This document shows positions 1 through 64,000 of a DNA stretch of 64,000 nucleotides, one piece after another (within the stretch, counting starts at the first letter, position 1; each line of letters opens with the position of its first letter). The notes below the pieces were generated by a model, which was not told the origin of the DNA, made no database searches, and worked only from the letters and a program-made list of their open reading frames with translations. The position numbers and the translations under genes were made by a program. Source of the DNA: a virus; the IMG/VR virus record IMGVR_UViG_3300042691_015471, positions 3,498 to 67,497 of that record; one strand, given 5' to 3'.

Positions 1-3000
1 GACTACGAGTACAGCACATTTTCTCCGCTGTCAGAACTTGCCAACTACAACACACTAAACGAAACGACTAAAAAATATATTGAGGTAATAATACCTTCTG
101 GTCAGAAGATTGAGCAGGATGTTATCAAGATAGAGATAGCTGTTAGGTTTGTTGTGGGTGGTGCATATAGTATTGTCAAAACTTTCGACAACAAAACCGA
201 TTTTGAAATCCACAACTCAGGGGCAACAACTCCTTTGAAGTTTGATTTCTACAATGATGCTGTAGGTCTTGCAGTTTCTAACGACCAATCCTTCAAGCCG
301 TTTGAGGCTATACCGTTGAAATCTGAAACGCTAGAGATTGCAAGGAACAGACTGTTCTTGGCAAACAATACTGATGGGTACGAAGCGCCTAAAACAACGT
401 CCCTAGACAAAGCTATAGTTGAAGGAGGAGGAGCAACCTACTATGCACTTTGGACAGTCATAAATTATATTACTTTCCTGGATCAGCCTGGGGACAGTTT
501 GATATTGTACATAGGTAACATTGGCGCAGCTAGTGGTTACTACTATGCAACAGTGTACAATGAAATGCAGAACCCGCCATCTACGGTGGACTTCACTATA
601 ATGACCAAGGTTGGTGATACTATCCAGGATATTCAGGCTTCTGGCGAAATACCTATTAAAGAGTTTATAAATGCAGTGACAATACCTGGTGCTGTAACGG
701 TTCAGAATGCACCTGCTAGTCCTAGTATTGCTAATGATACTGCATACAAAAGCGATTCATCTTACAGGCTTGGTGTTGTATTCTATGATGACCTTGGTAG
801 GAATAGTGGTGTTGTCACAAGGGATGACCTAAAGGTTGTTACGCCAGACAGGACTTATTCTGCTGTGTCATACTATACAGGGATCAGCTGGACATTGAGC
901 AATGTGAGTGCAGAGTCAGAGATTCCTGCATGGGCAAAGTACTACTCAATAGTGATGACCAAGAATCTTAGGACATCATTCTTTTTGCAGTCCAGGGTGA
1001 CCACATTAAAGTGGGTAACTAAGAATACCAATGGTGAGTATGTAATACAAAATAGCTACGATCCAACACACTTTGGTTTAGCTGTTGACATATCGGCTTT
1101 GGTTGGTATTGGATATGGTTATAAGTACCAAGAGGGCGATCTGATCAAGATATACCCACAGACCGGAAACCCTGTGACATTGTCTGTCAAGGATGAGTTT
1201 GGTAGCAATATAATCTGTGACAACAGTAGTGTATCTGGTACTGCTCTTTATGAAATATTTACTCCTTATATTCAAAATATCAATGAGCCGTATTTTGAGC
1301 GTGCTCAGGTTTACCCTGTACTTAATCCTGGTAAATCCAACAGGGCGTACACAGCTATAGCTGGTCAGATTAAGGGGGACATAACAATAATGCAACGGAC
1401 TGCCGGAGTATCTACTTACAGTACCGAGGCAATGTCTCCATCAGATCTTAACTGGAGGAACTGGAACACCAATGCAGGTAGGAGCAATATCGTAATAGAC
1501 GCTAGAACTGCAAATAAAAGGACAAGCGTATCTTTTTCAAATGTCATTGTACTTGGTTCTCAGACCAATGGTTTGTCAACATTTGAAGTTTTTGATCAGA
1601 CGCAATTACCATACGAGCTAAGCTCAATTCAGAAGCTTCAGTTAGTTAGTAAGATAGAGGCAGAGGGAACAATCATGCTTGCCATTGGCGAGCAAGAAAC
1701 CGCATCTATGTACTTAGGAGAGTCTCAGGTGTTTGACAATACCGGATCTTCCTTCCTTGCGAAAAGCTCGGGGGTTATAGGTAATGTCAACGTATTGAGA
1801 GGATCATACGGAACCATCAACCCGGAGAGTGTTGTCAGGTATCAGGGTAATGTGTATTGGTTTGACGCAAACAAGGGAGCTGTTGTAAGCTACTCACAGA
1901 ACGGACTGTTTCCAATCTCATCAAACAAGATGTTTAAATACTTCCGTAAGGTTGGCCAAGACATCTTGACTAAGAATCTGAAGTTTTTTGGAGGGATAGA
2001 TCCATACCATAATGAGGTGTTGATGTACGCTCCAAGGAAATCAGCCATCCCTGAGGGAGCAAGGTTATTGGATATGGAGATTGCTTCTAGCTCATACTCA
2101 TTTACTACAATCAATCCTACCTCAACTATAGTGGTACAGGGAAGCGCTTCTTATACGTTTACAGGTAGCGCTATTGGTCCTAACCAATCTGTTGTGACAG
2201 GTTCTACTGGTGCTGTAACATACTCTTATTCCGGCACCGGTGCTACCACGTATGGTCCAACCGCAACTAGGCCAACTCAAGCTGGGACTTACCAGGTGGT
2301 TGCCACAGTTGCTAGTGACGGTATTTATAATGCAGCTACATCGGCTCCATTCCCATTCTCTGTTCAAGTGGCGCTTCTTCCATCTACAATTGCAGTAGTT
2401 GGTGTGTCCTCTTACACTTTCACTAGTGGTCAGTTAGGACCTAACCAGTCCGTGGTTACCGGATCTACCGGTGCTGTTACGTATTCGTATGTGGGTGTTA
2501 GTGGAACAACTTACGGACCAAGTACTACTAGGCCTACTCAGGTTGGTAGCTATAGTGTTACAGCCACTGTCGCCAAGGACGCAACATACGACACAGCAAC
2601 GTCTGCTCCTTTCCCATTTGCAATTGCTGAAGCATTCGTATTCGATGCCGACTACATGTTGTTGACTTATCAGTTTACTGATGGATTAGACCTCGATACA
2701 AGAACTCGTATTGTAGTTCCTGATATTGGACAGGATGCTCAGACTAAGTATGTTGGATGGGGAGTGAGTTCTGTATGGCCTGCCACAGGAACGCCAATAT
2801 TGGATTGGGGTGGCGATAACACGGGCACCGGCTTTGAATCTGTATTGATCAATGTGGCACAACTGAAAGCTCAGTATCCATCTGCAACAAATATGATAGC
2901 TGATCTTAGGGCGTTCTGGTTCAATACACAAGGATTCAACCCGGTGAATGTAGCAGCAACTTTGTGGAAGGGTGGCACTCCTGTCAAACAAGGGGGAGGT

Positions 3001-3198
3001 GGCAGTCCTGCATACAGCTTTACCAACCCGACAGCACAGTCAACATTGAACATTAGTTCTGTTGGTAAGGTTATCACGTCATTAGGATTGCCAAACAAGT
3101 CCCAGAGTTCGGGTGACCGTGTGGCAACATTGACATATAACCTCCAGACAAATACTGGTTCATTTAGTACAACAGACACAACAACACCTAGTGTATGA
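1..3198 (+). CDS. Tail stabilisation/nozzle-like virion protein, N-terminal part (starts before the window), with two MBG-like Ig repeats and an extra C-terminal domain
   Basis: Frame is open from base 1. Motifs YRLGVVFYDDLGRNS, YGTINPES, YWFDANKGAV and GGIDPYHNE resemble Bacteroidota podophage stabiliser proteins. An ~85-aa repeat occurs twice at ~2122-2630. Confidence 0.65.
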   Translation, partial: DYEYSTFSPLSELANYNTLNETTKKYIEVIIPSGQKIEQDVIKIEIAVRFVVGGAYSIVKTFDNKTDFEIHNSGATTPLKFDFYNDAVGLAVSNDQSFKPFEAIPLKSETLEIARNRLFLANNTDGYEAPKTTSLDKAIVEGGGATYYALWTVINYITFLDQPGDSLILYIGNIGAASGYYYATVYNEMQNPPSTVDFTIMTKVGDTIQDIQASGEIPIKEFINAVTIPGAVTVQNAPASPSIANDTAYKSDSSYRLGVVFYDDLGRNSGVVTRDDLKVVTPDRTYSAVSYYTGISWTLSNVSAESEIPAWAKYYSIVMTKNLRTSFFLQSRVTTLKWVTKNTNGEYVIQNSYDPTHFGLAVDISALVGIGYGYKYQEGDLIKIYPQTGNPVTLSVKDEFGSNIICDNSSVSGTALYEIFTPYIQNINEPYFERAQVYPVLNPGKSNRAYTAIAGQIKGDITIMQRTAGVSTYSTEAMSPSDLNWRNWNTNAGRSNIVIDARTANKRTSVSFSNVIVLGSQTNGLSTFEVFDQTQLPYELSSIQKLQLVSKIEAEGTIMLAIGEQETASMYLGESQVFDNTGSSFLAKSSGVIGNVNVLRGSYGTINPESVVRYQGNVYWFDANKGAVVSYSQNGLFPISSNKMFKYFRKVGQDILTKNLKFFGGIDPYHNEVLMYAPRKSAIPEGARLLDMEIASSSYSFTTINPTSTIVVQGSASYTFTGSAIGPNQSVVTGSTGAVTYSYSGTGATTYGPTATRPTQAGTYQVVATVASDGIYNAATSAPFPFSVQVALLPSTIAVVGVSSYTFTSGQLGPNQSVVTGSTGAVTYSYVGVSGTTYGPSTTRPTQVGSYSVTATVAKDATYDTATSAPFPFAIAEAFVFDADYMLLTYQFTDGLDLDTRTRIVVPDIGQDAQTKYVGWGVSSVWPATGTPILDWGGDNTGTGFESVLINVAQLKAQYPSATNMIADLRAFWFNTQGFNPVNVAATLWKGGTPVKQGGGGSPAYSFTNPTAQSTLNISSVGKVITSLGLPNKSQSSGDRVATLTYNLQTNTGSFSTTDTTTPSV
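2122..2630 (+). repeat. Tandem duplication of an ~85-aa MBG/Ig-like domain
   Basis: STIxVxG...GPNQSVVTGSTGAVTYSY...TYGP..TRPTQ.G.Y.V.ATVA.D..Y..ATSAPFPF occurs twice. Confidence 0.8.
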
Positions 3199-3386
3199 CA
3201 ATAAAAGAAGCAATGGCTTTCGTGTACAGCACTCTTGGAGATGTTGTGCTGGTAGAGCGAGACGAAGACAGAAACATATTCAGCTCGGGAGCTGGGCACA
3301 TGGTTGTCATCATGGATGGTGATAACGGTTTGTACAGTCCTGTATTTCAAACCCTAGAAGAAGCACAAGCATGGTTGCCTCAATAA
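3195..3386 (+). CDS. Small hypothetical protein
   Basis: 63-aa ORF; ATGA overlap with the upstream gene. Confidence 0.55.
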   Translation: MTIKEAMAFVYSTLGDVVLVERDEDRNIFSSGAGHMVVIMDGDNGLYSPVFQTLEEAQAWLPQ

Positions 3387-4132
3387 ACATATCAGTAACA
3401 GAAGGTAAGGAGTACAAGGTGACAGCACCTGCTGGGATTACTGTCAAGTATAATGGCGAGACGGTGACCTCCACATTTATTGCTGTCGCTAGCGTGAACC
3501 AGATCCTATTGGTTTCAGAGTTTGTACAGAGTGGACAGATTCAGGTTATTGAAATAGTTCGGGGGTATTACGATGCTTATGATGCGCAAGGCGGGGTATG
3601 GGCATATCAACCAAGCCTAGACAAATGGACTAGCCAATACAGCTTCAGACCTGAGTGGATGACACTGGTAGGGAATCGGTTGGTTTCTTTCAGAGATGGC
3701 AGACCTTATATACATGACAACGCTACCAGGAATACCTTCTATGGGCAGGCATATGATTCAGTGGTGGCCTTCAACCACAATGAGGCTGGTAATGTAACCA
3801 AGGCATATTTGACTGTATCGGTAGAGGGATCTAAGCCGGACATAGTTCACTCCCGAACTGAGGTGCCGTTCGTTCAGAGCTCAGACATAAGGCTTGATGA
3901 GTTCCAGGTAACAGAAGGTGTTAACTATGCCGGTATTCTAAGGGATAGGTTAAGCCCCAACGTATCTGGATCCTATGAGCAGAAGTTACTTAAGGGGGAC
4001 AGGATGCGTGGCGAGATTGGTAAGTTCCAGGTAAACTACACACTACCCACAACAGAGAAGAATCTTAAGCTTTTCAACATAGGTTTCAACATTAGCCGGG
4101 GTCACAATACCATACCCCAAAATGGAGAATAA
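3371..4132 (+). CDS. C-terminal part of the tail stabiliser/nozzle-like protein
   Basis: KWTSQYSFRPEWM...RNTFYG...VSVEG...RMRG matches the usual C-terminal end of this protein family, as recalled. Confidence 0.6.
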   Translation: MVASINISVTEGKEYKVTAPAGITVKYNGETVTSTFIAVASVNQILLVSEFVQSGQIQVIEIVRGYYDAYDAQGGVWAYQPSLDKWTSQYSFRPEWMTLVGNRLVSFRDGRPYIHDNATRNTFYGQAYDSVVAFNHNEAGNVTKAYLTVSVEGSKPDIVHSRTEVPFVQSSDIRLDEFQVTEGVNYAGILRDRLSPNVSGSYEQKLLKGDRMRGEIGKFQVNYTLPTTEKNLKLFNIGFNISRGHNTIPQNGE

Positions 4133-4148
4133 CTCACTATAATAGAGA

Positions 4149-4156
4149 TAACTTTG
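4149..4156 (+). promoter_or_regulatory. Bacteroidota-type -7 promoter element TAACTTTG
   Basis: Exact TAnnTTTG just upstream of ATG 4162. Confidence 0.5.
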
Positions 4157-4161
4157 TAAAT

Positions 4162-4782
4162 ATGAACCCACTATCAGCAATAGGAGGAGCCGCTCAGATA
4201 GGCACAAGCATATTCAACATTTTCCAAGGAGCGAAGATGATGAAGGATGCCAAGAAGATTAAGCCGGACTATTTCGGTATTGATGATTCTAGGCTTAAGG
4301 GCATGGAGAGTCAGTACGCCAAGGATATGCTTGGTCGTGCTCAAAGTCAGCTTAATGCAAGAATGCCTGGTGCTGCAGCTCGGGAGAGACAAATCCAGGG
4401 CGCAAGAGCAGGTACTCAAGCTGCCATAGCTAGGGGAGCAGTTGACCCAACCATGGCCATGCAGGCAATGCTTGCTTCTCAGGCGCAAGGTGACGATCAG
4501 ATCAACAATCAGTTCATGATGGAGAATCAGTTCCAACAGCAGAGGGAAGCTAACCTGATGAACGCCCAGGGTGTAATGATTTCAGAAAGGGATAAGGCGC
4601 TGCAGGAAAAGAATATGAAGTACCAAATGGACATGTCTCAGAAGAATGCGCTTCGCAGTGCAGGACAGCAGACTATTTCAAGCGCAGGTAGTTCGTTGGC
4701 TGGTTCGTTTATGGGCCTAGGTGCGCAGAAAGACGCTAACAATAGAGCTGCTATGAATTATTTCGCATCCATGATGGGATAG
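4162..4782 (+). CDS. Internal virion/ejection protein (Gly/Ala/Gln/Met-rich)
   Basis: Composition, hydrophobic GA-rich N-terminus, first of three ORFs of increasing size after the tail genes. Confidence 0.6.
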   Translation: MNPLSAIGGAAQIGTSIFNIFQGAKMMKDAKKIKPDYFGIDDSRLKGMESQYAKDMLGRAQSQLNARMPGAAARERQIQGARAGTQAAIARGAVDPTMAMQAMLASQAQGDDQINNQFMMENQFQQQREANLMNAQGVMISERDKALQEKNMKYQMDMSQKNALRSAGQQTISSAGSSLAGSFMGLGAQKDANNRAAMNYFASMMG

Positions 4783-4796
4783 TAAAACTTGTATAA

Positions 4797-6605
4797 ATGT
4801 TTGAATTACCTAAAGCAATAGAAACCGATACGACACCTGTCAAGCTTCTCTATCAAGCTGCAGAAAATGCTCGTGCAGAACAGCAGCAGATGATGCAGTT
4901 GGCTATGAAGAATGAGCAGACCAGGCGTGAAGCGTTTGGTGGTGCACAGAAACAGCTATTCGATATTGCTAGTGCTCAGAATGTTCCTGCCGAGGTACAG
5001 CGCCAAATCCTTACACAGGGTCTCAACGAACTCACAAACCTTTACAAGAACAGGAAGGATGTAAAGAGTGGCGATTTTAGTATGATGGCAATGAATACCC
5101 TGGTCAAGGCAAAGGGTGACTCAACAGCATTCCAACAGTATCTAGGTGGCGGAGAAAAGTTTATTGCAGACCTGAAAGAGAAAGGATATGATGAGGTAAA
5201 TCTTAAGACAGCTTTATCTAATAGTATGTTTGACGAGCAGATGGTTAATACTCCTGCAGGTCAGCAAGTCGTTCGTGTACCTAAGGATCCTACAAAGCTT
5301 GGAGATCCGCTTCAGTTTTTAGCTAAGGAAGTTGATGACAATAACAAAAAGTATTTAGATCGTACGAAGTCAAGCAAGCAGTTGCAGACAACAGTCAGTG
5401 ATTACAAGCCTGCAGAGTATAAGTTTACTGATAGCCAAGACTTGACAGGCAACAAGACTGTAAAGGTTTCATATACTGAGAAGTCATATCCATGGACAAG
5501 AACTCAAGAGATTAATCAGAGTGGTCAGAAGGTAAAGATAAATGTGCTTGATACGGAGACTGAGGATATTGGAGGACAGAAAGTGCCAATCCTTTCCAAG
5601 AAGGCATACGAGTTTTTTTCAAGGAATCCCAACATCACTGTTGCTAAAGAGGTAGATGCTATGGGTACTGACTATATTGATGATCACAACAGAAAGCTTG
5701 GTATCAATCCTCAGCAGATAACAGCTGAAAATTTCAGCCAAATAGCTGAGCAGTTCCCTGGTGCTATCAATCCTTTTGATAACGGGAACAGGATGATCTT
5801 CAGCAGGCTGGCATTAACCAAGATGCTTGACCCGCAGTTTGGAAAGTTTGGCGATCCTAATGTTACAATCGATAGGGCTAAGCCTAACGTAACCAATGTA
5901 TACAGCAATAATGAACTGTATACTAGGACAGGTACCTTAAGACCTGAAGCGAAGTTCCCTACTACATGGGCGCAGATTGTCAACCAAGATAGGGAAATCA
6001 TGACCATCGCTGATGACGTTTCGTTTCAGTTCGGGGGCAAAACTCTTACAGGTAAAAAGACAGGTGACAGGGCTCAAGGTCAAATCATCAAGGATAACGG
6101 TAAGAGGGCGACAGTGCTGTCAAGACCTGAAGAACCGGGTGTGATATATGTGGCAGAGATTGAGGATAACGAGATTACAGATAACGTGATAAAGTTGTCA
6201 GGGAAGGAAGCTATTGACTACGGAGCAAAGATATCAGGAGCAAATGGATCAGACGTTAAGACCTTCAATAAATTATACTCTAGCTCTACCAAGACTGTTG
6301 TCCCAATGAGTGACGCTGACAAGGCGAATGTTTCAGTCAATCTGAATCTTCAAGCAGAGAAAGAAGAAGGTAAGGCATTGCTTGGCTCTGCTAGTCAGAT
6401 TAGAGCATTGGGTGCAGGAGAGACAAAGAACATCAACAACGCTAGGGTAAAGTTGAATGGTAAGGAAGTAGTGATTAAAGCTATCCAAAGGATAGATGGG
6501 ACTCTATGGAAATCTCCAGTTGAGGTTACACTACAGGATGGAAGTAAGATGACATTTGATAGTAGAGACGAGTTTATAAATACCCTAATACAATCAAACA
6601 AATAA
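4797..6605 (+). CDS. Probable internal virion/ejection protein
   Basis: 602 aa, helical N-terminus, position between the small and giant ejection-type proteins. Confidence 0.5.
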   Translation: MFELPKAIETDTTPVKLLYQAAENARAEQQQMMQLAMKNEQTRREAFGGAQKQLFDIASAQNVPAEVQRQILTQGLNELTNLYKNRKDVKSGDFSMMAMNTLVKAKGDSTAFQQYLGGGEKFIADLKEKGYDEVNLKTALSNSMFDEQMVNTPAGQQVVRVPKDPTKLGDPLQFLAKEVDDNNKKYLDRTKSSKQLQTTVSDYKPAEYKFTDSQDLTGNKTVKVSYTEKSYPWTRTQEINQSGQKVKINVLDTETEDIGGQKVPILSKKAYEFFSRNPNITVAKEVDAMGTDYIDDHNRKLGINPQQITAENFSQIAEQFPGAINPFDNGNRMIFSRLALTKMLDPQFGKFGDPNVTIDRAKPNVTNVYSNNELYTRTGTLRPEAKFPTTWAQIVNQDREIMTIADDVSFQFGGKTLTGKKTGDRAQGQIIKDNGKRATVLSRPEEPGVIYVAEIEDNEITDNVIKLSGKEAIDYGAKISGANGSDVKTFNKLYSSSTKTVVPMSDADKANVSVNLNLQAEKEEGKALLGSASQIRALGAGETKNINNARVKLNGKEVVIKAIQRIDGTLWKSPVEVTLQDGSKMTFDSRDEFINTLIQSNK

Positions 6606-6608
6606 TTC

Positions 6609-9600
6609 ATGCCGGATCCTATTTTAGATTTGATTCTTAGACGCAAGGCTGCTAAGGGTAAGTTGAATAATCAGAGCTCACAGACTGTGACAATGATGTC
6701 TCCAGCAATTTCTGATGACGAATCATCGCAGACTAAGCTTGACTTGTTTGATATTGACAGAAAGATATCTATGCTAGGGTATAACCCTAACGATGCAGAA
6801 CAAAAGCTTGGAGACCTTCCCGACAATACTCCTGATTTCTTAGTTCATGATTTGTTGAATATAGAGAATCCTGTTGATTTAATTAGGAAGAAGGCTGCTA
6901 TAAAATGGCAAGCACCTTTAGTCAAAAGTGTTGAAAGCATACTAGACCCTGCCCTTAGGAGTAAGGCAATGGAAGAGTTCGACTATATCTACAAGGGCAT
7001 TACTGGTGCTAAGGGTGAGAAATCAAACTACTATCAAAACGCCATCTCAAGTACTAAGGCAGCTGTTGACATTATAAACAAATATAATGGCAGTGGTGAC
7101 AAGGATGAAATGCTTGAAAACCTTAGAATTAATTCAGAGTATGGATTGGCTCAATCATTGATGCAAGATCCATCTGCACAACAACGCTGGGCAGACATAG
7201 GTCTTAATCCAATTCAAGGGATTGCCTTAGATATAAAAGAACTGTTCAGCCCGGAAGGAAAAGGTTACAAGGAACAGGTTGTAAAAAAAGCTGTTTTGCC
7301 TGAGGCAATAAGCGAGCAGAATTTCAAGAAGGCTCAGCTTGAGCGTGAGGGCATCAGCATCCTTGGAAAAGAGATAGACTATCTTCTTGAAAGCAAGTCA
7401 GGTGCCGTAAAGAAGGCAGACGAATTCTATAAGCAGAACGAGGGTAAGCTTGCTGAGCTGGGTGAACTTATCAAGAAAGATTCAAAGCTTTCTGAGGAGA
7501 TGAAGCAAAATCTTACTGGATTTCATACAGAATATAAGCAGGCGATTGAAGGCAAGGATGGAGATGTATTTATCAGTCCGTACAACTTTGATGTGCTCAA
7601 GGCAAAGGTCGAAGACAAAACTGCAAATGCATCTGAGGTTCGTGAGTATAACAATCGTGTAGGCAAACTTAATCAAATAGTCTCCAAATACAAAGGAGAC
7701 TTTGATGCTGCCAAAGAAAACAATGTTGAGCAAAACTCGGCTGTTCGTGAGTACAACAAGATTGTAAATAAAATCCAAGAATCCTATCAATCAGTAAAGG
7801 ACACGGGTAAGCTTTCTGCATGGGCAGAATACCTAGCCAAACAAAAGGGTACACTTGGTGAAAGGTATCCTGAGTACAAGCAACAGGAGTTAGAAGGACT
7901 AGTTAAAGATATTGCAGGTGATAATGTTGGTCTTGGCAAAAAGACTGTATTCCGTTATGCAAATTCTATAGGTGCAGAAACTGTTGATGCAATCCGTAAG
8001 GTATGGAACAACCTGACAATATGGGATGGCGATAAGCTGAGAGATGTAGAGATGGGTGATGCATATCGTAGGCGTATTGAGGATGTGATTATGGGATACG
8101 AGACAGGAACTCAAATGGTGAAAGATGAGCGTACTGTAATACCTGTAGTGCAGAAGGATATCCAAGACGAGCTGAATAAGATTAAGAACAGCAATCTGTC
8201 TGAAGAAGAAAAGTATCAGCAGAACTATAAGATAGTCTCAAAAGCATTTGACGATAAGAAGGTACAGTATGTAGCCAATCCAAAGTATGGCAAATACAAT
8301 ATAACAGCGGATTCCGTCTTGAACACCGTGTCTAGTATGTCAGCACAATTTGTTGGTCAGATGGTGCAAACATATTTGGGAGGTGGATTTGGAAACGTAT
8401 CAAAAGCCAGGAGGTTGCTCACAAGGGGCAGCACTGTCTTCGGTCAGGTATTTGGCAGAGAGTATGACTTAGCTGTACAGCGTGGTGATTCAAACCCATT
8501 TGAACAAGCCTCGACAAAAGCTGGTATTGAGATGCTGAGTGAGTTTGTTTTTGATGACGTTGAGTTTGTCAAGAAAATGTCTCCTGCATTCGCAAGGATT
8601 GCAGGTGATATGAGTCAAGCTGAATGGAAGATGCTCACGTCTGGCAAAATAAAAAGCAACATAGGTAGGGAAATTGCTAGTTCTTTAGAAGCTCTTTTTA
8701 AAGAAGGTACTGTTGAAGAGGGTCTAGCGCAGCTCGGGGGGAACTTTGCAGACAAGTATATGTTCGGTAAAGACAATGATATCACAGAGGGTCTTGACGT
8801 AGCAGTGCTTGCAGGTACTATAGGTTTTGCACCAATGGCACTCATAGGCCTTCCATTAAAATACAGATCAGCCAACATGAGTGACAAGCTCATGATGTAC
8901 CAAGCAGGGTACAAAGCTGACCAGGTTATCGAAGAGCTGAATCGCCAGGTTGGTTATGGCGCTATAACTGCCGAAGAGGCGAAGCAAAGGATAGAGGCTG
9001 TAAAGACCATGAAGGAAGTTGTTGGCGGTATGAGTATGTACGATGCCAATGGCAAACCACTTACAGACAATCAGAAGGCACAGTATGCCTGGAACGAATA
9101 CACCAAGATCAAGGCCAAGAATATTGAGAACTTACCTGAGCAGCAAAGACAAGAGGTTGAGCAGGTAGCTGCAGAAGCAGATCAAAGTAGTAGTAACATC
9201 TTAAACGGTACAGACAATGCCACTTATGAAAGCACAAGGCCCATGCAAGGAATGCCTGCAGAAGGCGGTAGCGTACAACCTCAAGCAACTGTCGAAGGAC
9301 AACAAGAAGAAGGACAAGCCACGCAGCCGACAGCAAATGTTGGCTATAGCGATGGCAGCGGCCAAGAGGTAGACATTGCGGAAGTTCCGCAAGGATTGAC
9401 AGCTATTGCTACCAAGGTGATAGGCGATGCAATCAACACTGCCAAGTCCCTGGTCAAGACCGGGATTAAGGTAAGGGTATTCCAAAACCAAGAGGACTTT
9501 GAAAGAGAATCTGCTAAGCTCGGGCAACAAGCTCGGGGGCAGGGTGTTTTCATGTCCGATGGTAAGCAGGTCCTGATCAACCTGTCAAAGATTAACGAGG

Positions 9601-12600
9601 TTAAAGACTGGGGTATTGTATGGCATGAAGGTGCTCACCCGGTTATGAATATATTACGCAACACCAATACACCGTTGTACGATAAGATGGCAAAAGGCTT
9701 TACTGCTTTGGCCAAACAGGGTGGTGTGTTTGCTCAGGTTGCGAAGTGGGCAAAGGGAGATTACAATGGTGCAGCATCTGATGTACAAACAGATGAGGCC
9801 ATGGTTGAGACCATTTCATTGCTTGGCGATGGTAGGATTAAGTTGGCAGATATCCCAACAAGTTTCCGTCAGCAGGTTATTGATTTTGTCAACCAGGTGG
9901 CAGACTTCCTTGGTCTTGGTCAGATGTCAGACACTAGTGAAAGGGTGTTCATTCAGAAGGCTTCTCAGATTGCAGGAGCTCTCCGCTCGGGGGAAAGCAT
10001 TGAGTCTGTGGTAGGTGCTGAGAACGTAGGCATGACTCAGAATCCGTTTGCTCAGAAAAGAGACCAGATTACATCACAGCTACGTGACAGGTCGAGTTTT
10101 GATTTCTTGCAAGGGGATGCATTAAGTGTACAATCTGAGAATCCAAACAATATATACAATGCTATCAAGTTTGCCGATGAGTCAGGCTTTGATAAAAACA
10201 TAGACTTCAAGCTTGCTCTTCAAGAAAGGTTTAATACCCACTTGAAAGAACTTAAGAAAGCTTATGGTAAGGATTTTGAGCCCCTGCAATACAATGAGGC
10301 TGTGAAGAAATTCTACGTAGATGCCATTAGGGAGGAAGCTAAGAAGGGTATTCAAGATCACCCTGAGGCTATAGGTTGGTATGACGAAAAGACAAGGAAT
10401 GCTTTGTCGATCATATCTCTGATACATCCTGAGATTGCTACAAACATAGATGACCGTGCTGCATTTATTCTTCCATTAGCTATCACTTCAAATGGCAACC
10501 TTGTTGACAAGAACTTTGAATACGCTCTTGATCAGTATGAATACTTCAAAGCAAATAAAAGGTACAATGCAAAAGGTGAGTTTGGGGCACAGCAATCCGG
10601 TATCATTGCTTCATTAAATCTAATGAATGCAATCCTTGATGCTGGAATAAGTATGGAGGATTTGACAGATTACTTCACCACTATGCACAAGGCTGGTAAT
10701 CTTAAGTTCAAGATCAAGTCCGGAGGCAAGTCAAAAGACGTAGATCTTTCTGGAGGGGAGCTAGTAGATGAGGATGTGTTTGGTGCTTCAATCTTAGGTC
10801 CTAAGATAGGTAATGGATTCTACATGAACTTGTGGGGTGAGTTTAATCAGCTTACTATGGACAGGTGGTTTATGAGAACCTGGGGTAGGCTTGGTGGAAC
10901 ACTGATTGACTATGACAAGGGTCTAGTAAACGAGAATAAGAAAAGGCTTAGTGATGCATTGTCTGCAATTAAATCAGACCCTGAGTCGAAGAAGATACTG
11001 AAGGATGTGGTCGGATCCACTTCTGGCATGTCTGTTACTGACTTAGCGAATACCATCAAAAAGATATCTGCAGACAAGGTATCTCGGAGTAAGCTGACGA
11101 ACAATCCGCTTACAAACGAATTAAGGAAAGCTTCAAATACGCTTGTTGGAAACATGCTTGGAGAGGTGGAGCTGCCACGTCATGGAACAGAAAGAAAGTT
11201 CATAAGGGAAGTGTTCCGTGATGTTCAAAAAAAGCTTAAATTAGAGGACAATATAGATATCACTATTGCTGATCTTCAAGCGGTGTTGTGGTATCCCGAA
11301 AAGATATTATACGACTCATTCCAGAAAAACAAAACATTTGAACAAAATGCAGCAAGATATCAAGAAGGATCAGCCCCAGACTATCAAAATGCAGCAGCAG
11401 ATCTCGCAAGAGGAAGAGGATACACAGATGTCCAAATACAGGATAGTATCCGAAGAGGACAATCCGTTAGATTCTCTGACACCAGAGGAGATGCAGGAAT
11501 TAGCCAAGCAGATCGCACTCAGAATAAAGAAAGAATCTTCGGGGTCGTAAAGGACTTCAAATCTAAAAATGAAGTATCTCAAGAACGCAACTCATCTGTA
11601 TTTGCAGCACCGTTCTACGACCTGTCCCTGCGGGATCAGCCTGGTAATTTTACCACCAAAGCGGACGAAGCTCGGGGGACAGAAGCATATCAGCAGTACG
11701 AGAATGATATCAAGGAAGTTGCTCAGCTTCTTGGTATAAACCTAGAAGATGTTGAGAATCTTATTGGCGGTTTTGAAAACGAGCAGGGCAAGAAGATAGT
11801 TGAAGTTGCAGCCAAGAGTAATATTGAGGTTGATGATTTCAATAAGGCGATTCAGTTCGCTGCTATCCTTGGAGCGATTGCACCAGAGACTCAGGAGTCT
11901 ACCATTGCAGCAAGGTATGTAGAAGATGATACGCCTGACCATAACGCAGACGAGTATGTCATCCAGGTTAGTGATCCGGATCTTGCGATACAAGCGCTTA
12001 CAGACATTGGGGTGTACAACTTCAGTGTTAACGAAAAGACAAATGAGGTAACCCTACTCAATATTTTTGCCTACCCAACCGAGAATATTAAAGGTATAGT
12101 CAATAACTTTGCGTCTAAACTTAATGAATATGGAGTTGAATACACCCCTGCAACCAAGTCAGCCATCCAGTCCGAGTACATCGACTACAACAGAAGGCAA
12201 GACATTATTTCAAATATTTCAGGAGATGCCGTATACGGACAAGCGGGGCAAAGGCTTCGTGATGTCATCGCCAATGCAAGGCAAAGGAATGAACAGTTCA
12301 TCAAACAAAAGCAAGGACAACAAAGAAGATCAGCCGCTGTAACAGCTGAGATGGATTCTATAGTAGCTGATGCCAAAGCTAACGGCACCTACTTAAAAGC
12401 CCCTAACGGTAACGATACAAAGCTTACCCCCGATCAGTGGGCAACTACACGTACACAGAATTTCAAGAATTGGTTTGGCGATTGGGAGAATGATCCTGCC
12501 AACTCATCCAAGGTTGTGGACGAGAACGGTGAGCCGTTGGTTGTGTTTCATGGCACTGATAATACCTTTGATACTTTTGTCCCATCTACTGCACAGGGAT

Positions 12601-15600
12601 GGGGTAATGGCATTTACTTCACTGACAACAGGGAGCAGACTTCTGAGTTTGGGAAGAACACCGTTGAAGGATATCTCAGCATAAAGAATCCTATCACTAG
12701 TTCAAACTATTACAATACAAAGGAGGCTGTAAAAGGTACGAAAGCTTGGAGCAGTGCCACAGCTAGTCAGAGGAAAAGGTGGAATGACGAAGAGCTTGAG
12801 CTTGATTTTGATGATGCATTCCAGGAAGATATAAATCTATTGAATGCTGCTTGGAAGGAGCTCGGTTTTGATGGAATCATATTTGAAGGTAGCAATAGTA
12901 TTGACGGTATTGAATATGTTGCTTTCAATGCAAACCAAATCAAGTCTTCTACAGATAACTCTGGTGCATTCAGCACTACAGATAATAGAATACAAGAGAG
13001 AAGGTCTGCACCCAACGGTAAACCATCCAACCTTAATCCTAAACAATACGAGCAGGTAAGGACATCTGAGTTCAAGAACTGGTTTGGAGACTGGGAGAAT
13101 GATCCTAAAAATGCATCAAAGGTTGTTGATGAGAATGGAGAACCGTTGGTGGTGTATCATAACTCCCTCTTCAACAATATTGAAGAGTTTAAAGGATACG
13201 TTACATACTTTACTGATAACAAAGAATACGCAAAGACATTTAAGGGGATTGAGTTTCCAAATGAGACACAGTATGAAGCGTACCTAAATATTCGTAACCC
13301 GTACAACTCAACTAAACCAATTGCCGATGTACCTGAAGAGGTATTCAGAGAAGGTAAAATTGTAGCGCCAAGACTAGTAAAGAAATTTTTTGGTTCTGCT
13401 ATTGATGGGTTGATAGGTGTTGATGCTGGTCAAACAAAAGGGAAAACATATGTATCATTCAACCCCAACCAAATCAAATCCGCAACAGGTAACTCTGGCG
13501 CATTCAGCACTACAGATAACAGGATACAAGAAAGGAATTCAGCAGGAGTGACTGTATATCATGGTGGAGAAATTAGGAGTGCCAAAGATATAGATAACAG
13601 CATTCCGTTTTTTGTAACGGAGGATAAAACAGAGGCAGGGTACTATGCGAAAGGTAATAGAGGTGAGGTATCTGCATTTAAGATATCTGAGGATACGATA
13701 GCTGATGAAGACTTGGTTTACGATATCCTAAGAAAGTTAGGTTTTTCAGAAAACAAATTGTCTTATAATGTACATGAATTGGTTGACCCAAGGTTTGAAG
13801 AGTCATATATAGGCAAGGGAAATGTAGATAAACTTTTCAGTGAAATTAAGGATGCTGGGTTTAATGCCGTAAGATTTACTGACGCAGGGTTGGGAGCAAA
13901 AAAGTATGTTGAAAATATTGTTTTAGTTGACCCGAAGAATACGATAGCCCAGTTCAAAAACAGTTCAGTAGACCTTCTCAATGAAGGCATCCAGAACAGG
14001 ATGTCTGCAGCACGCATTACAAGTAAGGCTGTAAAGAATATCACAGATGCCATCACCAACCTGGGATATGGTCACCTCCCTGAGGATGTTCGGGAGAAGC
14101 TGAAGAAGAAGCAGCGCCTAATCGATGCAGATCTCAATGAGATGAATGTATTGTCACAGCGTTTGGCTAATGCTGTTAAGGAGGCTTATGGTAAGGACTA
14201 CAAGAAGCTTGACCAGGACACGCTCACTCTACTAGATAGTGCACTCAGAAACTTTGAGGGAATGAACATGAGGGAGAAGGCTGCACAGGCTAGTAAAATT
14301 CCTGATCCGATACTCTCTATATTAGAGCAAATGCGTGCGCAAGTAGATGCTATGTCTCTAAAGCTTATAGACATTGGCGTACTTGATGACAGCCTGGAAC
14401 CTGCGTTCGATGGCGATAAAGGATTAGGTGTTTACCTGACTAGGACATACAGGAAGTATGACGATCCGGAGTGGGTAAACAAAATCCCTGAGCCAGTCCG
14501 TCAGCGTGCCATACAGTACCTGAAGGCAAACAACTTCGTTAGGCAGTTCGATGCTCAAGGGAATGAGATTGATGAGAGGGAGTTAACCGATGCAGAGGTT
14601 GAAGGTTTGGTGAACTACATCGCCACCAACATGCAGCCGGTGATGGAAGGATTGTCTAGTGCGAATATGGGCAAGACCAAGGTGGACATCCTGAAAGGAA
14701 GGAAAGAGATCCCAGAAGAGATTAGGGACTTGATGGGTGAGTACAAAGATCCGATGGTAAACTTTGCCAAGTCAATGGCCAAGATGTCTAGCCTGGTGCA
14801 GACACATCAAACACTTAAGGCGATTGCCGAAGAGAATATGGGAACGCTCTTCTTCGAGCGACCAACCGGAACTCACTATGCTCCTGTGGCAGGTGAGAAC
14901 AAGAACTACCTGCAACCGTTGTCCGGATTATATACCACACCTGAGATTGCAGAAGCATTTGGGAAGGTTCAGTCAAGCATGCAAGGTGACGATGTCAACC
15001 AAAGATTCCTTAGGTTTTTAGCCGGGGTAAACGGTATTGCCAAGGTAGGTAAGACAGCATTGTCCCCTGCATCTTGGGTACGTAACGTAATTGGTGGTCA
15101 CGTCATGATGCTGAAGGACGGCCACATATTTGGCAATGGATATGCGGAAGGATGGAAGAGCGCAATTGGGTACTTCGCCAACAAGAGCAAAGACGATCCT
15201 GCCTTCCAGGCTAAGATCCGTGAGTACATCGAGCAGGGTATCCTGGGAGATGGTGTACAGGGTGGAGAGTTCAAGGCCATCATTAAAGCCGCACAGAAGC
15301 ACGAGAGTCCAGTCGAATGGTTGCAGAGTGATAGCATGCTTGGCAAGGCTGTCAGTGGCGTAAAAGGCTTCTATTCAGCTCAGGATGACATCTTCCGTGT
15401 GTATACATACGAGAATGAAAAGTCTAGGTTGGCTAAGCGCAAACCTAACATGACTGAAGAGCAGCTGCAAGCGGAGGCTTCAAGGAAAGCCAGGGCTACA
15501 TATCCTACCTATTCAGAGCTCCCTGAGATTATCCGTCAGTTGGCCAAGTTTATTCCAATCTCATCTTTCCCCGCATTTTCTGCGGAGCTTATAAGGACTA

Positions 15601-16544
15601 CCAAGAACTCTATTAAGATAGCATTTGAGGAGATCGCAGACCCTGACATGAGGGATGTAGGTTTCAAGCGTTTGGCAGGAGTGATCAGTGCCATTGGTTT
15701 TGGTAGCACCCTGGCCGGACTGAGTGCCATGCTTGTGGGTGTAGGAGATGAGGAAGAGAAGTCTATCAGAAGATACTTCCCAACCTGGAGCAAGAACAGT
15801 CCTGTAGTTTGGTTGGGTCGTGACGATAATGGCATGCCCAAGTATGTTGACCTTGGATTCTCAGATCCATTCTCATACTTCAAGAAGCCTGTGGTTGCAA
15901 TGACTGAGGATGCGCCAATGGGTGACAGAATTAAGAATGCTGTAGGCGAGGTTGCTGCTCCATTCGTATCTCCGGAAATCTTCTTCTCCGCTCTAGCCAA
16001 AGGTACCAAGAAGCTCAAAGAATCGGATGACTTGGATGAGGTGATGGGTAAGTATGCAGGACCGGTGTATGAGGCGCTTGAGCCTGGATTGGTGGCAAGC
16101 ATGAGGAGAATTGGTAAGGGATTGATGGGAGATGTGGACAGGTACGGACAGCAGTACGATCCTAGTCTTGAGCTCCTGGCATTCTTCTCAGGACAGCGTA
16201 TCAAAAAGATGGATGTACCTGTAGGCTTCAGCTTCAAGTCAAGGGATTTTGCCAACACAAAGCGTGACATCATGAGCGGTTACTATACAGAAAAAGCTAA
16301 GACTGTTGGTGATCCTGAGAAGCAAGCTGAGGAATTGGCAGATGCAAATGAGAAGCTAGAAAGATACTTCAACGAGTACAAAAAAGACTACGATGCTGCC
16401 ATGGTTTTGATGACCAGAAATATGACAGCTCGGGAGGCAAAGAAGATTCTGAAGAATACCATGAAGGATAGAAACATCCCTAGTGATTTCATAAAAGCTA
16501 TAGAGAAAGGAACCCAGTACCCTACGATTGAAGATGATAAATGA
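6609..16544 (+). CDS. Giant polyvalent virion protein (zincin HExxH peptidase, HhH-glycosylase-like domain, three ADP-ribosyltransferase-like modules, helical C-terminus)
   Basis: VWHEGAHP at ~9618. GWYD...GPKIG...TMDRWFMR...DLQAVLW at ~10370-11295. Twice FKNWFGDWENDP.N.SKVVDENGEPLVV(F/Y)H...NQIKS, plus a third VYHGG module. Confidence 0.75.
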   Translation: MPDPILDLILRRKAAKGKLNNQSSQTVTMMSPAISDDESSQTKLDLFDIDRKISMLGYNPNDAEQKLGDLPDNTPDFLVHDLLNIENPVDLIRKKAAIKWQAPLVKSVESILDPALRSKAMEEFDYIYKGITGAKGEKSNYYQNAISSTKAAVDIINKYNGSGDKDEMLENLRINSEYGLAQSLMQDPSAQQRWADIGLNPIQGIALDIKELFSPEGKGYKEQVVKKAVLPEAISEQNFKKAQLEREGISILGKEIDYLLESKSGAVKKADEFYKQNEGKLAELGELIKKDSKLSEEMKQNLTGFHTEYKQAIEGKDGDVFISPYNFDVLKAKVEDKTANASEVREYNNRVGKLNQIVSKYKGDFDAAKENNVEQNSAVREYNKIVNKIQESYQSVKDTGKLSAWAEYLAKQKGTLGERYPEYKQQELEGLVKDIAGDNVGLGKKTVFRYANSIGAETVDAIRKVWNNLTIWDGDKLRDVEMGDAYRRRIEDVIMGYETGTQMVKDERTVIPVVQKDIQDELNKIKNSNLSEEEKYQQNYKIVSKAFDDKKVQYVANPKYGKYNITADSVLNTVSSMSAQFVGQMVQTYLGGGFGNVSKARRLLTRGSTVFGQVFGREYDLAVQRGDSNPFEQASTKAGIEMLSEFVFDDVEFVKKMSPAFARIAGDMSQAEWKMLTSGKIKSNIGREIASSLEALFKEGTVEEGLAQLGGNFADKYMFGKDNDITEGLDVAVLAGTIGFAPMALIGLPLKYRSANMSDKLMMYQAGYKADQVIEELNRQVGYGAITAEEAKQRIEAVKTMKEVVGGMSMYDANGKPLTDNQKAQYAWNEYTKIKAKNIENLPEQQRQEVEQVAAEADQSSSNILNGTDNATYESTRPMQGMPAEGGSVQPQATVEGQQEEGQATQPTANVGYSDGSGQEVDIAEVPQGLTAIATKVIGDAINTAKSLVKTGIKVRVFQNQEDFERESAKLGQQARGQGVFMSDGKQVLINLSKINEVKDWGIVWHEGAHPVMNILRNTNTPLYDKMAKGFTALAKQGGVFAQVAKWAKGDYNGAASDVQTDEAMVETISLLGDGRIKLADIPTSFRQQVIDFVNQVADFLGLGQMSDTSERVFIQKASQIAGALRSGESIESVVGAENVGMTQNPFAQKRDQITSQLRDRSSFDFLQGDALSVQSENPNNIYNAIKFADESGFDKNIDFKLALQERFNTHLKELKKAYGKDFEPLQYNEAVKKFYVDAIREEAKKGIQDHPEAIGWYDEKTRNALSIISLIHPEIATNIDDRAAFILPLAITSNGNLVDKNFEYALDQYEYFKANKRYNAKGEFGAQQSGIIASLNLMNAILDAGISMEDLTDYFTTMHKAGNLKFKIKSGGKSKDVDLSGGELVDEDVFGASILGPKIGNGFYMNLWGEFNQLTMDRWFMRTWGRLGGTLIDYDKGLVNENKKRLSDALSAIKSDPESKKILKDVVGSTSGMSVTDLANTIKKISADKVSRSKLTNNPLTNELRKASNTLVGNMLGEVELPRHGTERKFIREVFRDVQKKLKLEDNIDITIADLQAVLWYPEKILYDSFQKNKTFEQNAARYQEGSAPDYQNAAADLARGRGYTDVQIQDSIRRGQSVRFSDTRGDAGISQADRTQNKERIFGVVKDFKSKNEVSQERNSSVFAAPFYDLSLRDQPGNFTTKADEARGTEAYQQYENDIKEVAQLLGINLEDVENLIGGFENEQGKKIVEVAAKSNIEVDDFNKAIQFAAILGAIAPETQESTIAARYVEDDTPDHNADEYVIQVSDPDLAIQALTDIGVYNFSVNEKTNEVTLLNIFAYPTENIKGIVNNFASKLNEYGVEYTPATKSAIQSEYIDYNRRQDIISNISGDAVYGQAGQRLRDVIANARQRNEQFIKQKQGQQRRSAAVTAEMDSIVADAKANGTYLKAPNGNDTKLTPDQWATTRTQNFKNWFGDWENDPANSSKVVDENGEPLVVFHGTDNTFDTFVPSTAQGWGNGIYFTDNREQTSEFGKNTVEGYLSIKNPITSSNYYNTKEAVKGTKAWSSATASQRKRWNDEELELDFDDAFQEDINLLNAAWKELGFDGIIFEGSNSIDGIEYVAFNANQIKSSTDNSGAFSTTDNRIQERRSAPNGKPSNLNPKQYEQVRTSEFKNWFGDWENDPKNASKVVDENGEPLVVYHNSLFNNIEEFKGYVTYFTDNKEYAKTFKGIEFPNETQYEAYLNIRNPYNSTKPIADVPEEVFREGKIVAPRLVKKFFGSAIDGLIGVDAGQTKGKTYVSFNPNQIKSATGNSGAFSTTDNRIQERNSAGVTVYHGGEIRSAKDIDNSIPFFVTEDKTEAGYYAKGNRGEVSAFKISEDTIADEDLVYDILRKLGFSENKLSYNVHELVDPRFEESYIGKGNVDKLFSEIKDAGFNAVRFTDAGLGAKKYVENIVLVDPKNTIAQFKNSSVDLLNEGIQNRMSAARITSKAVKNITDAITNLGYGHLPEDVREKLKKKQRLIDADLNEMNVLSQRLANAVKEAYGKDYKKLDQDTLTLLDSALRNFEGMNMREKAAQASKIPDPILSILEQMRAQVDAMSLKLIDIGVLDDSLEPAFDGDKGLGVYLTRTYRKYDDPEWVNKIPEPVRQRAIQYLKANNFVRQFDAQGNEIDERELTDAEVEGLVNYIATNMQPVMEGLSSANMGKTKVDILKGRKEIPEEIRDLMGEYKDPMVNFAKSMAKMSSLVQTHQTLKAIAEENMGTLFFERPTGTHYAPVAGENKNYLQPLSGLYTTPEIAEAFGKVQSSMQGDDVNQRFLRFLAGVNGIAKVGKTALSPASWVRNVIGGHVMMLKDGHIFGNGYAEGWKSAIGYFANKSKDDPAFQAKIREYIEQGILGDGVQGGEFKAIIKAAQKHESPVEWLQSDSMLGKAVSGVKGFYSAQDDIFRVYTYENEKSRLAKRKPNMTEEQLQAEASRKARATYPTYSELPEIIRQLAKFIPISSFPAFSAELIRTTKNSIKIAFEEIADPDMRDVGFKRLAGVISAIGFGSTLAGLSAMLVGVGDEEEKSIRRYFPTWSKNSPVVWLGRDDNGMPKYVDLGFSDPFSYFKKPVVAMTEDAPMGDRIKNAVGEVAAPFVSPEIFFSALAKGTKKLKESDDLDEVMGKYAGPVYEALEPGLVASMRRIGKGLMGDVDRYGQQYDPSLELLAFFSGQRIKKMDVPVGFSFKSRDFANTKRDIMSGYYTEKAKTVGDPEKQAEELADANEKLERYFNEYKKDYDAAMVLMTRNMTAREAKKILKNTMKDRNIPSDFIKAIEKGTQYPTIEDDK

Positions 16545-16974
16545 CGCAGGCAAAGAGCTGATTAAATCCTATGAAGGCCTCCGGTTGAAGAGTTATAAAT
16601 GCTCAGCCGGAAAGGACAGCATAGGCTTTGGCAATACCTTCTACGAGGATGGCAGGCCGGTTAAACCTGGCGACACCATCACCTTAGAGCGTGCCCACAA
16701 GCTGTTTGACTTCATCATTGCAAAGTTCTCCAACAAGGTTTCCAATCTAGTCAAGACAGAGATAACAGATAACCAAAAATCTGCACTTGTAAGCTTTGCC
16801 TACAACTGTGGTATAACGAACCTTATGAACTCCACCCTACTGAAGAAGGTGAATGCTGATCCATCAGACCCATCCATTGCGGATGAGTTTAAGAAGTGGA
16901 CTAAGGCAGGAGGTAAGTCGTTGCCGGGTTTGGTAAAGAGAAGAGAGGCAGAAGCTAAACTATACTTCACATGA
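16534..16974 (+). CDS. Glycoside hydrolase family 24 lysozyme
   Basis: YEGLRLKSYKCSAG...IGFGNT, ALVSFAYNCG, GLVKRREAEAKLY. Confidence 0.9.
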   Translation: MINDAGKELIKSYEGLRLKSYKCSAGKDSIGFGNTFYEDGRPVKPGDTITLERAHKLFDFIIAKFSNKVSNLVKTEITDNQKSALVSFAYNCGITNLMNSTLLKKVNADPSDPSIADEFKKWTKAGGKSLPGLVKRREAEAKLYFT

Positions 16975-18212
16975 GTTTTTACCAATTGTTTTCAGACGAG
17001 CCTAAGGATAAGGTCAGTGTACTGAATAAGCAAAAGCAGATGACCATCGACTCCCAGAACATGTCATTTGAGGAGTGGAGTAAGAAGTGGGGTGGAATGG
17101 ACGAGGAAGATACTAGGGCATTCATGCCGGGTCGTGTGTACGAGGGCAAGGAAACGTATAAGATATTCCAAAGCAATGACCCTAAGGTATTCGATCAGCG
17201 TATTGGCGTTGAGCAGAAGCGCATTGAGAGGGTAAAGAAAGAGGATGAAATGCTGACCACAGATGCAGCACAGAAGGCAGGCTTCCTGAAAACGTATATG
17301 CAGAACAAGTCAACCCTCGACAGGCTCAACACAGAGATACCTACCAAGTATAATTACACACCTGGCGAAGACCTCAATCCTGTGTCCTATATAAGGGCAG
17401 GTATGATTAAGGAGGCAGAGGAGCGCATCAAGAACAAGCAGGGTATAGGATTGACAGGTGACGAGAAGAATGAGAATGTATGTATCAGGGGTGTGTGTAC
17501 GCTCGCTGCCAACCAGGGTGTAGACTTTAAAAAAGGTTTTGGGCAGTACAAAGATGGAATGGGTATAGACATTGATGAGACGGGTCGTGTGATACCACAG
17601 TTCAATCAGTACTGGTCAAAGGATTACGCAAATGCAGGTTTTGAAAAGTTGCCCAAAGGTGAGAGGCCTAAGCCTGGAGACTTCGCACAGTACTATAACA
17701 AGGAAGGTATTGCCAAGCACATGGAGATGGTGTTAGCTGATAAGGGTAACAACCTTGAGACATTCAATAACTATGAGTTGTACAATACCTATGGTCCTGT
17801 TCAGAGATATGAGCCGGTAAAAAATACAGGAAGAAGTGTGAGGGCTGTAGGTAATACTATCAATTCAATGATGAGTAATAATTGGGGAACAACGGTTGAC
17901 GATACTGAATACTACAGACTGAGTGCTGATGCAGCAGCTGCAGCTTTAGCTAAGAATCAAGGCTACCAAACCAAGGTAAAAGGCAAGCAGGCGTTTGAAT
18001 CCTCTGAGGATTTCAAGCTCCTTGAGAATACCAGCAAGTTTATGCAGCAGAACAAGGATGTCAATATCCTTGGCGATGACCAAGGACTGGTGCAGGACAT
18101 AATCAAAGGAGTCAGTTCGGGGGGAAAGTATGAGGATGTACTAAAGAGTGTAGTACCCAAGGCTAAGAATGCCAAGCTTGTAGAAAGAGTAATCAAAAAT
18201 CTATACCAATGA
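16971..18212 (+). CDS. Hypothetical protein with probable NlpC/P60-CHAP-like Cys-His domain
   Basis: NVCIRGVC...PKPGD...AKHMEMV spacing resembles CHAP/NlpC catalytic motifs. Confidence 0.5.
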   Translation: MSFYQLFSDEPKDKVSVLNKQKQMTIDSQNMSFEEWSKKWGGMDEEDTRAFMPGRVYEGKETYKIFQSNDPKVFDQRIGVEQKRIERVKKEDEMLTTDAAQKAGFLKTYMQNKSTLDRLNTEIPTKYNYTPGEDLNPVSYIRAGMIKEAEERIKNKQGIGLTGDEKNENVCIRGVCTLAANQGVDFKKGFGQYKDGMGIDIDETGRVIPQFNQYWSKDYANAGFEKLPKGERPKPGDFAQYYNKEGIAKHMEMVLADKGNNLETFNNYELYNTYGPVQRYEPVKNTGRSVRAVGNTINSMMSNNWGTTVDDTEYYRLSADAAAAALAKNQGYQTKVKGKQAFESSEDFKLLENTSKFMQQNKDVNILGDDQGLVQDIIKGVSSGGKYEDVLKSVVPKAKNAKLVERVIKNLYQ

Positions 18213-18469
18213 AAAAGTTCTTAGCGAATTTATTTAACGACACAAACAGCATCAACGAGAAGACGGTGATAGGGATAGCAGCATTCCTAGTAATGCTTGT
18301 GTATTCTATCGTAGACGTAGTCACAGGTGCCATAGGTAAAGACCTTGTCATCAACGAGAGAGTCTACACATCATTTGAGACAATTGTATTGGGTTCATTC
18401 CTAATATCAGCAGGAGAAAAAATAACTAAAATAATCAGAAACAATGGCGAAGAATCAGGAGTCGAGTAA
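18209..18469 (+). CDS. Holin-like membrane protein
   Basis: Two hydrophobic segments; lies in the lysis cassette. Confidence 0.55.
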   Translation: MKKFLANLFNDTNSINEKTVIGIAAFLVMLVYSIVDVVTGAIGKDLVINERVYTSFETIVLGSFLISAGEKITKIIRNNGEESGVE

Positions 18470-18559
18470 GATTTCGTTTGGCAAGAGAAGAAGAGGAAAG
18501 GGTCAGAAGAGAAGAGGACCCAAGGATAAAAAGATTTCTAACTATAAAGGACAAGGACG

Positions 18560-18745
18560 ATGAAAAATGTAATCAGCTTTATTGGGTCTCTATTGGTGAT
18601 GGCAATTGCACTTGCCATATTTATCATGCTTATGGAAAGAGAAATGCCACAGTCAAACAGGGAACTGTTGATTGCATTTGTGTCTGTATTGTTTGGTGCC
18701 ATGGCTTCTTCAATAAAGAAAATTACAGGAGAAGATGAAAGGTAG
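18560..18745 (+). CDS. Small two-TM membrane protein (holin-like)
   Basis: Two hydrophobic helices with a charged tail. Confidence 0.55.
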   Translation: MKNVISFIGSLLVMAIALAIFIMLMEREMPQSNRELLIAFVSVLFGAMASSIKKITGEDER

Positions 18746-18968
18746 AGAGATGGCAACCATACTCAGCGGTGTTGTTGCCTTACTTCTGTTTGCAATGTGG
18801 ATGTTCCATCACCAGTCAGAAGTGGACAGGATCAACCTGATCAGACAGGACATTGTCAACGATTCAATCATTATGAGCGATCATGCTAACATGATGAAAG
18901 CTGACAGCGCCCTGAATAAAAAACTTAAGAATCACGAATACCGTATCAAAAAACTTGAAAACAAATGA
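18735..18968 (+). CDS. Single-TM coiled-coil protein (lysis accessory)
   Basis: N-terminal TM segment; C-terminal HEYRIKKLE coiled coil. Confidence 0.45.
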   Translation: MKGREMATILSGVVALLLFAMWMFHHQSEVDRINLIRQDIVNDSIIMSDHANMMKADSALNKKLKNHEYRIKKLENK

Positions 18969-19435
18969 AACTATCAGAACACCTAGACCTGTCAGAAGTA
19001 GTACGTAGTGAATCTGCAAAGCGCAGAGGTATCAGAAACATGCCCACAGCAGAACATATTGCCAACTTCAAACTGTTGGCAGAAAAAGTATTTGAACCTA
19101 TACGTAATCATTTCAGATGCCCAATACATATCTCATCCGGTTACAGGAGCAAAGAGTTAAACGCAGCAATCGGAGGATCCGCAACAAGTCAGCACTGCTC
19201 GGGGGAAGCCATCGACATAGACATGGACGGATCTCCAAACGGTGTGACCAACGCTGACGTATTCAACTTCATAAAAGACAACCTAGTCTTTGATCAGATG
19301 ATCTGGGAATTTGGTGATAGTAAGAACCCTGATTGGGTACATGTATCATACGAATCCACAGGTAAGCAGCGCAAGCAGATCCTAAGGGCAAGTCGTGTGA
19401 ACGGTAAAACAGTGTACACTCCTTATGGAAAATAA
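18965..19435 (+). CDS. Peptidase M15A endolysin
   Basis: SSGYRS..LN..IGGS.TSQHC.GEAIDID...WVHVS zinc-binding motifs. Confidence 0.9.
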   Translation: MKLSEHLDLSEVVRSESAKRRGIRNMPTAEHIANFKLLAEKVFEPIRNHFRCPIHISSGYRSKELNAAIGGSATSQHCSGEAIDIDMDGSPNGVTNADVFNFIKDNLVFDQMIWEFGDSKNPDWVHVSYESTGKQRKQILRASRVNGKTVYTPYGK

Positions 19436-19691
19436 ATTCTCCATCTCAGAGAACTGGTCGCTGATTGCTGGCGTACTGACGGTTTCGTTTGTAGCCGGGG
19501 GAGTGGTGTCTGAGTTCAGACTGATGAGAGCTGAGATAGAGGAGCTGAAGAAGGAAACTGCAATAAAGATTCAGCAGATCCAGGACAAGGATGACAGGAA
19601 GAAGCTATGGCTGGAGGAGCAAGAGCAGAGGATTGATGACCTGGAAGAGTGGAAGAGTTTTGTGGAAGGGTCAAAGATTCTCGACAAGTAG
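19425..19691 (+). CDS. Single-TM coiled-coil protein
   Basis: TM segment followed by a charged heptad region. Confidence 0.5.
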   Translation: MENKFSISENWSLIAGVLTVSFVAGGVVSEFRLMRAEIEELKKETAIKIQQIQDKDDRKKLWLEEQEQRIDDLEEWKSFVEGSKILDK

Positions 19692-19931
19692 CTTTATCTG
19701 CAACAGCAGGTCTACTACTTTGGTAGCACCATCAGTCAGACCATACACAACGTGTTCGCCATCTGACTTCCTGATCAGTCCATCCCTTTCTAATTCCTTT
19801 AGGCTTTTGGTAAGCATGTTTCCGCTGACACCTGGAAGAAGCTGCTTGATTTTGTTGAATCTAGCAGGCTTATCCCTTAGTATCATAAGGATAACAGGCT
19901 TCCACTTTCCACCAATTTTCTTTCTGTACAA
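19671..19931 (-). CDS. HxlR-family winged-helix regulator (start uncertain)
   Basis: IGGKWKPVIL...RFNKIK..LPGVSGNMLTKSLKELE.DGLI...YGLT. Confidence 0.85.
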   Translation of the reverse strand: MYRKKIGGKWKPVILMILRDKPARFNKIKQLLPGVSGNMLTKSLKELERDGLIRKSDGEHVVYGLTDGATKVVDLLLQIKLLVENL

Positions 19932-20095
19932 TCCTAGTATGTTTGAGTCAATCTTTCTGATGCCAAAAATTAGATAAACCTTTTACTTTATTGCGTAAGG
20001 TTGTGAGAAACAGGTTAGTTTTTTCTAACCTAAACTATGTCCATAGCTGTTCGTGTGTCTCTCTATAATAGATATTTGATCCACAAACAAAATCT

Positions 20096-20410
20096 ATGGC
20101 AATTAAGAAAACAGTAACCAAACTTCCCGTAGGAAGGTCCGTACGTGTTGAGTCGGGCGATGTATTCATTATTCAGAAAGACATACCTCTGTCAGGGTTT
20201 AGGTCTATAGGCGCAAGTCTTAGGTATCCGTTCTCTGCTATGGCAGCAGGAGAATCATTTGAGATGAAGTCTCCTAAGGCTGAGGTAAAGAAAGCGGTAT
20301 CCAGAGCAAGCGCTGCATGCGTAAGCTATGTAAAGAAAAACAACAAGTCCGCCAAGTTTACCGTCAGGAGGACGGGACCGGACACGATAAGGGTCTGGAG
20401 AATCAAGTAG
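20096..20410 (+). CDS. Small basic, probable DNA-binding phage protein
   Basis: YPFSAMAAGESF...FTVR...IRVWRI pattern; Lys/Arg-rich. Confidence 0.55.
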   Translation: MAIKKTVTKLPVGRSVRVESGDVFIIQKDIPLSGFRSIGASLRYPFSAMAAGESFEMKSPKAEVKKAVSRASAACVSYVKKNNKSAKFTVRRTGPDTIRVWRIK

Positions 20411-20416
20411 CAAATG

Positions 20417-20437
20417 CCCCCGAGCTCGGGGGTTTTT
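20417..20437 (+). terminator. Perfect palindrome CCCCCGAGCTCGGGGG followed by a T-tract, between convergent genes
   Basis: 16-bp palindrome plus TTTTT, 6 nt after the stop at 20410. Confidence 0.7.
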
Positions 20438-20720
20438 AGTTTATGTACTCATCCACTACCACGCTGTGCTCCTCTAGGATTTCGTGTATCCTATCGAAGA
20501 CAAGTTCAACCACCTCCCAGTCCTCCAGCTTCTTGCCTTCCATCTGTTTCCCCTCCAGTCCGTACAGGATTCCCTTCTTGGTGTTATGTACAATCTCCCA
20601 CAGCGCCATAGCTATGTCTAGGGATTTGGTGCACCTGAGGTGTGCCATCCTATCATCGAAATCATCCAGGTTAAATTCAAGTATTGCTTTCATATGTATT
20701 TTTATAATATGTTTCTGCAT
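20436..20720 (-). CDS. Hypothetical phage protein
   Basis: MKAILEFNL...; likely start ~20693. Confidence 0.55.
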   Translation of the reverse strand: MQKHIIKIHMKAILEFNLDDFDDRMAHLRCTKSLDIAMALWEIVHNTKKGILYGLEGKQMEGKKLEDWEVVELVFDRIHEILEEHSVVVDEYIN

Positions 20721-20949
20721 CAGTATTCTTGCAGATGCCTGACTTAATTCTTTTGATAGCGTCTACGGGACCGGGCATTGGTATCCTTTCGTTTATGATC
20801 ATGATGACATTCTCCTTTCCATCTAAATGGGCATCCATGATCTGATACTTGTACATTTGGTTTGCCTTTTCTATGGTCTCAGCTACGTGTTCAAATTCCA
20901 TTAGTGCATCCAGGTTCAGTGCTTTTACTAAGTATTGTACTGCTGTCAT
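20677..20949 (-). CDS. Hypothetical phage protein (TAV..L...YY..TY type)
   Basis: Shares a pattern with 30339-30650. Confidence 0.55.
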   Translation of the reverse strand: MTAVQYLVKALNLDALMEFEHVAETIEKANQMYKYQIMDAHLDGKENVIMIINERIPMPGPVDAIKRIKSGICKNTDAETYYKNTYESNT

Positions 20950-21233
20950 TGGTTTTCAATTATGTCAATCACCATATCTACTATGGCTCTTGGGTGAACG
21001 TTGTCTGTCTTTATCTTTTCCATACACTTCATGTATACCTCTTCCCGGTTAACAGTATTGCCCAACCATTCAAGGCTGGTAATCCTGAAGCCTTTTATAT
21101 CCGAGATGAGTACAGGGTAGTTTTTCAATCCCTTACTGTACAGATATTCCTGGGCGAAGTTTAGTGAGTCATTGATGTGGTTGCACTTGGCATCCTCATA
21201 TCCCTGATTGTAAGAGTCTATTATAATCTTCAT
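20946..21233 (-). CDS. Hypothetical protein
   Basis: Tightly packed in the minus-strand operon. Confidence 0.5.
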   Translation of the reverse strand: MKIIIDSYNQGYEDAKCNHINDSLNFAQEYLYSKGLKNYPVLISDIKGFRITSLEWLGNTVNREEVYMKCMEKIKTDNVHPRAIVDMVIDIIENQ

Positions 21234-21234
21234 A

Positions 21235-21921
21235 TTATTTTATATCTAAAACGTTTCCAAATGATGTAAGTCCTTGGTCAAACTTGCCATCATGAACACA
21301 TGTGGCGTTTGAGAAGATGGTAGGGCACTTGCTGTAGCGTGATATACCCTGGTTGTGTATGCCATCCATGTCGTGTATGTGACCAAACAGATGCGCCTTA
21401 GGTCTGAACGAAGCTATCCACTTCATGAGTGACAGGTCACCACACTGCTTGAGTTCTCCATCCCTCTCTTCTGTCAGATCCCTCACGCCCTTTGGAGGAC
21501 CGTGGGTTATTAGTATGTCAATTTTAGTTGGCATTACCGACCATAGATCATGCATCTTGCCCCTTGCCTTCATGAATGACCACTCTCCATAGGTTGGTGT
21601 GTAAGGAGATCCGAAAATCTTGAGGTCGCCAATTGCGACCAGTTCATGTTCAAGGTAGGTGATCCCCCGATCTGCAAAGTTTTCCCTAGTGATTAGCCTT
21701 CTCTCGATACTGGTGTCGTGATTGCCTGCGACATAGATCTTGTGCTCTACTGGCACAGTCATGTACCACTCAAGAAAGTCAAACACTTCGTGTGAGTTGC
21801 GTGCAGGATCTCTCCAGTTGGAGCAGTCACCTGAGTGGATGACCATCTCGATGTCCTTAAAGATGTAGTCCGGTAAGTCTCTGTGGAATCCGTGGGTGTC
21901 GCTAAGGTGTAGTATTGTCAT
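21235..21921 (-). CDS. Calcineurin-like metallophosphoesterase
   Basis: SDTHG, HSGD, AGNHD, THGPP, FGHIH. Confidence 0.92.
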   Translation of the reverse strand: MTILHLSDTHGFHRDLPDYIFKDIEMVIHSGDCSNWRDPARNSHEVFDFLEWYMTVPVEHKIYVAGNHDTSIERRLITRENFADRGITYLEHELVAIGDLKIFGSPYTPTYGEWSFMKARGKMHDLWSVMPTKIDILITHGPPKGVRDLTEERDGELKQCGDLSLMKWIASFRPKAHLFGHIHDMDGIHNQGISRYSKCPTIFSNATCVHDGKFDQGLTSFGNVLDIK

Positions 21922-22223
21922 AGTTTGTTAATGAAGTCCTCTAGCTTCTTTTTGGTTTTGTCATCCATGTGGGTTGCACACCTGAGCAGCTCGTCATAGA
22001 ACAGGTGGTCTTTTGCCTTGGCAATACCTCTATTCTCTGCAGGTATCTTCAGTTCAATGGCTGTCTTCAGCCATCTGAGTTTTGTGATAACCGGTGGCAT
22101 GGTTTCTCTGAATGCAACATGCCTAGTACTGAGCAGATCCTCTGCATACGTAAGCGCATTGCATATGTTGGCGTGCAATAATTCAAACGACTCTGTTTGC
22201 GATTGTGTTAGTTTGATCCCCAT
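21918..22223 (-). CDS. Hypothetical protein
   Basis: Overlaps both neighbours in the operon. Confidence 0.55.
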   Translation of the reverse strand: MGIKLTQSQTESFELLHANICNALTYAEDLLSTRHVAFRETMPPVITKLRWLKTAIELKIPAENRGIAKAKDHLFYDELLRCATHMDDKTKKKLEDFINKL

Positions 22224-22867
22224 TGTTCTGCCATTGCTTTTGCTATCCCCTCAAATGTTTTACTCCTCAATGTTTGTCTTTCAGCTTTACTCTTTGCTTT
22301 AGCTAAAGCTTCAGCATACCATTTAGGATGACTTTTCCCAGATGCAAACACTGTTCTCTCACCCTTACCCACAACATTTGTATGCTCTAGCTGTGGTAAT
22401 CCTTTAAGCCACAAGCATGTTGTTTTTGTAGCCTCGTGACCAAAATGGTAAGGCTGAATAATTTGATCAGGTTTTCTCCATCTGCTGCTGAGTAGTCCTA
22501 CAGGATTCTCGATAGCTATCTTTGATATGTTTGAATCGTAAAGAGCTTTCACAAATTCAACGCTCTCAAGCATGTCTGTTCTTCTAGTGGGATACTTTGG
22601 GTGTGGTCTTCGTTCGTCAAATGGTAGCGCTTTATCTTCAGGATGAGACAACCATTGAACGCTGCTGCCTGCCAAAAAAGTACATGGAGGATGTGCTATC
22701 ATCAAGTCCCATCCTTGGTTTATAACTTCAAATACGTCTTGTTGAAAATGCCATTCAGGATGTCCTCCACTTGATGGCAATAGATCACAACTGAATGCTT
22801 CATGACCAAGGTTTCTGAATGCTTTGCAAACAGCTTGGCTTTCTTCGCAAGCGACTAATACTTTCAT
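22208..22867 (-). CDS. Phage DNA cytosine-C5 methyltransferase-like protein (compact)
   Basis: VLVACEES, SCD, IAHPPCT (motif IV PC), IENP (motif VI), K.TCLW. Confidence 0.75.
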   Translation of the reverse strand: MKVLVACEESQAVCKAFRNLGHEAFSCDLLPSSGGHPEWHFQQDVFEVINQGWDLMIAHPPCTFLAGSSVQWLSHPEDKALPFDERRPHPKYPTRRTDMLESVEFVKALYDSNISKIAIENPVGLLSSRWRKPDQIIQPYHFGHEATKTTCLWLKGLPQLEHTNVVGKGERTVFASGKSHPKWYAEALAKAKSKAERQTLRSKTFEGIAKAMAEQWGSN

Positions 22868-23008
22868 GATAATATAGATTTTAAATAACTATTTTAGAGA
22901 GTGTCATTGATAAGGATTTCTAGCCTTGATAAGATCTGTCCGATTACAATTCCAAGGCGCAGGTCATCGCCTTCCTCCACAGCTCGGGAGAGAGATATGT
23001 ACAGCTGC

Positions 23009-23248
23009 TTAAGTTCTTCCTTCATAGAATATTGATTTTAGTTTTTCGTAAGAGTAAGGACATACGAAAGACATCCCGTTACAGTGCACTAGCGAACACT
23101 CTACATCTTCATCTTTGTAGTGACCAATGGCATTGATAGTAAAAAACAGCATCTGCTTTGTCTCAGTGTCGTATAGGGGTGTAGCAATACCAAGCTTGTC
23201 AAGTTCTTTAGACTGATCATCGTGATGGTATATAGGTAGTTCTATCAT
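23009..23248 (-). CDS. Hypothetical protein
   Basis: ATG at 23248 (MIELPIY...). Confidence 0.5.
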   Translation of the reverse strand: MIELPIYHHDDQSKELDKLGIATPLYDTETKQMLFFTINAIGHYKDEDVECSLVHCNGMSFVCPYSYEKLKSIFYEGRT

Positions 23249-23759
23249 AAAGGAATGCTTGTACGCTTTTAGTGAGGAAGTCAATGTCTTTGCTGTTGTG
23301 CATGATGAAGTCAAAGTCCCAGTTGTCTAGAGCTGTCTCAGATGGGTGGGTGTTAACAGGTTCCCCCCGAACGATCCGGATCACCTTGCCTCCGTAATCT
23401 CTGACCATCTGTGCTTCGTTAGGAAAGCGACAGTCCACAATCAACCAATTGTCTCCCTCCTTGTAATCGCAGAACATAGCATTCACCCATGCATCTTTGT
23501 GCAGTCCATCCCGGACAGCATCCGTGCCTAGCTTCTGCAGGAATGTTCTGACATCCATGCCCCATCCTGGGAGCTCTAGCTTTTTGAAATCTTGACTTTC
23601 AAACATCCCACTTGGGATTCCGGTGAGTAGTGATGCCACCTGTTTGAGCTTGTGAGCAAAGCCTTTGATTTGCCAGTTCTTTTCTGGCTGCATAGACTTT
23701 ATCAATTCTGCCACAGTATTCTTACCTGACAGTGCGTATCCTGAAATGCCTACAATCAT
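23217..23759 (-). CDS. Deoxynucleoside monophosphate kinase
   Basis: GISGYALSGKNT P-loop, FAHKLK, RTFLQKLGTD, DCRFPNE, HPSE. Confidence 0.9.
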   Translation of the reverse strand: MIVGISGYALSGKNTVAELIKSMQPEKNWQIKGFAHKLKQVASLLTGIPSGMFESQDFKKLELPGWGMDVRTFLQKLGTDAVRDGLHKDAWVNAMFCDYKEGDNWLIVDCRFPNEAQMVRDYGGKVIRIVRGEPVNTHPSETALDNWDFDFIMHNSKDIDFLTKSVQAFLYDRTTYIPSR

Positions 23760-23798
23760 TTGTTGAGTTTTAAGAGAGGGAGCAAATGCTCCCCCTGA

Positions 23799-24038
23799 TT
23801 AGAATGGTAGGTCTTCCTGCCCTGCAAACTTTGGTGCAGCAGCAGTAGGTTTCCAAGTGTCAATCTCCAGGTACTGTGTACCCTTTTGGGAGTTCTTCAG
23901 GTTAAGGTTAACCCATCCCTTTTCGCTAAGGTGTTCAGACAGTTTCTGCAGATCGTCCTTTGTTAGTCCAATCTTTGTCATGGTTCCAAACTTGGTCTCT
24001 TTGGCTTCGACCTTGCCGACAAAAAGCTTTTCGCTCAT
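23799..24038 (-). CDS. Small ssDNA-binding-like protein
   Basis: OB-like size, acidic EDLPF C-terminal tail, replication context. Confidence 0.55.
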   Translation of the reverse strand: MSEKLFVGKVEAKETKFGTMTKIGLTKDDLQKLSEHLSEKGWVNLNLKNSQKGTQYLEIDTWKPTAAAPKFAGQEDLPF

Positions 24039-24177
24039 CGTTTTCCAGTTTTAATTGTTATTGAATATTTAAGAAAGTAGAATCCTATCTCAAGTTGATT
24101 GGGACCAGGATCAAATACGATTGCTAGCGTGGGTAGGATTATCCATACCTCCATCGGTTGTGCGTTGATTTCTATGT

Positions 24178-24519
24178 TCATGGTTTGATAATTTGATTTT
24201 GAATAAGCATTTCTAGTAACTCCTTGAAATCTTCCAGAGTCATGGCGACTATCGTTCCCTTTCTGTTTCTCTTGTGGAAGACCAGGTTGTAGTTGTTATC
24301 CTGTGGCATGCGTGCTAGGATATCGTGGATACTCCCGAGCTTCTCCACTGCCTTGGCTTGGATTGAGAATGGTTCTGTGTAGCACAGATCAATCCCCTGA
24401 TCGTCCTTGTTCTTGGACTCAGACCGGGAGCTGACTGCCTTGGTCCAGCCTAGATCCCTAAACCAGTCTCTGATGGTAAGCTCATAGCTGTGTCCTTTCT
24501 TTCTTGGATTAATCGCCAT
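24178..24519 (-). CDS. Holliday junction resolvase (Hjc-like PD-(D/E)XK)
   Basis: RKKGHSYE...GIDL...SIQAK. Confidence 0.75.
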   Translation of the reverse strand: MAINPRKKGHSYELTIRDWFRDLGWTKAVSSRSESKNKDDQGIDLCYTEPFSIQAKAVEKLGSIHDILARMPQDNNYNLVFHKRNRKGTIVAMTLEDFKELLEMLIQNQIIKP

Positions 24520-24738
24520 ATCCTGCCTGTTTTGTGTAGTTCCTCAATAGAAAACCATGACACGCTCGGGTGGAAAACAGTCGGATGAAACTCATTCTTC
24601 CTGTTCACCTGTTGCATGTAGTATGGTTGTCCCGGTTTTATATCCTCTAGCTTTACTTGTTCTAATAATCCTTCCCCCGACACGTCCTCCACATATTCCA
24701 ACCACGCTCCTCCATTGTTATACTTCCTCCAGTTCTCC

Positions 24739-26484
24739 TTAAACAGAATCTGCAAGTGAGGCGAAGCTTTCGATGTCGTTCTTGGTGATCGGCTGACCGA
24801 TGAACTTTGTTTTGTCCGTGCCATCGTTTATCTTTTCTGCAGATACATACCTGCTGTTACCAATATTGAATGTGAAGAAGCTTGCACCAACCTGTCCAGT
24901 GTACTTGAACCTCACCTTCCATCTGTGTATCTCAGTCTGCTTTGTTTCCATGTTCCTATACACAGTGAGGCCGTTGTCAGGAAGGTTGTAGAAGTGGGAG
25001 CTGTCACCAACATCGTATCCATTTGGGACCTTGTACACATTGCTCTTGAGCTCTGACATCTTCTTTGGATGTGCCACTAAGAACACATGCACTCCACAGT
25101 TCCTGGCAAACCTGCTCACGTCAGTCATCATGACCTTGATCTGGTGGTGACGTGTGTCAGTCTGGTTGCTCATGCTCTTCTCAACTGTGCTCATGTTATC
25201 AATCACCAGGATGTTAATACCAAACCTCTTGACCATACCTTTAGCCTTTTCGATGATGCCGTCAATGCTCAGGTCGTTATCGTACAACCGGTAGTACTTG
25301 AAGTGATCGTTCATGAATGGCATCCACTTCTCTAGCTCTTCCTTGGTCAGCCTCTCAGTGTACTGGGATTTGAAAAAGCTTTTGCCGGTGGCGATTTGGT
25401 ACATGTCTGACAGGGCAAATGCTGTGTTAGCCTCCTCAGCTGAGTAAATAAAAGACTTGAGTCCGTGCATCGCAGCAAGACGGAAGATGATATTCTTGAG
25501 GAAGGTTGACTTGCCATGGCCGGGGATGCCGGTGACTAGGGTAACCTGGCCGGGATGCCATATGAACTCGTTGTCCATCTCATACCCAACAGTGAAACCT
25601 TTAGGTGTGCCATCATCAAACAGCTGGTACAGCTCCTCCTTGACACTCAGCGCATCGTCAATCCCTTCCACAGGAAACGGTGCTGCTGCGTTGTAGCATC
25701 TTACTAAGGCTTCCTTACCATCCTTGAGCAGGGTTTCATTGGCATCCTTGTATGGGAGCTCAATGATATAGCAGTTGTCCTTGCCTAGCCTCCTTGCAAG
25801 CTCGTTTCTGAGAGCGATGCCTGCCTCGTCCATATCAGTGGCCAGGTAGATCTTCCTGCCGTCAAAGACCTCAATGAAATCATCTAGCCATTCAAGCCTT
25901 TGAGACCCCTTACTAGCTCCGTTAGGTACTGAGACAGCCGTCTTGATTCCTGCTTCATAAAATGACATTGCATCAATCTCTCCCTCTGTGATAACAAGCT
26001 CACTGGAAGAATTATCACGTACAACGTCAATGCCAAAAGGACCAAGCATAGCGCCACTGACCAGCTTAAAATTTTTATTCCGATCCCGATACTTAATGTT
26101 ATAAACCTCTCCATTGTAGATGTAGTTAAAATGAATTGTGTTTACCTCTGATCCTACCTGAGGCATGTAGTCTATTCCTTCTGATACCTTATATCTGAGA
26201 AGGGTTTGATTGGATATCCCCCGAGCTGCAAACCATGCAATCACATTTGGTGACAGGTTCTTCAGCTCTGCCGGAGGCTTGACGTATTCTTTCTTCTTGT
26301 ATACCTTGGCGGTTCCTGCCCATCCACAGTTGTGGCAATTGTAGATACCCTCCTCAATCAACACGCTCAGGCACGGGTCGCTCTTATGCTTCCTAGTGTG
26401 GGAGCACTGAGGACATGGGACCTTCACGTTGCCGTGCTGTCCTGCCCTTACACTAATCCCCAAGGATTGCAGTTGCTGAATCAT
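24739..26484 (-). CDS. Primase-helicase (T7 gp4/Twinkle type)
   Basis: CPQC/CHNC zinc finger, TEGEIDAMS and ATDMD TOPRIM motifs, KDANE, Walker A GIPGHGKS, LVAHPKK. Confidence 0.93.
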   Translation of the reverse strand: MIQQLQSLGISVRAGQHGNVKVPCPQCSHTRKHKSDPCLSVLIEEGIYNCHNCGWAGTAKVYKKKEYVKPPAELKNLSPNVIAWFAARGISNQTLLRYKVSEGIDYMPQVGSEVNTIHFNYIYNGEVYNIKYRDRNKNFKLVSGAMLGPFGIDVVRDNSSSELVITEGEIDAMSFYEAGIKTAVSVPNGASKGSQRLEWLDDFIEVFDGRKIYLATDMDEAGIALRNELARRLGKDNCYIIELPYKDANETLLKDGKEALVRCYNAAAPFPVEGIDDALSVKEELYQLFDDGTPKGFTVGYEMDNEFIWHPGQVTLVTGIPGHGKSTFLKNIIFRLAAMHGLKSFIYSAEEANTAFALSDMYQIATGKSFFKSQYTERLTKEELEKWMPFMNDHFKYYRLYDNDLSIDGIIEKAKGMVKRFGINILVIDNMSTVEKSMSNQTDTRHHQIKVMMTDVSRFARNCGVHVFLVAHPKKMSELKSNVYKVPNGYDVGDSSHFYNLPDNGLTVYRNMETKQTEIHRWKVRFKYTGQVGASFFTFNIGNSRYVSAEKINDGTDKTKFIGQPITKNDIESFASLADSV

Positions 26485-27043
26485 GTTTTTGTTTGTTTAA
26501 CCAATAGTGGTTGGCATCGTCCAGGTAGCGGGGAAACTTTGAAGAGAAGATGGTAGCAGGTCTGTTGTATTCCTTCATCTTCTCATCGACTCCCCAGGTA
26601 TCTTTCTTATGTACAATTACACTTTTGAAGTGAGTAATGGTGAGCTTTGGATGTGCCTTCAGGAGTCGTTTAACTAGCTCAATGTTTGTAGGAAGCTGGT
26701 ACTTGGTGCCATTGACTTCATTGAAGAATGTCACCACCTCCTTGGCTAGGTCTGTATCCTTTGTGCTCACTGTTGCAGGATCCTCGAAGAACGCCATGTA
26801 CCAATGCTTGGTAGGGTAGACGCTTCCATTCTCTGCTATCTCTAGCAGGGGAGGATTGAAGGTTCGCATGTCATCGATAGCTACTGATACTGCCCTGGTG
26901 CTAAGACCGAGGGTTCCCGCCAACGAATTAATCGAAGTCGGGAGCCACACGTTCTTATGCTGTGCACATGCATCAGCTATCATATAGTGTACGGATGAAA
27001 TGCCAAGCTTGTTGCGGACGCTGTGATCAATTGCTGTAATCAT
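26453..27043 (-). CDS. Replication initiator-like protein with conserved phage C-terminal domain
   Basis: N-terminal wHTH-like segment; FFNEVNG...W..DEKMKEYNRPATIF..KF..YL; adjacent to the helicase. Confidence 0.7.
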   Translation of the reverse strand: MITAIDHSVRNKLGISSVHYMIADACAQHKNVWLPTSINSLAGTLGLSTRAVSVAIDDMRTFNPPLLEIAENGSVYPTKHWYMAFFEDPATVSTKDTDLAKEVVTFFNEVNGTKYQLPTNIELVKRLLKAHPKLTITHFKSVIVHKKDTWGVDEKMKEYNRPATIFSSKFPRYLDDANHYWLNKQKHDSATAILGD

Positions 27044-27429
27044 ATGTTGATGTAGTCTTCCATTTTGAGATACGGGCTTCTCTTGGTAGCTGTTTTGATG
27101 GCGTTGAGGCACATGCCTACCTTGATGTAGAACTTCCTGACATTGTCATCTGAGTCGTACAGGGTGCCATCAGTCTTTCTTCTGTGGCCTTCACGGTAGT
27201 ACTCCCTGAACTGCATCAACTTGTGCCGGTATGAGTCGTATCCCATGTCTATGTGCGCCATGACATCACTGCCATCAAACCCATACATATCAGCAAGGCC
27301 TACGAATATGGTCCTGGCTAGCTCCTTGTTGCCTTCATACTCCTCATCAACCTGCATATACTTTTGTCCTTTCTTATCCCACACGAACTGTGGTTTCATG
27401 ATTTGTTCTATCTCGATGAGTTTGATCAT
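27040..27429 (-). CDS. Hypothetical protein
   Basis: ATG at 27429 with ATGA overlap. Confidence 0.55.
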   Translation of the reverse strand: MIKLIEIEQIMKPQFVWDKKGQKYMQVDEEYEGNKELARTIFVGLADMYGFDGSDVMAHIDMGYDSYRHKLMQFREYYREGHRRKTDGTLYDSDDNVRKFYIKVGMCLNAIKTATKRSPYLKMEDYINI

Positions 27430-27659
27430 AGCTTTTCGATTTCGTTTTTTACTTGTTCCCAATACTGAAACCTTTTCTTTTCCCACTCGTAACCTCCACC
27501 TCCCATCCATGCATACATCTCGTCTATCCTTTCATCCACAGATATCAATGCACACTTTTGTGCAGTTTCAATGTCTCCTATGTACATGATTGGGTTTCTA
27601 GATGGCAATAGCTCTAAGTACTTATCTACTATTTGTTCTGCTTTTTCTTTCGGTGTCAT
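27426..27659 (-). CDS. Hypothetical phage protein (MTPKEKA..CAL..VDE type)
   Basis: Recognisable small phage protein pattern. Confidence 0.55.
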   Translation of the reverse strand: MTPKEKAEQIVDKYLELLPSRNPIMYIGDIETAQKCALISVDERIDEMYAWMGGGGYEWEKKRFQYWEQVKNEIEKL

Positions 27660-28642
27660 TGTAGTTTACAGTTAAACTGTTTACGCCATGTTATCTTACC
27701 ATTTGGTAATACCATAGTTGTTGCACCTTCTTTCTCCATGACTTGCTTGAGCTTGTTCTGGTAGAGCTGCTTGTCGTTCTCAAGAGTCTTGATCTCTACA
27801 CCAAGTGAGTTGTAGGTGTATGCCCACTGCTCATGTTCGTCTGTTCCATTAATGGTGATCTCTTCCTCCCGAGCTTTGTGCTTTTCAGATATGAATGCAT
27901 TGAAGGCTTGTGAATGATCAGCATCCGGTTCATACTGTGATGCTACTTGCATTGCCTGCTCAGGATTAAGCCCTTCGGTCTCCTGCCTAGCGGTAAGCAC
28001 TCGCTGTTGGAACTCATTTGCTTCGTGCAGGATCCTGTCTTGGAGCTCTTTGTCTTTTTCAAACGTCACACACCCAAGCTGTCTTCCATCCTTCAAGTAG
28101 CAGATGTCTGCATAATCCAATCCCATGACAAGCATGTAGTGCTGCACCTGGATCAGGTAGCTAGGTGGAATCCCTGCCTCGTAGGAATCAGCGGAGTACC
28201 CGGAGATCGTTTTGATCTCCAGGATGCCTCGCTTTTTCCCGTAGATTGGATGTTTGGTGATTATGCCGTCTATGTTAGCAAACAGCACCGGGTATTTTGG
28301 ATTGATAACAATTGCTCTGAGCCTTCTGTACCTCTTGATCTTGTTGTCGGTGATGGTGTTGTTGACCCATCCCTCATCGGTTCCGTCATAGTACTGCCAG
28401 CACTTGGCTACGTAGTCCTCAAGCTGTTTGCCATGAAGCATTGCTGCATTCATGATGTTCGGGGGATTGCCCACACCTACAGCTTGGTAATACATGTTGA
28501 TCGGACTCTTGTACTGATTGATGCCAAGAAGGGTTCCGGCATCTGACCCACCAACCATACCCTGGCGTACTAAGGACAAACGCAGGCTCTGCCAATCGGC
28601 CTCGCTGAGCTTAGCCGTTGGAATCATTTGAAGTTTCTTCAT
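27656..28642 (-). CDS. YqaJ/lambda-exonuclease family recombination nuclease
   Basis: GGSDAGTLLG, HGKQLE, ANIDG, LEIKT, YLIQVQHYM. Confidence 0.92.
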   Translation of the reverse strand: MKKLQMIPTAKLSEADWQSLRLSLVRQGMVGGSDAGTLLGINQYKSPINMYYQAVGVGNPPNIMNAAMLHGKQLEDYVAKCWQYYDGTDEGWVNNTITDNKIKRYRRLRAIVINPKYPVLFANIDGIITKHPIYGKKRGILEIKTISGYSADSYEAGIPPSYLIQVQHYMLVMGLDYADICYLKDGRQLGCVTFEKDKELQDRILHEANEFQQRVLTARQETEGLNPEQAMQVASQYEPDADHSQAFNAFISEKHKAREEEITINGTDEHEQWAYTYNSLGVEIKTLENDKQLYQNKLKQVMEKEGATTMVLPNGKITWRKQFNCKLQ

Positions 28643-29379
28643 TTCTTTGCTGCTTTGGTTACGGCCTCTGCTTTGGCCTGGTTGATTAATGCTGTGAGGA
28701 GCCTTTTCTGTGAGTCGTTCAGCTTGTACTTCTTGAGAGCTGACTCAACCTCCTTGAGCTTACCATCGTTGATGAACTTGACCATGGCATCGTACTTCTC
28801 CTGGTCAAGGGCAGGGAGTTCAGAAGTGCTCGGGGGCTTGGCTGTGGTTACTGTGGTATTACCAGATCCTGAAATGGCCGTAGATATAGAGCCCGTTGTT
28901 TGAAACCTTGTTGTTCCGTTAATGACTGAACCGTTAATGTGAGATGTAAGATCCCAGACTCGATTACCATTCTTGTCAACCACATTCCCGTACTGATCGC
29001 AGGGAAGGGTAACCATGGACAGGTCATAAAGGAACCTACCGATACCCCACATCACAGCAGCCCTTTTAAAGGCATCTGAGGCTGCGGACTTTCCGGCCTG
29101 GTCATACATCTGATCTTGTGGGTTATCCTCTACACGGGCCCCGCAATCCCATCTCCATAGGGTATTGCCGTCCATGTTGATACCAATGCCACAAAAGATG
29201 AATCCTCCGATCTCCTTGTACTGCACTTCCCATTGGCAGTGCTCGTCAAGGACTTTCATGACATCTCTGGCATCGATGTAGGCTGAGCACATAGCCTTTG
29301 TCTTGTCTTTGTTTCTAGATTGAACTCGCCACTGGTAAGGAATCGGTTGGCGGAGTTTTTCTGTCAGGGTTTGAATCAT
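28639..29379 (-). CDS. Rad52/Sak-family ssDNA annealing protein
   Basis: QWRVQ, AYIDARDVM..LD, KSAASDAFKRAAVMWGIGRFLY. Confidence 0.9.
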   Translation of the reverse strand: MIQTLTEKLRQPIPYQWRVQSRNKDKTKAMCSAYIDARDVMKVLDEHCQWEVQYKEIGGFIFCGIGINMDGNTLWRWDCGARVEDNPQDQMYDQAGKSAASDAFKRAAVMWGIGRFLYDLSMVTLPCDQYGNVVDKNGNRVWDLTSHINGSVINGTTRFQTTGSISTAISGSGNTTVTTAKPPSTSELPALDQEKYDAMVKFINDGKLKEVESALKKYKLNDSQKRLLTALINQAKAEAVTKAAKK

Positions 29380-29660
29380 TTATGTAAATTTTGGTGAACT
29401 CGTATTGTTCGGCAACGAAGTAGATATGCTGCCAGTCGTATGTAAACTTCATCCTGTCCCCAACCCTGATTGACTTGATAAAATGACCATTACACAGCTG
29501 CTCATGATTGGCGAGCAGCCATTTTCTAAAGGGCGACAGGGCGTAATCCTCGCCACTAATTGTCATTAAATCTTCAGAAAAGTTGTATTTTATCACTAAA
29601 TAAAGGTATAACACAATATTTTAGAGAGTATAGAGTTATCAACATAGTTATCCGAAATGC

Positions 29661-29668
29661 TATATTTG
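29661..29668 (+). promoter_or_regulatory. -7 promoter element TATATTTG upstream of the repressor
   Basis: Exact TAnnTTTG followed by an AC-rich leader and ATG 29690. Confidence 0.6.
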
Positions 29669-29689
29669 CACTTAAACACACCCACAGAC

Positions 29690-30010
29690 ATGAGAATCAA
29701 GAAAACACAGACTAAAGAACAAATCGCTAAAAGATTGAGAGATATTCGTATTGACAATAGACTTACTCAAAAAGAGATGGGTGAATTAATCAACATGACA
29801 TCTGGATCAGTAGGCGCTCTAGAGAATGGGTTGTACACCCCAAATTTTGACGTGCTGCGTATACTTAAAAAAAGACTGAATGTTACTTATGACTTCATGC
29901 TAGACGGTGAAGTGGGACCAGATTCAAATAAACTGAAAGATGAAAATACTAAACTCAAGGAAGAGGTGGAGAGGCTTAGAAAAATGGTAGACAAACTATT
30001 GAAATCCTAA
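29690..30010 (+). CDS. XRE-family HTH repressor (cI-like)
   Basis: RLRDIR...LTQKEMG...VGALENG..P; divergent from the recombination operon. Confidence 0.85.
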   Translation: MRIKKTQTKEQIAKRLRDIRIDNRLTQKEMGELINMTSGSVGALENGLYTPNFDVLRILKKRLNVTYDFMLDGEVGPDSNKLKDENTKLKEEVERLRKMVDKLLKS

Positions 30011-30162
30011 ACGCCATACAGATCAGCATACTGATCTTTTTTCCTGTGCTTATAAATCTTTTCGCACTGCTTACAGTAGGTGGATAGTCGATCAAGCCTT
30101 GTCTTGCTTTTGAAGAACTCAGACTTCGGTTTCTCTTGTTTGCATCGTGGACACTTCTTCAT
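30007..30162 (-). CDS. Small zinc-finger protein
   Basis: MKKCPRC..EKPKSEF...YCKQC. Confidence 0.65.
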   Translation of the reverse strand: MKKCPRCKQEKPKSEFFKSKTRLDRLSTYCKQCEKIYKHRKKDQYADLYGV

Positions 30163-30329
30163 TTCATGATCTCTTTTAGTTGTTCGTAAATTGATTGCTG
30201 TGCAGCACCCCAGTACATGATACACTGACCATCTTTGAAGGGCGGTTCAGCAAAATATGGAGGCTCGGGGGAATAGCGTTGGCAGGTATCCTTGAGAGGA
30301 CAGTCAGTGCCTTTACAGTTTATATCCAT
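30159..30329 (-). CDS. Small Cys-rich protein (56 aa, not in the ORF track)
   Basis: Hand translation MDINCKGTDCPLKDTCQRY...CIMYW; ATGA overlap with the next gene. Confidence 0.55.
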   Translation of the reverse strand: MDINCKGTDCPLKDTCQRYSPEPPYFAEPPFKDGQCIMYWGAAQQSIYEQLKEIMK

Positions 30330-30338
30330 ATTGTCAGG

Positions 30339-30650
30339 TTAATCCTTACGTGATTGATATGTTTCGTTGTAGTAATTTTCTCCTTCATTATTTGTACCAT
30401 CAAAATAATCAGCACTGAATAAATCACCACTAATGAAGGCAGACATTATCTGCTCTTTCTCCATTGCTTTTGCCTTTTTAAGAATAGCATACCAATTGAG
30501 TTTATCCTTTGGGGTTTCCCATAGTTGTTCAAACAAGAACTCTACTGCAGTTTGTTGTTTATACAGTCCATCCTTGGCATCAGCTTCCATGATTTCGGTT
30601 AGTAGTTTCTTCCTCCACTTGCTTTTCTGTTTGAATGTTTTGTCTTCCAT
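30339..30650 (-). CDS. Hypothetical phage protein
   Basis: QQTAVEFL...AKAMEKEQI...YYNETY. Confidence 0.6.
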   Translation of the reverse strand: MEDKTFKQKSKWRKKLLTEIMEADAKDGLYKQQTAVEFLFEQLWETPKDKLNWYAILKKAKAMEKEQIMSAFISGDLFSADYFDGTNNEGENYYNETYQSRKD

Positions 30651-30653
30651 AGT

Positions 30654-30893
30654 TTATTTTTTTATTACTTTAGAGATCCTGTCAATCAGTTCCTGTAGTT
30701 CAGACACATCTTCAAATGCCCACTGCTCTGTGTCGATAACATAGAAACACCCTCCATCGTTGTCAATACCCAGACTGCTCTCGCATCTGATGGTAAGCGT
30801 CTCATGACCTCCATCTACACAGTTACCTTCTTGATTGAACTCGAATGTTGCTGAACTTAATATTGGTTTGTCCATGTTTGTTATTTTAGACAT
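30654..30893 (-). CDS. Hypothetical protein
   Basis: First gene after the 30.9-31.4 kb non-coding tract. Confidence 0.55.
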   Translation of the reverse strand: MSKITNMDKPILSSATFEFNQEGNCVDGGHETLTIRCESSLGIDNDGGCFYVIDTEQWAFEDVSELQELIDRISKVIKK

Positions 30894-31248
30894 TATTGAT
30901 AAATCTGATTGAAGTAACGGACATAGGAAGGTCTATATCCTTGAAAGATAGTCCCCTGCTTTATCTACAGCTTACAGGATCAGAGCCGAACCATGCATCC
31001 CCATATCCAAGGGGTCGTGTAGCTATTACTAGCTTTCAAGTCTCCAGTTGTCACCTTCAAGACATTGCTGGAACATTCGTTACACGACTATCATCTCCTG
31101 CCTGGCGAAACCAACTCATTCTCCCCACTAACCTACAGCACCTGAGTTGTCAAACTCCTAGCAGTTAAGCATGAACAACAGTAAACTTTCATTTAGGACA
31201 TCGCTGGATAACCTCTGGGATGAAACCGTTTTAAAACCAGACGAGGAT

Positions 31249-31311
31249 AAAAAACCCCCGATCTATCAGACCGAGGGCATTAAAAAACCCCCAAGGCGCA
31301 ATCAAGGGGGT
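31249..31311 (-). terminator. Two tandem intrinsic terminators
   Basis: Minus strand: ACCCCC..GGGGGT-TTTTT (31282-31311) and CCCTCGGTC-TGATA-GATCGGGGG-TTTTTT (31249-31277). Confidence 0.75.
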
Positions 31312-31422
31312 CTACGTTGGGCTGACCAACATCAAACCCGACTTCGTATTGCGCACGTAGTCGAATAGATGGTGCAAAGGTCAACACTGCACTTGGAATA
31401 GTGCTGAAAAACAGGGGGTGGT

Positions 31423-32727
31423 TTATTCGCCCAGGAAGTCTTTGTAGTAGTTCTTGACCTCGCTGTTGAAATGCTTCTCCACAAAGGCTACATAGCGCTC
31501 AAAGGACATGCTCCTGTCGCTGTGGCCGGAGCAGAACTTGATGTGCCTTTCGGAAACCTTGTGGAAGATCATGGTCGTGATGGCGGTCTTCCTCAGCATG
31601 TGCGGGTGGATGTGCTTGTACATCTCCGCTACTTCTGTGGTCTCTTCACCATATACCCCGAACTTCTTTACCGTGGCGATCTGCTGCATTTCAGGATAAA
31701 GGGAAAATACTGTCTTGATATCCCTGTACAGATTGGAATAGTAGGCATTCTTCTGTGTGAAGATCCTACCATACCTGGTCAGGTTCTCTCGATATATTTT
31801 CTCCAAAAACTTGGGAATGGGCACGTTTGTGTACTCCCTGGTCTTGCCATTCATCTTAGACAGGAACATGGCATCCTTGGTGATGTGCAGGTCATTTACA
31901 GACATGTTCATTGCGTCTTTGATCCTCATGGTGGTGATCAGGATGGTGGCTGATATCTCCCAAGCATACCTCATGCTATCGTCCAGGCTATTGTAGGTCT
32001 TTTCCTCGGTTAGGAAATGCTTGACAAAAGTTGGTTCTAGAACAACCACCGGATTGGGGTCAGCCTTGTAGCTGATGATCTTAGGGAGCTGCAGGTACAG
32101 GTGGTCCTTCCAGTAGTTCACCATGATGGCGATATTGTGCAGGTAGACGGTTCGGGTGCTCATGAACATCCCCTCGTCAATCATGTAGTCATCAAATCCC
32201 CTAAAGTAGTTATTCCACTTGTCGGTGATCTCCCGCTTCCTAGATGCCTCGTCCCGGGGATTGATTGCCATTTCCATAAGATCTAGGCTCCCGGCTATCT
32301 CACTGAATGTAGCAAGCCTTTTTAAAGCAGATGCGTAAAGCATCAAGGTTTTTTCAGAGTAACCCCTGTTCCCCTTCGCTTTAATTTCCCCTCGAACGGC
32401 CATCTGAACATACCTCTTCAGCATATCCACTAAATCATAGGAATCAGTGTTGACTGGTTCTTCCTCCCGGTACTCTGGGGCATATAGCTCCTTGATCTTG
32501 GCAGTGTTCCCTCGGTATACCATGTAGAGGTCGGTGAGCTTAACTTTTTGGCGGTCTATCTCATTGTTGAGACTATCCACAAGCGGGTCTTTACCTACAA
32601 ACCTACCTTTATGAAACTTGAGGTAACCTGGGACCTTAATGCCTGTAGATAGTCTCAATGAGACATCTGTTCCATGAGTAATCCTGGCTTGGATTTTGCT
32701 GCCTCTCTGGCTGAAAGAAACTGTCAT
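31423..32727 (-). CDS. int: Tyrosine recombinase/integrase
   Basis: Catalytic set TMRIKD, GKT, HMLRKT, SGH, ERYV; N-terminal arm-binding-like RLSTGIKV. Start placed at ATG 32727 behind an AC-rich leader. Confidence 0.88.
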   Translation of the reverse strand: MTVSFSQRGSKIQARITHGTDVSLRLSTGIKVPGYLKFHKGRFVGKDPLVDSLNNEIDRQKVKLTDLYMVYRGNTAKIKELYAPEYREEEPVNTDSYDLVDMLKRYVQMAVRGEIKAKGNRGYSEKTLMLYASALKRLATFSEIAGSLDLMEMAINPRDEASRKREITDKWNNYFRGFDDYMIDEGMFMSTRTVYLHNIAIMVNYWKDHLYLQLPKIISYKADPNPVVVLEPTFVKHFLTEEKTYNSLDDSMRYAWEISATILITTMRIKDAMNMSVNDLHITKDAMFLSKMNGKTREYTNVPIPKFLEKIYRENLTRYGRIFTQKNAYYSNLYRDIKTVFSLYPEMQQIATVKKFGVYGEETTEVAEMYKHIHPHMLRKTAITTMIFHKVSERHIKFCSGHSDRSMSFERYVAFVEKHFNSEVKNYYKDFLGE

Positions 32728-32759
32728 ATGTGTTGATTTAAGTATGGTGAACAATAGTT

Positions 32760-33075
32760 AACTCTCTATAATATTGTCACAAATCTAGGAATAATTTATC
32801 ATTGTGACAGTGCAAATGATGCGTTCGTAATCAATTCTTTATGAAAATAAATTGAAGACTTAACATTGATTTGACACACCTTTTTTGTCATTTTTACTCG
32901 TAAAACAATGATTGACAAATGATTGCATCATGAAGGGTTAAAATTAATTCCTCCATGTCTATGGGGGAATTTTAATTTACACCATTGTAAAACACTCATT
33001 ATCAATGAGTAGCAAATATACGAAAAAAAGCTATCCGAAAAGTTTTTAACAATTTGTCACACCTTGTCACACTTT
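32760..33075. other. Probable attP/integrase control region
   Basis: AT-rich; TGTCACA repeats at 32775, 32803 (inverted), 33055 and 33065; inverted repeats at ~32942-32978 and 32995-33010; minus-strand TATATTTG at 33013-33020. Confidence 0.5.
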
Positions 33076-33076
33076 T

Positions 33077-33451
33077 TTACACAGCCAAACAAGCCCGTAA
33101 TTTGCTAACAACGTCTTCAACATCAATGATGGAATCTTCTGCCCTGGAGGTGAACTTGCTTAGCTCGTCATAGGTCTCAGCATACTCTTCTTCGTTTAGG
33201 TACCTGTCACTGTGCTTCTGCAGATGGTAGATCACCGTTGAATGGTGAAAGCCTACCAAGCTGCCAATCAGCGTGGTGGTGTATCCATAGTACCTAGACA
33301 TGATGTTGCAAATGCAGGCCTTGACTAGGACAATCTCAAACCTTCTGCTTCTAGCAAAAGTGATGTCTAAATCTGTCAGCTGTTTAGCCTTCTCCACTAA
33401 TTTCTGATATTCTTTTTCTGCTTTCATTGAGTTGGATTTTGATTCTTTCAT
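33077..33451 (-). CDS. DnaA C-terminal-like HTH protein
   Basis: SRRFEIV...TTTLIG...HHSTVIY resembles DnaA domain IV. Confidence 0.75.
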   Translation of the reverse strand: MKESKSNSMKAEKEYQKLVEKAKQLTDLDITFARSRRFEIVLVKACICNIMSRYYGYTTTLIGSLVGFHHSTVIYHLQKHSDRYLNEEEYAETYDELSKFTSRAEDSIIDVEDVVSKLRACLAV

Positions 33452-33611
33452 AAGATCTCAGTAGGTCGACCACATGGTCGCACATTTCTTCGTTAATTGT
33501 TTTCAGAGACTGTACTACTCTTACGGCTTCTGGGCCTGGTGAGGTTTCTATCTTGATCAATCCATCGTTGATCACCCGGAAAACGTGCCGTACTTCTGAT
33601 GCTTTGCTCAT
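33384..33611 (-). CDS. Hypothetical coiled-coil protein
   Basis: Operon-packed ORF. Confidence 0.45.
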   Translation of the reverse strand: MSKASEVRHVFRVINDGLIKIETSPGPEAVRVVQSLKTINEEMCDHVVDLLRSYERIKIQLNESRKRISEISGEG

Positions 33612-33877
33612 ACTGGTTTAATATTTCTTTAGGGTAATTTAATTCTCTGCGGATGTGCAGCATCCACTCGTTGAAGGATAATTGCTCCATGTTACTCGAT
33701 TTTGGTTTCAAAAGGTTCCAGCTCGGGGATAAGGTATTTCACCCAGTTCCCTTGTGCAACCATGTTTTCTGCTATACGTCTGGCATCCTCAATGGGCGCT
33801 TTAATGCATGGGCAGTTTGCCCGTACAATGGCCGGATCAAGGCTTACATCGTTGTAGTAGACTGTTACGTACATAAG

Positions 33878-34591
33878 CTAGAATCTTAGGTTTATCTTTT
33901 CCCTGCGCCTGTAGTTGAAGATGTCCTCCAGGAGCTCACGGTACTTTTCTGTGCTGATGCAGTCAACAAGGGCTGTAGGCTGTAGTTTGATCTTTGCCAT
34001 CAGTTCGTCCATGCTGAAGCCTTTCTTGTCGATTACAGAGATGATGGCGTACACAAATGAGCGCCTGCGGTAGCCGGTGTAATAGGCTTTGATCTGCATG
34101 AGGTAGTTTGCGATCCTTTCGGCTTTTCTGAGGTTGACAATTTTGAACTTGCCGTTGTTGAACTCTTCGTATCCCCTGCTCTTGTCATTGTTGCTCAGGA
34201 GGATCAGGTTCACTTGGTGATCAAAGCCATACTTTTCTTGGAAAGCTTTGTAGGCGATGTAATCTGTGTAGCCGTTTTTAACGTAGCTGTCCAGGTAGTC
34301 TTTCGGTCCCCAGTTCTTGCTGTAGGCGTTCATTACCTGCACCTCCCGGATGCCATACCCTTCCACTGTGATGTACCGAACCGGAAGGTTGAGCTGTTTG
34401 CATGCTTCGAGTCTGTGCTGGCCATCAATCACCTCAAGCTTTTCATTGACGATGATGGGATTGAACAGGTAGACCTCCTGCATGGACTCCTTGAGCTTGC
34501 CCAGGTGGGTTTGGTTCAGATCTCTGTTGTCATCAAGGCTGCGGAACTGGTTGTAGTTCCTGGTCGTTAGAACTTTTGTCATGGTGGACAT
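33878..34591 (-). CDS. ParB/Srx-like N-terminal domain protein
   Basis: NR.LN..H, PIIVNE...IDGQHRLEAC. Confidence 0.85.
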   Translation of the reverse strand: MSTMTKVLTTRNYNQFRSLDDNRDLNQTHLGKLKESMQEVYLFNPIIVNEKLEVIDGQHRLEACKQLNLPVRYITVEGYGIREVQVMNAYSKNWGPKDYLDSYVKNGYTDYIAYKAFQEKYGFDHQVNLILLSNNDKSRGYEEFNNGKFKIVNLRKAERIANYLMQIKAYYTGYRRRSFVYAIISVIDKKGFSMDELMAKIKLQPTALVDCISTEKYRELLEDIFNYRRREKINLRF

Positions 34592-34814
34592 GTTCGGATA
34601 CCCCGTCCCCGGCTTTGGTTTCAAAATAAAGGCTGCGTACATGAGCGCCCAGATCCATATCGTTGGGCGTATTGTAGATGAGATCTACTGGCACTGCGAT
34701 AAAGTCCATTGTATGGCACGAATACGTGCGTTTTTGAGAGTTATAAGACACAATAAAAAAGCCCCCACCATAAAAATGGCGAGGGGATAAACCTGCCTGC
34801 GAAAGCTGGGTTAG

Positions 34815-34943
34815 TAGTCAGGACAGGATTCGAACCTGCAAGAGAGTCTGATTGGTGAGCATGCGATACCTTTACTCCTCTCTAAGTGGACGCCCTCAGT
34901 ATTTGGGTTTTCCTTTAGCGTTTACCAATTTCGCCACCTGACT
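34815..34943 (-). tRNA. tRNA-like RNA (pseudo-tRNA) with an expanded, non-canonical anticodon/variable region
   Basis: Acceptor AGTCAGG/CCTGACT, D-arm TGGCGAAATTGGTAAACGC, T-arm GCAGG-TTCGAAT-CCTGT; ~75 nt between the arms with no 7-nt anticodon loop. Confidence 0.75.
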
Positions 34944-34988
34944 AAAAAACCCCAAGCCTAGAAAAGCTCGGGGATAAAAAAACACACA

Positions 34989-35213
34989 CTAAAACAATTT
35001 CTTCACGGCCTCTTTTCTCCAATCTTCATTGATGTGTGGCTCAATGTCTTCCCATAGGAAAGTCTTGAGGAGGGACCTAATTTTTTGCTCCTGCCTATAT
35101 CCTTCGTCCCACTTACGCTGCTCGTCAATCATGGACCAGTAGTAGTCGTGGTTGTGGATCAGGTTGATCAGTTCATTCATTTCATTCATGGCGCTTAGTT
35201 TTCGTATGCCCAT
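34989..35213 (-). CDS. Hypothetical early protein
   Basis: HDYYWSMIDE...W..G pattern; start probably ~35189. Confidence 0.55.
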   Translation of the reverse strand: MGIRKLSAMNEMNELINLIHNHDYYWSMIDEQRKWDEGYRQEQKIRSLLKTFLWEDIEPHINEDWRKEAVKKLF

Positions 35214-35389
35214 TTTTTAACGATGAGCTCTTCGGTTGAATAATCGATGTAGACTACCTTGTCCCCAATGTGGATGTACATAGCATGCGGGCTGCGGATG
35301 CTGATGTGGGTATCCCAATTTTCCGGATCAATGTTGATGTCTACAAACCCGTTTTTCTGTTCTGTCACGTTGATGTCAATTGATTTCAT
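35195..35389 (-). CDS. Hypothetical early protein (64 aa)
   Basis: ATG 35389 preceded by AAAACCACACACC. Confidence 0.6.
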   Translation of the reverse strand: MKSIDINVTEQKNGFVDINIDPENWDTHISIRSPHAMYIHIGDKVVYIDYSTEELIVKKWAYEN

Positions 35390-35405
35390 GGTGTGTGGTT
35401 TTGAT

Positions 35406-35454
35406 TGGGAGCTGGCCCTGGTAGCGAACCAGGTGCGGTCATTCCTGCCAGCTC
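35406..35454 (-). ncRNA. tRNA-like acceptor/T-arm minihelix, copy A
   Basis: GAGCTGGC..CCTGG-TTCGCTA-CCAGG-GCCAGCTC-CCA. Confidence 0.7.
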
Positions 35455-35460
35455 GGGGGG

Positions 35461-36171
35461 TTATACAAGGGAGTGACGTATCTCTTCTAGGGTAGTACCC
35501 ATCTCTTCTGCCAACCACTCTGTGAAGGCTTCAAGCTTAGACTCCCGGATGATAACATCTGAGGAGGTAGAGAAGACATTGGAGGTTAGGCCGAAAGAAA
35601 AGATCAGTTCAAAGGGGCATTCAACTTCGCCATCGGCAATGGAGTCGACAAAGTCGTTGAACTTGTGCTTCCAGGTTACATCTGACCAACGGCCTGTGGA
35701 CCATCCGCTTGCCAAGGTGGTGTATCCATCTTCAACAACGGTATCCCAATATCCTCTCCAGCCATCTGTGCGCACGTAGTTGAAACCTTCAACGCCATTG
35801 GGTGAAGCCTCTTCCCACCATTCAGTATCCCTGAAGCCGAACTCCTGGCACCAGATGTACTTTTTGTTTTCGCCATTCTGGCAAACGATCACCGTGTTGG
35901 CATATTTCCAGGCTTCGCTCTCGCAGCTCTCGCAGTACACCTCGCCACTCTTGGTGAAGTAGACAGGATCACGGTCTTCATTGATCTCTTTTTTACAGCA
36001 GGAGCACAGCGTGTAAAAGTCTGTGATGATGCCGTCCAGGCCATACTCAAACGTGTAGCCATGCTCTTCAACTTGTTTCTTGAGCTCTTCGAGCTTGTCG
36101 TATCCTGTTTCATCTCCGAAATTTTCAATCAGGATCTGTACTTCGCTAGGCAGGTTTTCAAAATTGTTCAT
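35461..36171 (-). CDS. Acidic early protein with CxxC/CxxC zinc ribbon
   Basis: CSCC...YCESC; very Glu/Asp-rich. Confidence 0.65.
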   Translation of the reverse strand: MNNFENLPSEVQILIENFGDETGYDKLEELKKQVEEHGYTFEYGLDGIITDFYTLCSCCKKEINEDRDPVYFTKSGEVYCESCESEAWKYANTVIVCQNGENKKYIWCQEFGFRDTEWWEEASPNGVEGFNYVRTDGWRGYWDTVVEDGYTTLASGWSTGRWSDVTWKHKFNDFVDSIADGEVECPFELIFSFGLTSNVFSTSSDVIIRESKLEAFTEWLAEEMGTTLEEIRHSLV

Positions 36172-36184
36172 GTTAGTGTGTGTT

Positions 36185-36235
36185 TGGTGAGAACCTGTTG
36201 CGGGAATCGAACCCGCATGATGACCATCACAGGTT
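36185..36235 (-). ncRNA. tRNA-like acceptor/T-arm minihelix, copy B
   Basis: AACCTGT..TGCGGG-TTCGATT-CCCGCA-ACAGGTT-CTCACCA. Confidence 0.72.
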
Positions 36236-36240
36236 GGTGG

Positions 36241-36519
36241 CTACTGGCAGCAAAGCTCCCAGGGCTGGAGGCCTTCAAGGCTTGACTCGTCCAGGCCCAT
36301 GGACTGCAGGATGAAGGCTGCAAGCTTCCTGCGTACCGGTGTACTGCTGAGGTCATTGGATCCGATGGCATCGGCTACATCTGAGCCTCTCATGCCTAGC
36401 GTCCTAGCGCAGAACTTAGAGTCTTGGCCTAGGTGGAAGGATCCATACTTGGTTACCAGGGTCCAATCGTGGCCGTAGTAGGTTTCTGAGGTCTCAATGA
36501 TGGGTTTTGAAATTTTCAT
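36241..36519 (-). CDS. Hypothetical early protein
   Basis: 92 aa, AC-rich leader. Confidence 0.6.
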   Translation of the reverse strand: MKISKPIIETSETYYGHDWTLVTKYGSFHLGQDSKFCARTLGMRGSDVADAIGSNDLSSTPVRRKLAAFILQSMGLDESSLEGLQPWELCCQ

Positions 36520-36530
36520 GGTGTGTTGTT

Positions 36531-36586
36531 TGGTGAGGACTGCCTCCGGGAGCGAGCCGGAATCACTTCCAAAAGTGGGGCAGTTC
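36531..36586 (-). ncRNA. tRNA-like acceptor/T-arm minihelix, copy C
   Basis: GAACTGCC..TCCGG-CTCGCTC-CCGGA-GGCAGTCC-TCACCA (one mismatch in the outer stem). Confidence 0.65.
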
Positions 36587-36611
36587 GGGGGTTAAACTCT
36601 ATAGTAGAGAG

Positions 36612-36769
36612 CTACTGACAAAAAGGATCCTGTAGAGCGCCAATAATAGCAGCACCAAGAACAAGAGCAATTGCAAGGCGTATAATCTGTTTCATTGTTT
36701 CCGTTTTAGACTAGCGTAAAAAATAATGTTTGCGAATAGAAAGCCAAAGAGGGTGGTGAAGAGGATCAT
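36612..36769 (-). CDS. Two tiny hydrophobic ORFs (36692-36769, 25 aa; 36612-36695, 27 aa)
   Basis: MILFTTLFGFLFANIIFYASLKRKQ and MKQIIRLAIALVLGAAIIGALQDPFCQ, chained by ATGA overlaps. Confidence 0.5.
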
Positions 36770-36993
36770 GGCTCATATTTTTCAAAGTGATCATTAAGCT
36801 TGTCAACCTCTACAGGGCACTTGCCATTGAGAACCTCGTTTAGGGTTACAGCCGCAAAAAGATTAAGCTGATAGACAACGTGGCTTCTTTTTAGCTCACT
36901 TGTGAGAGCTTCAACAGTGATGGGGTAATGCTTGGCGTAATTGTCCATGGCCATGATGGCCTGAGGCTTGAGCCTCTGATACAAATTTTTCAT
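36766..36993 (-). CDS. Hypothetical early protein
   Basis: MKNLYQRLKP...; AC-rich leader. Confidence 0.6.
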   Translation of the reverse strand: MKNLYQRLKPQAIMAMDNYAKHYPITVEALTSELKRSHVVYQLNLFAAVTLNEVLNGKCPVEVDKLNDHFEKYEP

Positions 36994-37005
36994 ATGTGTG
37001 TGATT

Positions 37006-37058
37006 TGATGAGGAACTGGAGGCAGTATCGCTCTGCCTTCGCTCATTGCTTCCAGTTC
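37006..37058 (-). ncRNA. tRNA-like acceptor/T-arm minihelix, copy D
   Basis: GAACTGGA..GGCAG-AGCGATA-CTGCC-TCCAGTTC-CTCATCA. Confidence 0.65.
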
Positions 37059-37065
37059 GGGGGGA

Positions 37066-37383
37066 TTATCTGAGATTAACCTCAGCCGTCATACGTGCAA
37101 CCTCTTCAGGTGACTCATCACCATAGGGTAAGTAGCAGTCATATGCTAGAACATCGTAGAAGACCTTGAGGGCAACAACATAGTTTCTAGGCGAAATAGT
37201 TTTGTAGAAGCTCAGCACCCTTGTAGATAATTCGTTGTAGTAGTAGCCATCAAACAGGCCGTACATTTGATTTATCATTTCTTTTGGGGCGTTATCTAGC
37301 ATCATCTCACTGATCAGGTAATTAACCCGGCTCAATGTCTCTGCTGTCATGTTTGCGTGGCGGTCAAATGTTCTGTAGTTCAT
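37066..37383 (-). CDS. Hypothetical early protein
   Basis: 105 aa, AC-rich leader, directly after the hammerhead. Confidence 0.65.
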   Translation of the reverse strand: MNYRTFDRHANMTAETLSRVNYLISEMMLDNAPKEMINQMYGLFDGYYYNELSTRVLSFYKTISPRNYVVALKVFYDVLAYDCYLPYGDESPEEVARMTAEVNLR

Positions 37384-37396
37384 GTTCGTGTGTTTT

Positions 37397-37448
37397 AGTG
37401 TTTCGTCCTTCCGGGACTCATCGGTACGGGGAAAAACCCGTAGACACT
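37397..37448 (-). ncRNA. Type III hammerhead ribozyme (U4C core variant)
   Basis: Minus strand AGTGTC^TACGGG-TTTTTC-CCCGTA-CCGATGA-GTCC-CGGAA-GGAC-GAAA-CACT; stems I, II and III all Watson-Crick paired; GUC cleavage triplet. Confidence 0.88.
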
Positions 37449-37864
37449 CACCTTGGCTGCCTTTAGCCTCAGGACTACACTCAACACAAACGATAGATCA
37501 GGATGTGGTGGTGAAGGCAGCTAGGTGTTGTGTTACTCATTAAGTGGCGGTTAGGACTCGCTCCTCATAAAGAGGCTTTGTGGGTTGCTTTCGCAGTGCC
37601 GTTATTGGGGCCATGTGGCCGAGCGTGACGTGGCTTCTCTCCGCTTAATTTTCACTACCGTATTTTCAAAGACCTGCAAAACCAATGACTAAAACAATGA
37701 TTTCGAGAGTAAAATTGAGTAGAAAATATTTTTCCGCAAAATGTGGATTAAAATATGACAGTAAAAAACGCTAGACAAATCCTCTACAAGTCAATAGAAT
37801 CAACAACGAAAACGTTTTCGTACTTTTTCGTAAAAATGTTTTTTGATAGTTAATGTGCAAAACT

Positions 37865-38070
37865 CTAAAATAGAGATTTAAGGTATTTATTCGCTATTGA
37901 ATCGTTTATGTAAAACATACGACACAGCGCAACAAGACCTGGATCTTCTTCACACTTGTAGTTGTTTACATGGTTGTTGAATTCAGCTTCATTTTTTGAT
38001 TCAATCTCAACGATTAATTCTTTTAAGTCTTTTACGATTTCTTGCTTAGATAATTCGAAGTAGCTATTCA
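37865..38070 (-). CDS. Hypothetical protein (AT-rich; start uncertain)
   Basis: MNSYFELSKQE... within ORF 37865-38098. Confidence 0.4.
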
Positions 38071-38241
38071 TTTGGTTAGATTTTTGGGACTTAGACACTT
38101 ACAGGCAGTAAATATGGCAAATACTAATTGAGCTGCATTGGTTAATACACGTTTATGGTTGGTGTTTTTCCCACTACTCAATTGATAGTGGTTTTTGTGT
38201 AGCCGTAAAAACACATCTGACATATTAATAATTTTATACAT

Positions 38242-38532
38242 ATGAAAACAGTGGTTTTTGAGGCTCAAGTCGTACATAAATTAGTCGGTAAAAAATGGGT
38301 TCATGAGATACTTGTAATGCTGCTGCCAGCATCTCGCAGATACAACAAATTAGCACAACTGATACCAGAGATTAAACCATCAGCACTATCAAACACACTG
38401 AAAAAAATGATAGCATCAGGCTTGGTCTATCAGGTTGGTTCGCTGTACCACCTGACTGATTATGGAAGAACAGTGGCTGAAATCGTATTTTGCTATATCA
38501 AAAGCGTTTATAAGCAGCTCGGGGGTCTATAA
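38242..38532 (+). CDS. Second HxlR-like winged-helix regulator
   Basis: LVGKKWV.EIL...RRYNKL...IPEIKPSALSNTLKKM...YHLTDYG. Confidence 0.75.
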   Translation: MKTVVFEAQVVHKLVGKKWVHEILVMLLPASRRYNKLAQLIPEIKPSALSNTLKKMIASGLVYQVGSLYHLTDYGRTVAEIVFCYIKSVYKQLGGL

Positions 38533-38850
38533 CCTCTTGTGTAACAGATAGCGCCTTACACTATAGAGAAAGTCTCTACCTGCAGGAGCAAGGGAGTAGA
38601 TCATGCTTTCCCTGGTAACAAAGCCAGAATTGATTAGGTGTTTCAGGCTGTGCTTGACATAGGTATATGATATCTGATGATGGCACTGAGCAGCATGTGC
38701 AACGATGGTGGCAATGCGGGGTGTATTGAGATGTTTGATGGAATAGAGGCAGAAGAGCTCAGCAAAGTTGAGAGCTCGGGGGGATCCATATTTGCGGGAG
38801 TATAGATCATTAGCTTTCTGGTAATGGAATATGTACTTCTCAATCTTCAT
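38527..38850 (-). CDS. Winged-helix (MarR-like) protein
   Basis: LKHLINSGFV...YSLAPAGRDFL. Confidence 0.6.
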   Translation of the reverse strand: MKIEKYIFHYQKANDLYSRKYGSPRALNFAELFCLYSIKHLNTPRIATIVAHAAQCHHQISYTYVKHSLKHLINSGFVTRESMIYSLAPAGRDFLYSVRRYLLHKRL

Positions 38851-38865
38851 TGGGTATGTGTTTAG

Positions 38866-39040
38866 TGTAGGGGATCAGGGATGTATAGGTAAGGGTTAAG
38901 GGTTTATATTGTCAAGGGGATCAATGTTGGGGATCATGGGTTAAGGGGCTATGAGGTCAGTGATAGGTTAAAGGGGGTTAGGCATGGGTTAGGTTAAAGG
39001 TTGGGTTGTGTTGGGAGGAAGGGAGGAAGGGGGGTTGTTG
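38866..39040 (+). repeat. G-tract-rich low-complexity non-coding segment
   Basis: Recurrent GGG(G) runs with TTAAGGG, GGGGATC and GGGTT units; very few C on +. Confidence 0.7.
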
Positions 39041-39652
39041 TGGTCTTGCGTATACATGCAGGAACCCCGGCCTCCTCCTCAGCTTTCCCCTGGTTCATAG
39101 GCTTCCTTTTCCCTTCTTTTGTCACAGCGTCCGGCTTCCTCTTCCGGGTCAGGAAGGATAAAGTGAATACAGTATTGGCTTTCAGCGTTTCCGACCATTT
39201 ATGCTACATAAATTTTGTGTGACAATTATCGATTTTGGAATGCCCAAATTGACCCCCACCCGGTCGAATTTCAGCGTTTCACTTCGGTCATCGGCCCAGG
39301 CGTTTTTAATATATTACCCCCACTTCTCGTCCACACACAACCCATATAAAAACTCACGGCTTTATGAATAGTGCTGTGGATTCATTACAGGCGATTCTAG
39401 GACCTCAATTCTTCTACACTATGTGCAACCCTGTTCCCCAGTGGGGTTGCTTTACACCGCTAGCTAACGATCTAGAGGAGGGGTGCGCTTCGTAATCCTA
39501 GTCGATACTATCTCAAGGCAATTAGAGAGGCGTTCCTGAGTTTTCGATCCACCGGCCTAGTGGCTTGTACAGCAAATGTAAACGGCCAACTCTCTAAAAT
39601 ATTTTGTTATCATCAATTGTTCATAAGTTTCAAAACATAATAGAGTGCATTT

Positions 39653-39660
39653 TATCTTTG
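39653..39660 (+). promoter_or_regulatory. -7 element TATCTTTG, divergent from minus-strand TACATTTG at 39573-39580
   Basis: Two exact TAnnTTTG boxes back to back around an AT-rich spacer. Confidence 0.55.
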
Positions 39661-39878
39661 CCATCTTGGTTCCACCTGCTAGGGTAGGGGTCCAATCAAA
39701 ACCCCAAGCTATGTTTATTCCGAGGACGGAAATGTTTAAGCTGATAGCAGGAGCGACAGAGATCCTTCTCTGCCAGGTAACTGGAGCTGCGTGACGTACG
39801 ATGGGGTTGACGGTGCAGTTTTCTTCGCAAAGGGAATACCTTTTAAGCGAAGCTTTGTTCAGTACTCAAAGATTTCTG

Positions 39879-40376
39879 GTGCAGTTTAATCCTAGAAGAT
39901 TTAGTAGAGAATCACATCAGGATTCAGACCTTAGATGCAGGCTTGAGACCATACGTCTGTTTTCATTTCACCCCACCTACAAAGCTGTACTTGCAGAAGA
40001 CTACTACCATGATGACCCGGAGGTGATGTACAAAGTTGACATGCTGTTGATCAACCGTCACACAGGTGAGCACGAACAGAACCTAGAGGTGGAGATGAAG
40101 CGATCCTGGATAGACGAGTTTCCCTTTAGGGACATTCAGTTCCTGCCCAGGAAGAAAGAAAAGTGGGATGACCCCCGGTTCACGTATGGTAAGCCGACTC
40201 ACTGGGTTTTATACAACCGGGATGTTACGCAGCACCTTGTAATTTTTGACCACGTTATTCGGAATATTTCCGATAAACGCATGGTTAATTGTCAGGTTCG
40301 GGGGTTGGAGGAGCTGTACACCATCGACAAATCGTACGCATATTTTGACTATCTAAAATACAATTATGAAAACTAA
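39879..40376 (+). CDS. PD-(D/E)XK nuclease-like protein
   Basis: YKVDML...EVEMKRSW; GTG 39879 preferred as start because 39660-39870 looks structured. Confidence 0.6.
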   Translation: MQFNPRRFSRESHQDSDLRCRLETIRLFSFHPTYKAVLAEDYYHDDPEVMYKVDMLLINRHTGEHEQNLEVEMKRSWIDEFPFRDIQFLPRKKEKWDDPRFTYGKPTHWVLYNRDVTQHLVIFDHVIRNISDKRMVNCQVRGLEELYTIDKSYAYFDYLKYNYEN

Positions 40377-40506
40377 CAAACTTGGCGTAAAAAATAGCCT
40401 GGTCAACAACATCAACGCAAAGAAGAAACAAGGCACCTCCAAACCAAAGAGCAAGTCTACCGTTAGTAAGGAAGACTATGCCAAGTTGAAGAAAGGCTGG
40501 AAGTGA
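40366..40506 (+). CDS. Small basic protein (46 aa, not in the ORF track)
   Basis: MKTNKLGVKNSLVNNINAKKKQGTSKPKSKSTVSKEDYAKLKKGWK. Confidence 0.6.
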   Translation: MKTNKLGVKNSLVNNINAKKKQGTSKPKSKSTVSKEDYAKLKKGWK

Positions 40507-40751
40507 AGAAGCATACAAAAATTTACCTTGAATACTTTGACTACTCTCTTGAGTGTTTTGTCCCGTGTGAAGTCTGCGGTAACCGTGCCGTTGACATTCA
40601 TCATATTGATTGCCGTGGTATGGGTGGCGGCAAAACTAAAGACACGATCGAAAATCTGATGGCGCTGTGCAGATCATGTCATCTTGAGTATGGCGACAAG
40701 AAGCAGCACCTTGATTTTCTGCGGGAGAAACACACATTAACATTGCGTTAG
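40503..40751 (+). CDS. HNH endonuclease
   Basis: CEVCG..AVDIHHI...ENLMALCRSCH. Confidence 0.88.
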   Translation: MKKHTKIYLEYFDYSLECFVPCEVCGNRAVDIHHIDCRGMGGGKTKDTIENLMALCRSCHLEYGDKKQHLDFLREKHTLTLR

Positions 40752-40775
40752 ATTATAACTCTCTAATTTAGCGTC

Positions 40776-41435
40776 ATGATATTACTCCTCATCTCGCTAT
40801 TCACCATCCAATCCATACCAACCCCTGCAGGATACACGAGAGTCCCAGCAGTAGGATTTGGACAGTACCTCAGGAATTTAGCTTTGAAATCTGACAAGAC
40901 AGTGTACCTGTACAATGGTCAGAAGAAACAAAACCAAGATGCGCAGTATGCGGTCGTGGACATATCTGTTGGAGACGAAGATCTGCAGCAGTGCGCTGAC
41001 GCTGTGATGAGGTTGCGTGCCGAGTGGCTCTTCAAGACCAAGCAGTACGACAAGATTGTCTTCAAGAGTGTTCAAGGCAAGTCAATGTACTTTGGCGTTC
41101 CACATGATTACGACCACCTGATGAAGCATTTAGAGGTTGTCTTCAAGACCTGCAACAGCTGGAGTCTTGAACGAGACATGAAACCTAAACGCATTCAAGA
41201 TGTCGAGATTGGGGACGTGCTAATCAAGGGAGGCTTCCCCGGACATGTGGTCATCGTGGTGGATGTTGCCATCAATAAGAGGGGAGAACGGGTGTTTATG
41301 TTGGCACAATCCTACATGCCTGCACAAGATGTTCATATCCTTAATGGCGAAGATGGACCATGGTACCACGCCCGTGAAGGTGTTATCGATACACCCGAGT
41401 ACACCTTCTACAGCAATCAATTGAAGACCTGGTGA
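40776..41435 (+). CDS. DUF4846-like secreted protein
   Basis: Signal-like N-terminus; DLQQCADAVMRLRAE, GGFPGHVVIVVD, LAQSYMPAQ. Confidence 0.75.
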   Translation: MILLLISLFTIQSIPTPAGYTRVPAVGFGQYLRNLALKSDKTVYLYNGQKKQNQDAQYAVVDISVGDEDLQQCADAVMRLRAEWLFKTKQYDKIVFKSVQGKSMYFGVPHDYDHLMKHLEVVFKTCNSWSLERDMKPKRIQDVEIGDVLIKGGFPGHVVIVVDVAINKRGERVFMLAQSYMPAQDVHILNGEDGPWYHAREGVIDTPEYTFYSNQLKTW

Positions 41436-41498
41436 ATTGTTGATAGCTCTGTGCATATCTACGAATCAAGTCGTAGATGATGTTTAATTTTATGGGGT

Positions 41499-42056
41499 AT
41501 GCAATCCCCTACCCGAATAATCGTATCTGTTGAGAAGCGATTCAATGATGAGACCAAGTCAGGTTTCTATGTTGACACTAGCTTTAAGCCGGAGCACCAT
41601 GTGGTTATATCCGGCCAGGTTATCGCAACCGCCAAGAGGTTGCCAAAGGAATTCACGGCATCCGGATTCTACGACACTGTTGAAGTGGGAGACAAGTTGT
41701 ACTTCCACTACTTGGTGGTCTTGGATCCGGATTGTCATTTAGGTGAAGACCGTTACATAGTAGATTACTTCCAGGCTTTGGCCACGGTAAGGAACGACAA
41801 AGTATATGCCGTTGGCGAACACATCCTCATAGAGCCGATGGAAGAAGAGGTGACCCACAGCACCTTGATCATCCCAGAAATGTCCAAGAAGAAGGAGCTG
41901 AACTGCGGAAGGGTATTCGCCTCCAACGACCCCGCCATCCCGGAGGGATCCATCGTTGAGTTTGATGAGCATGGAAAGTTTGAGAATGAGATTGAGGGCA
42001 AAAGGCTATTCGTCATGTATAACTCAAACATCATGTATATCCATGAAAAAAAATAA
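41499..42056 (+). CDS. GroES-like co-chaperonin (tandem domains)
   Basis: VEVGDKLYFHY and ILIEP...STLIIPE...GRV; precedes the packaging genes. Confidence 0.7.
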   Translation: MQSPTRIIVSVEKRFNDETKSGFYVDTSFKPEHHVVISGQVIATAKRLPKEFTASGFYDTVEVGDKLYFHYLVVLDPDCHLGEDRYIVDYFQALATVRNDKVYAVGEHILIEPMEEEVTHSTLIIPEMSKKKELNCGRVFASNDPAIPEGSIVEFDEHGKFENEIEGKRLFVMYNSNIMYIHEKK

Positions 42057-42405
42057 GTACATCAAGCAAATCGCCAATAACCTCCCTGTGGTGGTAGACC
42101 AGACTGTGTCCGGTTATTACCTGGAAGATGGAAAGCCGGTGCCTAATATTGTCAGCCATCCGCTGAACCACGAAAGAAGGTTGAGGAAGGCGTATGAGCA
42201 ATTAGGGATGGAAGGTGTGAAACAATACCTGTATTCAATTTATAATCTACAATTAAAGCACAATGAGAATCTACACAGATTGGACAACATTCAAGACGAA
42301 AAATTACATGTGGGAGATAATGACCAAGAACCTGGAGATCAACCTGTTCCTGATCAGCATCACCCTGTCGCTCCCGTTAAGCGTAAAAAAAGAGTCAATA
42401 GTTGA
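42043..42405 (+). CDS. Hypothetical protein
   Basis: MKKNKYIKQIANNLP...NHERRLRKAY. Confidence 0.55.
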   Translation: MKKNKYIKQIANNLPVVVDQTVSGYYLEDGKPVPNIVSHPLNHERRLRKAYEQLGMEGVKQYLYSIYNLQLKHNENLHRLDNIQDEKLHVGDNDQEPGDQPVPDQHHPVAPVKRKKRVNS

Positions 42406-42533
42406 TTTCAAAGAGCGTTGGATGAAGATTGACCTGGCGTTCAATAAAGCTTTCGCAGAGTTGGAGAAGAAGAAGAAGGCTGTGAAGAAAGATTCGAAGA
42501 ACGCAGCACCGAAGAAGGTCGTTAAAAAGAAGA

Positions 42534-42899
42534 ATGCCAATTAATGGTTCTGCGATAGAATCCTTATTTGATTTTATGGCGATGTCCAAAGGCTTTGTGG
42601 TCTCCGCCCCCCGATCAGACGCATCACAGTACGACAGAATAGTAGACACCTCCAATGGCCTGTACAGGGTTCAGATAAAGGGCAGGAGGGGAAGGGGAGA
42701 GAGATCGATTATGATTAGGGTTCACAGGGCAAATAACAAATTTTACACCAAGGATGAAATTGACGTTATCGCCCTGTACATAGAAGACAACAACTCATGG
42801 TACTTTATCCCGGTTACAGAATGTAAGTATGTGTTCCGGGTTAACATCCAAAAAGATAAGATTGATCAATTCAAGAACAACTGGTCTATATTCAAATGA
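42534..42899 (+). CDS. PD-(D/E)XK endonuclease (homing-type family)
   Basis: YDRIVD...RVQIKG...Y.KDEIDVIALY...WYFIP. Confidence 0.8.
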   Translation: MPINGSAIESLFDFMAMSKGFVVSAPRSDASQYDRIVDTSNGLYRVQIKGRRGRGERSIMIRVHRANNKFYTKDEIDVIALYIEDNNSWYFIPVTECKYVFRVNIQKDKIDQFKNNWSIFK

Positions 42900-43165
42900 A
42901 AAGATTCAAGGTAATATACAAGAACCTGAAGAAGGCTTGGGGTTATGCTGACCTTGAAACTAATGAGGTGCACATGGATCAGAAGGCCAAGGGGAAGAAG
43001 CACATGGAGATAATCATCCACGAATGCCTCCACCTGCTGTGGCCGGAAGAGTCGGAGGCTGACATTGTGAGAAAATCTATAATGATAACCAACACCCTAT
43101 GGCACGAGAAGTACCGCAGGGTTGACGATAGAAATGATTTACCACTTCAAGACGGAACCAAATGA
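42896..43165 (+). CDS. Small HExxH zincin-like protein
   Basis: IIIHECLHLLWP...E. Confidence 0.6.
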   Translation: MKRFKVIYKNLKKAWGYADLETNEVHMDQKAKGKKHMEIIIHECLHLLWPEESEADIVRKSIMITNTLWHEKYRRVDDRNDLPLQDGTK

Positions 43166-43395
43166 CTGAAAGATTTATCAACCTCCCGGCATTTATTTAT
43201 GATGATGGACTTATATGGTTCCATGATCTATACATCAACCCGTTTCAGATTGAGTCTGTTACTGAGGTTGACATGTCCTACACAACCCCCGAAGGGCAGA
43301 CAATTGAAACCAAGGGTAGCAACATTGTTACCAAGTCCGGTGCTGAGCATGACATCAACATGCCTCCCAATGATCTTCTCATGATCATCGGATAA
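43162..43395 (+). CDS. Hypothetical protein
   Basis: Operon-packed ORF. Confidence 0.5.
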   Translation: MTERFINLPAFIYDDGLIWFHDLYINPFQIESVTEVDMSYTTPEGQTIETKGSNIVTKSGAEHDINMPPNDLLMIIG

Positions 43396-43459
43396 TTCAC
43401 CCCCTGTTTTACAGGTACTCTAACGCATGCACAGGTAACTTTGTGACAACCCGTACCAA

Positions 43460-44065
43460 ATGATTCCAGATAAAGACTTCTCTATAATGGAGTTTAACCC
43501 TCTAATAAAGGGTAAGGTCCTAGAGAAATACCCAAAACTGAAAGGGATACTTGGTGACGCTGAGGACAAGGTTATTCGATACATCCTTCTGATGTACGAT
43601 CAGCACAGTCCACTGCGACATCACTACCCCGACCTGACCAAGCGCAAGCAGTTTGCTGCAGACCTGGCCGGATTTGATTTGGACAAGGATGATGTGATAG
43701 GCCTGTACGAGTTCAAGGTTACTAACGATGAGGGCTTTGAGCCGTATGAGGAGTTGATTCGGCTCACCATGAAGTACCTGAAGTATCAGAACAACATGGT
43801 GTGGCAGATGATCGTGAGCAATGAGCAGGCGTTCTTTGAATACAACAAGCGGGTGATGATGCCCGTGGACGGAAGCAGGGACAAGGACATCCTGCAGGCT
43901 GTGGAGATCAAGACCAAGATTATGCAATCTATGGATGATATCTACCAGAGACTGCAGAAATACAACAGGGATTTAACCGGTGGTGATGACATGCTAGAGG
44001 AAGTACTAACCAAAAAGAAAAGGCTGAGGCCTGAGGAGATAGCAAATGTTCGCCCCGGTAGATAA
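43460..44065 (+). CDS. Probable terminase small subunit
   Basis: Immediately upstream of and overlapping TerL; TAACTTTG box at 43436. Confidence 0.55.
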   Translation: MIPDKDFSIMEFNPLIKGKVLEKYPKLKGILGDAEDKVIRYILLMYDQHSPLRHHYPDLTKRKQFAADLAGFDLDKDDVIGLYEFKVTNDEGFEPYEELIRLTMKYLKYQNNMVWQMIVSNEQAFFEYNKRVMMPVDGSRDKDILQAVEIKTKIMQSMDDIYQRLQKYNRDLTGGDDMLEEVLTKKKRLRPEEIANVRPGR

Positions 44066-46046
44066 TGGAACTGTTGAAGTCATACAAGGGCTGACCTGCC
44101 ACCTGCCTCCTGTAGGTTGGGTGTACAATGTAATGACTGGTGAGATTGAGAAACGTGGCGTTTATTCCAGGTCACCCAAGAAATCAGAACAGTATTGGGA
44201 GGCTACCAAGCTTCCCAAGGATTATGATAAACTCAGTGAGAGGGAGCAGAAGCGACAGGAAGAGGATAAAGAGTTCTTTGACCCAGTGCTTGAACAGTTC
44301 AGGCAGCAGGAGTGGGACCGTAGGTTAAATGGGTTTTGGTTCCGATCAAACGGAAACGATGTCTACATAACCGGACTGCACTACTTCTACCTATGCTATT
44401 GGACCCTGGATACCGGACTACCTAAGTACCGTGATACCGACCGTAAGTATTTCTACTTCTTGCAGTATTGTATAGAAGATCCGGAGTGTTTCGGAATGGT
44501 GGAGATTACAAAGCGTAGGCAGGGTAAGACGTTTAGGGGTGGCGTGTTTCTTTATGAATACACCTCCCGAAGCAAGAATGCCCAGGCAGGTATTCAGTCC
44601 AAGACAGGTTCAGATGCGAAGACAGTTTTTCGTAAGGCGGTTATACAGCCTTTCAAAAAGTTACCTGACTTCTTCGTTCCTGTGTTTGATGCTAGTAAAG
44701 GACTTACACCTACATCGGAACTACGATTCTACAATACCGTAGTAAAAGGTAAGAACGCCAACAGGATCCGGGCAGAGGATGAGCTGGAGAGTATGATTGA
44801 CTGGAAGACATCGGAGGCGATCTCTTATGACGGACAGAAGCTCCATCGATACCTGGGAGATGAGGTTGGTAAGACTACCGAGGTTAATGTATGGGAGCGA
44901 TACCTAGTAACAAGGTACTGCCACCTAGATGACGAGGGAAGGATTATTGGTAAGTCGCTCCTGACCACAACTGTGGAAGACATGGAGCAGGGAGGTGAAC
45001 CATTCAAGAAGATATGGGTAAACTCTGACCAGAACAATAAACCCGGGAAGAGGACAGCATCAGGATTATACCGCTACTTCTGTCCTGCTGACGAGACACG
45101 TTACTATGACGAGTTTGGTTATGCAGATAAGGAGAAAGCGCTGAATGAGATACTAGAGGAGCGGAAGCTCTTGACAAATGACCCCCGAGCTCTCAGCTCT
45201 GTAATCCGCAAGGAACCGCTGAGTTGGGAAGAGGCCTTTAGGATAGACGGATCAAAATGTTTGTACAACGCAATGAAGTTGAACGAACGTCTTGACCGGC
45301 TGAGCTGGAAGGATAACCTGACAACCAGGGGAAACTTTGTTTGGGAGGGTGGCGTAAAAGACACCAAGGTGATATGGGAGCCATCACAGAATGGCAGGTG
45401 GGAAGTGGTGAAGTTATTTGACAAGGAAGAAGAAAGCAACAGGATTGTGAAACGAGGTGAATCGTTCACCCCCAACAACCATGGTTTTGTCATGGGCGTT
45501 GACCCGGTGGATCACAATCAAACGCAGGACGGAAGGCGTTCAAATGGAGCAGGATTGGTATTGCAGAAATTCAATGCTGCCCAGGAACACGACCCGTATA
45601 ACTACGCATTCGTGTGTAAGTATATATATCGCCCCGAGTCTGTTCAGATCTTCTATGAGGACATGCTGAAGACAGCAGTCTACTACGGTTGCAGGATCCT
45701 GTTTGAGAATCAGAAAGTGGGGGTCATGCACTACTTCAACGATAGGGGGTACGGAGACTTCCTTATGTGGCTACCTGAAAGAACACAACCAGGTATAGCT
45801 GCATCTCCGAAGACACACCAACACATAGCCGAGCTCACCGAGGCTTACATCAACGACTACTGCGAACGTGTCTTTTTCAAAGACATAGTCAAAGAGTGGT
45901 TGGAGTTCGATATATCAAACACTACCGCATACGATGGCGCAATGGCTGCGGGTTATGCATTGATTGCAGACCAAGCCAAGACAGTAAAACAAGATTTGTC
46001 AGCAGTACGAGATGTCTCTGACTTTTTTAAAGCACATAAAATATGA
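44046..46046 (+). CDS. terL: Terminase large subunit
   Basis: KRRQGKT Walker A, YLGDEVGK Walker B, GVDPVD and YDGAMA nuclease motifs. Confidence 0.92.
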   Translation: MFAPVDNGTVEVIQGLTCHLPPVGWVYNVMTGEIEKRGVYSRSPKKSEQYWEATKLPKDYDKLSEREQKRQEEDKEFFDPVLEQFRQQEWDRRLNGFWFRSNGNDVYITGLHYFYLCYWTLDTGLPKYRDTDRKYFYFLQYCIEDPECFGMVEITKRRQGKTFRGGVFLYEYTSRSKNAQAGIQSKTGSDAKTVFRKAVIQPFKKLPDFFVPVFDASKGLTPTSELRFYNTVVKGKNANRIRAEDELESMIDWKTSEAISYDGQKLHRYLGDEVGKTTEVNVWERYLVTRYCHLDDEGRIIGKSLLTTTVEDMEQGGEPFKKIWVNSDQNNKPGKRTASGLYRYFCPADETRYYDEFGYADKEKALNEILEERKLLTNDPRALSSVIRKEPLSWEEAFRIDGSKCLYNAMKLNERLDRLSWKDNLTTRGNFVWEGGVKDTKVIWEPSQNGRWEVVKLFDKEEESNRIVKRGESFTPNNHGFVMGVDPVDHNQTQDGRRSNGAGLVLQKFNAAQEHDPYNYAFVCKYIYRPESVQIFYEDMLKTAVYYGCRILFENQKVGVMHYFNDRGYGDFLMWLPERTQPGIAASPKTHQHIAELTEAYINDYCERVFFKDIVKEWLEFDISNTTAYDGAMAAGYALIADQAKTVKQDLSAVRDVSDFFKAHKI

Positions 46047-48415
46047 ATGCTGGTTTTCCTTCACACCTGATTAGTCCATCCGAAAAGGGTAGAGATTGGG
46101 TATTACAATTCTGCAAAGCAGCCTGGTCAAGTTTTGAAAATGACAATCCCAGGGAGATGTTCTACCACGCCCGATATCGCTACGAAGTCATTAAGTCGTA
46201 TGCGATGGGAAACCAAAGTATAAACAAGTACCGACCGTTGTTGGGTGTAGCAGAGGAGTCTAAAGAAGATTGGCTAGCAATCGACTGGAGTATCATTCCT
46301 ATCGTTCCAAAGTTCAGAAGGATTGCAATTGGTAAACTTAACAAGATTGGCTATAACATAGATGCCACGCCAATAGATGCGCTGGCAAATGACGAGGTTG
46401 AGGATTTCTTTGCGAAATCAAAAGCCAAGTTGTTGATGAGGGAGCAGGCTATGAAAGTAGATCCTGCCTTGCTAGAAGATCCTGTACTGCAGCTAGAGCC
46501 AAACGAGGCCAAGGACATGGAGGAGTTGGAGATTCAAATGAACTACACGTTCAAGCATCAGATGGCAATCGAAGCTGAGCAGGGGATTAAGTTGGTCCTC
46601 GAGCAGAATGAAGCTGAGAAGCTGCGTGAGAGGATTAAAGAAGATTTGTTTGATTACGGTGTTGCAGGGTACAAGGAGTATATCGATTCCAATGGCGCTA
46701 TCAAGATTAGAAATATCAATCCAAGGAACATCCTGATCAATCACTGCAAGAAGAACGATTTTTCAGATGCATCATACGTTGGTGAGATTATCGAAATGAC
46801 CATTGCCGATTTGAAGCAGATGGCAGGTAATCAGTTCACTCCCGAGCAGTATGAGGATATTGCCAAGAATGTTATTGGTAAGTATGGCAATCCTAAGGAG
46901 TGGCCTTCTTCGTTATCAATCTACAACAAAGGATATGACAAATTCAGGATTCGCTTACTCGACCTTGAGTTATTCTCCGTCAATGAGATGGTGTACGAAC
47001 AAAGAGTGGATAGGCGTGGAAATAAAATATACGCTCGTTCCAAGTACGAAGACCGGAACAAGCGAAAAGAAAAATATGATAGAGTTGCTTACAAGGTAGT
47101 ATACAAAGGCAAGTGGATTATTGATACACAGTACTTGTTTGACTACGGCTTGTGCACAGACATGAAGCGTGCCAAGTCAAGCCTTATGGATACTAAGCTG
47201 TCGTACCATATCTGCGCTCCTGAGTTCTGGGACATGCGTGCATATGGTATGATGGAGCAGCTAATCCCTATAGCTGATGCCATTCAGATTGCATGGTACA
47301 GGATGCAGAACGCCATCAACCAGGCAAGGCCTAAAGGTATCGTGATTGAGATGGGAGCACTTGAGGATATTCCGCTTGGTGCCGGAGGTAAGAAGCTTTC
47401 ACCTATGAAAGTACTTGACCTATATAATAAGACAGGTACCCTGGTGTACAGGAAAGCTGATGCACAAGGACGCATGACCAACTATAAACCAATTGAAGAA
47501 TTGGAGAATGGACTAGGTCGTGACGTAATGAACTACTACCAAATCATACAGAACCACATCCAAATGTTGCGTGATATCACCGGCATGAACGAGATGACTG
47601 ACGGTTCTACTCCTGATCCGAGGACGCTGACTACAGTTGCTAAGCTTGCATACGAGGGTACCAATAACTCTCTTGCCCACATTATTAGTGGCGAAAAGAA
47701 ACTGTTGGAGTCTTTGGCAAATGCCATCATCCTAAGATTACAGGACGTTGCTGCTGTGGGTGGGGTTAAGGGTTACGTAAGATCTCTTGGCGCAAACACC
47801 ATGAGGTTCTTCCAGGTATCACCTAACCTAGCGCTTCACGAGTTCGGGATATTTATAGAAGACAAACCAACAGATGAGCAGAGGGGCATGCTGATGCAAC
47901 AAGTCCAAGCAGGACAGGCAAATGGAATGCTAGATATAGAGGATGCTATCATCATACAGAATACCGACAACCTAAAGGTTGCTCAGCAACTATTGGCGTA
48001 TAAGATTAAGAAACGCAGAGAGCAAGCACAGCAAGAGGCTATGCAGCAACAGCAGCAGAACGCTGAAGTTCAGATGCAGTCGGCTCAAGCTGCAGAGCAA
48101 GCCAAGCAGCAAACCTTGCAGGTGGAAGCACAGGTTAAGTCACAGCTGATCCAGGTAGAAAAAGAGCTTGAAGGGAAGCTTCTTGAAATGAAGTATCAAT
48201 ACGAGCTTATGCTTGAGGAGATGCGCCAAACAGGAAAGCTGAAATCAAAGAAGATGGAGAACCGTGGTAAAAAGTCTGTTCAGAAACTGAAGAACGGAGA
48301 TGTGGATGATGAGATAGAGGATGATGAGATGCCACAGATGATGCAACCAATGCAGCAGCCAATGCAACAACAAATGCCGGAACAAGAAATAGAACAGGAA
48401 GGGGAGATGTCATAA
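46043..48415 (+). CDS. Portal protein
   Basis: 790 aa after TerL; IDWSIIPIVPKF, RDITGMNE..DGS; Gln-rich helical tail. Confidence 0.88.
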   Translation: MNAGFPSHLISPSEKGRDWVLQFCKAAWSSFENDNPREMFYHARYRYEVIKSYAMGNQSINKYRPLLGVAEESKEDWLAIDWSIIPIVPKFRRIAIGKLNKIGYNIDATPIDALANDEVEDFFAKSKAKLLMREQAMKVDPALLEDPVLQLEPNEAKDMEELEIQMNYTFKHQMAIEAEQGIKLVLEQNEAEKLRERIKEDLFDYGVAGYKEYIDSNGAIKIRNINPRNILINHCKKNDFSDASYVGEIIEMTIADLKQMAGNQFTPEQYEDIAKNVIGKYGNPKEWPSSLSIYNKGYDKFRIRLLDLELFSVNEMVYEQRVDRRGNKIYARSKYEDRNKRKEKYDRVAYKVVYKGKWIIDTQYLFDYGLCTDMKRAKSSLMDTKLSYHICAPEFWDMRAYGMMEQLIPIADAIQIAWYRMQNAINQARPKGIVIEMGALEDIPLGAGGKKLSPMKVLDLYNKTGTLVYRKADAQGRMTNYKPIEELENGLGRDVMNYYQIIQNHIQMLRDITGMNEMTDGSTPDPRTLTTVAKLAYEGTNNSLAHIISGEKKLLESLANAIILRLQDVAAVGGVKGYVRSLGANTMRFFQVSPNLALHEFGIFIEDKPTDEQRGMLMQQVQAGQANGMLDIEDAIIIQNTDNLKVAQQLLAYKIKKRREQAQQEAMQQQQQNAEVQMQSAQAAEQAKQQTLQVEAQVKSQLIQVEKELEGKLLEMKYQYELMLEEMRQTGKLKSKKMENRGKKSVQKLKNGDVDDEIEDDEMPQMMQPMQQPMQQQMPEQEIEQEGEMS

Positions 48416-48484
48416 CTATCACCCCCTAAATTCCATTGTTTATCCACATTATAGAAAAACCTTTGCGTAATCAAACTAGACCCT

Positions 48485-49426
48485 ATGAACGAGTTCGACT
48501 TTTCAAGCGCAACCCCTGATGATTTTAAGACAGCAGGAGCGCCAGCATCTGAATCAGTAGCAGATTCAGTATCAAAACCTGCAGAAAATGCAAGTTTTGA
48601 TAATACTGCAGCAGAGACTGCAGCACAAAAAACTCCTGAGCCTGCGGCAAAGGTAGATGCTGACTATAAGTTCAAAGACGATTTCATTAAAGGAGTCGTT
48701 GAGTTCTATGAAAAAACTGGTGACATCACACCGTATCTGCAAGCCAAGTCAATGGACTTCACAAAGATGACTGACGAGGAAATCATGAGACGTGATCTTC
48801 GTGAGCAGTATTCTGAGCTTTCTGATAAAGCCTTCGACAAGCTTTTCAAGCAGGAAGTCCTAGACAAGTACAAATTAGATGCCGATGAATGGGGCGAAGA
48901 TGAGGCCGAACTGGGCAGAGAATTGCTCAAGGTGCAAGCATCCAAGTCTCGTGATAAGTATCTTGAATGGCAAAAAAACTTCCAGGCCCCGGAACCTGGC
49001 AGTGACAACACCCAAGAACTGTTGCAACAGTTTGAGGAGTCTGTTAGAAACAACGAAGCAACTCGTCAGCTCCTTAGTGCTAAAAAATTTAGTATTAAGA
49101 GTGGCGAAGATGAGTTCCAATTCGAGGTGCCAAACGCAGATGCGATGGTTGATATGACCATTGATAATGATAAGTTTTTTAGACAGTTCTCACAGGAAGA
49201 GGGCCAGCTAGACTATAACAAATGGTATAAGACCGTTGCTTATAGTCAGAATCCAGAAGTGTTCGAGAAAGCCTTGATCAATTTTGGTAAAACCCTTGGA
49301 CGGTCAGAGGTGACTAAAGAGATCAAAAACCCAAGTACTTCCCTTGGAGATTTGCCTACAGAGAGTTCGGGGGACTTTACTTCCGGATTGCTGAACGCAT
49401 TTTTATCCAGGGGCATCTCAAAATAA
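48485..49426 (+). CDS. Capsid scaffolding protein
   Basis: Acidic helical protein between portal and capsid. Confidence 0.65.
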   Translation: MNEFDFSSATPDDFKTAGAPASESVADSVSKPAENASFDNTAAETAAQKTPEPAAKVDADYKFKDDFIKGVVEFYEKTGDITPYLQAKSMDFTKMTDEEIMRRDLREQYSELSDKAFDKLFKQEVLDKYKLDADEWGEDEAELGRELLKVQASKSRDKYLEWQKNFQAPEPGSDNTQELLQQFEESVRNNEATRQLLSAKKFSIKSGEDEFQFEVPNADAMVDMTIDNDKFFRQFSQEEGQLDYNKWYKTVAYSQNPEVFEKALINFGKTLGRSEVTKEIKNPSTSLGDLPTESSGDFTSGLLNAFLSRGISK

Positions 49427-49442
49427 TTTAAACTTTTAACAA

Positions 49443-50768
49443 ATGCCTGGAACAATTGGCGGGATTCAAAAATCCTACGTTTCTTCAGTGAACTTCCTTG
49501 ATCAAAGGGAAATCCTGAATAAGATTCTCGACATCACAAACGAAGAATCTTCTTTCTTAGATATTATGGAACTGACAGGTCGCTCTGAAGTTAGCTCTGT
49601 CCCTGAGTACCATCATTTCGTAAACGATGAGCTGTATGTATTGGCAACTGTTACCTCTGGTGGTGCTGTTGCTGGTGATACCCTGACTCTCGTAATCGAT
49701 GCTGACGCTTTTGCTTATGTGAACGTTGGTGAGCAAGTTCTCTTCCCAAGCGGTAAGGTTGGTATCGTAACTGCTAAGAACAGTGGTACTAGCGCAATAA
49801 CCGTAAAGAATGTTGACGCTGCAGATGGCGACTTGAGTGTTGCTAACGGTGGTAAGATTTCTTTCTTCTCTAACGCTGCCGGTGAAGGTTCTCTTTCTCC
49901 TGATGCTAAGAGGTGGAGCCCTACCAAGTATGCTAACCAAGTTCAGATCTTCAAAGGTAAGTTCTCTATCACTGATATCGAGAAGGCCTCTAAGGTTGAG
50001 ACTGAGTTCAATGGTAAGCCTTTCTACATGTATAAAGGTCAGCACGAAAGCTTGATGAAGTTCCGTAACGACATCTCTGCTGCTATGATCTTTGGACGTA
50101 AGAGCTCTAGCAAGTTCTCTGACTCTTCTCCTTACTTGGCTGATGCTGAAGGTAAAGCTATCCAAACCACAATGGGTATGGATCAGTATGTAACTTCTAT
50201 GGGTAAAGACTTGAGCACTGATGTAACTGGTGTTCTTGACCTTGACGATTGGGGTAAGCTGACTCAGAACCTGAATAAGGATCGTGCTCCTTTGACTTAC
50301 TTCCTCTTCTTGGGAACCTCTTCCAACATCCTGTTCGACAACCTGTTCAACAACCTGGGTAACTCTCAGCTGTTGTCTCAAGGTGCTCGTTTCCAGATTG
50401 CTGGTAAAGAGTTGGATCTCGGTATTGACACCGTGAAGATCTACGGACGTACCTTCTACAAGAAGTACTTGCCTATCCTTGATCACAAGAACATCGTAAA
50501 CTTTACTGGCGGTTATAACGCTAAGGACAGTATCTACGGTGTACCTGCTGATAAGATCAAGACTCAAGACGGTCAGATGGTTGATCGTATGAGGGTTCGT
50601 TATATGGCTGGTGACGGAACCGATTTGAAGTATCGTGAGATCCTTCTCGGTGGTCTGGCTCCTGTTCCGACAAACGAGCGTTCTGTACTTGAGATTCACT
50701 ACGAATCCGTACAGGGTCTTGAGATCCTCGGAGCTCAGCAAACCTTCAAGTTGAAGACTGTATTCTAA
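49443..50768 (+). CDS. Major capsid protein
   Basis: 441 aa, strong codon bias, followed by a terminator; position after the scaffold gene. Confidence 0.85.
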   Translation: MPGTIGGIQKSYVSSVNFLDQREILNKILDITNEESSFLDIMELTGRSEVSSVPEYHHFVNDELYVLATVTSGGAVAGDTLTLVIDADAFAYVNVGEQVLFPSGKVGIVTAKNSGTSAITVKNVDAADGDLSVANGGKISFFSNAAGEGSLSPDAKRWSPTKYANQVQIFKGKFSITDIEKASKVETEFNGKPFYMYKGQHESLMKFRNDISAAMIFGRKSSSKFSDSSPYLADAEGKAIQTTMGMDQYVTSMGKDLSTDVTGVLDLDDWGKLTQNLNKDRAPLTYFLFLGTSSNILFDNLFNNLGNSQLLSQGARFQIAGKELDLGIDTVKIYGRTFYKKYLPILDHKNIVNFTGGYNAKDSIYGVPADKIKTQDGQMVDRMRVRYMAGDGTDLKYREILLGGLAPVPTNERSVLEIHYESVQGLEILGAQQTFKLKTVF

Positions 50769-50774
50769 TCTAAC

Positions 50775-50808
50775 AGGGGGTGGGGTAATACCTGCCCCCT
50801 TCTTTTTT
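50775..50808 (+). terminator. Intrinsic terminator after the capsid gene
   Basis: AGGGGGTGGGG-TAATA-CCTGCCCCCT then TCTTTTTT. Confidence 0.75.
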
Positions 50809-50825
50809 AAACCAAACCATAACAA

Positions 50826-51659
50826 ATGAAGAAGACAAAATTGTTCAACAATCTGTCCCCTGAACTCATTGAATCTACCAAGATCAAGAAAGGGGAAAAA
50901 GTTGTTTATAGGATTCATAATATCCAAAGGAATCCAATGGACCCCACAAAGTGGGCATTGCCATCTGTAAGATCCATTCCTCCTGTTGATCAAATCTATG
51001 ATGAGAAGAAGCAGGAGTTCGTTGACATTGCTGCTGTAAGGGCGGTTACTGCTGACGGAGACCATAGTTTCCATGATCTATATTTCTACGGAAGCCAAGG
51101 CGGAATGCTGGTGCTTATGGGTGGAACAGCTGCTCACCAGGAGATGCACAGCTACCTCAGCTTGTGTAATTACAATGCATCAAATCCAAACAGAGATACC
51201 ACTAAAGATGCCTTATTTGAGCTCGTTGACGAAAGCGTAAGGAGTGAGAAGGAGCGTAAGAACCGTAACCTGAAAAGGGAGGCTCTTAATGTTGCTTACG
51301 ATCTCACTGCTGACGATGTTAAGAACTACATAGCAGCACTTGGCCAGGATGATACCAGGCCTATGGAGGTTATGAGAAATGAGCTCGAGACAATGGCTGA
51401 TACAGATCCAAAGGGATTCCTTGATTTGGTTGCCAATAAGCAAGCCTCTATGAAGGCTGTGATTAACAGGGCGCTGAGCAAAGGTGTACTAATATTTGAC
51501 AGCGAAAGCTCTCGTTATACCTGGCCAAATGGAGAAGCAATTCTTACTGTTGCCAGGACTACTGGTTCAGAGCCGGTAGAGGAATTGGTCAGCTTCTGTG
51601 TAAGTAGCGCTAAAGGTGAAAAGGTTTTTCAAACCATCCAGTCTAAGGCGAAAAAATAG
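50826..51659 (+). CDS. Post-capsid structural/assembly protein
   Basis: 277 aa directly after the capsid gene. Confidence 0.55.
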   Translation: MKKTKLFNNLSPELIESTKIKKGEKVVYRIHNIQRNPMDPTKWALPSVRSIPPVDQIYDEKKQEFVDIAAVRAVTADGDHSFHDLYFYGSQGGMLVLMGGTAAHQEMHSYLSLCNYNASNPNRDTTKDALFELVDESVRSEKERKNRNLKREALNVAYDLTADDVKNYIAALGQDDTRPMEVMRNELETMADTDPKGFLDLVANKQASMKAVINRALSKGVLIFDSESSRYTWPNGEAILTVARTTGSEPVEELVSFCVSSAKGEKVFQTIQSKAKK

Positions 51660-51689
51660 TCTCTCGTTTGGTTTTTGTTTGGTGGACCC

Positions 51690-51718
51690 GCCCTGAGTTT
51701 TCTAGCTCGGGGCTTTTT
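51690..51718 (+). terminator. Intrinsic terminator
   Basis: GCCCTGAG..CTCGGGGC then TTTTT. Confidence 0.65.
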
Positions 51719-51771
51719 CATAGTGCGTTTTTTAAGGATGTGGAGAATAAGTTTTGGAAATTTGCAATACT

Positions 51772-54700
51772 ATGCCGACCGTACCCAGTATATCCTTCAA
51801 CGTCAGATACGATCTGACTGGTGCCCCCACACTTGTACTGACAGATGCGACTACATTCCCTGTCGGTGCAGTAGGTATTTTTACAATTACACAGCCGGAC
51901 GGCTACGTAAGGACTGGTAACTTTGCTACTCCTGATATTACCAGTTCGGGGGGCACTCTTTCTACAGGACTTAGACTCAGTTCAACTGGCGGTGTCCAGT
52001 GCGGAACATACAACATAAAGTACGAGATCAGGACCACTGACCTTGTGATCAGTACGTTCACTAGGAACTTCGTATTCCAATACGAACCTGTTGGATTGGT
52101 GATGAAAGAGAACTTTGATGTGTTCACCCCGAACCTGTCGTATTCGGATAGTACTATCTACACCGTTCCCAACTACAGCAACACTGCTCCTACCAGACTG
52201 TGGACAGCTGTGAGCATCCCTACGGGGACCAAGACAAGTACAACTGCAGCGATCAACCTGCAGCATAACGGAAGCTATTACGATGCAGTGTACACGATTA
52301 CACTTGCATCTACACTCACATACTCTCACCAGACATATGCATGGTTAAGTATACAGGAGACAATCAGTAAAACGGTTACAGCTGAGGCGTGTACCCCCGA
52401 GCCGATTGAAGACCTGATCCCCATGATCGAGGTGTTGAGACAGAAGTCCATTGAATGTAATGGCGACTTCCCTGACTTTGAGAAAGCTCAGACACTGTTC
52501 AGTCATTTGACTGACATGCTGAGAGTCTTGCTGATCGGGGGTGCTACTCAAGAAGGAATCTATGACGTGTACGAGGACCTCATGGCGATCCTGCGCAATC
52601 ACGTTCCATGTGTTCACACTAATCTACCAATACCTCCATACGACTTAGGAGACTATGCAGTCTCTCAGTTTCCTATTGATGCAGCGTTCTGTCAGAATGT
52701 TGGCGATGGAGTTAATACGGTTTACAGTATTTCACACAACCTAAACGATGACTGTGTTCTCGTTCAGGTGTACGAGGTTACGAGCGGTGCTCAGGTCCTA
52801 ACGGACGTGACTATCACTAGTAACAACTCGGTGAATGTATCCTTTGCCACTGCTCCTGCCACTGACGCTTACAAGGTTGTAGTGCATTCTGGTAATGGAG
52901 GAATGGTTGGACCGGGTGTCGCTGCAGGTGGAACCACTGGTCAGTATCTTAGGAAGACTAGTGCTACTGATTACGATACGTATTGGGACACTCTCAATGC
53001 TGCAGACATTCCAGATCTAAGCGCCACGTACATGACCAAGGCTGTGTATGACACAGACAATGACGGCATTGTTGATGACGCTGAGAAGATCGCAATCATT
53101 GCACGTAACAGCACAGGATCTACAATACACAAGGGCAAGATTGTTTACCTGCAGGGTTCCACGGGAAACAGACCTAACATTCTACTTGCACAGGCAAACT
53201 CAGAGGCTTCTTCTAGCAAGACCTTTGGTGTGGTTGTTGAGGATATCGCACACAATGCAGACGGTCAGGTAGCTGCTATAGGTACTCTTCACGACTTGGA
53301 TACAAGGAGTAATGCTCCTCATCCGTTCACTACTGATACACTGCTTGATGGAGACAAGGTGTGGCTGTCTGCTACAGACGCAGGATACATAACAAGGACT
53401 CCTCCTGTTCAGCCTAACCATACGGTGTTTATAGGATTTGTTGCTAGGACTACTCCCAGCTTTGGTAGGATTATCTATAACATACAGAACGGTTTTGAAC
53501 TTGATGAGCTGCATAACGTCCTCATCACATCTGCAGCTGACAAGGATATTCTATACTACGATTTGGCTACGGGTCTTTGGAAGAACACAGCCAAATCTGG
53601 GTGGCTCGGGGGAACTGCTTCACAGTTTGTGAAGGGTGACGGTACGCTTGACAGCAGCACATATCTGACAACAGGAACTGCAGCGTCTACGTATGTGGCG
53701 CTCGGTGGAAGCTATTCTAATCCATCATGGATTACAGCCTTGGCATGGTCTAAGATAACAGGAGCACCTGCATTCTTGACAACAGAAACCGATCCTATAT
53801 TCACAGCACATCCTGCTTTTGGAATCACAGGAACCAAGATATCTAACTGGGACAGTGCTTATGGATTCACATCTGCCTTCCCATCTCAGTCCGGCAACTC
53901 AGGTAAGTTCCTTACTACTAACGGTAGTGCTCTGTCATGGGCGGATGTTGTCAGTGGTGTGTCTTCGTTTAACACACGAACTGGCGCAGTTACACTGACA
54001 TCTGGTGACGTTACAGGAGCATTGGGATATACACCAATAAGTACTAATATCTATACTGATAATGGTACGTTGACTGGGGATAGGACTATTACAATGGGAG
54101 CATTCACGCTTTCATTTGAGAAAGATATTTTTGTTAATAATAATAGAGTCGGAAGGGGTAATGGTAATGATTTTAGAACTGTTGTTCTTGGACAATTAGC
54201 TGGAAGCTCTACAACAACTGGTAACCAAAATGTATTTGTAGGATTCAGTGCTGGTAATTTAGCTACCACCGCTAATTCAAATGTACTACTAGGTGCATTT
54301 GCAGGTAGAATTATTGACACTGGATCTGGCAATACAATTGTTGGACACGTATCAGGATACTCTTTGACCAGTGGCACTTTCAATACTTTTATTGGTCGTC
54401 AATCTGGGTTTGGAATAACCACTGGAATCCATAATACAATAATTTCTACTATATCAAGTGGGTCTATTGGTATAACAACTGGTTCATATAATACGGTAAT
54501 AGGGTCACAGGTATCTGGTCTTACTGCAACTCTATCCAATAACATCATTCTCGCAGACGGTCAAGGCAATATTAGAATACGTGCATGGGATACTGGTAAC
54601 GTAGGTATCGGAACCACCACCGATGCAGGGTATAAGTTGGATGTGAATGGAACGGCTAGGGTGAGTGGGGATGTTACATTTGATAATGCGGTTTACTTTA

Positions 54701-57700
54701 GAAGCACAAATGGTAATAATAAGTTTACAATTGCAGCAAACACAGGATGGATTACTCAAATAAGTACAGGAAGCTGGGGTTCTGCTGCAGTAAAGTTTGG
54801 AGATGGGCAATTCGCAAACATTTTAATAGGTCAGAGCGGAGACAGTCCAACAGGTGTTGCGTCTTTAGATTTAAGGTCAAATGTATTAGGACTCTACTTA
54901 AATAGAGGTACAATTGCCACGATGCCAAATCTATCAGCTTGGCAAGGCGTTACACTATCTATTATTGGTGGAACGGGGTATACTAATGGAACATATAGTG
55001 GAGTAGTTGCAACAGGTAATTTTACTGGAAGTGTAAACGTAAGTGTTACGGTATCAGGAGGTATAGTTACAGGAGTATTTATATTCGGAGGAGAAACAAA
55101 AATTCAATTAGGTGAAACATTTACTGTTCCTGCTGCATCTATTGGTGGAACAGGAAGTGGAATGTCATTTACTATTACTGCTATAAATAACTCAAACCCT
55201 GCATTTACATTCTACAATACCTCAACAAATCTTTTGACGTATTGGGATGGGCGGAACTATGCAAGTCCTATAGTGTCAAAGTTAGACAGAGTTCTTATTG
55301 GTGGCATTGGATTAGCAAACGCAACGTCTATACTTGAACTATCTTCAACCACTCAAGGCTTCCTTCCTCCCCGTATGACCACCACACAGCGTGACGCTAT
55401 TGCATCACCTGCCACTGGTCTTGTCATCTACAACACCACTACACTTGCTGCCAATGTTTACAATGGAACTAGTTGGGTAGGAATGGGTGGAGATAACATT
55501 TACACTGCTGATGGTACACTCAGTTCAACTACTCGTGTATTATCATATAGCGTATCTGGAGCTAATGAGAATAAATTAATCTTCAGGAATACAGGGGTTA
55601 CTGGTGGTCCTAATGATGACTTTATTTTCCAAGCTTCTACCAATACTGCACCTGTATTACAGATATGGAATCCTAACTATGGAGGGGTACTAAACTTGGG
55701 TGCTGGTTCTGTAAGCTTTGGTGGCGGTAGGTTAAACTTAGCTACAAGCGGTCATGATATAAGAATGCAGCCGGGTGGTGTTGAGACTGCACGTTTCTTC
55801 ACCTCTACAGGGAATGTTTTAATCCAAACAGGTGGCACATTTACAGACGCAGGTTATAAGCTTGATGTGCAGGGGACAGCGAGGGTGAGTGGGGCATTAT
55901 ATACAGGTACTACATCAAATGTAGGTATATGGATGCTTACAGAGACTGCAATAAGAGGTACTGCTACAACAGGGGGCAATTTGTATATTGACGCAAACTC
56001 ATCACTTGATGGCACAGGAACAATTCATTTAAGGGGTCTTGTTAATTCAGGTAGATTAACTGTTAGTGGCAATTTAACTGTTACTGGCGCTCAGATATTT
56101 GTTCCTTTCAATGGAGGATTAAGAGTGAATCAGGCATCTAATGGTAATCTGTTTTTAGATGCAAGTTTAGATTTTACTGGAAATGTATTTGCAAGAGCAA
56201 CATCGTTTGTAGTTGAATTAGCTGGAGGTGTTCCGACTACATTTGCAAGTGCAATAGTAGCATTTAATTCCACAACCAAAGGCTTCCTTCCCCCTCGCCT
56301 CACAACCACAGAACGTAACGCCATCACCTCTCCTGCAACAGGACTACAGGTGTACAACTCAACCACCAATACCAATGACTTCTATAATGGAACTGCTTGG
56401 GTGAGTAATGCTGCTGGGAATATTTACACTACTGATGGGACGTTGACAGGGAATAGGACTGTTACAATGGGCAGCAATACGCTTTCGTTTGAGAAGGATG
56501 TGTATATAAATTCACAAAGAATAGGCAAAGGTGCTGGCAATCAAACTTCAAATTTTGCTGCTGGTTCACAAACATTAAATGCAAATACTACTGGAAATTT
56601 TAATACTGCGGTAGGTAACACTGCATTACGAGATAATACAACAGGTAGTTTAAATACTGCGGTAGGAGTTTCAGCATTGTTAAGTAATACCGATGCATTT
56701 GTTAATACTGCAGTTGGTGCATCAACATTTATGAACTTAAATTCAGGTAGTGGTAACACTGCAGTTGGTGATGATGCTGGAAGATATTTTACTGGGTCTG
56801 CTTCTTTAACTACTGCAAATAATTCAATATTTATTGGTAGAAGAAGTGCTGCGTTAGGCAATAATCAAACAAACCAAATTGTAATTGGAAACGATGCAAC
56901 AGGTCTTGGTTCTAACACTACAGTAATAGGTAACAGCTCAACAGTAACCTCTGCAATCTATGGAAGGCTACTTTTGGGAACTACTACCGACAGTGGTTTG
57001 TATCAGCTCGATGTCAACGGCACTGCGAGGGTGAGTGGGATGCTAACGGTTAATAATTTAGATGGTACTTTTTCTGTCAATAGAACAGGGTCCAATGGCA
57101 GTAATTCTTTGACAATATCTCCTTCAAATGGAACTCCTGCAACTGCAAGTGCTCAAAATTCAATCGCAATAGGTGCATCATCACAAGCAACAGTTGTTGG
57201 TTGTATAAGTATTGGTAATGGTGCTACGGCAACTGGTGAGGCAGCAACTGCTTTAGGTTCAGTTGCAGGTGCTTCGGGTGTTGCTGCAATAGCAATAGGT
57301 TATCAATCGGTTGCTGCTGCAAATGAATTTGTTGCAGCAAATTATTTCTATACTATTCAAAATGTATATTTTGGTAGTGGTAAGATTAGGAATAGTCAAG
57401 CAGGTGCAGGAACTGCATATACAATCAACGGAAGCGGTGCAAATGGTACGAACTTTGCAGGAGGTAACATAACCATCGCAGGCGGTAAAGGCACAGGCAC
57501 AGGAACAGCTGGTGATATTATATTCTCAACTGCTACATCCACAGCATCCGGAACTACACTACAAACATTAACAGATAGGGTCTGGATAAAGGGCGAGAAC
57601 GGTAACGTAGGTATTGGTGCTAGTCCGAATGCTGCTTATAAATTAGATGTCAACGGCACTGCGAGGTTTACAGACCATATATACATTGCAGATACCAAGT

Positions 57701-58341
57701 CATTGTATGGAGTAGGAACAACCTATAACATAAACATATCTTCAACAAATGGCATTTACTTTAGAGATGCTACTGCTGATAGGGCAGGATTGAAAGCTGA
57801 TGTATTTAGATTTGAGAATAGTGTTTATACCAACATTGGTACAAGAGGCTTGCTTATTGGTTCATTTGCAGGTGCTACTAATGCATCAGCACTTCTAGAA
57901 GTAACTTCTACAACCAAGGGTTTCCTTCCGCCTCGGATGACAACAACTGAGAAGAATGCAATCGGTACACCTGCTGCTGGATTGGTGGTGTATGACAATA
58001 CGTTAACAGCGTTGAATGTTTACAACGGAACATCTTGGGTGACATTGGGTGCTTCTAGCGCATACAGCGTAGCATCTGTCACTACCACATACTCAGAGAC
58101 AGCAACATCAGGAACTAAAATCATTAAAGCAGATACAACAAGTGGAGCATTCACGATTAATTTACCTACTGCTGTGGGTAATACAGCAACAATCATCATC
58201 AAAAAAGTAGCTGGTTCGGGGGCGTTGACAATAGACGGAAACGGAACAGAAACAATTGATGGTGGTACAACAGCAACAATAAACAAGGTGTATGAATCTA
58301 TTACACTTATATCTGATAACTCAAACTGGCAAATAGTATAA
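51772..58341 (+). CDS. Large modular tail fibre/adhesin
   Basis: Gly/Thr-rich; repeated NIYT.DGTL, YKLDV.GTARV and GFLPPR.TTT modules; YadA-like NTAVG repeats. Confidence 0.75.
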   Translation: MPTVPSISFNVRYDLTGAPTLVLTDATTFPVGAVGIFTITQPDGYVRTGNFATPDITSSGGTLSTGLRLSSTGGVQCGTYNIKYEIRTTDLVISTFTRNFVFQYEPVGLVMKENFDVFTPNLSYSDSTIYTVPNYSNTAPTRLWTAVSIPTGTKTSTTAAINLQHNGSYYDAVYTITLASTLTYSHQTYAWLSIQETISKTVTAEACTPEPIEDLIPMIEVLRQKSIECNGDFPDFEKAQTLFSHLTDMLRVLLIGGATQEGIYDVYEDLMAILRNHVPCVHTNLPIPPYDLGDYAVSQFPIDAAFCQNVGDGVNTVYSISHNLNDDCVLVQVYEVTSGAQVLTDVTITSNNSVNVSFATAPATDAYKVVVHSGNGGMVGPGVAAGGTTGQYLRKTSATDYDTYWDTLNAADIPDLSATYMTKAVYDTDNDGIVDDAEKIAIIARNSTGSTIHKGKIVYLQGSTGNRPNILLAQANSEASSSKTFGVVVEDIAHNADGQVAAIGTLHDLDTRSNAPHPFTTDTLLDGDKVWLSATDAGYITRTPPVQPNHTVFIGFVARTTPSFGRIIYNIQNGFELDELHNVLITSAADKDILYYDLATGLWKNTAKSGWLGGTASQFVKGDGTLDSSTYLTTGTAASTYVALGGSYSNPSWITALAWSKITGAPAFLTTETDPIFTAHPAFGITGTKISNWDSAYGFTSAFPSQSGNSGKFLTTNGSALSWADVVSGVSSFNTRTGAVTLTSGDVTGALGYTPISTNIYTDNGTLTGDRTITMGAFTLSFEKDIFVNNNRVGRGNGNDFRTVVLGQLAGSSTTTGNQNVFVGFSAGNLATTANSNVLLGAFAGRIIDTGSGNTIVGHVSGYSLTSGTFNTFIGRQSGFGITTGIHNTIISTISSGSIGITTGSYNTVIGSQVSGLTATLSNNIILADGQGNIRIRAWDTGNVGIGTTTDAGYKLDVNGTARVSGDVTFDNAVYFRSTNGNNKFTIAANTGWITQISTGSWGSAAVKFGDGQFANILIGQSGDSPTGVASLDLRSNVLGLYLNRGTIATMPNLSAWQGVTLSIIGGTGYTNGTYSGVVATGNFTGSVNVSVTVSGGIVTGVFIFGGETKIQLGETFTVPAASIGGTGSGMSFTITAINNSNPAFTFYNTSTNLLTYWDGRNYASPIVSKLDRVLIGGIGLANATSILELSSTTQGFLPPRMTTTQRDAIASPATGLVIYNTTTLAANVYNGTSWVGMGGDNIYTADGTLSSTTRVLSYSVSGANENKLIFRNTGVTGGPNDDFIFQASTNTAPVLQIWNPNYGGVLNLGAGSVSFGGGRLNLATSGHDIRMQPGGVETARFFTSTGNVLIQTGGTFTDAGYKLDVQGTARVSGALYTGTTSNVGIWMLTETAIRGTATTGGNLYIDANSSLDGTGTIHLRGLVNSGRLTVSGNLTVTGAQIFVPFNGGLRVNQASNGNLFLDASLDFTGNVFARATSFVVELAGGVPTTFASAIVAFNSTTKGFLPPRLTTTERNAITSPATGLQVYNSTTNTNDFYNGTAWVSNAAGNIYTTDGTLTGNRTVTMGSNTLSFEKDVYINSQRIGKGAGNQTSNFAAGSQTLNANTTGNFNTAVGNTALRDNTTGSLNTAVGVSALLSNTDAFVNTAVGASTFMNLNSGSGNTAVGDDAGRYFTGSASLTTANNSIFIGRRSAALGNNQTNQIVIGNDATGLGSNTTVIGNSSTVTSAIYGRLLLGTTTDSGLYQLDVNGTARVSGMLTVNNLDGTFSVNRTGSNGSNSLTISPSNGTPATASAQNSIAIGASSQATVVGCISIGNGATATGEAATALGSVAGASGVAAIAIGYQSVAAANEFVAANYFYTIQNVYFGSGKIRNSQAGAGTAYTINGSGANGTNFAGGNITIAGGKGTGTGTAGDIIFSTATSTASGTTLQTLTDRVWIKGENGNVGIGASPNAAYKLDVNGTARFTDHIYIADTKSLYGVGTTYNINISSTNGIYFRDATADRAGLKADVFRFENSVYTNIGTRGLLIGSFAGATNASALLEVTSTTKGFLPPRMTTTEKNAIGTPAAGLVVYDNTLTALNVYNGTSWVTLGASSAYSVASVTTTYSETATSGTKIIKADTTSGAFTINLPTAVGNTATIIIKKVAGSGALTIDGNGTETIDGGTTATINKVYESITLISDNSNWQIV

Positions 58342-58342
58342 C

Positions 58343-59683
58343 ATGTCATATAACCCGAGTAACCCGAACGGACAAGCAACGAGTGCGAATAGTGCGCCAG
58401 TAGTAATAGCATCTGATCAGTCAGCAGTGCCTATCTCTGACAACGGGTCAAGCCTGACTGTGGATGGTAGTGTCACCGTGAGTGGTACTGTTACCGCCAA
58501 CGCAGGTACTGGTACTCAGAACGTATCTGTCCAGAACGCATCCATCCCTGTCACTGACAATGGTGGGAGTCTGACTGTGGATGGTTCTGTGTCCGTATCC
58601 AACTTCCCTGCGACTCAGCCAGTGAGTGGAACTGTAGAGATAGGATCAACTTCTCTTGCTGCACTTGAAACAATCAGTGTGGCAAACTTCCCTGCGACTC
58701 AGCCTGTCTCCGGAACTGTTACAATCCAAGACGGTGGCAACACCATCACGGTTGACGGAACGGTTGACACTGAACTCCCAGCAGCTGTTGCTCTTGGAGA
58801 TGCTACAGCTAACCCTACTGCTCCTCACATTGGATCTTGTATAGAAGGTTTTAACGGGACAACTTGGGACAGATTGAAGACTGACACTGCCCTTGCTGGT
58901 AATGGCGCTAACGATACCGCTGTCGGTATACTCGCTGCAGGAACTGGTCCGGGATTCTCAATAAGGGTCAACCCTGCTAACCTAGGTACAGCTGCCAACT
59001 CTGCTTCAACATTTAACGTTGACGGAGCCAACTCGATTACAGTCGCAATAGCAACCACAACCACTGGTACGTTTATAATTGAAGGTACTGCCGACAATAC
59101 CAACTGGGTTACCCTTGAGGTGTTTGAAGGAAGTCAAGATATATGGGTGAGCGGTCAGAACATCACCCCCACTGCAGGAAGGGTTTATCAACTTCTCACA
59201 CAGGGATACAGGCAGGTCAGGTTGAGGACTGTCACCACCTTGGGTGCAACTGTTTCTCATTTCGTGACTCTCAGTTCTGCTCAGCAGTTCCTTGGAGGAA
59301 TAGACACAGGACCTGCCCCACATAACTTTGGATACACGATCATACACAGAGATGGTGAATACGCCACTCAGCAGACGGGTGTTGCCCTTTGGACTCCTGC
59401 TGCAGGAAGAAGGTTTGCTGTGAGCAGCCTGACCATAACTACTGGCGGTACCACTGCTGGTATTGTGACTGTATGGCAAGGAGCATCGGGGGATACTACC
59501 TACAGTGCAGGTACAGACCCTGCCATATTCAGAGGTGAGTTTGCTCCTTCTGCCAACTCCAAGCCGGGTGTAGTAAAAAGCTTTACAGTTCCATTTGTAT
59601 CGACAACTGCAGATCATGTGCTCAGGGTTACGACCTCTGCTGCTATGACTGTGTACGTTCAGGTAGATGGATATGAAATATAA
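58343..59683 (+). CDS. Virion fibre/decoration protein
   Basis: Repeats DNG.SLTVDGSV and NFPATQPVSGTV. Confidence 0.6.
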   Translation: MSYNPSNPNGQATSANSAPVVIASDQSAVPISDNGSSLTVDGSVTVSGTVTANAGTGTQNVSVQNASIPVTDNGGSLTVDGSVSVSNFPATQPVSGTVEIGSTSLAALETISVANFPATQPVSGTVTIQDGGNTITVDGTVDTELPAAVALGDATANPTAPHIGSCIEGFNGTTWDRLKTDTALAGNGANDTAVGILAAGTGPGFSIRVNPANLGTAANSASTFNVDGANSITVAIATTTTGTFIIEGTADNTNWVTLEVFEGSQDIWVSGQNITPTAGRVYQLLTQGYRQVRLRTVTTLGATVSHFVTLSSAQQFLGGIDTGPAPHNFGYTIIHRDGEYATQQTGVALWTPAAGRRFAVSSLTITTGGTTAGIVTVWQGASGDTTYSAGTDPAIFRGEFAPSANSKPGVVKSFTVPFVSTTADHVLRVTTSAAMTVYVQVDGYEI

Positions 59684-59688
59684 ATAAC

Positions 59689-59886
59689 ATGACAAGAATT
59701 ATTGAACTCTTTGAAAAGGTGGTGATCGGTGACGAGGTTCACCTGATTGCTGAATGCAATGACTGGGAAGGGGGATACATTGTTAACCATCTGTCACGGT
59801 CACCGTTTGTCTATCCGGCAACGATGATTGATGACGATATTAAAAACGATATTCAGAACGGAGCGTACTCAATCTACTTCTACTAA
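59689..59886 (+). CDS. Small hypothetical protein
   Basis: Tightly packed ORF. Confidence 0.5.
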   Translation: MTRIIELFEKVVIGDEVHLIAECNDWEGGYIVNHLSRSPFVYPATMIDDDIKNDIQNGAYSIYFY

Positions 59887-60608
59887 TGGCAACATTCTTT
59901 GGTGTAACCGCTGTCCCTGTTGATGGTGCTTCTGCGGTTAACGCAACAACCACCATAACAATCACTCCCCCGGCTTCGATGCTGGAAGGGGACTTGGTGG
60001 TGGTGTACACTCAACAGAGGGGTAATGTCGCATGGACGAACAGTACCACTGGAGGACAGACTTGGAATAACGTGGGTAACTCTACCGTTACCTCTAACGT
60101 CTCCATGAATACGTTCTGGGCGAGGTTCAATGGGACATGGGCGGCTAACCCTGTGTTCACTAATACTGGCGGTACATGTACGAGTGCTGTGATGATTGTA
60201 TTCAGACCTGACAACTCAACCAACGACTGGTTCACTGAACAGATCTCAACCACCACTGCAGCAGCTGCTGCTACGATTACGGTTACTGGTGTCACTCCTG
60301 CTAACGGGAACAACGTGACCATCGCCTCTTGGATGACAGCTGACGATAACACATGGGGTACGCTGTCAGGGACTAACTGGACTAAAGGTACTCTGTCTGC
60401 TCAGTACAGGAACACATCCGGTACTGACCAGTCTATGACATTCGCCTATCAGCTGCAGGGTACTGCTGCTCCTACGAACAACGTATCTCAGACTCAGTTG
60501 ACACTGGGTAACGATGCGACTAACTGGAGGAGGATTACGTTCTATGAAGCTGAACCTGTACTGGGAGGGTTTGACCCGATGGGGACAATGGGATTCTTTG
60601 GATTATAA
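59886..60608 (+). CDS. Thr-rich beta-sandwich virion protein
   Basis: ITITPP..EGDLVVV pattern; structural-gene context. Confidence 0.55.
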   Translation: MATFFGVTAVPVDGASAVNATTTITITPPASMLEGDLVVVYTQQRGNVAWTNSTTGGQTWNNVGNSTVTSNVSMNTFWARFNGTWAANPVFTNTGGTCTSAVMIVFRPDNSTNDWFTEQISTTTAAAAATITVTGVTPANGNNVTIASWMTADDNTWGTLSGTNWTKGTLSAQYRNTSGTDQSMTFAYQLQGTAAPTNNVSQTQLTLGNDATNWRRITFYEAEPVLGGFDPMGTMGFFGL

Positions 60609-60617
60609 AAAACTAAT

Positions 60618-62768
60618 ATGAAGGTACTATCGGATATACTACACAAGGCTGGGATACTTAAGGAAGGTGCTGAGGCTTACAGCTCGGGGGGATACTCAGT
60701 TGTTGTAAGAAATGCAACAACTCAAAGGTTTGAGACGGTAGCTTCAACTGCGTTTGCGAATATCTATACTTCAAACGGAACCCTTACAGGGAATCGTACG
60801 GTAACCCTGTCTGGTAGTTATCTTGATATTGCTGGAACAACAACCACTAGGTTCTTCTCAACTGGCAACGTAACGGTCGGTGGTACTGTAGATGCCGGAT
60901 TCAAGCTTGATGTTAATGGCGAGATCCGTGGTGTGAGTAGAGTTTCTGCTTCGCTTGGTGGTCTTACAAACAACTGCCTATACACATACATATCAAACCA
61001 CTGCGGTAGTGCTGGTTATATTGGATTCGGGTTTGTAAACACTACCAATCCAGCGCTAGCTGATTCGGTGTTTGACATCTATCAGGGTCCTGTAGCTGCA
61101 CCGATTGCCAACCTTTTTAACATCAAGCATTCTCTTCTGAATGCAAGCTATGTTCAGCCTCAGGCAATCCTAGGCATCACTACCACTATAAATCAGTCTG
61201 CTACTGCTACTGGCGATATCAGGGGGATCTACTATAACCCAACGGTGACAAGTGTGATAGGTAATCACTATGCATGGGAGTCTACCTCAGGTAAGATCAA
61301 GGTATCAGACCTGTCCGGTACCGGATCAAGGATGGTAGTTGCTGACAGCTCGGGGGTATTATCCACATCCGCTCTACCTACATCTACTAATATATACAAC
61401 AGTGATGGTACACTGACAGGGAATAGGACGGTTGCCTTAGGTGGTTATAAGTTATCTGTAGGGGTTCCTACGACAAGCTTCGCTTCTGGCTCATTTGAAT
61501 TGGGCATTAATGCTGCTTCTGCGTTTAGCCAAGTAATTCACAACACTAATGGAGGAGGTGCAGGTGCAATTGTATTTGGCGCTAATAATAGGTACATGCA
61601 TATTGGTATGGCTGGAACTTCTCTAGCTTGGCCTGTGAATGGTGCGGCCTTTATACATAACACATACGCAGATTTATATTTCACTGGGGGTAGTTCTGGA
61701 CAACCGGGAACAGGAGATGTTATCATGACAATGTTCCGCTCCACTAAGAACGTCACCGTTGGAGGAATTACAGACTCCGGCTACAAGCTTGATGTGCAGG
61801 GGACAGCGAGGGTGACAGGAGCTGTGCGAGTAGATACGAATGGTTTTAACAGAACTGGAAGTGCAGGCTCAGGTTCAATATCTATTGGAAATGTAAGTGG
61901 TTTATCGACTGCAACTGCTGATGGTAGTATTTCTATTGGGTCAACTTCAAGTGCCACCGGGTTAGATTCTACTGCATTAGGTACTGAAGCAACTGCGTCA
62001 TCTCAATCATCTATTGCGATAGGGAGAGGTGCAATTTCAAATGGTGTTGGAGGAATTGCAATCGGAGTTGGAGCAAGAGCAAGTGGAACAGAATTAGTAA
62101 TCGGTAATCGTTGGCAACCTATTAATGAAGTATTCTTTGGGACTGGTAGCAATAGGTGGTCAGGTAATACACAGTTTGCTGGAGATGGCGCATCCTGTGC
62201 AATCAACGGTAGCGGTGCATTTGGTACAGACTTCGCTGGTGGTAACATTACCATCGCAGGTGGTAAAGGAACAGGCGCAGGTACTCCCGGTGACGTTATA
62301 ATCTCTACAGCAACAGCAACAGCTTCGGGAACAACCCTTCAATCTCTCACACAGAGGGTATGGATTAAGGGCGAGAATGGGAATGTAGGGATTGGTGCTA
62401 GTCCGAATGCTTCTTATAAACTAGACGTAGCAGGAACAGGCCGCTTCACCAACATGCTGTCCGTAATCACCACAGGAACAACCAACGAGGTTGCCCTGTT
62501 CAAGTCCACAGAACCATACATAACAGTCGAGGCAGCAGGTGGTTCTAACTCTGCATCCATCTTCCTCAAGCCTTCAACATCTAGTCAGAACGCAACCATC
62601 CAGAACAGGACGGGTGGTGGACTGGAGTTCTATGTGAACGCAGACTACACCAACGCCAAGATGACCATCAAGGGGACAACGGTTAATATCAGAAGTCTTC
62701 CAACCTCGGCAACGGGACTCAGCTCGGGGGATATATGGAATGACGGAGGAACACTTAAGGTAGCTTAA
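60618..62768 (+). CDS. Second modular tail fibre
   Basis: Shares modules with 51772-58341; C-terminal LPTSATGLSSGDIWNDGGTLKV. Confidence 0.75.
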   Translation: MKVLSDILHKAGILKEGAEAYSSGGYSVVVRNATTQRFETVASTAFANIYTSNGTLTGNRTVTLSGSYLDIAGTTTTRFFSTGNVTVGGTVDAGFKLDVNGEIRGVSRVSASLGGLTNNCLYTYISNHCGSAGYIGFGFVNTTNPALADSVFDIYQGPVAAPIANLFNIKHSLLNASYVQPQAILGITTTINQSATATGDIRGIYYNPTVTSVIGNHYAWESTSGKIKVSDLSGTGSRMVVADSSGVLSTSALPTSTNIYNSDGTLTGNRTVALGGYKLSVGVPTTSFASGSFELGINAASAFSQVIHNTNGGGAGAIVFGANNRYMHIGMAGTSLAWPVNGAAFIHNTYADLYFTGGSSGQPGTGDVIMTMFRSTKNVTVGGITDSGYKLDVQGTARVTGAVRVDTNGFNRTGSAGSGSISIGNVSGLSTATADGSISIGSTSSATGLDSTALGTEATASSQSSIAIGRGAISNGVGGIAIGVGARASGTELVIGNRWQPINEVFFGTGSNRWSGNTQFAGDGASCAINGSGAFGTDFAGGNITIAGGKGTGAGTPGDVIISTATATASGTTLQSLTQRVWIKGENGNVGIGASPNASYKLDVAGTGRFTNMLSVITTGTTNEVALFKSTEPYITVEAAGGSNSASIFLKPSTSSQNATIQNRTGGGLEFYVNADYTNAKMTIKGTTVNIRSLPTSATGLSSGDIWNDGGTLKVA

Positions 62769-62786
62769 CAATTAAACACAAATACA

Positions 62787-63083
62787 ATGGCAAAGCAAAT
62801 TCAACCCGTGTCCATCTGGACAGCATCAGGAGTAAAATCAGCAGAGCAAATCTCTGCAATCATCATCAACGACAACCTGTCAAGTTCCGCCACCTTCTAC
62901 TATGAATTGAAGGCAGCTGACGTGACCACCCAGGATGGGGAAGGTAATGACGTGGTAACCCCCGGAGCATCCCTGCAGAACGGAAACTGTTCTATGGGCG
63001 GTGCAGACTACGAGAACTGGGACGACTCTAACGATGCAGCCTATGCGTTCATCGCAGACGCTATCGGAGTCACCATAATCTAG
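62787..63083 (+). CDS. Tail fibre-associated small protein
   Basis: KQIQPVSIW...TFYYEL...GN..M.G.DY..W pattern; follows the fibre gene. Confidence 0.55.
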   Translation: MAKQIQPVSIWTASGVKSAEQISAIIINDNLSSSATFYYELKAADVTTQDGEGNDVVTPGASLQNGNCSMGGADYENWDDSNDAAYAFIADAIGVTII

Positions 63084-63141
63084 GGGGTTTTTTTGGTATG
63101 TATTGCTAAAGTCCTTAGTAACTTTGGCTAAATATTTTACC

Positions 63142-63420
63142 ATGTTAGATTTTACCAAACAATTAGTAGGATTAGATGGCATCGCTGTTAAGGACATTGA
63201 CGACAAAGAGGTAACCCTCGGCAAGCTTTTGTCCGGTCAGCTGGTATCAGCCAACAAAGGAGACGCATTAAAGCTTTTCACATGGGCGCAGAAGTGCTTC
63301 AATGGAGAGAAGCTGGAACTGGACCCAAGCGATACCGCAACTCTGAAGGAGTTCATCAAGAGCAACGAGCAGTTGACGGTACTTGCTAAGGCTCAATTAC
63401 TTAGCGTTTTCAAAGATTAA
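63142..63420 (+). CDS. Hypothetical protein
   Basis: MLDFTKQL...; TAACTTTG upstream at 63119. Confidence 0.55.
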   Translation: MLDFTKQLVGLDGIAVKDIDDKEVTLGKLLSGQLVSANKGDALKLFTWAQKCFNGEKLELDPSDTATLKEFIKSNEQLTVLAKAQLLSVFKD

Positions 63421-63422
63421 TT

Positions 63423-63689
63423 ATGGCGAATACAGTCGTTGAGAATAAGATTAGAGCATACTTAACCCCCGGTCTGATAACATGTTTCGGAGTAGTCTCT
63501 TGGACATTGATCGATGAGATACGCACTGACGTGAAGTCGCTACTAGCGGCAAATGCTGAGGTGCAGGTAAAGATCCAGAATCTTGAGAAGAGGATGGATG
63601 GGTTAGAGAATGTGGTCTACTATTCTCAACGGCTGTTCGCTATTAAACCTGAAGAAATTGAAGTACCTAAGCGTAATAATTCTCGTTAG
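63423..63689 (+). CDS. Single-TM coiled-coil protein
   Basis: TM segment then heptad repeats. Confidence 0.5.
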   Translation: MANTVVENKIRAYLTPGLITCFGVVSWTLIDEIRTDVKSLLAANAEVQVKIQNLEKRMDGLENVVYYSQRLFAIKPEEIEVPKRNNSR

Positions 63690-64000
63690 TGCCATCTCCT
63701 GCAACCCTGTAAGGCAGGTGTTGAAGGACCAAGTCAAGTTTGATCAGGTTGCCGAAGAGGTTATTCGCAGGGGTTACTGTGCAAACGATACTACTGTTAT
63801 TACAGAACTTAAAGATACTGTCATCTACAAGGACAGCCTGGTTACGGTGATTGACTCCGTACCGTGCAAGGATTTTGACAGCACCATAAGAGGTGCCAGG
63901 ATTTCGGTCCGCTCGGGGGTACTAACCTATACAGCAAAGGACTCGATAGTATACCAAACCAAGACCATCACAAACTCAATACGGGACAAAGCTCTTGAGA
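63658..64000 (+). CDS. Lipoprotein, spanin-like (runs off the window end)
   Basis: TTG start; KYLSVIILVSAIS-C lipobox; frame open to 64000. Confidence 0.55.
   Translation, partial: MKYLSVIILVSAISCNPVRQVLKDQVKFDQVAEEVIRRGYCANDTTVITELKDTVIYKDSLVTVIDSVPCKDFDSTIRGARISVRSGVLTYTAKDSIVYQTKTITNSIRDKALE

What the first reader, a model, noticed from the sequence alone, without database searches (positions are those of the whole stretch)
1766..63919. Genome-wide, strand-biased 9-bp motif GYTCGGGRG (about 41 copies) embedded in all reading frames
Found by eye on + at 1766, 3283, 3557, 4378, 6029, 8732, 9531, 9985, 11670, 14088, 16428, 18115, 19197, 20424, 22982, 28457, 28828, 30263, 35451, 36583, 37055, 38517, 38774, 40296, 49365, 51944, 53604, 58214, 60682, 61348, 62722, 63911 (32 copies). 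On - at about 3850, 20417, 23364, 24332, 26218, 27866, 45182, 46839, 52394 (9 copies). A rough independent-base estimate at ~43% GC predicts about one copy in total. In genes it encodes SSG, VRG, FGG, LGG or ARG depending on frame, so selection acts on DNA rather than protein. It stays mostly on + across much of the minus-strand gene block, and it also occurs in terminators and at the 5' edge of three minihelices. Inference: a protein-recognised signal about every 1.5-2 kb, such as a Chi-like anti-nuclease site, a KOPS-like translocation cue for ejection or packaging, or a self-mark bound by a phage protein.
Basis: partly seen in the sequence, partly recalled or inferred. Interest (0 to 1): 0.85.

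Follow-up and report, generated by a model that had tools for sequence, protein, structure and literature searches.

The report
Polar nine-base word in phage genomes
A group of uncultivated phages of Bacteroidota-type bacteria carries 20 to 45 copies of one nine-base DNA word, mostly on one strand and maintained by selection on the DNA itself, which looks like a private directional signal whose reader is not yet known.

Summary
GYTCGGGRG occurs 41 times in the window (32 top, 9 bottom), against 0.78 expected. The whole 67.5-kb circularly assembled phage has 44 copies. A shuffle that keeps every protein and its codon usage leaves about 7, of which 6 lie outside the shuffled codons.

The same word is the most enriched k-mer in seven related full-length phage records from other assemblies. 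Pooled over the eight genomes there are 216 top-strand and 73 bottom-strand copies. Every contig sharing this clade's small terminase or exonuclease has it. Outgroup phages have 0-1 copy and no substitute word.

Positions 1 and 3-7 are nearly invariant, and the extended form is CAGYTCGGGRG. Sites are kept more often than neighbouring 9-mers, but their places turn over.

The polarity runs genome-wide and does not follow transcription. In 807 Bacteroidota genomes searched, the word sits at background level, so a host Chi or KOPS is not supported.

My best reading (about 0.33) is a Chi-like, phage-private word that controls an enzyme travelling along the DNA. Rivals are T5/tf-type nick sites, a primase word, a packaging cue and stoperators. 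No reader protein was identified. The terminase-linked HNH was shown to be insufficient.

The parts
1766..1774 (+). motif copy GCTCGGGGG, sense, in ORF ending 3198
3283..3291 (+). motif copy, sense, ORF 3195-3386
3557..3565 (+). motif copy, sense, ORF 3371-4132
3850..3858 (-). motif copy, antisense, ORF 3371-4132
4378..4386 (+). motif copy, sense, ORF 4162-4782
6029..6037 (+). motif copy, sense, ORF 4797-6605
8732..8740 (+). motif copy, sense, giant ORF 6609-16544
9531..9539 (+). motif copy, sense, giant ORF
9985..9993 (+). motif copy, sense, giant ORF
11670..11678 (+). motif copy, sense, giant ORF
14088..14096 (+). motif copy, sense, giant ORF
16428..16436 (+). motif copy, sense, giant ORF, 100 nt before next gene start
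18115..18123 (+). motif copy, sense, ORF 16971-18212
19197..19205 (+). motif copy, sense, M15 peptidase ORF 18965-19435
20417..20432 (.). two overlapping inverted copies forming the palindrome CCCCCGAGCTCGGGGG followed by a T-run: terminator-like hairpin at the end of the + gene block
   Evidence: z -2.65, 4 of 200 shuffles fold as well
22982..22990 (+). motif copy, intergenic in minus-strand block
23364..23372 (-). motif copy, sense, dNMP kinase ORF 23217-23759
24332..24340 (-). motif copy, sense, RusA-like ORF 24178-24519
26218..26226 (-). motif copy, sense, primase-helicase ORF 24739-26484
27866..27874 (-). motif copy, sense, exonuclease ORF 27656-28642
28457..28465 (+). motif copy, antisense, exonuclease ORF
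28828..28836 (+). motif copy, antisense, Erf/Rad52-like ORF 28639-29379
30263..30271 (+). motif copy in a region of doubtful small ORFs
35451..35459 (+). motif copy, antisense, ORF 35195-35518
36583..36591 (+). motif copy, intergenic, 64 nt upstream of the ATG at 36519 of a minus-strand gene, in the opposite orientation
37055..37063 (+). motif copy, intergenic; its last bases form the 5' arm (on the - strand) of a hairpin 37013-37058
   Evidence: z -2.71
38517..38525 (+). motif copy directly 3' of the minus-strand gene 38527-38850
38774..38782 (+). motif copy, antisense, winged-helix-like ORF 38527-38850
40296..40304 (+). motif copy, sense, ORF 39801-40376
45182..45190 (-). motif copy, antisense, large terminase ORF; place kept in several relatives
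46839..46847 (-). motif copy, antisense, portal ORF
49365..49373 (+). motif copy, sense, ORF 48485-49426
51944..51952 (+). motif copy, sense, ORF 51754-58341
52394..52402 (-). motif copy, antisense, ORF 51754-58341
53604..53612 (+). motif copy, sense, ORF 51754-58341
58214..58222 (+). motif copy, sense, ORF 51754-58341
60682..60690 (+). motif copy, sense, fibre-like ORF 60618-62768
61348..61356 (+). motif copy, sense, ORF 60618-62768
62722..62730 (+). motif copy, sense, ORF 60618-62768
63911..63919 (+). motif copy, intergenic, 12 nt before the point where the contig's 69-bp end overlap begins
42534..42899 (+). candidate reader: PD-(D/E)XK endonuclease (121 aa). Present in all 8 motif-bearing genomes and not found in the 2 outgroups.
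   Evidence: Pfam PDDEXK_5 E 5.5e-16. Gene-sharing table. Homologues found only in clade contigs, 14 of 14. Model pLDDT 78.7. Best PDB fold is the I-Ssp6803I homing endonuclease (TMq 0.71), followed by Hjc resolvases.
40503..40751 (+). HNH endonuclease (82 aa) with the pattern CxxC..HH..N..CxxCH. It is conserved in the clade but is not sufficient for the motif.
   Evidence: Pfam HNH 33.3 bits. Alignment. Of 75 non-clade loci with a 60-73% identical HNH, 72 have no site.
27656..28642 (-). candidate travelling enzyme: YqaJ/RecE-type exonuclease, full length in all 8 genomes
24739..26484 (-). candidate travelling reader: primase-helicase of the T7 gp4 type. Identity is 56-75% within the clade and 40% in outgroup G411, which has no motif.
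43460..44065 (+). candidate reader: putative small terminase, named from its position before the large terminase. It is kept at 58-86% identity even where the large terminase was exchanged.

Best explanation
GYTCGGGRG (extended form CAGYTCGGGRG) is a selected DNA word private to one clade of about 60-69-kb podovirus-like phages of Bacteroidota-type hosts. I read it as working like Chi. In this reading it is a directional 'self' word, recognised on one strand by an enzyme that travels along the DNA from an exposed end. The candidates are an end-resecting nuclease or helicase-nuclease. Most copies face the same way round the genome, and copy number matters rather than position. The word would then let a nuclease spare or recombine phage DNA while host DNA is consumed. 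Shown: enrichment, DNA-level selection, clade specificity, sequence specificity, genome-wide polarity, turnover of sites, and absence of enrichment in the bacterial genomes sampled. Inferred: that a travelling enzyme reads it, which enzyme that is, and the protective or recombinogenic outcome.
For: Enrichment survives protein- and codon-preserving nulls: 44 observed against 7.3. The same word is top-ranked in six genomes. It is present in 22 of 22 small-terminase loci and in 34 of 34 loci with an exonuclease at least 51% identical. Outgroups have 0, 1, 0 and 0 copies and no other enriched word. The specificity is sharp and asymmetric, with alternatives at positions 1 and 3-7 reaching at most 8 against 163. 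Pooled over eight genomes there are 216 top and 73 bottom copies, p 1.4e-17. The bias persists outside ORFs of at least 100 aa (58:12). In minus-strand ORFs the ratio is 28:30, where a pure sense-strand rule predicts 19% top (p 6e-7). Around the exonuclease gene, 286 sites lie on the strand opposite to it and 120 on its strand (my sum of the rows; several of those loci are near-duplicates). Sites are conserved above background: 16 of 28 are kept between G000 and G001, against 16% for any 9-mer. Places are nevertheless replaced in more distant relatives (2 of 12, 0 of 12) while counts stay at 31-36. Spacing does not differ from random (pooled P 0.22). This fits a signal that must be met soon from wherever the enzyme starts. 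Bottom-strand copies are also far above chance, as expected if the word works in both directions but is needed more in one. The layout parallels phages rich in host Chi: LLS has 20 top and 3 bottom, Tritos-type phages 21/6, MD8 32/0, and P1 has 50 sites in 94.8 kb. In those phages the top strand is defined with the terminase genes at the left (passages of PMC12315714). The phage has a nuclease plus strand-annealing module and no recognised anti-RecBCD gene, which is the class that often carries many Chi in that paper. A dNMP kinase is present in 7 of 8 genomes. From general knowledge of T4 and T5, that is compatible with salvage of degraded host DNA. The host-lineage genomes searched are not enriched, which a private self word predicts.
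Against: No reader was identified, and no helicase-nuclease of the RecBCD/AddAB type was found among the ORFs I scanned. No phage-encoded Chi-like system is known to me, and my literature searches did not show one. A lambda-Exo/RecE-type exonuclease is not known to obey a sequence signal of this kind. Clustering near the terminase-proximal right end, which is typical of Chi-rich phages, is not significant in the two closed genomes (KS p 0.45 and 0.84). Bottom-strand copies are three times denser in minus-strand ORFs (0.33/kb) than elsewhere (0.10-0.11/kb). That sense-strand component is not predicted by this reading. The host is unknown. It is inferred only from distant terminase relatives and from one host-like gene whose homologues are mostly in Chitinophagaceae.
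Confidence: 0.33

Rival explanations
1. The word marks strand-specific nick sites ('localized single-strand interruptions'), as in phages tf, T5/BF23 and phiKMV. A phage nuclease made late in infection would nick packaged DNA at the word.
For: This is the closest documented look-alike. Phage tf has 14 nicks at the 9-bp word 5'-TACT/RTGMC-3', which also has two two-fold degenerate positions. All 14 are on the top strand of a 46-kb genome with two convergent gene sets. Its relatives carry 8-9 copies, again on one strand (passages of PMC3517423). T5 and BF23 carry nicks in one strand (PMC10644984). The clade has a private PD-(D/E)XK protein whose best fold match is a sequence-specific homing endonuclease. 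It also has an HNH in the terminase operon. Terminase-adjacent HNH proteins can be site- and strand-specific nickases (PMC3592412: abstract, sections 9 and 24).
Against: A quarter of the copies (73 of 289) are on the other strand and are themselves far above chance. The known nick words are on one strand only. Overlapping or adjacent inverted pairs exist: 20417/20424 here, and pairs 12 nt apart in G413 and 41 nt apart in G416. Nicking both members of such a pair would approach a double-strand break. The HNH is not linked to the word, because 72 of 75 unrelated loci with a 60-73% identical HNH have no site, and three complete HNH-bearing phages have 1, 0 and 0. Density is 2-6 times that of tf.
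Confidence: 0.17
2. The word is the template recognition site of the phage's own primase-helicase, so the genome must carry priming sites at about Okazaki-fragment spacing on the lagging-strand template of the dominant fork direction.
For: The phage has a T7-gp4-type primase-helicase and I found no DNA polymerase among the ORFs scanned. The primase-helicase is 56-75% identical across the clade. The outgroup G411, with a 40% identical one, has no word. Mean spacing of 1.5-3 kb, random placement, genome-wide polarity independent of transcription, and a functional minority on the other strand all fit.
Against: From general knowledge, characterised replicative primases read 3-5 bases, not 9-11, and no phage is known to be enriched for its primase word. 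A 16.2-kb stretch without a site in G003, and gaps of 7-16 kb between top-strand sites in the eight genomes, would mean very long fragments. The sense-strand component is not explained.
Confidence: 0.15
3. It is the Chi of the real host's RecBCD/AddAB, accumulated by the phage as in coliphages LLS and P1 and Pseudomonas phage MD8.
For: The layout evidence is the same as for the best explanation. By eye, GCTCGGGG matches the E. coli Chi GCTGGTGG at 6 of 8 places. That is a lead, not a test.
Against: The word is at background in 5 named candidate genomes (11-54 copies per 3-6.4 Mb, equal to the reversed-word control). It is also at background in 401 genomes drawn evenly from the phylum and 401 from the family of a Ferruginibacter genome. 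No genome comes anywhere near one copy per 5 kb. In the genome with the highest ratio to the control (G207), the word equals the Markov expectation, 31 against 24.5-26.9 in 400 kb, and its orientation is mixed within contigs. The word is constant in phages of 34-53% G+C, which suggests several hosts.
Confidence: 0.08
4. The word is a packaging signal: a dispersed recognition or direction cue for the small terminase or the translocating motor, marking phage DNA for encapsidation in one direction.
For: The putative small terminase co-occurs with the word in 22 of 22 loci. It is retained at 58-86% identity even in four loci whose large terminase is of another type (51-55%) (G416). Outgroups have a 25-35% identical small terminase and no word. 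The top strand is the direction of the terminase and structural genes.
Against: From general knowledge, known pac and cos sites are single loci, and no dispersed packaging word is documented. All 22 loci are members of the same clade, so the co-occurrence is not independent. A quarter of the sites point the other way.
Confidence: 0.09
5. The word is a transcription-linked site: a stoperator-like repressor site, an anti-termination or pause word on the non-template strand, or a promoter element.
For: In + ORFs, 81% of copies are in sense, and bottom-strand copies are densest where they are in sense. There is a mild excess 50-100 nt upstream of the next start codon: 14 of 137 against 3.5% of random positions. 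An integrase-family gene and a Cro/CI-type HTH gene are present. Cluster A mycobacteriophage stoperators are asymmetric, number more than 20 per genome and are orientation-dependent (passages of PMC9283540).
Against: 38 of 44 copies lie inside ORFs. About 80% show no relation to gene starts. In the early, minus-strand region and outside ORFs the word points against transcription (58:12). The Cro/CI-type gene is detected in only 3 of the 7 other motif-bearing genomes, and also in outgroup G411. The orthologues of the small HTH candidates are only 26-66% identical, although the word itself is invariant.
Confidence: 0.06

Closest known systems
Chi-rich phages (E. coli phage LLS, phage P1, Pseudomonas phage MD8)
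   Same: They carry an asymmetric G-rich 8-9-base word at about one copy per 1.3-2 kb. It sits in coding DNA, is strongly biased to the top strand when the terminase genes are drawn at the left, and has a minority of copies on the other strand. These phages have no anti-RecBCD gene (passages of PMC12315714).
   Different: There the word is the host's Chi and is abundant in the host genome. Here no sampled host-lineage genome is enriched. Right-end clustering is not significant here. The per-phage tables of that paper are in supplements that I could not see.
Localized nick (sci) sites of phages tf/LUZ24-like, T5/BF23 and phiKMV-like
   Same: They are phage-private, short, asymmetric words (9 bp with two degenerate positions in tf). 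They are far more frequent than chance, strand-biased regardless of gene direction, and shared with small changes by related phages. Their function is unknown (PMC3517423).
   Different: Known nick words lie on one strand only and number 4-14 per genome. Here 25% of copies are on the other strand and counts are 19-44. Nicks could not be tested, because every sequencing run found is held only as contigs.
Stoperators of Cluster A mycobacteriophages
   Same: They are asymmetric sites, more than twenty per genome, private to a phage group, and orientation matters (PMC9283540).
   Different: Stoperators lie in promoters and short intergenic spaces and follow the direction of transcription. Here 86% of copies are inside ORFs and the polarity does not flip with the minus-strand block.
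KOPS / FtsK-orienting polar sequences
   Same: They are G-rich polar words read by a translocase.
   Different: KOPS converge on dif and are a feature of the host chromosome. Here there is no convergence point and no host enrichment. The KOPS sequence and its properties are recalled, not taken from a call.

Membership tests
Chi (RecBCD/AddAB hotspot) | Over-represented in the host chromosome and co-oriented with replication | tested here: not met
   807 Bacteroidota genomes were searched and counts resemble the reversed-word control. In G207 the word equals the Markov expectation and its orientation is mixed within contigs. The host itself is unknown, so this holds only for the genomes searched.
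Chi (RecBCD/AddAB hotspot) | Polar: most copies in the orientation met from one DNA end | tested here: met
   216 top and 73 bottom copies in eight genomes. The same sign is seen in every genome.
Chi (RecBCD/AddAB hotspot) | Recognised by a helicase-nuclease, which is attenuated and loads a recombinase | not testable with these tools
   This needs enzyme assays. No RecBCD/AddAB-like gene was seen in the phage ORFs scanned.
Chi-rich phage layout | Copies clustered towards the terminase-proximal right end | tested here: not met
   KS test against a uniform distribution gives p 0.45 (G000) and 0.84 (G413). Visible clusters in G002-G004 were not tested, because those records are not closed.
Localized nick (sci) sites | A physical single-strand break at the word in virion DNA | not testable with these tools
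   All 7 runs found are kept only as assembled contigs.
Localized nick (sci) sites | All copies on one strand | tested here: not met
   19-32% of copies are on the bottom strand in each of eight genomes.
Localized nick (sci) sites | A short asymmetric word shared by related phages and absent from others | tested here: met
Localized nick (sci) sites | A phage-encoded site-specific nickase | tested here: inconclusive
   The HNH is not linked to the word. The PD-(D/E)XK protein with an I-Ssp6803I-like fold is private to the clade, but its activity is unknown.
Stoperators | Located in promoters and short intergenic spaces | tested here: not met
   38 of 44 copies are inside ORFs.
Stoperators | Orientation follows the direction of transcription | tested here: not met
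   In minus-strand ORFs the ratio is 28 top to 30 bottom. Outside ORFs it is 58:12, with most copies pointing against the early genes.
Stoperators | A cognate repressor conserved with the sites | tested here: not met
   The Cro/CI-type HTH gene 29657-30010 is detected in G001, G002 and G004 only, and also in outgroup G411.
KOPS | Orientation switches at a dif-like convergence point, and the word is enriched in the host | tested here: not met
   There is no consistent switch in eight genomes and the host genomes are not enriched.
Phage promoters (T7-type, T4 late-type) | Upstream of genes and oriented with them | tested here: not met
   Only 14 of 137 top-strand copies in + ORFs lie 50-100 nt before the next start. 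The rest are distributed like random positions.

The most novel reading that the evidence does not exclude
The word is a phage-private Chi. The phage marks its own DNA with a dense, directional nine-base word that tames a nuclease it encodes or reprograms. Host DNA, which carries the word only by chance, is then degraded for nucleotides, while phage DNA is spared and channelled into recombination-dependent replication. This would be self/non-self discrimination by sequence density, invented by a virus.
Probability: 0.2. Interest if true: 0.85.

Novelty: new variant of a known kind. Interest (0 to 1): 0.68.

Why it matters
Dense polar words are rare and informative. Chi, KOPS, uptake sequences and the still unexplained nick sites each revealed a machine that reads DNA directionally. 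Here a whole clade of uncultivated phages maintains such a word by selection while their likely hosts lack it, and these phages are widespread in metagenome assemblies. Identifying it would either explain what phage nick sites are for, or reveal a viral self-recognition signal, or show a primase or terminase with unusually long specificity. The word is also a practical marker for this clade: 3-22 copies in each locus of 8.7-22 kb, against 0-1 in unrelated phage genomes.

Tried and rejected
**Close or integrated relatives**
- Nucleotide search of the GenBank phage collection with the giant gene found no match.
- A large-terminase protein search found only relatives at 32% identity or less, among Flavobacterium, Cellulophaga and Bacteroides phages.
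- A prophage search in one genome per species with the large terminase found no relative.

**Links to a reader gene**
- HNH to word: rejected.
- Large terminase as reader: rejected, because it is exchanged in G416, L230, L231 and L241 while the word stays.
- Strand-annealing protein and replication initiator as readers: rejected, because their cores are exchanged in some members.
- Scans with the small terminase, exonuclease and PD-(D/E)XK alignments returned clade members only, plus one 28%-identical exonuclease locus with no site. They therefore give no independent test.

**Virion RNA polymerase of the crAss type**
- There is no DFDxD motif in the three largest ORFs.
- There is no PDB sequence match for the two giant proteins.
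- The phi14:2 preprint reports no common motif upstream of early transcripts (passages).

**Physical ends**
- The 69-bp and 89-bp end repeats of G000 and G413 lie at different places near the variable fibre genes. I treat them as assembly breaks.

**Other checks**
- Regular spacing was rejected.
- The sequencing-run search listed no RNA holder, and all runs are contigs.
- In a literature search for the word itself, 287 papers hold one of five strings. The 20 listed are unrelated (primers, human, plant and animal-virus work), and I did not inspect the rest.
- 'Chi site' + Bacteroidetes + AddAB returned 2 papers. By their listings, neither is about a Bacteroidota Chi.

Full report
**1. The observation**

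The pattern GYTCGGGRG matches 41 times in the window. Dinucleotide-preserving shuffles expect 0.78 (sd 1.00), and none of 100 shuffles reaches 41.

The window is bases 3498-67497 of a single 67,497-bp viral record. The ends of that record overlap by 69 bp. The whole record has 44 copies, 35 + and 9 -.

An order-3 Markov model built from the genome itself is a conservative null. It still gives 18 observed against 0.11 expected for GCTCGGGGG, and 11 against 0.15 for GTTCGGGGG.

I ran two, each 200 times.
- Shuffling synonymous codons within each gene gives a mean of 7.26 copies (sd 1.05, maximum 10).
- Shuffling codon order gives 6.58 (maximum 10).
- The observed count is 44, and six sites lie outside the shuffled codons and are kept by construction.

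Of the 44 copies, 30 are in sense, 8 in antisense and 6 intergenic or partly so. The sense copies use all three frames (11, 13, 6) and encode SSG, ARG/ARE, VRG/VRE and xLGG. Selection therefore acts on the DNA.

**2. What the genome is**

Protein-family scans show the following genes.
- Large terminase 44046-46046 and portal 46043-48415.
- A T7-gp4-type primase-helicase, 24739-26484 (-).
- A YqaJ/RecE-type exonuclease, 27656-28642 (-).
- An Erf/Rad52-type annealing protein, 28639-29379 (-).
- A RusA-like resolvase, 24178-24519 (-).
- A replication-initiator C-terminal domain, 26453-27112 (-).
- A dNMP kinase, an integrase-family recombinase, a ParB-like protein and a Cro/CI-type HTH.
- A lysozyme and an M15 peptidase.
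- An 82-aa HNH, 40503-40751, and a 121-aa PD-(D/E)XK protein, 42534-42899.
- ORFs of 3311 and 2195 codons.

I found no DNA polymerase and no RNA polymerase signature. There is no DFDxD motif and no PDB sequence match for the giant proteins.

The nearest cultured relatives by large terminase are Flavobacterium, Cellulophaga and Bacteroides phages, at 32% identity or less. A DUF4846 gene (40776-41435) has cellular homologues at 50-60% identity. Among the 80 loci returned, most are in Chitinophagaceae assemblies. I take the host to be a member of the Bacteroidota, perhaps of the Chitinophagaceae. This is an inference.

**3. The word is a property of a clade**

In five full-length relatives the counts (top:bottom, with the terminase forward) are 34:9, 27:9, 23:8, 30:14 and 14:5. 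The word read backwards occurs 0-1 time in each. Two more relatives give 23:8 (G413, a closed record) and 30:11 (G416). Pooled over eight genomes the counts are 216 and 73, binomial p 1.4e-17.

The same 7- and 8-mers top an unbiased k-mer ranking in all six genomes tested.

| Set of loci or records | Copies of the word |
|---|---|
| 22 of 22 loci with a small terminase at least 58% identical | 3-20 each |
| 34 of 34 loci with an exonuclease at least 51% identical | 3-22 each |
| 1 locus with a 28% identical exonuclease | 0 |
| Outgroup records sharing only structural genes (large terminase 47%, 37%, about 32-34%) | 0, 1, 0, 0 |

The G+C content of the clade loci ranges from 0.34 to 0.53. I also fetched the two outgroup records with the 47% and 37% identical terminases (G411, G412) and ranked their k-mers. 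Neither has any other comparably enriched word.

**4. Anatomy of the word**

These figures are pooled over six genomes.
- Positions 1 and 3-7 are almost invariant. Each alternative base occurs at most 8 times, against 163 on the top strand.
- Position 2 is T 92, C 71, G 19, A 13.
- Position 8 is G 127, A 36.
- Position 9 is G 163, A 15.
- The two bases before the word are C (55%) and A (60%). The full form is therefore about CAGYTCGGGRG.
- Bottom-strand copies have a weaker consensus at position 8 (A 25, G 29).

**5. Conservation and turnover**

G000 and G001 are 77.8% identical over the alignable 66% of the genome. Between them, 16 of 28 aligned sites are kept as the word, against 16% for any 9-mer. 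Three of the 12 'lost' sites are the G-variant at position 2.

| Relative | Aligned sites kept | Copies in that relative |
|---|---|---|
| G002 | 2 of 12 | 36 |
| G003 | 0 of 12 | 31 |
| G004 | 10 of 19 | 44 |
| G005 | 3 of 8 | 19 |

Number is maintained and place is not.

Spacing does not differ from random (pooled P 0.22). G003 has a 16.2-kb stretch without any site. Only a small excess lies 50-100 nt before the next start codon, 14 of 137 against 3.5% of random positions.

**6. Polarity**

Genes run + (structural), then - (replication and early), then + again.

| Territory (eight genomes) | Top | Bottom | Top density per kb | Bottom density per kb |
|---|---|---|---|---|
| + ORFs of at least 100 aa | 130 | 31 | 0.41 | 0.10 |
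| - ORFs of at least 100 aa | 28 | 30 | 0.31 | 0.33 |
| Outside such ORFs (much of it the early, minus-strand region) | 58 | 12 | 0.53 | 0.11 |

A pure sense-strand rule is rejected for the minus-strand ORFs (p 6e-7). So is a pure top-strand rule (p 3e-8).

Around the exonuclease gene, 286 sites lie on the strand opposite to the gene and 120 on its strand. This is my sum of the rows, and several of those loci are near-duplicates.

The polarity is thus genome-wide and does not follow transcription. Bottom-strand copies are everywhere far above chance and are densest where they are in sense. I cannot fully explain this second component. One possibility is weaker selection on the bottom orientation, combined with a larger supply of near-matches on G-rich sense strands.

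**7. Host genomes**

The word is not enriched in any of these sets.
- Five candidate genomes (Ferruginibacter, two Chitinophagaceae, Niabella, Lacibacter... and one Vicingaceae): 11-54 copies per 3-6.4 Mb, equal to the control.
- 401 genomes drawn evenly from the phylum.
- 401 genomes drawn from the family of the Ferruginibacter genome.

The highest counts, about 400 per 3.6 Mb, come with equally high controls.

The genome with the best ratio to the control (G207: 173 against 43) has 59% G+C. In 400 kb of it the word equals the Markov expectation, 31 against 24.5-26.9. Its sub-words rank in the middle of all words, and orientation is mixed within contigs.

The phage density is thus roughly 100-200 times that of the low-G+C host candidates. 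This argues against a host Chi or KOPS, within the limits of an unknown host.

**8. Who could read it**

Eleven G000 genes are present in all eight motif-bearing genomes and not detected in the two outgroups. These are the exonuclease, the annealing protein, the replication initiator, the RusA-like protein, the recombinase, the DnaA-C-like HTH, the winged-helix protein, the HNH, the PD-(D/E)XK protein, the giant ORF (weak matches) and a 277-aa structural protein. The small terminase and the primase-helicase are present in outgroups but strongly diverged.

Some candidates can be excluded.
- The large terminase is exchanged in G416 and three other loci, and the word persists.
- The core of the annealing protein is exchanged in G004 and G413. 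The N-terminal part of the initiator is exchanged in G003, G005 and G416.
- The HNH is not sufficient. Of 80 loci with a 60-73% identical HNH, 5 belong to the clade and have 8-15 sites each. Of the other 75, 72 have none and 3 have 1-2. Three complete unrelated HNH-bearing phages have 1, 0 and 0.

The PD-(D/E)XK protein remains a candidate.
- Its homologues were found only in clade contigs, 14 of 14.
- Its model has a mean pLDDT of 78.7.
- The model is most like the homing endonuclease I-Ssp6803I (2ost, TMq 0.71, E 4.7e-7). Holliday-junction resolvases come next (TMq 0.54-0.63).

Because the clade members share the whole replication and early module, none of these associations is independent.

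**9. Comparison with what is known**

*Chi-rich phages.* The paper PMC12315714 gives top/bottom counts of host Chi, with the terminase genes drawn at the left (passages).

| Phage | Top/bottom or total |
|---|---|
| LLS | 20/3 |
| Tritos type | 21/6 to 7/2 |
| MD8 | 32/0 |
| P1 | 50 sites in 94.8 kb |

[quoted passage not shown] They are commonest in phages without an anti-RecBCD gene. The density, the strand ratio and the above-chance minority on the other strand are the same here. The host enrichment and the end clustering are not (KS p 0.45 and 0.84).

*Nick sites.* Phage tf has 14 nicks at 5'-TACT/RTGMC-3', all on the top strand of a genome with convergent gene sets. Its relatives have 8-9 copies on one strand, and the function is unknown (passages of PMC3517423). 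T5 and BF23 are nicked in one strand (passages of PMC10644984). This is the closest phage-private look-alike. Against it, 25% of the copies here are on the other strand, including overlapping inverted pairs.

*Stoperators* lie between genes and follow transcription (PMC9283540). That is not the case here.

*Terminase-adjacent HNH proteins* can be strand-specific nickases (PMC3592412: abstract and sections 9 and 24). The HNH here is not tied to the word.

**10. Verdict**

The following are shown:
- a real, strongly selected, sharply specified, genome-polar word;
- the word is private to a phage clade;
- it is absent as an enriched word from the bacterial genomes sampled.

The mechanism is not shown. 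I commit, at about one in three, to a Chi-like logic. In that reading the word is a directional signal, met by an enzyme travelling from a DNA end, that marks phage DNA as self.

| Rival | Weight |
|---|---|
| Nick sites | 0.17 |
| Primase word | 0.15 |
| Packaging cue | 0.09 |
| True host Chi | 0.08 |
| Transcription-linked site | 0.06 |

The remainder is for something not yet thought of. Supplementary tables of the cited papers were not seen.

Noticed in passing
window 34815-34943 (-): Rfam tRNA match of 36.3 bits (gathering score 29) spanning 129 nt. ARAGORN calls no tRNA anywhere in the window. It may be an intron-bearing or degenerate tRNA-like element between the ParB-like gene and the early genes.
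   Followed up: no
window 36170-36245 (-) and 36520-36600 (-): Early minus-strand genes are preceded by repeated leaders (..TCACCAAACA..ATG; direct repeat 36181-36205 / 36527-36551). One leader contains a T-arm-like GCGGGTTCGATTCCCGC.
   Followed up: partly
window 38890-39070: The non-coding stretch upstream of the first early gene holds repeated GGGTTAAGGG-type units (38893-38914 and 38938-38959) and is pyrimidine-rich on the - strand. It could be iterons, an origin or a promoter array.
   Followed up: no
G416 (L225-L228), L230, L231, L241: The large terminase is of a different type (51-55% identical) in four clade members, while the small terminase (62-76%) and portal (74-86%) stay clade-typical. 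This looks like an exchange of the large subunit alone.
   Followed up: partly
G004 (L029), G413 (L142); G003, G005, G416: Only the last 56-60 residues of the annealing protein are conserved in G004 and G413. Only the C-terminal 90-100 residues of the replication initiator are conserved in G003, G005 and G416. These look like domain-level exchanges inside the replication module.
   Followed up: partly
window 40776-41435 (+): A DUF4846 gene (Pfam E 5e-70) sits in the late operon and lacks the N-terminal 40-50 residues of its cellular homologues. Those homologues are mostly in Chitinophagaceae assemblies. It is present in 3 of the 8 genomes and looks like a host-derived auxiliary gene.
   Followed up: partly
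L001 (whole 22-kb locus): A second enriched, strand-biased word of the form CTGGCGGTG: TGGCGGT occurs 9 times against 0.7 expected, with 1 reverse-complement copy. L009 shows related ATGGCGG (7 against 0.8).
   Followed up: no
L132 (distant relative, large terminase 32%): GGAGGTG occurs 18 times against 1.4 expected, with none on the other strand. GTGGAGG and GAGGTGG behave likewise. I did not check whether this is a coding tandem repeat or a polar word of its own.
   Followed up: no
G003 positions about 7,300-23,500: A 16.2-kb stretch has no copy of the word in a genome with 31 copies. It covers the giant structural gene, which is only 27% identical to that of G000, and may be recently acquired DNA.
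   Followed up: no
G001 25710/25822, G002 35251/35365, G004 33155/33267: A pair of top-strand copies 112-114 bp apart recurs in three genomes.
   Followed up: no
window about 62,000-63,932: The contig ends of G000, G002 and G413 all map within about 2 kb of each other, beside the variable fibre-like genes. The end overlaps are 69 and 89 bp at different places. These are more likely assembly breaks in a variable region than physical termini.
   Followed up: partly
That is unusually high conservation for so mobile a small gene.
   Followed up: partly

What the first reader, a model, noticed from the sequence alone, without database searches (positions are those of the whole stretch)
34815..37650. 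Early operon punctuated by an RNA-processing array: a hammerhead ribozyme, four tRNA-like minihelices and a pseudo-tRNA
Seen, reading the minus strand in transcript order: hammerhead (37397-37448), gene, minihelix D, three short genes, minihelix C, gene, minihelix B, gene, minihelix A, two genes, pseudo-tRNA (34815-34943). The hammerhead and each minihelix end ~11-17 nt before an ATG, joined by an AAA..CACAC leader, so the ribozyme occupies the same slot as the minihelices. Established: hammerheads self-cleave, and RNase P and RNase Z recognise the coaxial acceptor/T-arm stack. Inference: two interchangeable devices (self-cleavage and host tRNA-maturation mimicry) cut the early polycistronic RNA into short mRNAs with structured, protected 5' ends. 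This would parallel RNase III processing of T7 early RNA but use different chemistry. I do not know of a described phage system with this layout.
Basis: partly seen in the sequence, partly recalled or inferred. Interest (0 to 1): 0.92.

Follow-up and report, generated by a model that had tools for sequence, protein, structure and literature searches.

The report
tRNA-mimic and ribozyme punctuated phage operon
An uncultured phage separates the small genes of one operon with stripped-down tRNA look-alikes and a hammerhead ribozyme, and because relatives put self-cutting ribozymes in the same slots, these elements are probably cut sites that divide one long message into single-gene messages.

Summary
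The window has a type III hammerhead (Rfam 38.6 bits, below the family cut-off, core U4 replaced by C). It also has four tRNA-like minihelices and a 129-nt tRNA-like gene, all on the minus strand at the stated places.

The minihelices belong to a conserved RNA family that is absent from Rfam. I found over 80 copies in about 20 other uncultured viral contigs, always in one-strand arrays. Pairing is 99.3% with heavy compensatory change. The helix stack is a fixed 13 bp. Copies start about 7 nt after a stop codon and end 19 nt before the next ATG.

Nine arrays were compared. The slot between a conserved leader RNA and the first gene holds a type III hammerhead in six, a minihelix in two and a twister-like ribozyme in one. 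Five internal slots hold type I hammerheads, and four of these cut 19 nt before the ATG.

This supports interchangeable RNA-cutting devices, with the minihelices as substrates of host RNase P and/or RNase Z. No RNA ends were available, so no cutting is shown. Hammerhead punctuation of phage operons is known (Perreault 2011). The minihelix family appears undescribed. Earlier follow-ups in this scan reached similar readings on other phage DNA.

The 11-nt word heading the minihelices also lies antisense inside late genes. That is unexplained.

The parts
37451..37864 (-). Long non-coding leader upstream of the array. A palindrome CGAAAACGTTTTCG lies at 37807-37820. The 3' domain (about 37444-37541) is a conserved three-helix junction.
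   Evidence: Alignment of six leaders. Eight 3' domains folded together gave 13 pairs, 5 of them with compensatory change. Pattern scan found further homologues.
37395..37450 (-). Type III hammerhead with core variant CCGAUGA. The predicted cut is after C at 37443.
   Evidence: Rfam 38.6 bits, E 4.5e-6, below gathering 48.5. All three stems are perfect. Five relatives carry a canonical-core homologue in the same slot.
37066..37383 (-). ORF of 105 aa with no known family.
37004..37063 (-). Minihelix D. The paired core is 37013-37058 (8-bp acceptor plus 5-bp T-like stem, loop AGCGAUA). A C5 run precedes it.
   Evidence: R1 68.0 bits. G+1 lies 7 nt after the stop codon, and the core ends 19 nt before the ATG.
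36612..36993 (-). Three short ORFs: 75 aa (36766-36993), 25 aa (36692-36769) and 27 aa (36612-36695). The last two are hydrophobic.
   Evidence: One small ORF has a homologue in G002.
36529..36591 (-). Minihelix C. It has an extra hairpin and an A.C mismatch at the second acceptor pair.
   Evidence: R1 59.4 bits. 5 nt after the stop codon and 18 nt before the ATG.
36241..36519 (-). ORF of 92 aa with no known family.
36183..36240 (-). Minihelix B. It has a canonical T loop UUCGAUU and a D-loop-like AUGGU linker. Its acceptor is AACCUGU/ACAGGUU, two compensatory changes away from the family consensus.
   Evidence: R1 59.0 bits. Alignment. 5 nt after the stop codon and 20 nt before the ATG.
35461..36171 (-). 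ORF of 236 aa with no known family. It has a homologue in G003 that is also preceded by a minihelix.
35400..35459 (-). Minihelix A. Acceptor GAGCUGGC/GCCAGCUC, T-like loop UUCGCUA.
   Evidence: R1 67.2 bits. Fold z-score -3.5. 6 nt after the stop codon and 19 nt before the ATG.
34989..35389 (-). Two ORFs: 64 aa (35195-35389) and 74 aa (34989-35213). The second is conserved in G001-G003.
34950..34973 (-). Intrinsic-terminator-like hairpin plus U run that closes the array.
   Evidence: The homologous hairpin in G001, G002, G003, G004 and L009 has a covarying stem.
34815..34943 (-). tRNA-like gene. Acceptor, D arm and T arm are intact, and 64 nt replace the anticodon region. It starts directly after the terminator's U run.
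   Evidence: Rfam tRNA 36.3 bits. ARAGORN finds none. The same scaffold occurs with middles of 24, 28 and 66 nt in relatives.
34762..34785 (-). Second terminator-like hairpin, behind the tRNA-like gene.

Best explanation
The minus-strand block from about 37.86 to 34.95 kb is one transcription unit. It consists of a roughly 400-nt structured leader followed by nine small genes of unknown function.

The junctions carry RNA-cutting devices that can replace one another:
- self-cleaving ribozymes (type III hammerhead here; type I hammerhead and a twister-like RNA in relatives);
- tRNA-like minihelices, which consist of a 7-8 bp acceptor-like stem stacked on a 5-6 bp T-like arm with a 7-nt loop.

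Inferred: the minihelices are cut by the host's tRNA end-processing enzymes, RNase P at the 5' side of G+1 and/or RNase Z just 3' of the stem. The head device would free the leader RNA. The internal devices would split the polycistronic RNA into single-gene or few-gene messages that start with an unstructured A/C-rich leader of about 19 nt.

Shown here: the family, its covarying fold, its exact placement, and the exchange of device types in homologous slots.

Inferred only: that the transcript is polycistronic and early, that cutting happens, and which enzyme does it.
For: (1) Fold. In 37 aligned copies, 99.3% of cells pair. All 5 T-stem pairs and 3 of 7 acceptor pairs show changes on both sides. 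0 of 500 shuffles reach the observed score, and slid controls pair at 24-46%. Copies that were not picked by the sequence pattern show compensatory acceptor stems: CACCUCC/GGAGGUG, GAACUUG/CAAGUU and AACCUGC/GCAGGUU.

(2) tRNA likeness. 17 of 52 distinct copies have the T loop TTCGATT, and 51 of 52 have C and G at loop positions 3-4. 50 of 52 have a 13th pair, made either by the acceptor or by the T stem, so the stack length is fixed. Relatives hold real tRNAs and a 60-nt tRNA without an anticodon arm next to the arrays.

(3) Placement. G+1 lies a median 7 nt after the stop codon (48 measured of 53). The stem ends a median 19 nt before the ATG (50 measured; 21 are exactly 19).

(4) Slot exchange. 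The head slot holds a type III hammerhead in the window, G001, G004, G005, L093 and L098 (all stems perfect and covarying). It holds a minihelix in G002 and G003. It holds a twister-P1-like RNA in L009 (47.5 bits, E 8e-9, below gathering 67.2). Five internal slots hold canonical type I hammerheads, and 4 of the 5 cut exactly 19 nt before the ATG. That is the same distance as the minihelix 3' end.

(5) Arrays. There are 4-8 copies within 2-4 kb on one strand in each of five whole relatives. No terminator-like site lies inside the window's array.

(6) Established knowledge, recalled and not tested here: RNase P and RNase Z accept acceptor/T-arm minihelices. Seen in the literature: hammerheads flank genes in prophage operons (PMC3088659, passages), and tRNA-like t-elements define plant mitochondrial mRNA ends (PMC1920247, listing and abstract start).
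Against: - No RNA ends are known. No RNA run holds the stretch.
- Only B has a canonical T loop. A, C and D lack the U54/A58 pair (loop list).
- The stack is 13 bp, not the 12 bp of ordinary tRNA. The base at -1 is C, and no CCA follows.
- The acceptor sequence is nearly invariant (G6-C55 in 36 of 37 copies; four pairs never vary). Part of this comes from my search pattern, but it also fits a sequence-specific reader other than RNase P.
- The word CCCCCGARCUG is kept where there is no minihelix. It also occurs antisense in late genes, so it has a role of its own.
- 17 of 52 copies have one unpaired acceptor position as aligned, mostly an A.C. G.U pairs are rare, so wobble pairs do not favour the sense strand.
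- The window's own hammerhead has C at core position 4 and may be slow or dead.
- Single-sequence fold energies of B and C are ordinary.
Confidence: 0.6

Rival explanations
1. The reader is sequence-specific, not tRNA enzymes. A phage or host protein, or a pairing RNA, recognises CCCCCGARCUG at gene ends. The tRNA-like fold only presents or buffers that word. Cutting, termination or protection depends on the word.
For: - The 11-mer occurs 13 times in the 67.5-kb genome (1 forward, 12 reverse; reversed-pattern control 0). With one mismatch there are 37 copies against 4.2 expected.
- It stands after stop codons without a minihelix, behind the wHTH-like gene in the window, G001, G002, G003 and G005.
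- It stands 8-14 nt upstream of 3 of 5 type I hammerheads.
- Outside the arrays it is antisense to the gene in 27 of 30 in-ORF copies in four genomes, in all three frames.
Against: - Copies without the word keep the fold and the placement: window B, the head minihelices of G002 and G003, L043:188 and L077:6192.
- The T arm covaries strongly, and nothing in this reading needs a T arm.
- Ribozymes in the same slots point to cutting inside the device, not at the word.
- This reading can hold together with the main one.
Confidence: 0.15
2. The elements are uncut structural modules. They are compact folds set a fixed distance upstream of each start codon. They would insulate translation initiation from upstream structure or ribosomes, act as a standby or ribosome-recruiting site in a host that does not use Shine-Dalgarno pairing, or block 5'-3' or 3'-5' decay.
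For: The distance to the ATG is fixed (mode 19 nt), just outside a ribosome footprint. The leaders are A/C-rich with no Shine-Dalgarno motif. Device ends of type III hammerheads lie 11-15 nt before the ATG and that of the twister-like RNA lies 19 nt before it.
Against: The ribozymes in equivalent slots keep complete catalytic cores while their stems vary, so catalysis itself is selected there. A pure insulator would not need a T-loop-like hairpin or a fixed 13-bp stack.
Confidence: 0.12
3. The elements are DNA-level cassette borders. The inverted repeats GAACTG...CAGTTC would be recombination sites (integron attC-like or T4 PeSL-like) that shuffle small genes, perhaps with the phage's tyrosine recombinase.
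For: Conserved inverted ends surround a variable middle, between variable genes of unknown function. A tyrosine-recombinase-like gene lies at 31423-32754. The 5' word is genome-wide.
Against: - The conserved T-loop sequence and the AUGGU linker make sense only as RNA.
- The elements occur in one orientation only, co-directional with the genes and the ribozymes.
- The ends do not fit the attC core pattern (recalled).
- The recombinase lies 2 kb outside the array.
- Element subtypes travel with their neighbouring genes, as expected from vertical descent.
Confidence: 0.05
4. The elements are decaying tRNA genes with no present function.
For: Real tRNAs and an anticodon-less tRNA lie beside the arrays in relatives.
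Against: 85 model hits, 44 of them in nine compared arrays, with maintained pairing through compensatory change, a fixed stack length and placement precise to a nucleotide.
Confidence: 0.03

Closest known systems
Clustered hammerhead ribozymes flanking genes in prophage operons (Perreault et al. 2011, PMC3088659; passages read)
   Same: Several hammerheads sit between single genes or short gene blocks of phage transcripts. Cleavage of such arrays was shown in vitro for three bacterial cases. The role proposed there is processing of long phage RNAs into gene-length messages. One haloarchaeal virus hammerhead lies 13 nt before a start codon.
   Different: Here most slots hold tRNA-like minihelices, not ribozymes. 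Three device types replace one another in one homologous slot. Nothing here was tested at the bench.
Mitochondrial tRNA punctuation and plant mitochondrial t-elements (Forner et al. 2007, PMC1920247; search listing and start of abstract only. The punctuation model itself is recalled.)
   Same: tRNAs or tRNA-like structures lie between coding regions of polycistronic RNA. Cuts by RNase P and RNase Z are taken to define mRNA ends.
   Different: That system is organellar, not a phage of bacteria. Those elements are tRNAs or tRNA-sized. Here they are 45-55-nt acceptor/T-arm modules in arrays, with a nearly constant acceptor sequence and a fixed distance to the start codon.
Minihelix model substrates of RNase P and RNase Z, and the mascRNA of MALAT1 (recalled, no call)
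   Same: An acceptor stem stacked on a T arm is enough for recognition by tRNA end-processing enzymes. A tRNA-like module embedded in a longer RNA directs its 3' end formation.
   Different: The stack here is 13 bp. No CCA follows. C stands at -1. Most copies lack the U54/A58 T-loop pair. Cleavage is untested.
RNase III processing of phage T7 early polycistronic RNA (recalled, no call)
   Same: A host endonuclease cuts hairpins between early genes of one long phage transcript.
   Different: The enzyme class and the RNA signal differ. The T7 sites are not exchangeable with ribozymes.
Stoperator sites of cluster A mycobacteriophages (recalled; also named in earlier scan note e1-5853995)
   Same: An asymmetric short word is spread over a phage genome with its orientation tied to the direction of transcription. 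This resembles the CCCCCGARCTG word here.
   Different: Those are repressor sites in intergenic DNA. Here the word lies inside ORFs on the antisense strand. In the early array it lies on the sense strand as part of an RNA fold. No binding protein is known.

Membership tests
Hammerhead ribozyme, type III (Rfam RF00008) | Catalytic core CUGANGA ... GAAA with a C3-G8 pair and U4 | tested here: not met
   The window element reads CCGAUGA, with C at position 4; the rest of the core is present. Five homologues in relatives have the full core.
Hammerhead ribozyme, type III (Rfam RF00008) | Three stems around the core, stems I and II closed by loops, NUH cleavage triplet | tested here: met
   Stem III 4/4, stem I 6/6, stem II 4/4, GUC site. 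The stems covary among six homologues.
Hammerhead ribozyme, type III (Rfam RF00008) | Score at or above Rfam's gathering threshold | tested here: not met
   38.6 bits against 48.5. Relatives score 45.3, 44.4, 42.0 and 26.4 bits, also below.
Hammerhead ribozyme, type III (Rfam RF00008) | Self-cleavage | not testable with these tools
   Needs in vitro transcription with Mg2+.
tRNA (Rfam RF00005), for 34815-34943 | Acceptor stem, D arm and T arm of a cloverleaf | tested here: met
   Rfam 36.3 bits, above gathering 29. Model positions 1-26 and the T arm and acceptor align at high posterior probability.
tRNA (Rfam RF00005), for 34815-34943 | Anticodon arm with a 7-nt loop, so that it can decode | tested here: not met
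   64 nt stand in place of the 18 model positions. ARAGORN finds no tRNA. Relatives carry the same scaffold with middles of 24, 28 and 66 nt.
Pre-tRNA-like substrates of RNase P / RNase Z | Acceptor stem coaxial with a T stem, 7-nt T loop, single-stranded 5' leader | tested here: met
   12 modelled pairs at 99.3% pairing. A 13th pair is present in 50 of 52 copies, and the loop is 7 nt. A C5 leader precedes the stem.
Pre-tRNA-like substrates of RNase P / RNase Z | Canonical T-loop sequence (U54, U55, C56, purine 57, A58) and an elbow partner | tested here: inconclusive
   TTCGATT and its close variants, with an AUGGU linker, occur in about half of the copies. In the window only B has them. C56 and G57 are present in 51 of 52.
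Pre-tRNA-like substrates of RNase P / RNase Z | Cleavage by the enzymes at G+1 and after the discriminator | not testable with these tools
   No RNA run holds the stretch. Needs enzyme assays or end mapping.
tRNA punctuation / t-elements | tRNA-like elements lie between coding regions of one polycistronic transcript | tested here: inconclusive
   The position between ORFs is shown. No terminator-like site lies inside the array. A single transcript is inferred, not shown.
Twister ribozyme type P1 (RF03160), in relative L009 | Match to the family model at gathering score | tested here: not met
   47.5 bits against 67.2, E 8e-9 in 2.6 kb, with four non-standard pairs marked. I call it twister-like only.
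Integron attC sites | Conserved core and inverse core sites, function as folded single-stranded DNA, integron integrase next to the array | tested here: not met
   The ends GAACTG/CAGTTC do not fit the core pattern as I recall it. The only recombinase-like gene is a generic phage integrase match 2 kb away. The T-loop conservation is RNA-like.

The most novel reading that the evidence does not exclude
A group of freshwater phages, probably of Bacteroidota, uses a modular RNA punctuation code. Each slot can be filled by any of at least four cutting devices: type III hammerhead, type I hammerhead, twister-like RNA, or tRNA-like minihelix. The minihelix is a new RNA class that borrows host RNase P and RNase Z.

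A separate 11-nt word, CCCCCGARCUG, marks gene ends in the array RNA. It is kept out of sense messages and enriched on their antisense strand. It would therefore be a strand-discriminating RNA signal for cutting, termination or pairing with the complementary word in late messages.

The freed leader RNA and the excised minihelices may be functional small RNAs in their own right.
Probability: 0.25. Interest if true: 0.9.

Novelty: new variant of a known kind. Interest (0 to 1): 0.8.

Why it matters
What genomically encoded self-cleaving ribozymes do in bacteria and phages is called a long-standing open question (review PMC6765202, passages read).

Here two unrelated ribozyme folds and a tRNA mimic fill the same slot in related phages. 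This argues from comparison alone that the selected property is an RNA cut at a set distance from the start codon.

It also names a simple, testable system. If confirmed, it would show that phages use the host's tRNA-processing enzymes as mRNA-processing enzymes, as mitochondria do. It would add a new structured RNA family. It would also give compact natural parts for separating genes in synthetic operons.

Tried and rejected
- DNA search of 34700-37800 against GenBank phages found no match (blastn).
- The nearest named phages by terminase are Flavobacterium and Cellulophaga phages at 28-32% identity.
- The family model found nothing in the first 50 kb of Flavobacterium phage elemoA 7-9A or of MW202828.1. 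The rest of those two records was not searched.
- Rfam gave no family for minihelices A, C and D at E up to 10. For B it gave only two weak partial hits: Plastid-ycf2 on the other strand (23.1 bits) and a 17-nt tmRNA T arm.
- No RNA holder was listed for the stretch. I did not lay reads, because only DNA contigs were offered.
- I tested whether the antisense copies of the word are hidden minihelices. Only 2 of 27 have an exact complement of the stem strand within 65 nt downstream, so I rejected this.
- I tested whether the word is a peptide motif. All three frames are used, so I rejected this.
- I tested whether its strand bias is absolute. The strand flips with gene direction, so I rejected this.
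- I considered that the leader might be a known ribozyme or an RNase P RNA. Rfam gave no match.
- Many pattern hits were chance: 19 of 36 loci (judged by eye), 11 of 16, and 57 of the 69 new loci given to the model.
- For alignment A1 I dropped two regex hits (window 51911 and L013 5794) and identical duplicates, and I added window B by hand.
- Literature searches for a description of tRNA-like punctuation in phages found none. Supplements could not be seen. The supplementary alignments and figures of PMC3088659 might show similar neighbours.
- One search was an unfinished script. One search ended in an error after its first table, and redid the second part.

Full report
WHAT THE WINDOW IS. 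The window is bases 3498-67497 of a 67,497-bp virus record with direct terminal repeats. It encodes a terminase, a portal protein, a primase-helicase, a RecE-like exonuclease, a Rad52-like protein, an integrase-like recombinase and a 3311-aa polyvalent protein with an ADP-ribosyltransferase domain. The nearest named phages by terminase are Flavobacterium and Cellulophaga podophages, at 28-32% identity. A Bacteroidota host is therefore likely but not shown. The start regions are A/C-rich without Shine-Dalgarno motifs, which fits such a host.

THE OBSERVATION.
- hammerhead;
- gene of 105 aa;
- minihelix D;
- three short genes (75, 25 and 27 aa);
- minihelix C;
- gene of 92 aa;
- minihelix B;
- gene of 236 aa;
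- minihelix A;
- two genes (64 and 74 aa);
- terminator-like hairpin;
- tRNA-like gene;
- second terminator-like hairpin.

Rfam at its gathering thresholds reports only the tRNA-like gene: 34815-34943, 36.3 bits, with 64 nt in place of the anticodon region. ARAGORN reports no tRNA. In E-value mode Rfam adds Hammerhead_3 at 37395-37450, 38.6 bits against a threshold of 48.5, E 4.5e-6. My parse shows perfect stems I, II and III, a GUC site and the GAAA box, but C instead of U at core position 4. Seven of the ten proteins tested in and around the block have no PHROGs match, and seven have no Pfam match, at E 0.01.

THE MINIHELICES ARE A REAL, CONSERVED RNA FAMILY. A pattern taken from A, C and D found 36 stretches in the viral contig collection. 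By eye, 17 of them carry the same kind of element, several in arrays. I aligned 37 distinct copies. On the structure of a 7-bp acceptor-like stem plus a 5-bp T-like stem:
- 99.3% of cells pair;
- all five T-stem pairs and three acceptor pairs show changes on both sides;
- no shuffle of 500 reaches the observed covariation score;
- sliding the partner by 1-3 columns drops pairing to 24-46%.

The near invariance of the acceptor sequence is partly forced by my pattern. However, the covariance model R1 then found copies that lack the pattern, and these have fully compensated acceptor stems. In the window, searched with filters off, only A-D score high (59-68 bits), and the next hit has 20.6 bits.

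Five whole relatives have 4-8 copies each, always within 2-4 kb on one strand. Twelve fetched loci gave 49 hits. A second pattern scan followed by the model gave 36 more hits in 12 of 69 new loci.

Across 52 distinct copies:
- the loop is 7 nt, with C and G at positions 3-4 in 51;
- the commonest loop is the tRNA T loop TTCGATT (17 copies);
- 50 copies have a 13th pair, made either by an eighth acceptor pair or by a sixth T-stem pair, so the coaxial stack is constant.

One subclass, which includes window B, joins the stems by an AUGGU-containing linker that resembles a D loop. Others, which include A, C and D, carry a small hairpin there. Placement is exact. The first paired G lies a median 7 nt after the upstream stop codon. 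The stem ends a median 19 nt before the next ATG. For A-D the values are 5-7 and 18-20 nt.

WHAT FILLS THE SAME SLOTS IN RELATIVES. All arrays are preceded by a long non-coding leader with conserved blocks. Its 3' domain is a small junction of helices with some compensatory change. A pattern from it found three more arrays. Between this leader and the first gene stand:
- a type III hammerhead in the window, G001, G004, G005, L093 and L098, where every stem is perfect and different in sequence, and the core is canonical in all but the window (Rfam scores);
- a minihelix with a different, covarying acceptor sequence in G002 and G003;
- a twister-P1-like RNA in L009 (47.5 bits, E 8e-9, below the family threshold).

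Inside the arrays, five slots (one each in G001, L009 and L093; two in L098) hold type I hammerheads with canonical cores and covarying stems. Four of the five cut exactly 19 nt before the ATG, and the fifth cuts 22 nt before it. The minihelix stem ends at the same 19 nt. A cut at or just after the end of the stem would therefore give the same message start that the type I hammerhead makes by itself.

In the nine arrays, the devices at the head slot (type III hammerhead, twister-like RNA) cut at their own 5' side. This would free the leader RNA. The ribozymes in internal slots cut at their 3' side. A minihelix could be cut on both sides.

MECHANISM. The ribozymes keep their catalytic cores while everything else varies, so cutting is what selection keeps in these slots. 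The minihelices share slot, orientation and spacing with them. They retain just the parts of a tRNA that RNase P and RNase Z are known to read (recalled knowledge). The most likely reading is that the host's tRNA end-processing enzymes cut them, and that the long transcript is thereby divided.

That the block is one transcript is inferred from gene spacing, one strand, the absence of terminator-like sites inside the array, and a conserved covarying terminator at its end. That it is an early transcript is inferred from its position next to a divergent control region and upstream of the replication genes.

The points against this reading are listed in the Against line. The main ones are:
- there are no RNA data;
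- the T loops of A, C and D are not canonical;
- the stack is 13 bp;
- no CCA follows;
- the acceptor sequence is nearly constant;
- the window's own hammerhead has a doubtful core.

THE WORD CCCCCGARCTG. The five C and the first six bases of the acceptor stem form a word that occurs 13 times in this genome against 0 for the reversed control. It is similarly common in five relatives.

Outside the arrays, copies inside ORFs are antisense to the gene in 27 of 30 cases in four genomes. They flip strand with gene direction and use all three frames. They are not hidden minihelices. The word also stands after stop codons where no minihelix follows, and upstream of three type I hammerheads. It forms the 5' half of several terminator stems.

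It is therefore a separate signal. I cannot say what reads it. Possibilities are an RNA signal that must stay out of sense messages, pairing between array RNA and the complementary word in late messages, or a protein site.

THE tRNA-LIKE GENE. Its acceptor, D arm and T arm are tRNA-like. The same scaffold occurs in relatives with middles of 24, 28 and 66 nt. ARAGORN reads one of these as a CUA-anticodon tRNA. Other relatives have a tRNA-Trp or a 60-nt tRNA without an anticodon arm at the place behind the array's terminator. In the window it begins right after the U run of the terminator-like hairpin. It cannot decode as written. Whether it is made by read-through and serves as one more processing site is open.

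COMPARISON AND NOVELTY. Hammerheads that flank genes in prophage operons, and the idea that they cut long phage RNAs into gene-length messages, are in print (PMC3088659). tRNA punctuation and t-elements are the organellar counterpart (PMC1920247). I found no paper describing tRNA-like minihelices between phage genes or their exchange with ribozymes. Rfam 15 has no such family.

Earlier follow-ups of this scan reported the same kind of layout on other phage DNA. Those are unchecked AI notes, and my tests here agree with them. I class the finding as a new variant of a known kind: a known principle, with a new RNA family and a new setting.

Noticed in passing
whole window, e.g. 6027, 8730, 18113, 26219, 51942, 60680, 61346, 62720: The word CCCCCGARCTG is strongly over-represented. 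Inside ORFs it lies antisense to the gene in 27 of 30 copies over four related genomes, in all three frames. Sense late messages therefore carry its complement.
   Followed up: partly
37451-37864 (-); homologues in L075, L076, L077, L078, L079, L009, L093, L098: A conserved structured leader RNA of roughly 400 nt lies upstream of every array. Its invariant single-stranded blocks are AGUAAC, GAUYUAUC and a NUGA-looped hairpin, and a long-range helix covaries. It matches no Rfam family. The head device would release it as a separate RNA.
   Followed up: partly
37807-37820: The perfect palindrome CGAAAACGTTTTCG at the start of the leader region is conserved in G001 and G004. It looks like an operator next to the array's promoter.
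   Followed up: no
L009 7657-7721 (-): A twister-P1-like RNA (47.5 bits, below gathering 67.2) sits where the window has its hammerhead.
   Followed up: partly
L075 (G001), L009, L093, L098: Five canonical type I hammerheads lie in internal slots of related arrays. Rfam scores them below threshold (23.5-24.5 bits) or misses them.
   Followed up: yes
34815-34943 (-); L013 4133, L027 7069, L142 2666: One tRNA scaffold (same acceptor and T arm) carries very different middles of 24, 28, 66 and 79 nt in related phages, as if the anticodon region were a cargo site.
   Followed up: partly
38880-39100 (-): A C-rich stretch with repeated CCCTTAACC-like and CCTTCCTCCC words lies upstream of the wHTH-like gene, in the divergent region between early and late genes. 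It may be an origin or a control region.
   Followed up: no
20418-20431: The palindrome CCCCCGAGCTCGGGGG, flanked by A/T runs, looks like a two-way terminator where the convergent gene blocks meet. It is built from the same word.
   Followed up: no
L093 1859-2960, L076 3430-3487, L077 3827-3885: Some minihelices are followed by CCAAUGC and a further small hairpin before the A/C-rich leader. In these the ATG lies 33-36 nt from the stem.
   Followed up: no
6609-16544 (+): A 3311-aa polyvalent protein with an ADP-ribosyltransferase domain (Pfam ART-PolyVal, E 1.5e-33).
   Followed up: no

Follow-up and report, generated by a model that had tools for sequence, protein, structure and literature searches.

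Stacked minihelices share intergenic slots with self-cleaving ribozymes in phage gene arrays and may punctuate a polycistronic message

The minus strand of the window, the 64-kb stretch of viral DNA analysed here, carries an array of small orphan genes into which four minihelices (E1 to E4) are set (Table 1). No Pfam or PHROG family was found for the six array genes scanned, which comprised all except the 27-aa ORF, and the array genes are likely counter-defence-type orphans. Within the array a terminator scan listed no intrinsic terminator, and one closes the array; on this strand the scan returned only the hairpins at 34973-34950 and 34785-34762. The tRNA-Leu-like gene has about 64 extra nucleotides in the anticodon region, no encoded CCA and the trailer CUAACCC. 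ARAGORN was silent on this gene and reported no tRNA gene in the window; Rfam cmscan (E ≤ 10, 34000-39000) placed a tRNA there only and none at E1-E4. Hits of a sigma-70 promoter scan were at chance level only. The Bacteroidota -7 promoter motif, TAnnTTTG, had two occurrences on this strand from 33 to 40.5 kb, roughly as many as chance would give. Between helix and ATG there was no room for a promoter and no signal above chance. No close relatives of the window DNA were found by blastn against a phage collection, and the 236-aa cassette protein had no relative among the viral contigs searched.

Table 1. Features of the array and its borders in the window (CM, covariance-model score).
Feature	Position	Strand	Remarks
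Type III hammerhead-like ribozyme	37395..37450	(-)	array start, 13 nt before ATG 37383
Array of seven small orphan genes	34989..37383	(-)	
Array gene	37066-37383	(-)	stop, then E4
E4	helix 37058-37013; with C-run and tail 37003..37064	(-)	CM 68.9 bits, E 1e-16; strict descriptor
Array gene	36766-36993	(-)	ATG at 36993, after E4
Array gene, 27-aa membrane-peptide ORF	36612-36695	(-)	precedes E3
E3	helix 36586-36537; with C-run and tail 36527..36592	(-)	CM 50.8 bits
Array gene	36241-36519	(-)	ATG at 36519, after E3; stop, then E2
E2	helix 36235-36192; with flanks 36182..36241	(-)	CM 58.4 bits; strict descriptor
Array gene	35461-36171	(-)	ATG at 36171, after E2; stop, then E1
E1	helix 35454-35409; with C-run and tail 35399..35460	(-)	CM 64.6 bits; strict descriptor
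Array gene	35195-35389	(-)	ATG at 35389, after E1
Array gene, last of seven	34989-35213	(-)	
Intrinsic terminator	34950..34973	(-)	closes array; 5' arm CCCCGAGC; terminator scan
tRNA-Leu-like gene	34815..34943	(-)	RF00005, 36.3 bits; directly beyond terminator

All four minihelices have the geometry described in the sequence-only reading that preceded this analysis, with two directly stacked stems, a 7-nt loop and 13 stacked positions, and all lie on the minus strand. The stack is continuous, capped by the loop, and totals 13 bp in each. E1 (GAGCTGGC / linker AGGAATGACCGCA / CCTGG TTCGCTA CCAGG / GCCAGCTC) has an 8+5-bp helix (GAGCUGGC/GCCAGCUC), the loop UUCGCUA, the tail CCAAUCAAAA and a C-run. 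E4 (GAACTGGA / AGCAATGAGCGAA / GGCAG AGCGATA CTGCC / TCCAGTTC) likewise has a C-run and an 8+5-bp helix, here bulged, with the loop AGCGATA, a 13-nt linker containing a mini-stem and the tail CUCAUCAAAU. C-run and tail are also present in E3 (GAACTGCC / 17-nt linker / TCCGG CTCGCTC CCGGA / GGCAGTCC), whose loop is CUCGCUC and whose linker itself forms a 5-bp hairpin; an A.C mismatch or bulged A in its outer stem, conserved within the E3 subgroup, is the sole flaw among the four. E2 (AACCTGT / GATGGTCATCA / TGCGGG TTCGATT CCCGCA / ACAGGTT) has a 7+6-bp helix with a canonical T-arm (UGCGGG UUCGAUU CCCGCA), the linker GAUGGUCAUCA, the tail CUCACCAAAC and no C-run. The outer stems had been described as differing in sequence; this holds for E2, whereas those of E1, E3 and E4 all read GARCTG with CCCCC in front.

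The minihelix fold was the minimum-energy RNAfold structure for E1, E2 and E3 and the centroid for E4, with z-scores of -2.8, -0.5, -0.7 and -2.4 for E1 to E4, respectively. A strict descriptor (Watson-Crick pairs only, 7+6, 8+5 or 6+7 bp, 7-nt loop, 8-20-nt 5' linker, arms abutting) matched the window three times, at E1, E2 and E4 and never on the plus strand, compared with 0.07 ± 0.35 matches (maximum 2) in 40 dinucleotide shuffles. A covariance model built from relatives matched the window at exactly the places of E1-E4 and nowhere else. Elsewhere in the window the tail TCAYCAAAYMACACAC had no repeats above chance.

The minihelices are members of a large, so far undescribed family. Covariance-model matches numbered 123, of which 82 were distinct, in 30 loci of about 20 uncultured phage contigs. 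No Rfam model covers the family, and a literature search returned no description of the minihelices or of the motif cRGYTCGGGGG considered below; the sequence letters matched only unrelated primers. Because the pattern that seeded retrieval already specified GAACTG...CAGTTCCTCA, part of the outer-stem conservation reflects how the copies were collected. In the family alignment, 98.1% of stem cells were paired, against 72.3% in shuffles and 23-47% with slid partners. Double changes were seen in 12 of 12 pairs (212 double-change cells), and RNAalifold, proposed beforehand as a check on homologues, returned the same structure from an unfitted alignment. Judged from this alignment, the fold is under strong selection for pairing, which bears out the earlier claim.

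G.U pairs filled only 8 of 935 stem cells and A.C or C.A five; in a real tRNA of these phages, in contrast, the acceptor stem alone includes two G.U pairs. Pairing so strictly Watson-Crick suits a hairpin in DNA no less than one in RNA, and a role at the DNA level may be considered because G.U pairs are nearly absent. Among 81 parsed copies the helix was most often 13 bp long (n = 42), followed by 12 bp (n = 16) and 14 bp (n = 14), the 14-bp helices being mostly 13 bp plus a U-A pair inside the loop. The junction shifts among 8+5, 7+6 and 6+7 while helix length is held. This suggests that length is gauged from the loop, as by a ruler.

Placement was equally regular. All 123 matches lie on the same strand as the neighbouring genes, and each genome keeps its copies in a single array of small orphan genes, with up to eight within 3 kb, each ahead of a gene. 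Copies begin 5-7 nt past a stop codon. Among 74 distinct contexts, 67 have the next ATG 18-21 nt beyond the helix, and in 65 the distance from the end of the upstream stop codon to the C-run is -3 to +4 nt. The helix base takes in the stop codon in about five copies: in three, TAA provides the first three helix bases, and in others it overlaps the base. As GC-rich hairpins after stop codons, the elements recall plain intrinsic terminators, an outcome that the sequence-only reading had named as contrary to its own. No U-run stands behind any of E1-E4, none of them appears in the terminator scan, and the family tail is CUCAUCAAAA. These observations and the dense spacing, with each copy before a gene, make simple termination barely tenable.

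Loops and linkers of the family fall in three or four classes, and linker class pairs with loop class. A true T-loop and a D-loop-like GG are restricted to the E2 class, whose GGTTCGAYTCC T-arm and ATGGT linker give it a strong tRNA likeness. The T-arm motif GGTTCRANYCC is present in E2 (GGGTTCGATTCCC) and in all ATGGT-linker copies and absent from E1 (GGTTCGCTACC), E3 and E4. The supposed acceptor/T-arm likeness survives in part: the stacking of helices resembles that of both arms, most strongly in the E2 class, whereas E1, E3 and E4 retain only the loop CG at positions 3-4. Across the classes the stack is mostly 13 rather than 12 bp. CCA-type tails, on which the earlier reading had also relied, proved not to be a family feature; CCA abuts the helix only in E1, and the conserved leader is CUCAYCAAA. 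The phages' own tRNA genes also have no CCA, and their CU[AG]A trailers resemble the minihelix tails. The 3' RCCA after the discriminator, a contact of bacterial RNase P RNA, is likewise lacking in the family.

A partial tRNA shape within an array of likely counter-defence-type genes could point to decoys or sponges for tRNA-targeting defence nucleases, one of two alternative roles first put forward. We regard this as highly improbable: the minihelices have no anticodon arm, the usual target, and no conserved CCA, their position is fixed between cistrons, and they are interchangeable with hammerhead ribozymes, which could not serve as decoys.

The array of the window opens with a type III hammerhead-like ribozyme (RF00008, 38.6 bits, under the gathering score of 48.5) that carries the core CCGAUGAG in place of CUGAUGAG; this variant recurs in L012, one of the related loci, where stem I differs. 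Elements of this type open the arrays in the window, L005, L012, L019, L027, L033 and L042, and a twister stands at the array start of L001. Type I hammerheads occupy internal slots in L001, L012, L016, L033, L034 and L039, and their cut lies 19-20 nt ahead of the ATG in five of six, L033 being the exception. The window gene ending in ..PWELCCQ* is followed by E2, and its orthologue in L012, ending in ..PWELCCE*, by a type I hammerhead. This is the one clean orthologous case on which the slot-swap argument is based. L033 was considered as a second and rejected, with about 150 nt separating the hammerhead from the homologue of ORF 35461-36171. The tail past the helix (CUAACCAAAC or CUCAUCAAAAC) resembles the sequence past the hammerhead cut (UUAACCAAAC). 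The minihelices themselves matched no Rfam ribozyme family at E ≤ 10 (E1-E4), and linker and loop vary between classes, leaving no common catalytic core.

Hammerheads flanking phage genes have been proposed to process long transcripts, according to the account of Perreault et al. 2011 (PMC3088659). They coincide with the minihelices in arrays, slots, ATG distance and proposed role, the production of gene-length mRNAs. Unlike them, the minihelices have no ribozyme core and would need a host or phage nuclease. A second parallel is offered by the t-elements of plant mitochondria, described in Forner et al. 2007 (PMC1920247, citing Hanic-Joyce 1990) as truncated tRNA-like folds whose borders are mRNA ends, with RNase Z making the downstream 5' end and RNase P the upstream 3' end. 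That paper also gives GGTTCRANYCC as T-arm criterion and proposes that simple acceptor-like stem-loops act likewise. Minihelices and t-elements alike are embedded in mRNA precursors and combine an incomplete tRNA-like fold with a T-arm. The minihelices differ from the t-elements of that description in belonging to a bacterial virus rather than an organelle, in being about 46-50 nt long with no cloverleaf, in standing before nearly every gene, in having a sequence-conserved outer arm and flanks, in containing the T-arm motif in one class only, and in that their processing is a prediction. Hairpins of acceptor stem and T-arm are RNase P substrates (McClain, Guerrier-Takada and Altman 1987, as reported in PMC11143913). 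In the form reported there these share with the minihelices a coaxial acceptor and T-stem, a capping loop that is a true T-loop in the E2 class, and the lack of D and anticodon arms; the minihelices differ from them in a 10-17-nt 5'-side linker, a length of mostly 13 bp, the missing RCCA and a C as -1 leader base.

We favour, with about an even chance of being right, a reading in which the four minihelices are RNA-level punctuation of a polycistronic message by cleavage. A single minus-strand message would start near 37.45 kb, end with the terminator at 34.95 kb and encode small accessory or early genes. Each module, a 12-13-bp coaxial helix with a 5'-side linker and a 7-nt loop, would present the shape of an acceptor stem on a T-arm, and host enzymes that process tRNA ends would take it for a tRNA. 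A cut directly 3' of the helix by RNase Z would be the most probable event, and one at the 5' base by RNase P less likely. The 3' side is favoured because a 5'-side cut would remove the stop codon in those copies where it forms the helix base. The upstream cistron would thereby retain its stop codon and gain a protective hairpin at its 3' end, and the downstream cistron would begin with an unstructured CA-rich leader of about 19 nt. In related phages, type I hammerheads could play an equivalent role in the same slots by self-cleavage. RNase Z homologues were found in both of two Bacteroidota MAGs carrying relatives of a window gene, and the naming of RNase Z as the specific enzyme is tentative. 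Against a tRNA-processing enzyme stand the sequence conservation of the outer stem and C-run, which neither RNase P nor RNase Z needs, the restriction of the true T-loop to the E2 class, the unconserved CCA and the usual stack of 13 bp instead of 12.

The stems are stable and nearly pure Watson-Crick, and the fixed ATG distance sets the helix at the edge of the ribosome footprint. Both observations would suit a structural insulator or stabiliser, acting like REP elements to block exonucleases and to separate the translation of cistrons with no specific cleavage, the tRNA likeness being a matter of ancestry. The existence of three or four loop and linker classes, offering no obvious single surface for enzyme recognition, points the same way. 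Such an insulator does not account for the self-cleaving ribozymes that take its place in the same slots, for a helix kept at 12-13 bp while its junction moves, for the conserved loop CG or for the pairing of linker with loop classes, and we consider it unlikely.

Recombination joints for cassette shuffling were the other alternative role first suggested. Flanks of the array are colinear between the window and its close relative L001 (74-80% identity), and the array is the only stretch lacking nucleotide similarity (no match for 35182-37650). Homology between the window and L012 ends at the 5' edge of E2, and L011 has a copy 91% identical to E3 flanked by unrelated genes. A tyrosine recombinase gene lies 2.5 kb away and could perhaps take part. 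In T4-type phages, PeSL (promoter-early stem-loop) cassettes combine intergenic stem-loop modules with small orphan genes in a hyperplastic region subject to modular shuffling. The minihelices resemble these as repeated stem-loop modules between small orphan genes in a hypervariable region linked to shuffling, and differ in their tRNA-like geometry and in having no room or signal for a promoter. Integron attC core sites read RYYYAAC...GTTRRRY; by-eye comparison with this motif showed that the arms CCCGAAC...GTTCCTC do not fit. The integrase gene matched only generic Xer or phage-integrase models and no integron-integrase model, scoring 25-30 bits against cut-offs of 220 and 335 bits. E3 lies inside the window-L012 homology block and not at its edge, L012 having an orthologous E3 copy with a different linker hairpin sequence. 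Strict sense orientation and fixed stop and start distances point to expression, and shuffling could follow passively from conserved 60-nt repeats. Recombination thus fits as a possible side effect, seen in the hypervariable array and the one homology break at E2; as the function of the minihelices it is improbable.

The outer stem and C-run of E1, E3 and E4 are part of a genome-wide, strand-biased and phage-specific 11-nt motif, cRGYTCGGGGG, that also occurs with no hairpin. GYTCGGGGG is the most over-represented word of the genome (29 plus-strand and 5 minus-strand copies, where about 0.14 would be expected), and the same bias was present in five of five related records. Within ORFs the motif uses all three frames (22, 40 and 32 of 94), and an origin as a protein motif was rejected on this ground. 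A host Chi-like origin was rejected for one candidate host lineage, whose 3.4-Mb MAG has 0 copies compared with 6 of the reversed control. The G-skewed strand carries the G-rich form throughout; read on the C-rich strand, the motif has one degenerate position, a purine. Orientation followed neither the genome strand (124:34) nor the sense strand (101:57) cleanly, and about 20% of copies run in the opposite direction.

These properties raise the possibility that the minihelices are initiation signals, with CCCCCGA-R-CUG (template GGGGG...) as the start site of a phage RNA-synthesising enzyme such as the Toprim-DnaB primase/helicase, encoded at 24739-26484, or of an unrecognised RNA polymerase. 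The window also encodes a ParB-like protein (33878-34642). Array mRNAs would then start with a 5' protective hairpin, and copies elsewhere would serve lagging-strand priming. The strand-biased over-representation shared by related records, the use of all three frames, the absence from the host-lineage MAG and the skew of strand and purine all speak for this, and the scarcity of G.U pairs agrees with a constraint acting on DNA. N4-type hairpin promoters, used by a virion RNA polymerase, have a 5-7-bp stem and a 3-nt loop, unlike the minihelix with its 13 bp, bulge and 7-nt loop. No virion RNA polymerase was detected by DFDxD motif, PHROGs or PDB sequences, and a 3311-aa protein had no PDB relative. 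In favour is an account of the crAss-like phage phi14:2, whose virion polymerase is reported to prefer single-stranded DNA and whose early promoters have no known motif (10.1101/2020.03.07.982082). Against it, several copies, E2 among them, keep fold and placement with no motif, in some copies the stop codon and not the C-run opens the helix, and a fifth or so of motif copies are reversed. A start site before every gene is also hard to square with ribozymes in sister slots, and initiation at the minihelices seems to us an unlikely function. That cRGYTCGGGGG is itself a phage-encoded, strand-specific start signal on a G-rich template, read by a phage primase/helicase or unrecognised polymerase and co-opted by the minihelix arrays, is a rather doubtful proposal. 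If it were true, one short motif would organise both lagging-strand priming and gene-by-gene expression, and each early mRNA would receive a tRNA-shaped end. The motif is a separate unexplained signal, worth its own study.

Signals of the kind read by host enzymes and RNAs that cut themselves thus share slots, ATG distance and, once, the same preceding gene. This suggests that minihelix and ribozyme can stand in for each other in dividing a long message gene by gene. To our knowledge, self-cleaving ribozymes are common between phage genes and their purpose has never been settled; their role now becomes directly testable. With at least 82 distinct copies and strong covariation, the family could enter annotation pipelines. 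If punctuation by cleavage is correct, tRNA punctuation, known from mitochondria, would extend to bacterial viruses.

The four minihelices (E1–E4) lie in a single virus record of 67,497 bp, of which the window covers bases 3498–67497. Among its products are a crAss-type muzzle C-terminal domain, a P22-like portal and an SU10-type capsid protein, as well as a Toprim-DnaB primase/helicase, a RecE/YqaJ exonuclease and an Erf/Rad52 annealing protein. A tyrosine integrase, a ParB-like protein, a DNA methyltransferase and two giant virion proteins were also found. Minus-strand genes occupy ~20–39 kb, and E1–E4 sit on that strand within an array of seven small genes, six of which were scanned without matching any known family. 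Each element starts 0–2 nt after a stop codon and comprises CCCCC (CCACC in E2), an outer 5′ arm, an 11–17 nt linker, a 5–6-bp stem with a 7-nt loop and a directly abutting outer 3′ arm, followed by C-UCA-YCA-AA, a CA-rich stretch and ATG. The stems described in the sequence-only reading were confirmed on the minus strand, except that GAACTGCC/GGCAGTCC of E3 contains an A·C mismatch or a bulged A. RNAfold gave the minihelix as the minimum-energy or centroid structure. A strict Watson–Crick descriptor applied to both strands of the 64 kb found E1, E2 and E4 only (0.07 ± 0.35 matches in forty shuffles). None of the four was called as a tRNA or matched an Rfam family, and plain terminators were excluded because no U-run follows any element.

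Features of the window and of two related phage loci
Feature	Position	Strand	Remarks
E1	35454–35409	−	Linker AG(G/C)nnnnn(G/C)CGAA with 2–3-bp mini-stem; loop AGCGAWA or UUCGYUA
E2	36235–36192	−	Linker (G/A/C)AUGGU...; loop UUCGA(C/U/G)U, a true T-loop
E3	36586–36537	−	Linker a 4–5-bp hairpin of many sequences; loop YUCGYKA
E4	37058–37013	−	Linker and loop class as E1
Gene array	34989–37383	−	Seven small genes
27-aa hydrophobic membrane peptide gene	36612–36695	−	Ends ..LQDPFCQ*; conserved with L001
Type III hammerhead-like element	37395–37450	−	38.6 bits, below the Rfam gathering score
Non-coding leader	37460–38047	−	Upstream of hammerhead; 76–81% identity to L001
Intrinsic terminator	34973–34950		Closes the array; stem built from motif
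tRNA-Leu-like gene	34815–34943	−	Rfam 36.3 bits; no ARAGORN call
Palindromic terminator stem	20419–20434		Built from motif
Further terminator stem	near 51700		Built from motif
Motif cRGYTCGGGGG, examples	6027–6036, 8730–8739, 18113–18122, 26219–26228, 51942–51951, 60680–60689, 61346–61355, 62720–62729
tRNA-like sequence, phage G002	L039:19165–19262	+	No ARAGORN call
Motif copy before type I hammerhead	L016:2617	−	CCCGAACTG

A search pattern drawn from the arms in common yielded 36 stretches from ~22 IMG/VR contigs, and 31 copies were used to build a covariance model, R1. Over 171 kb, R1 gave 123 matches at E ≤ 1 (82 distinct), every one on the strand of its neighbours; within the window it returned the four elements and no others. 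In the R1 alignment, which was fitted to the model, 98.1% of 935 stem cells were paired, compared to 72.3 ± 1.0% after shuffling and 23–47% with slid partners. Changes on both sides occurred in 12/12 pairs, with double changes in 212 cells, and RNAalifold recovered the same 12 pairs from an unfitted MAFFT alignment. This bears out the earlier proposal of selection on structure. Conservation of the outer arm is partly built in, since the retrieval pattern fixes GAACTG...CAGTTCCTCA; R1 also recovered wholly different, complementary outer arms (GAGAGC/GCTCTC, AAGTAG/CTACTT and ATCCCC/GGGGAT). The stems were almost purely Watson–Crick, with 8 G·U/U·G and 5 A·C/C·A among the 935 cells and therefore no RNA-type wobble excess; a genuine tRNA of these phages has two G·U among seven acceptor pairs. 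A DNA hairpin, or arms corrected against each other, would give the same pairing picture, without an RNA-type excess of wobble pairs.

Stacked length in 81 parsed copies was 13 bp in 42, 12 in 16 and 14 in 14, most of the 14-bp copies being 13 bp plus a U-A pair within the loop. The linker junction falls after bp 6, 7 or 8, indicating that overall length is held rather than junction position. Linker and loop types co-occur in classes. CG at loop positions 3–4, highlighted in the sequence-only reading, is nearly universal across the parsed copies. Its T-loop assignment holds for the E2 class, but the loops of E1, E4 and E3 are of other types; the CCA tails it listed are not conserved, the family tail being CUCAUCAAAA.

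Placement was assessed in the 74 distinct contexts left after removing duplicates from the best 112 matches. In 72/74 an ORF of ≥30 codons lay upstream, its stop ending −3 to +4 nt from the C-run in 65 and 0–2 nt from it in 51. The next ATG opening an ORF of at least 30 codons lay 18–21 nt past the helix in 67/74. Across five whole records the elements (8, 8, 4, 2 and 1 copies) were limited to one ~3 kb array on one strand. The one close relative reached via a neighbouring protein (86% identity), L001, has colinear flanks on either side but shows no nucleotide similarity across 35182–37650, and its array holds one more minihelix. Shuffling at the elements, an earlier suggestion, is plausible as a by-product; an integron-like system is not supported, the recombinase being generic and attC cores absent. 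The proposed role as decoys for tRNA-targeting nucleases found no support.

A terminator scan detected no intrinsic terminator inside the array, where promoter-like hexamers occurred at chance level only. As to a possible role as hairpin promoters for a virion polymerase, no such polymerase was detected by DFDxD motif, PHROG or PDB sequence searches, and the phi14:2 report (10.1101/2020.03.07.982082) gives that phage's early promoters as not known. The non-coding leader upstream of the array-start hammerhead shares a GATCTATC / GGTCGATTTATCACC-like stretch across arrays and may be the array promoter or a further structured RNA. Beyond the other end of the array, the tRNA-Leu-like gene carries ~64 extra nt in its anticodon region, which might reflect an intron, an insertion or decay of the gene; L001 has a normal tRNA-Trp(CCA) at this place. 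Phage G002, a relative, has an unusual tRNA-like sequence directly ahead of tRNA-Leu(AAG); its acceptor is 8 bp, its T-arm canonical and its D region oversized.

Ribozymes share these arrays. The hammerhead-like element 13 nt before the first gene has the core CCGAUGAG (U4 to C), and L012 has the same type III core variant with a different, still paired stem I. The L001 array starts with a twister-P1-like element (47.5 bits, below gathering score); related arrays begin with a canonical hammerhead or twister. Rfam identified type III hammerhead-like elements in L005, L019 and L028, the last a duplicate of L019. A regex that we take to describe the hammerhead core, and on which both of the following sets were called, found type III-like elements in L005, L012, L019, L027, L033 and L042 and type I hammerheads at internal slots of L001, L012, L016, L033, L034 and L039. 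Rfam gave weak support to the L001 type I copy as a RAGATH-1 hammerhead (25.5 bits, E 0.011). The internal ribozymes contain the stop codon of the preceding gene or begin just after it, and the predicted cut, GUC|UUAACC, falls 19–20 nt before the next ATG in 5/6 (exception L033), matching the helix-to-ATG distance of the minihelices. The two kinds of element were seen to swap in one orthologous slot: in the window E2 follows the gene that ends ..PWELCCQ*, and in L012 its 73%-identical homologue (..PWELCCE*) precedes a type I hammerhead whose predicted cut is 19 nt before the next ATG. A second candidate swap, in L033, failed on inspection. The 27-aa peptide gene is followed by E3 in the window, and in L001 by nothing but the CA-rich leader.

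The 5′ flank and outer arm of E1, E3 and E4, CCCCCGARCTG, is the complement of the genome's most over-represented word. CCCCGARCTG occurred 37 times with ≤1 mismatch (4.2 ± 2.2 expected), and there were 29 plus-strand and 5 minus-strand copies of GYTCGGGGG (~0.14 expected). The 11-nt cRGYTCGGGGG is enriched ~200-fold and strand-biased in the window. The majority are intragenic and lack a hairpin partner; others lie in intergenic hairpins. Strand bias recurred in 5/5 related records (22/5, 6/20, 24/7, 18/4 and 4/21; reversed-pattern control, 0–1). Orientation agreed somewhat more closely with genome strand (124:34) than with sense strand (101:57), and the G-rich form is on the G-skewed strand. 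A protein-motif origin was ruled out, as all three frames are used within ORFs (22, 40 and 32 of 94). The motif was absent from a 3.4-Mb Chitinophagaceae MAG of a candidate host lineage, in which a window gene has a relative of 64% identity, and is therefore no host-wide signal there. A single base of it is degenerate, a purine when read on the C-rich strand; one idea is a phage-specific priming or initiation site. The motif also builds terminator stems. One of them, at the point of convergence between plus-strand and minus-strand gene blocks, is the fully palindromic 16-mer CCCCCGAGCTCGGGGG; with a T-run after it on the plus strand, it resembles a bidirectional terminator. The minihelix does not require the motif, since E2 and several relatives lack it. 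In L016 a C-rich copy directly precedes a type I hammerhead and not a minihelix, so the motif can go with both types of element.

Most simply, transcription of the array would yield a single message, in which the device in each slot would set the mRNA ends of single genes; we give such punctuation by cleavage about an even chance. An internal hammerhead would cut at its own 3′ side, so that the stop codon and a structured 3′ end would stay with the upstream gene, and the downstream gene would begin with a ~19 nt leader. By analogy, we infer for the minihelix a cleavage, an enzyme and a cut site, which would be its 3′ base. Several observations fit a cut there. The stop codon forms part of the helix base in about five copies, where a 5′-side cut would delete it, and the tail past the helix resembles the sequence past the hammerhead cut. 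The tRNA genes of these phages lack CCA and have CU[AG]A trailers similar to the element tails, implying endonucleolytic 3′ processing, and RNase Z homologues are present in 2/2 Bacteroidota MAGs carrying relatives of a window gene. Two points weigh against this reading: the near absence of wobble pairs noted above, and the sequence conservation of the outer arm and C-run, for which tRNA-processing enzymes have no need. Precedents in the literature are acceptor/T-arm hairpins as classic RNase P substrates (PMC11143913), plant mitochondrial t-elements that direct RNase Z and RNase P cuts to form mRNA ends (PMC1920247), and the processing of long transcripts that Perreault et al. proposed for gene-flanking hammerheads in phages (PMC3088659). 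Neither Rfam 15 nor searches of main article texts yielded a family or description matching the minihelices. We regard the elements as candidate tRNA-like punctuation, seen here in a bacterial virus, where ribozymes can take their place.
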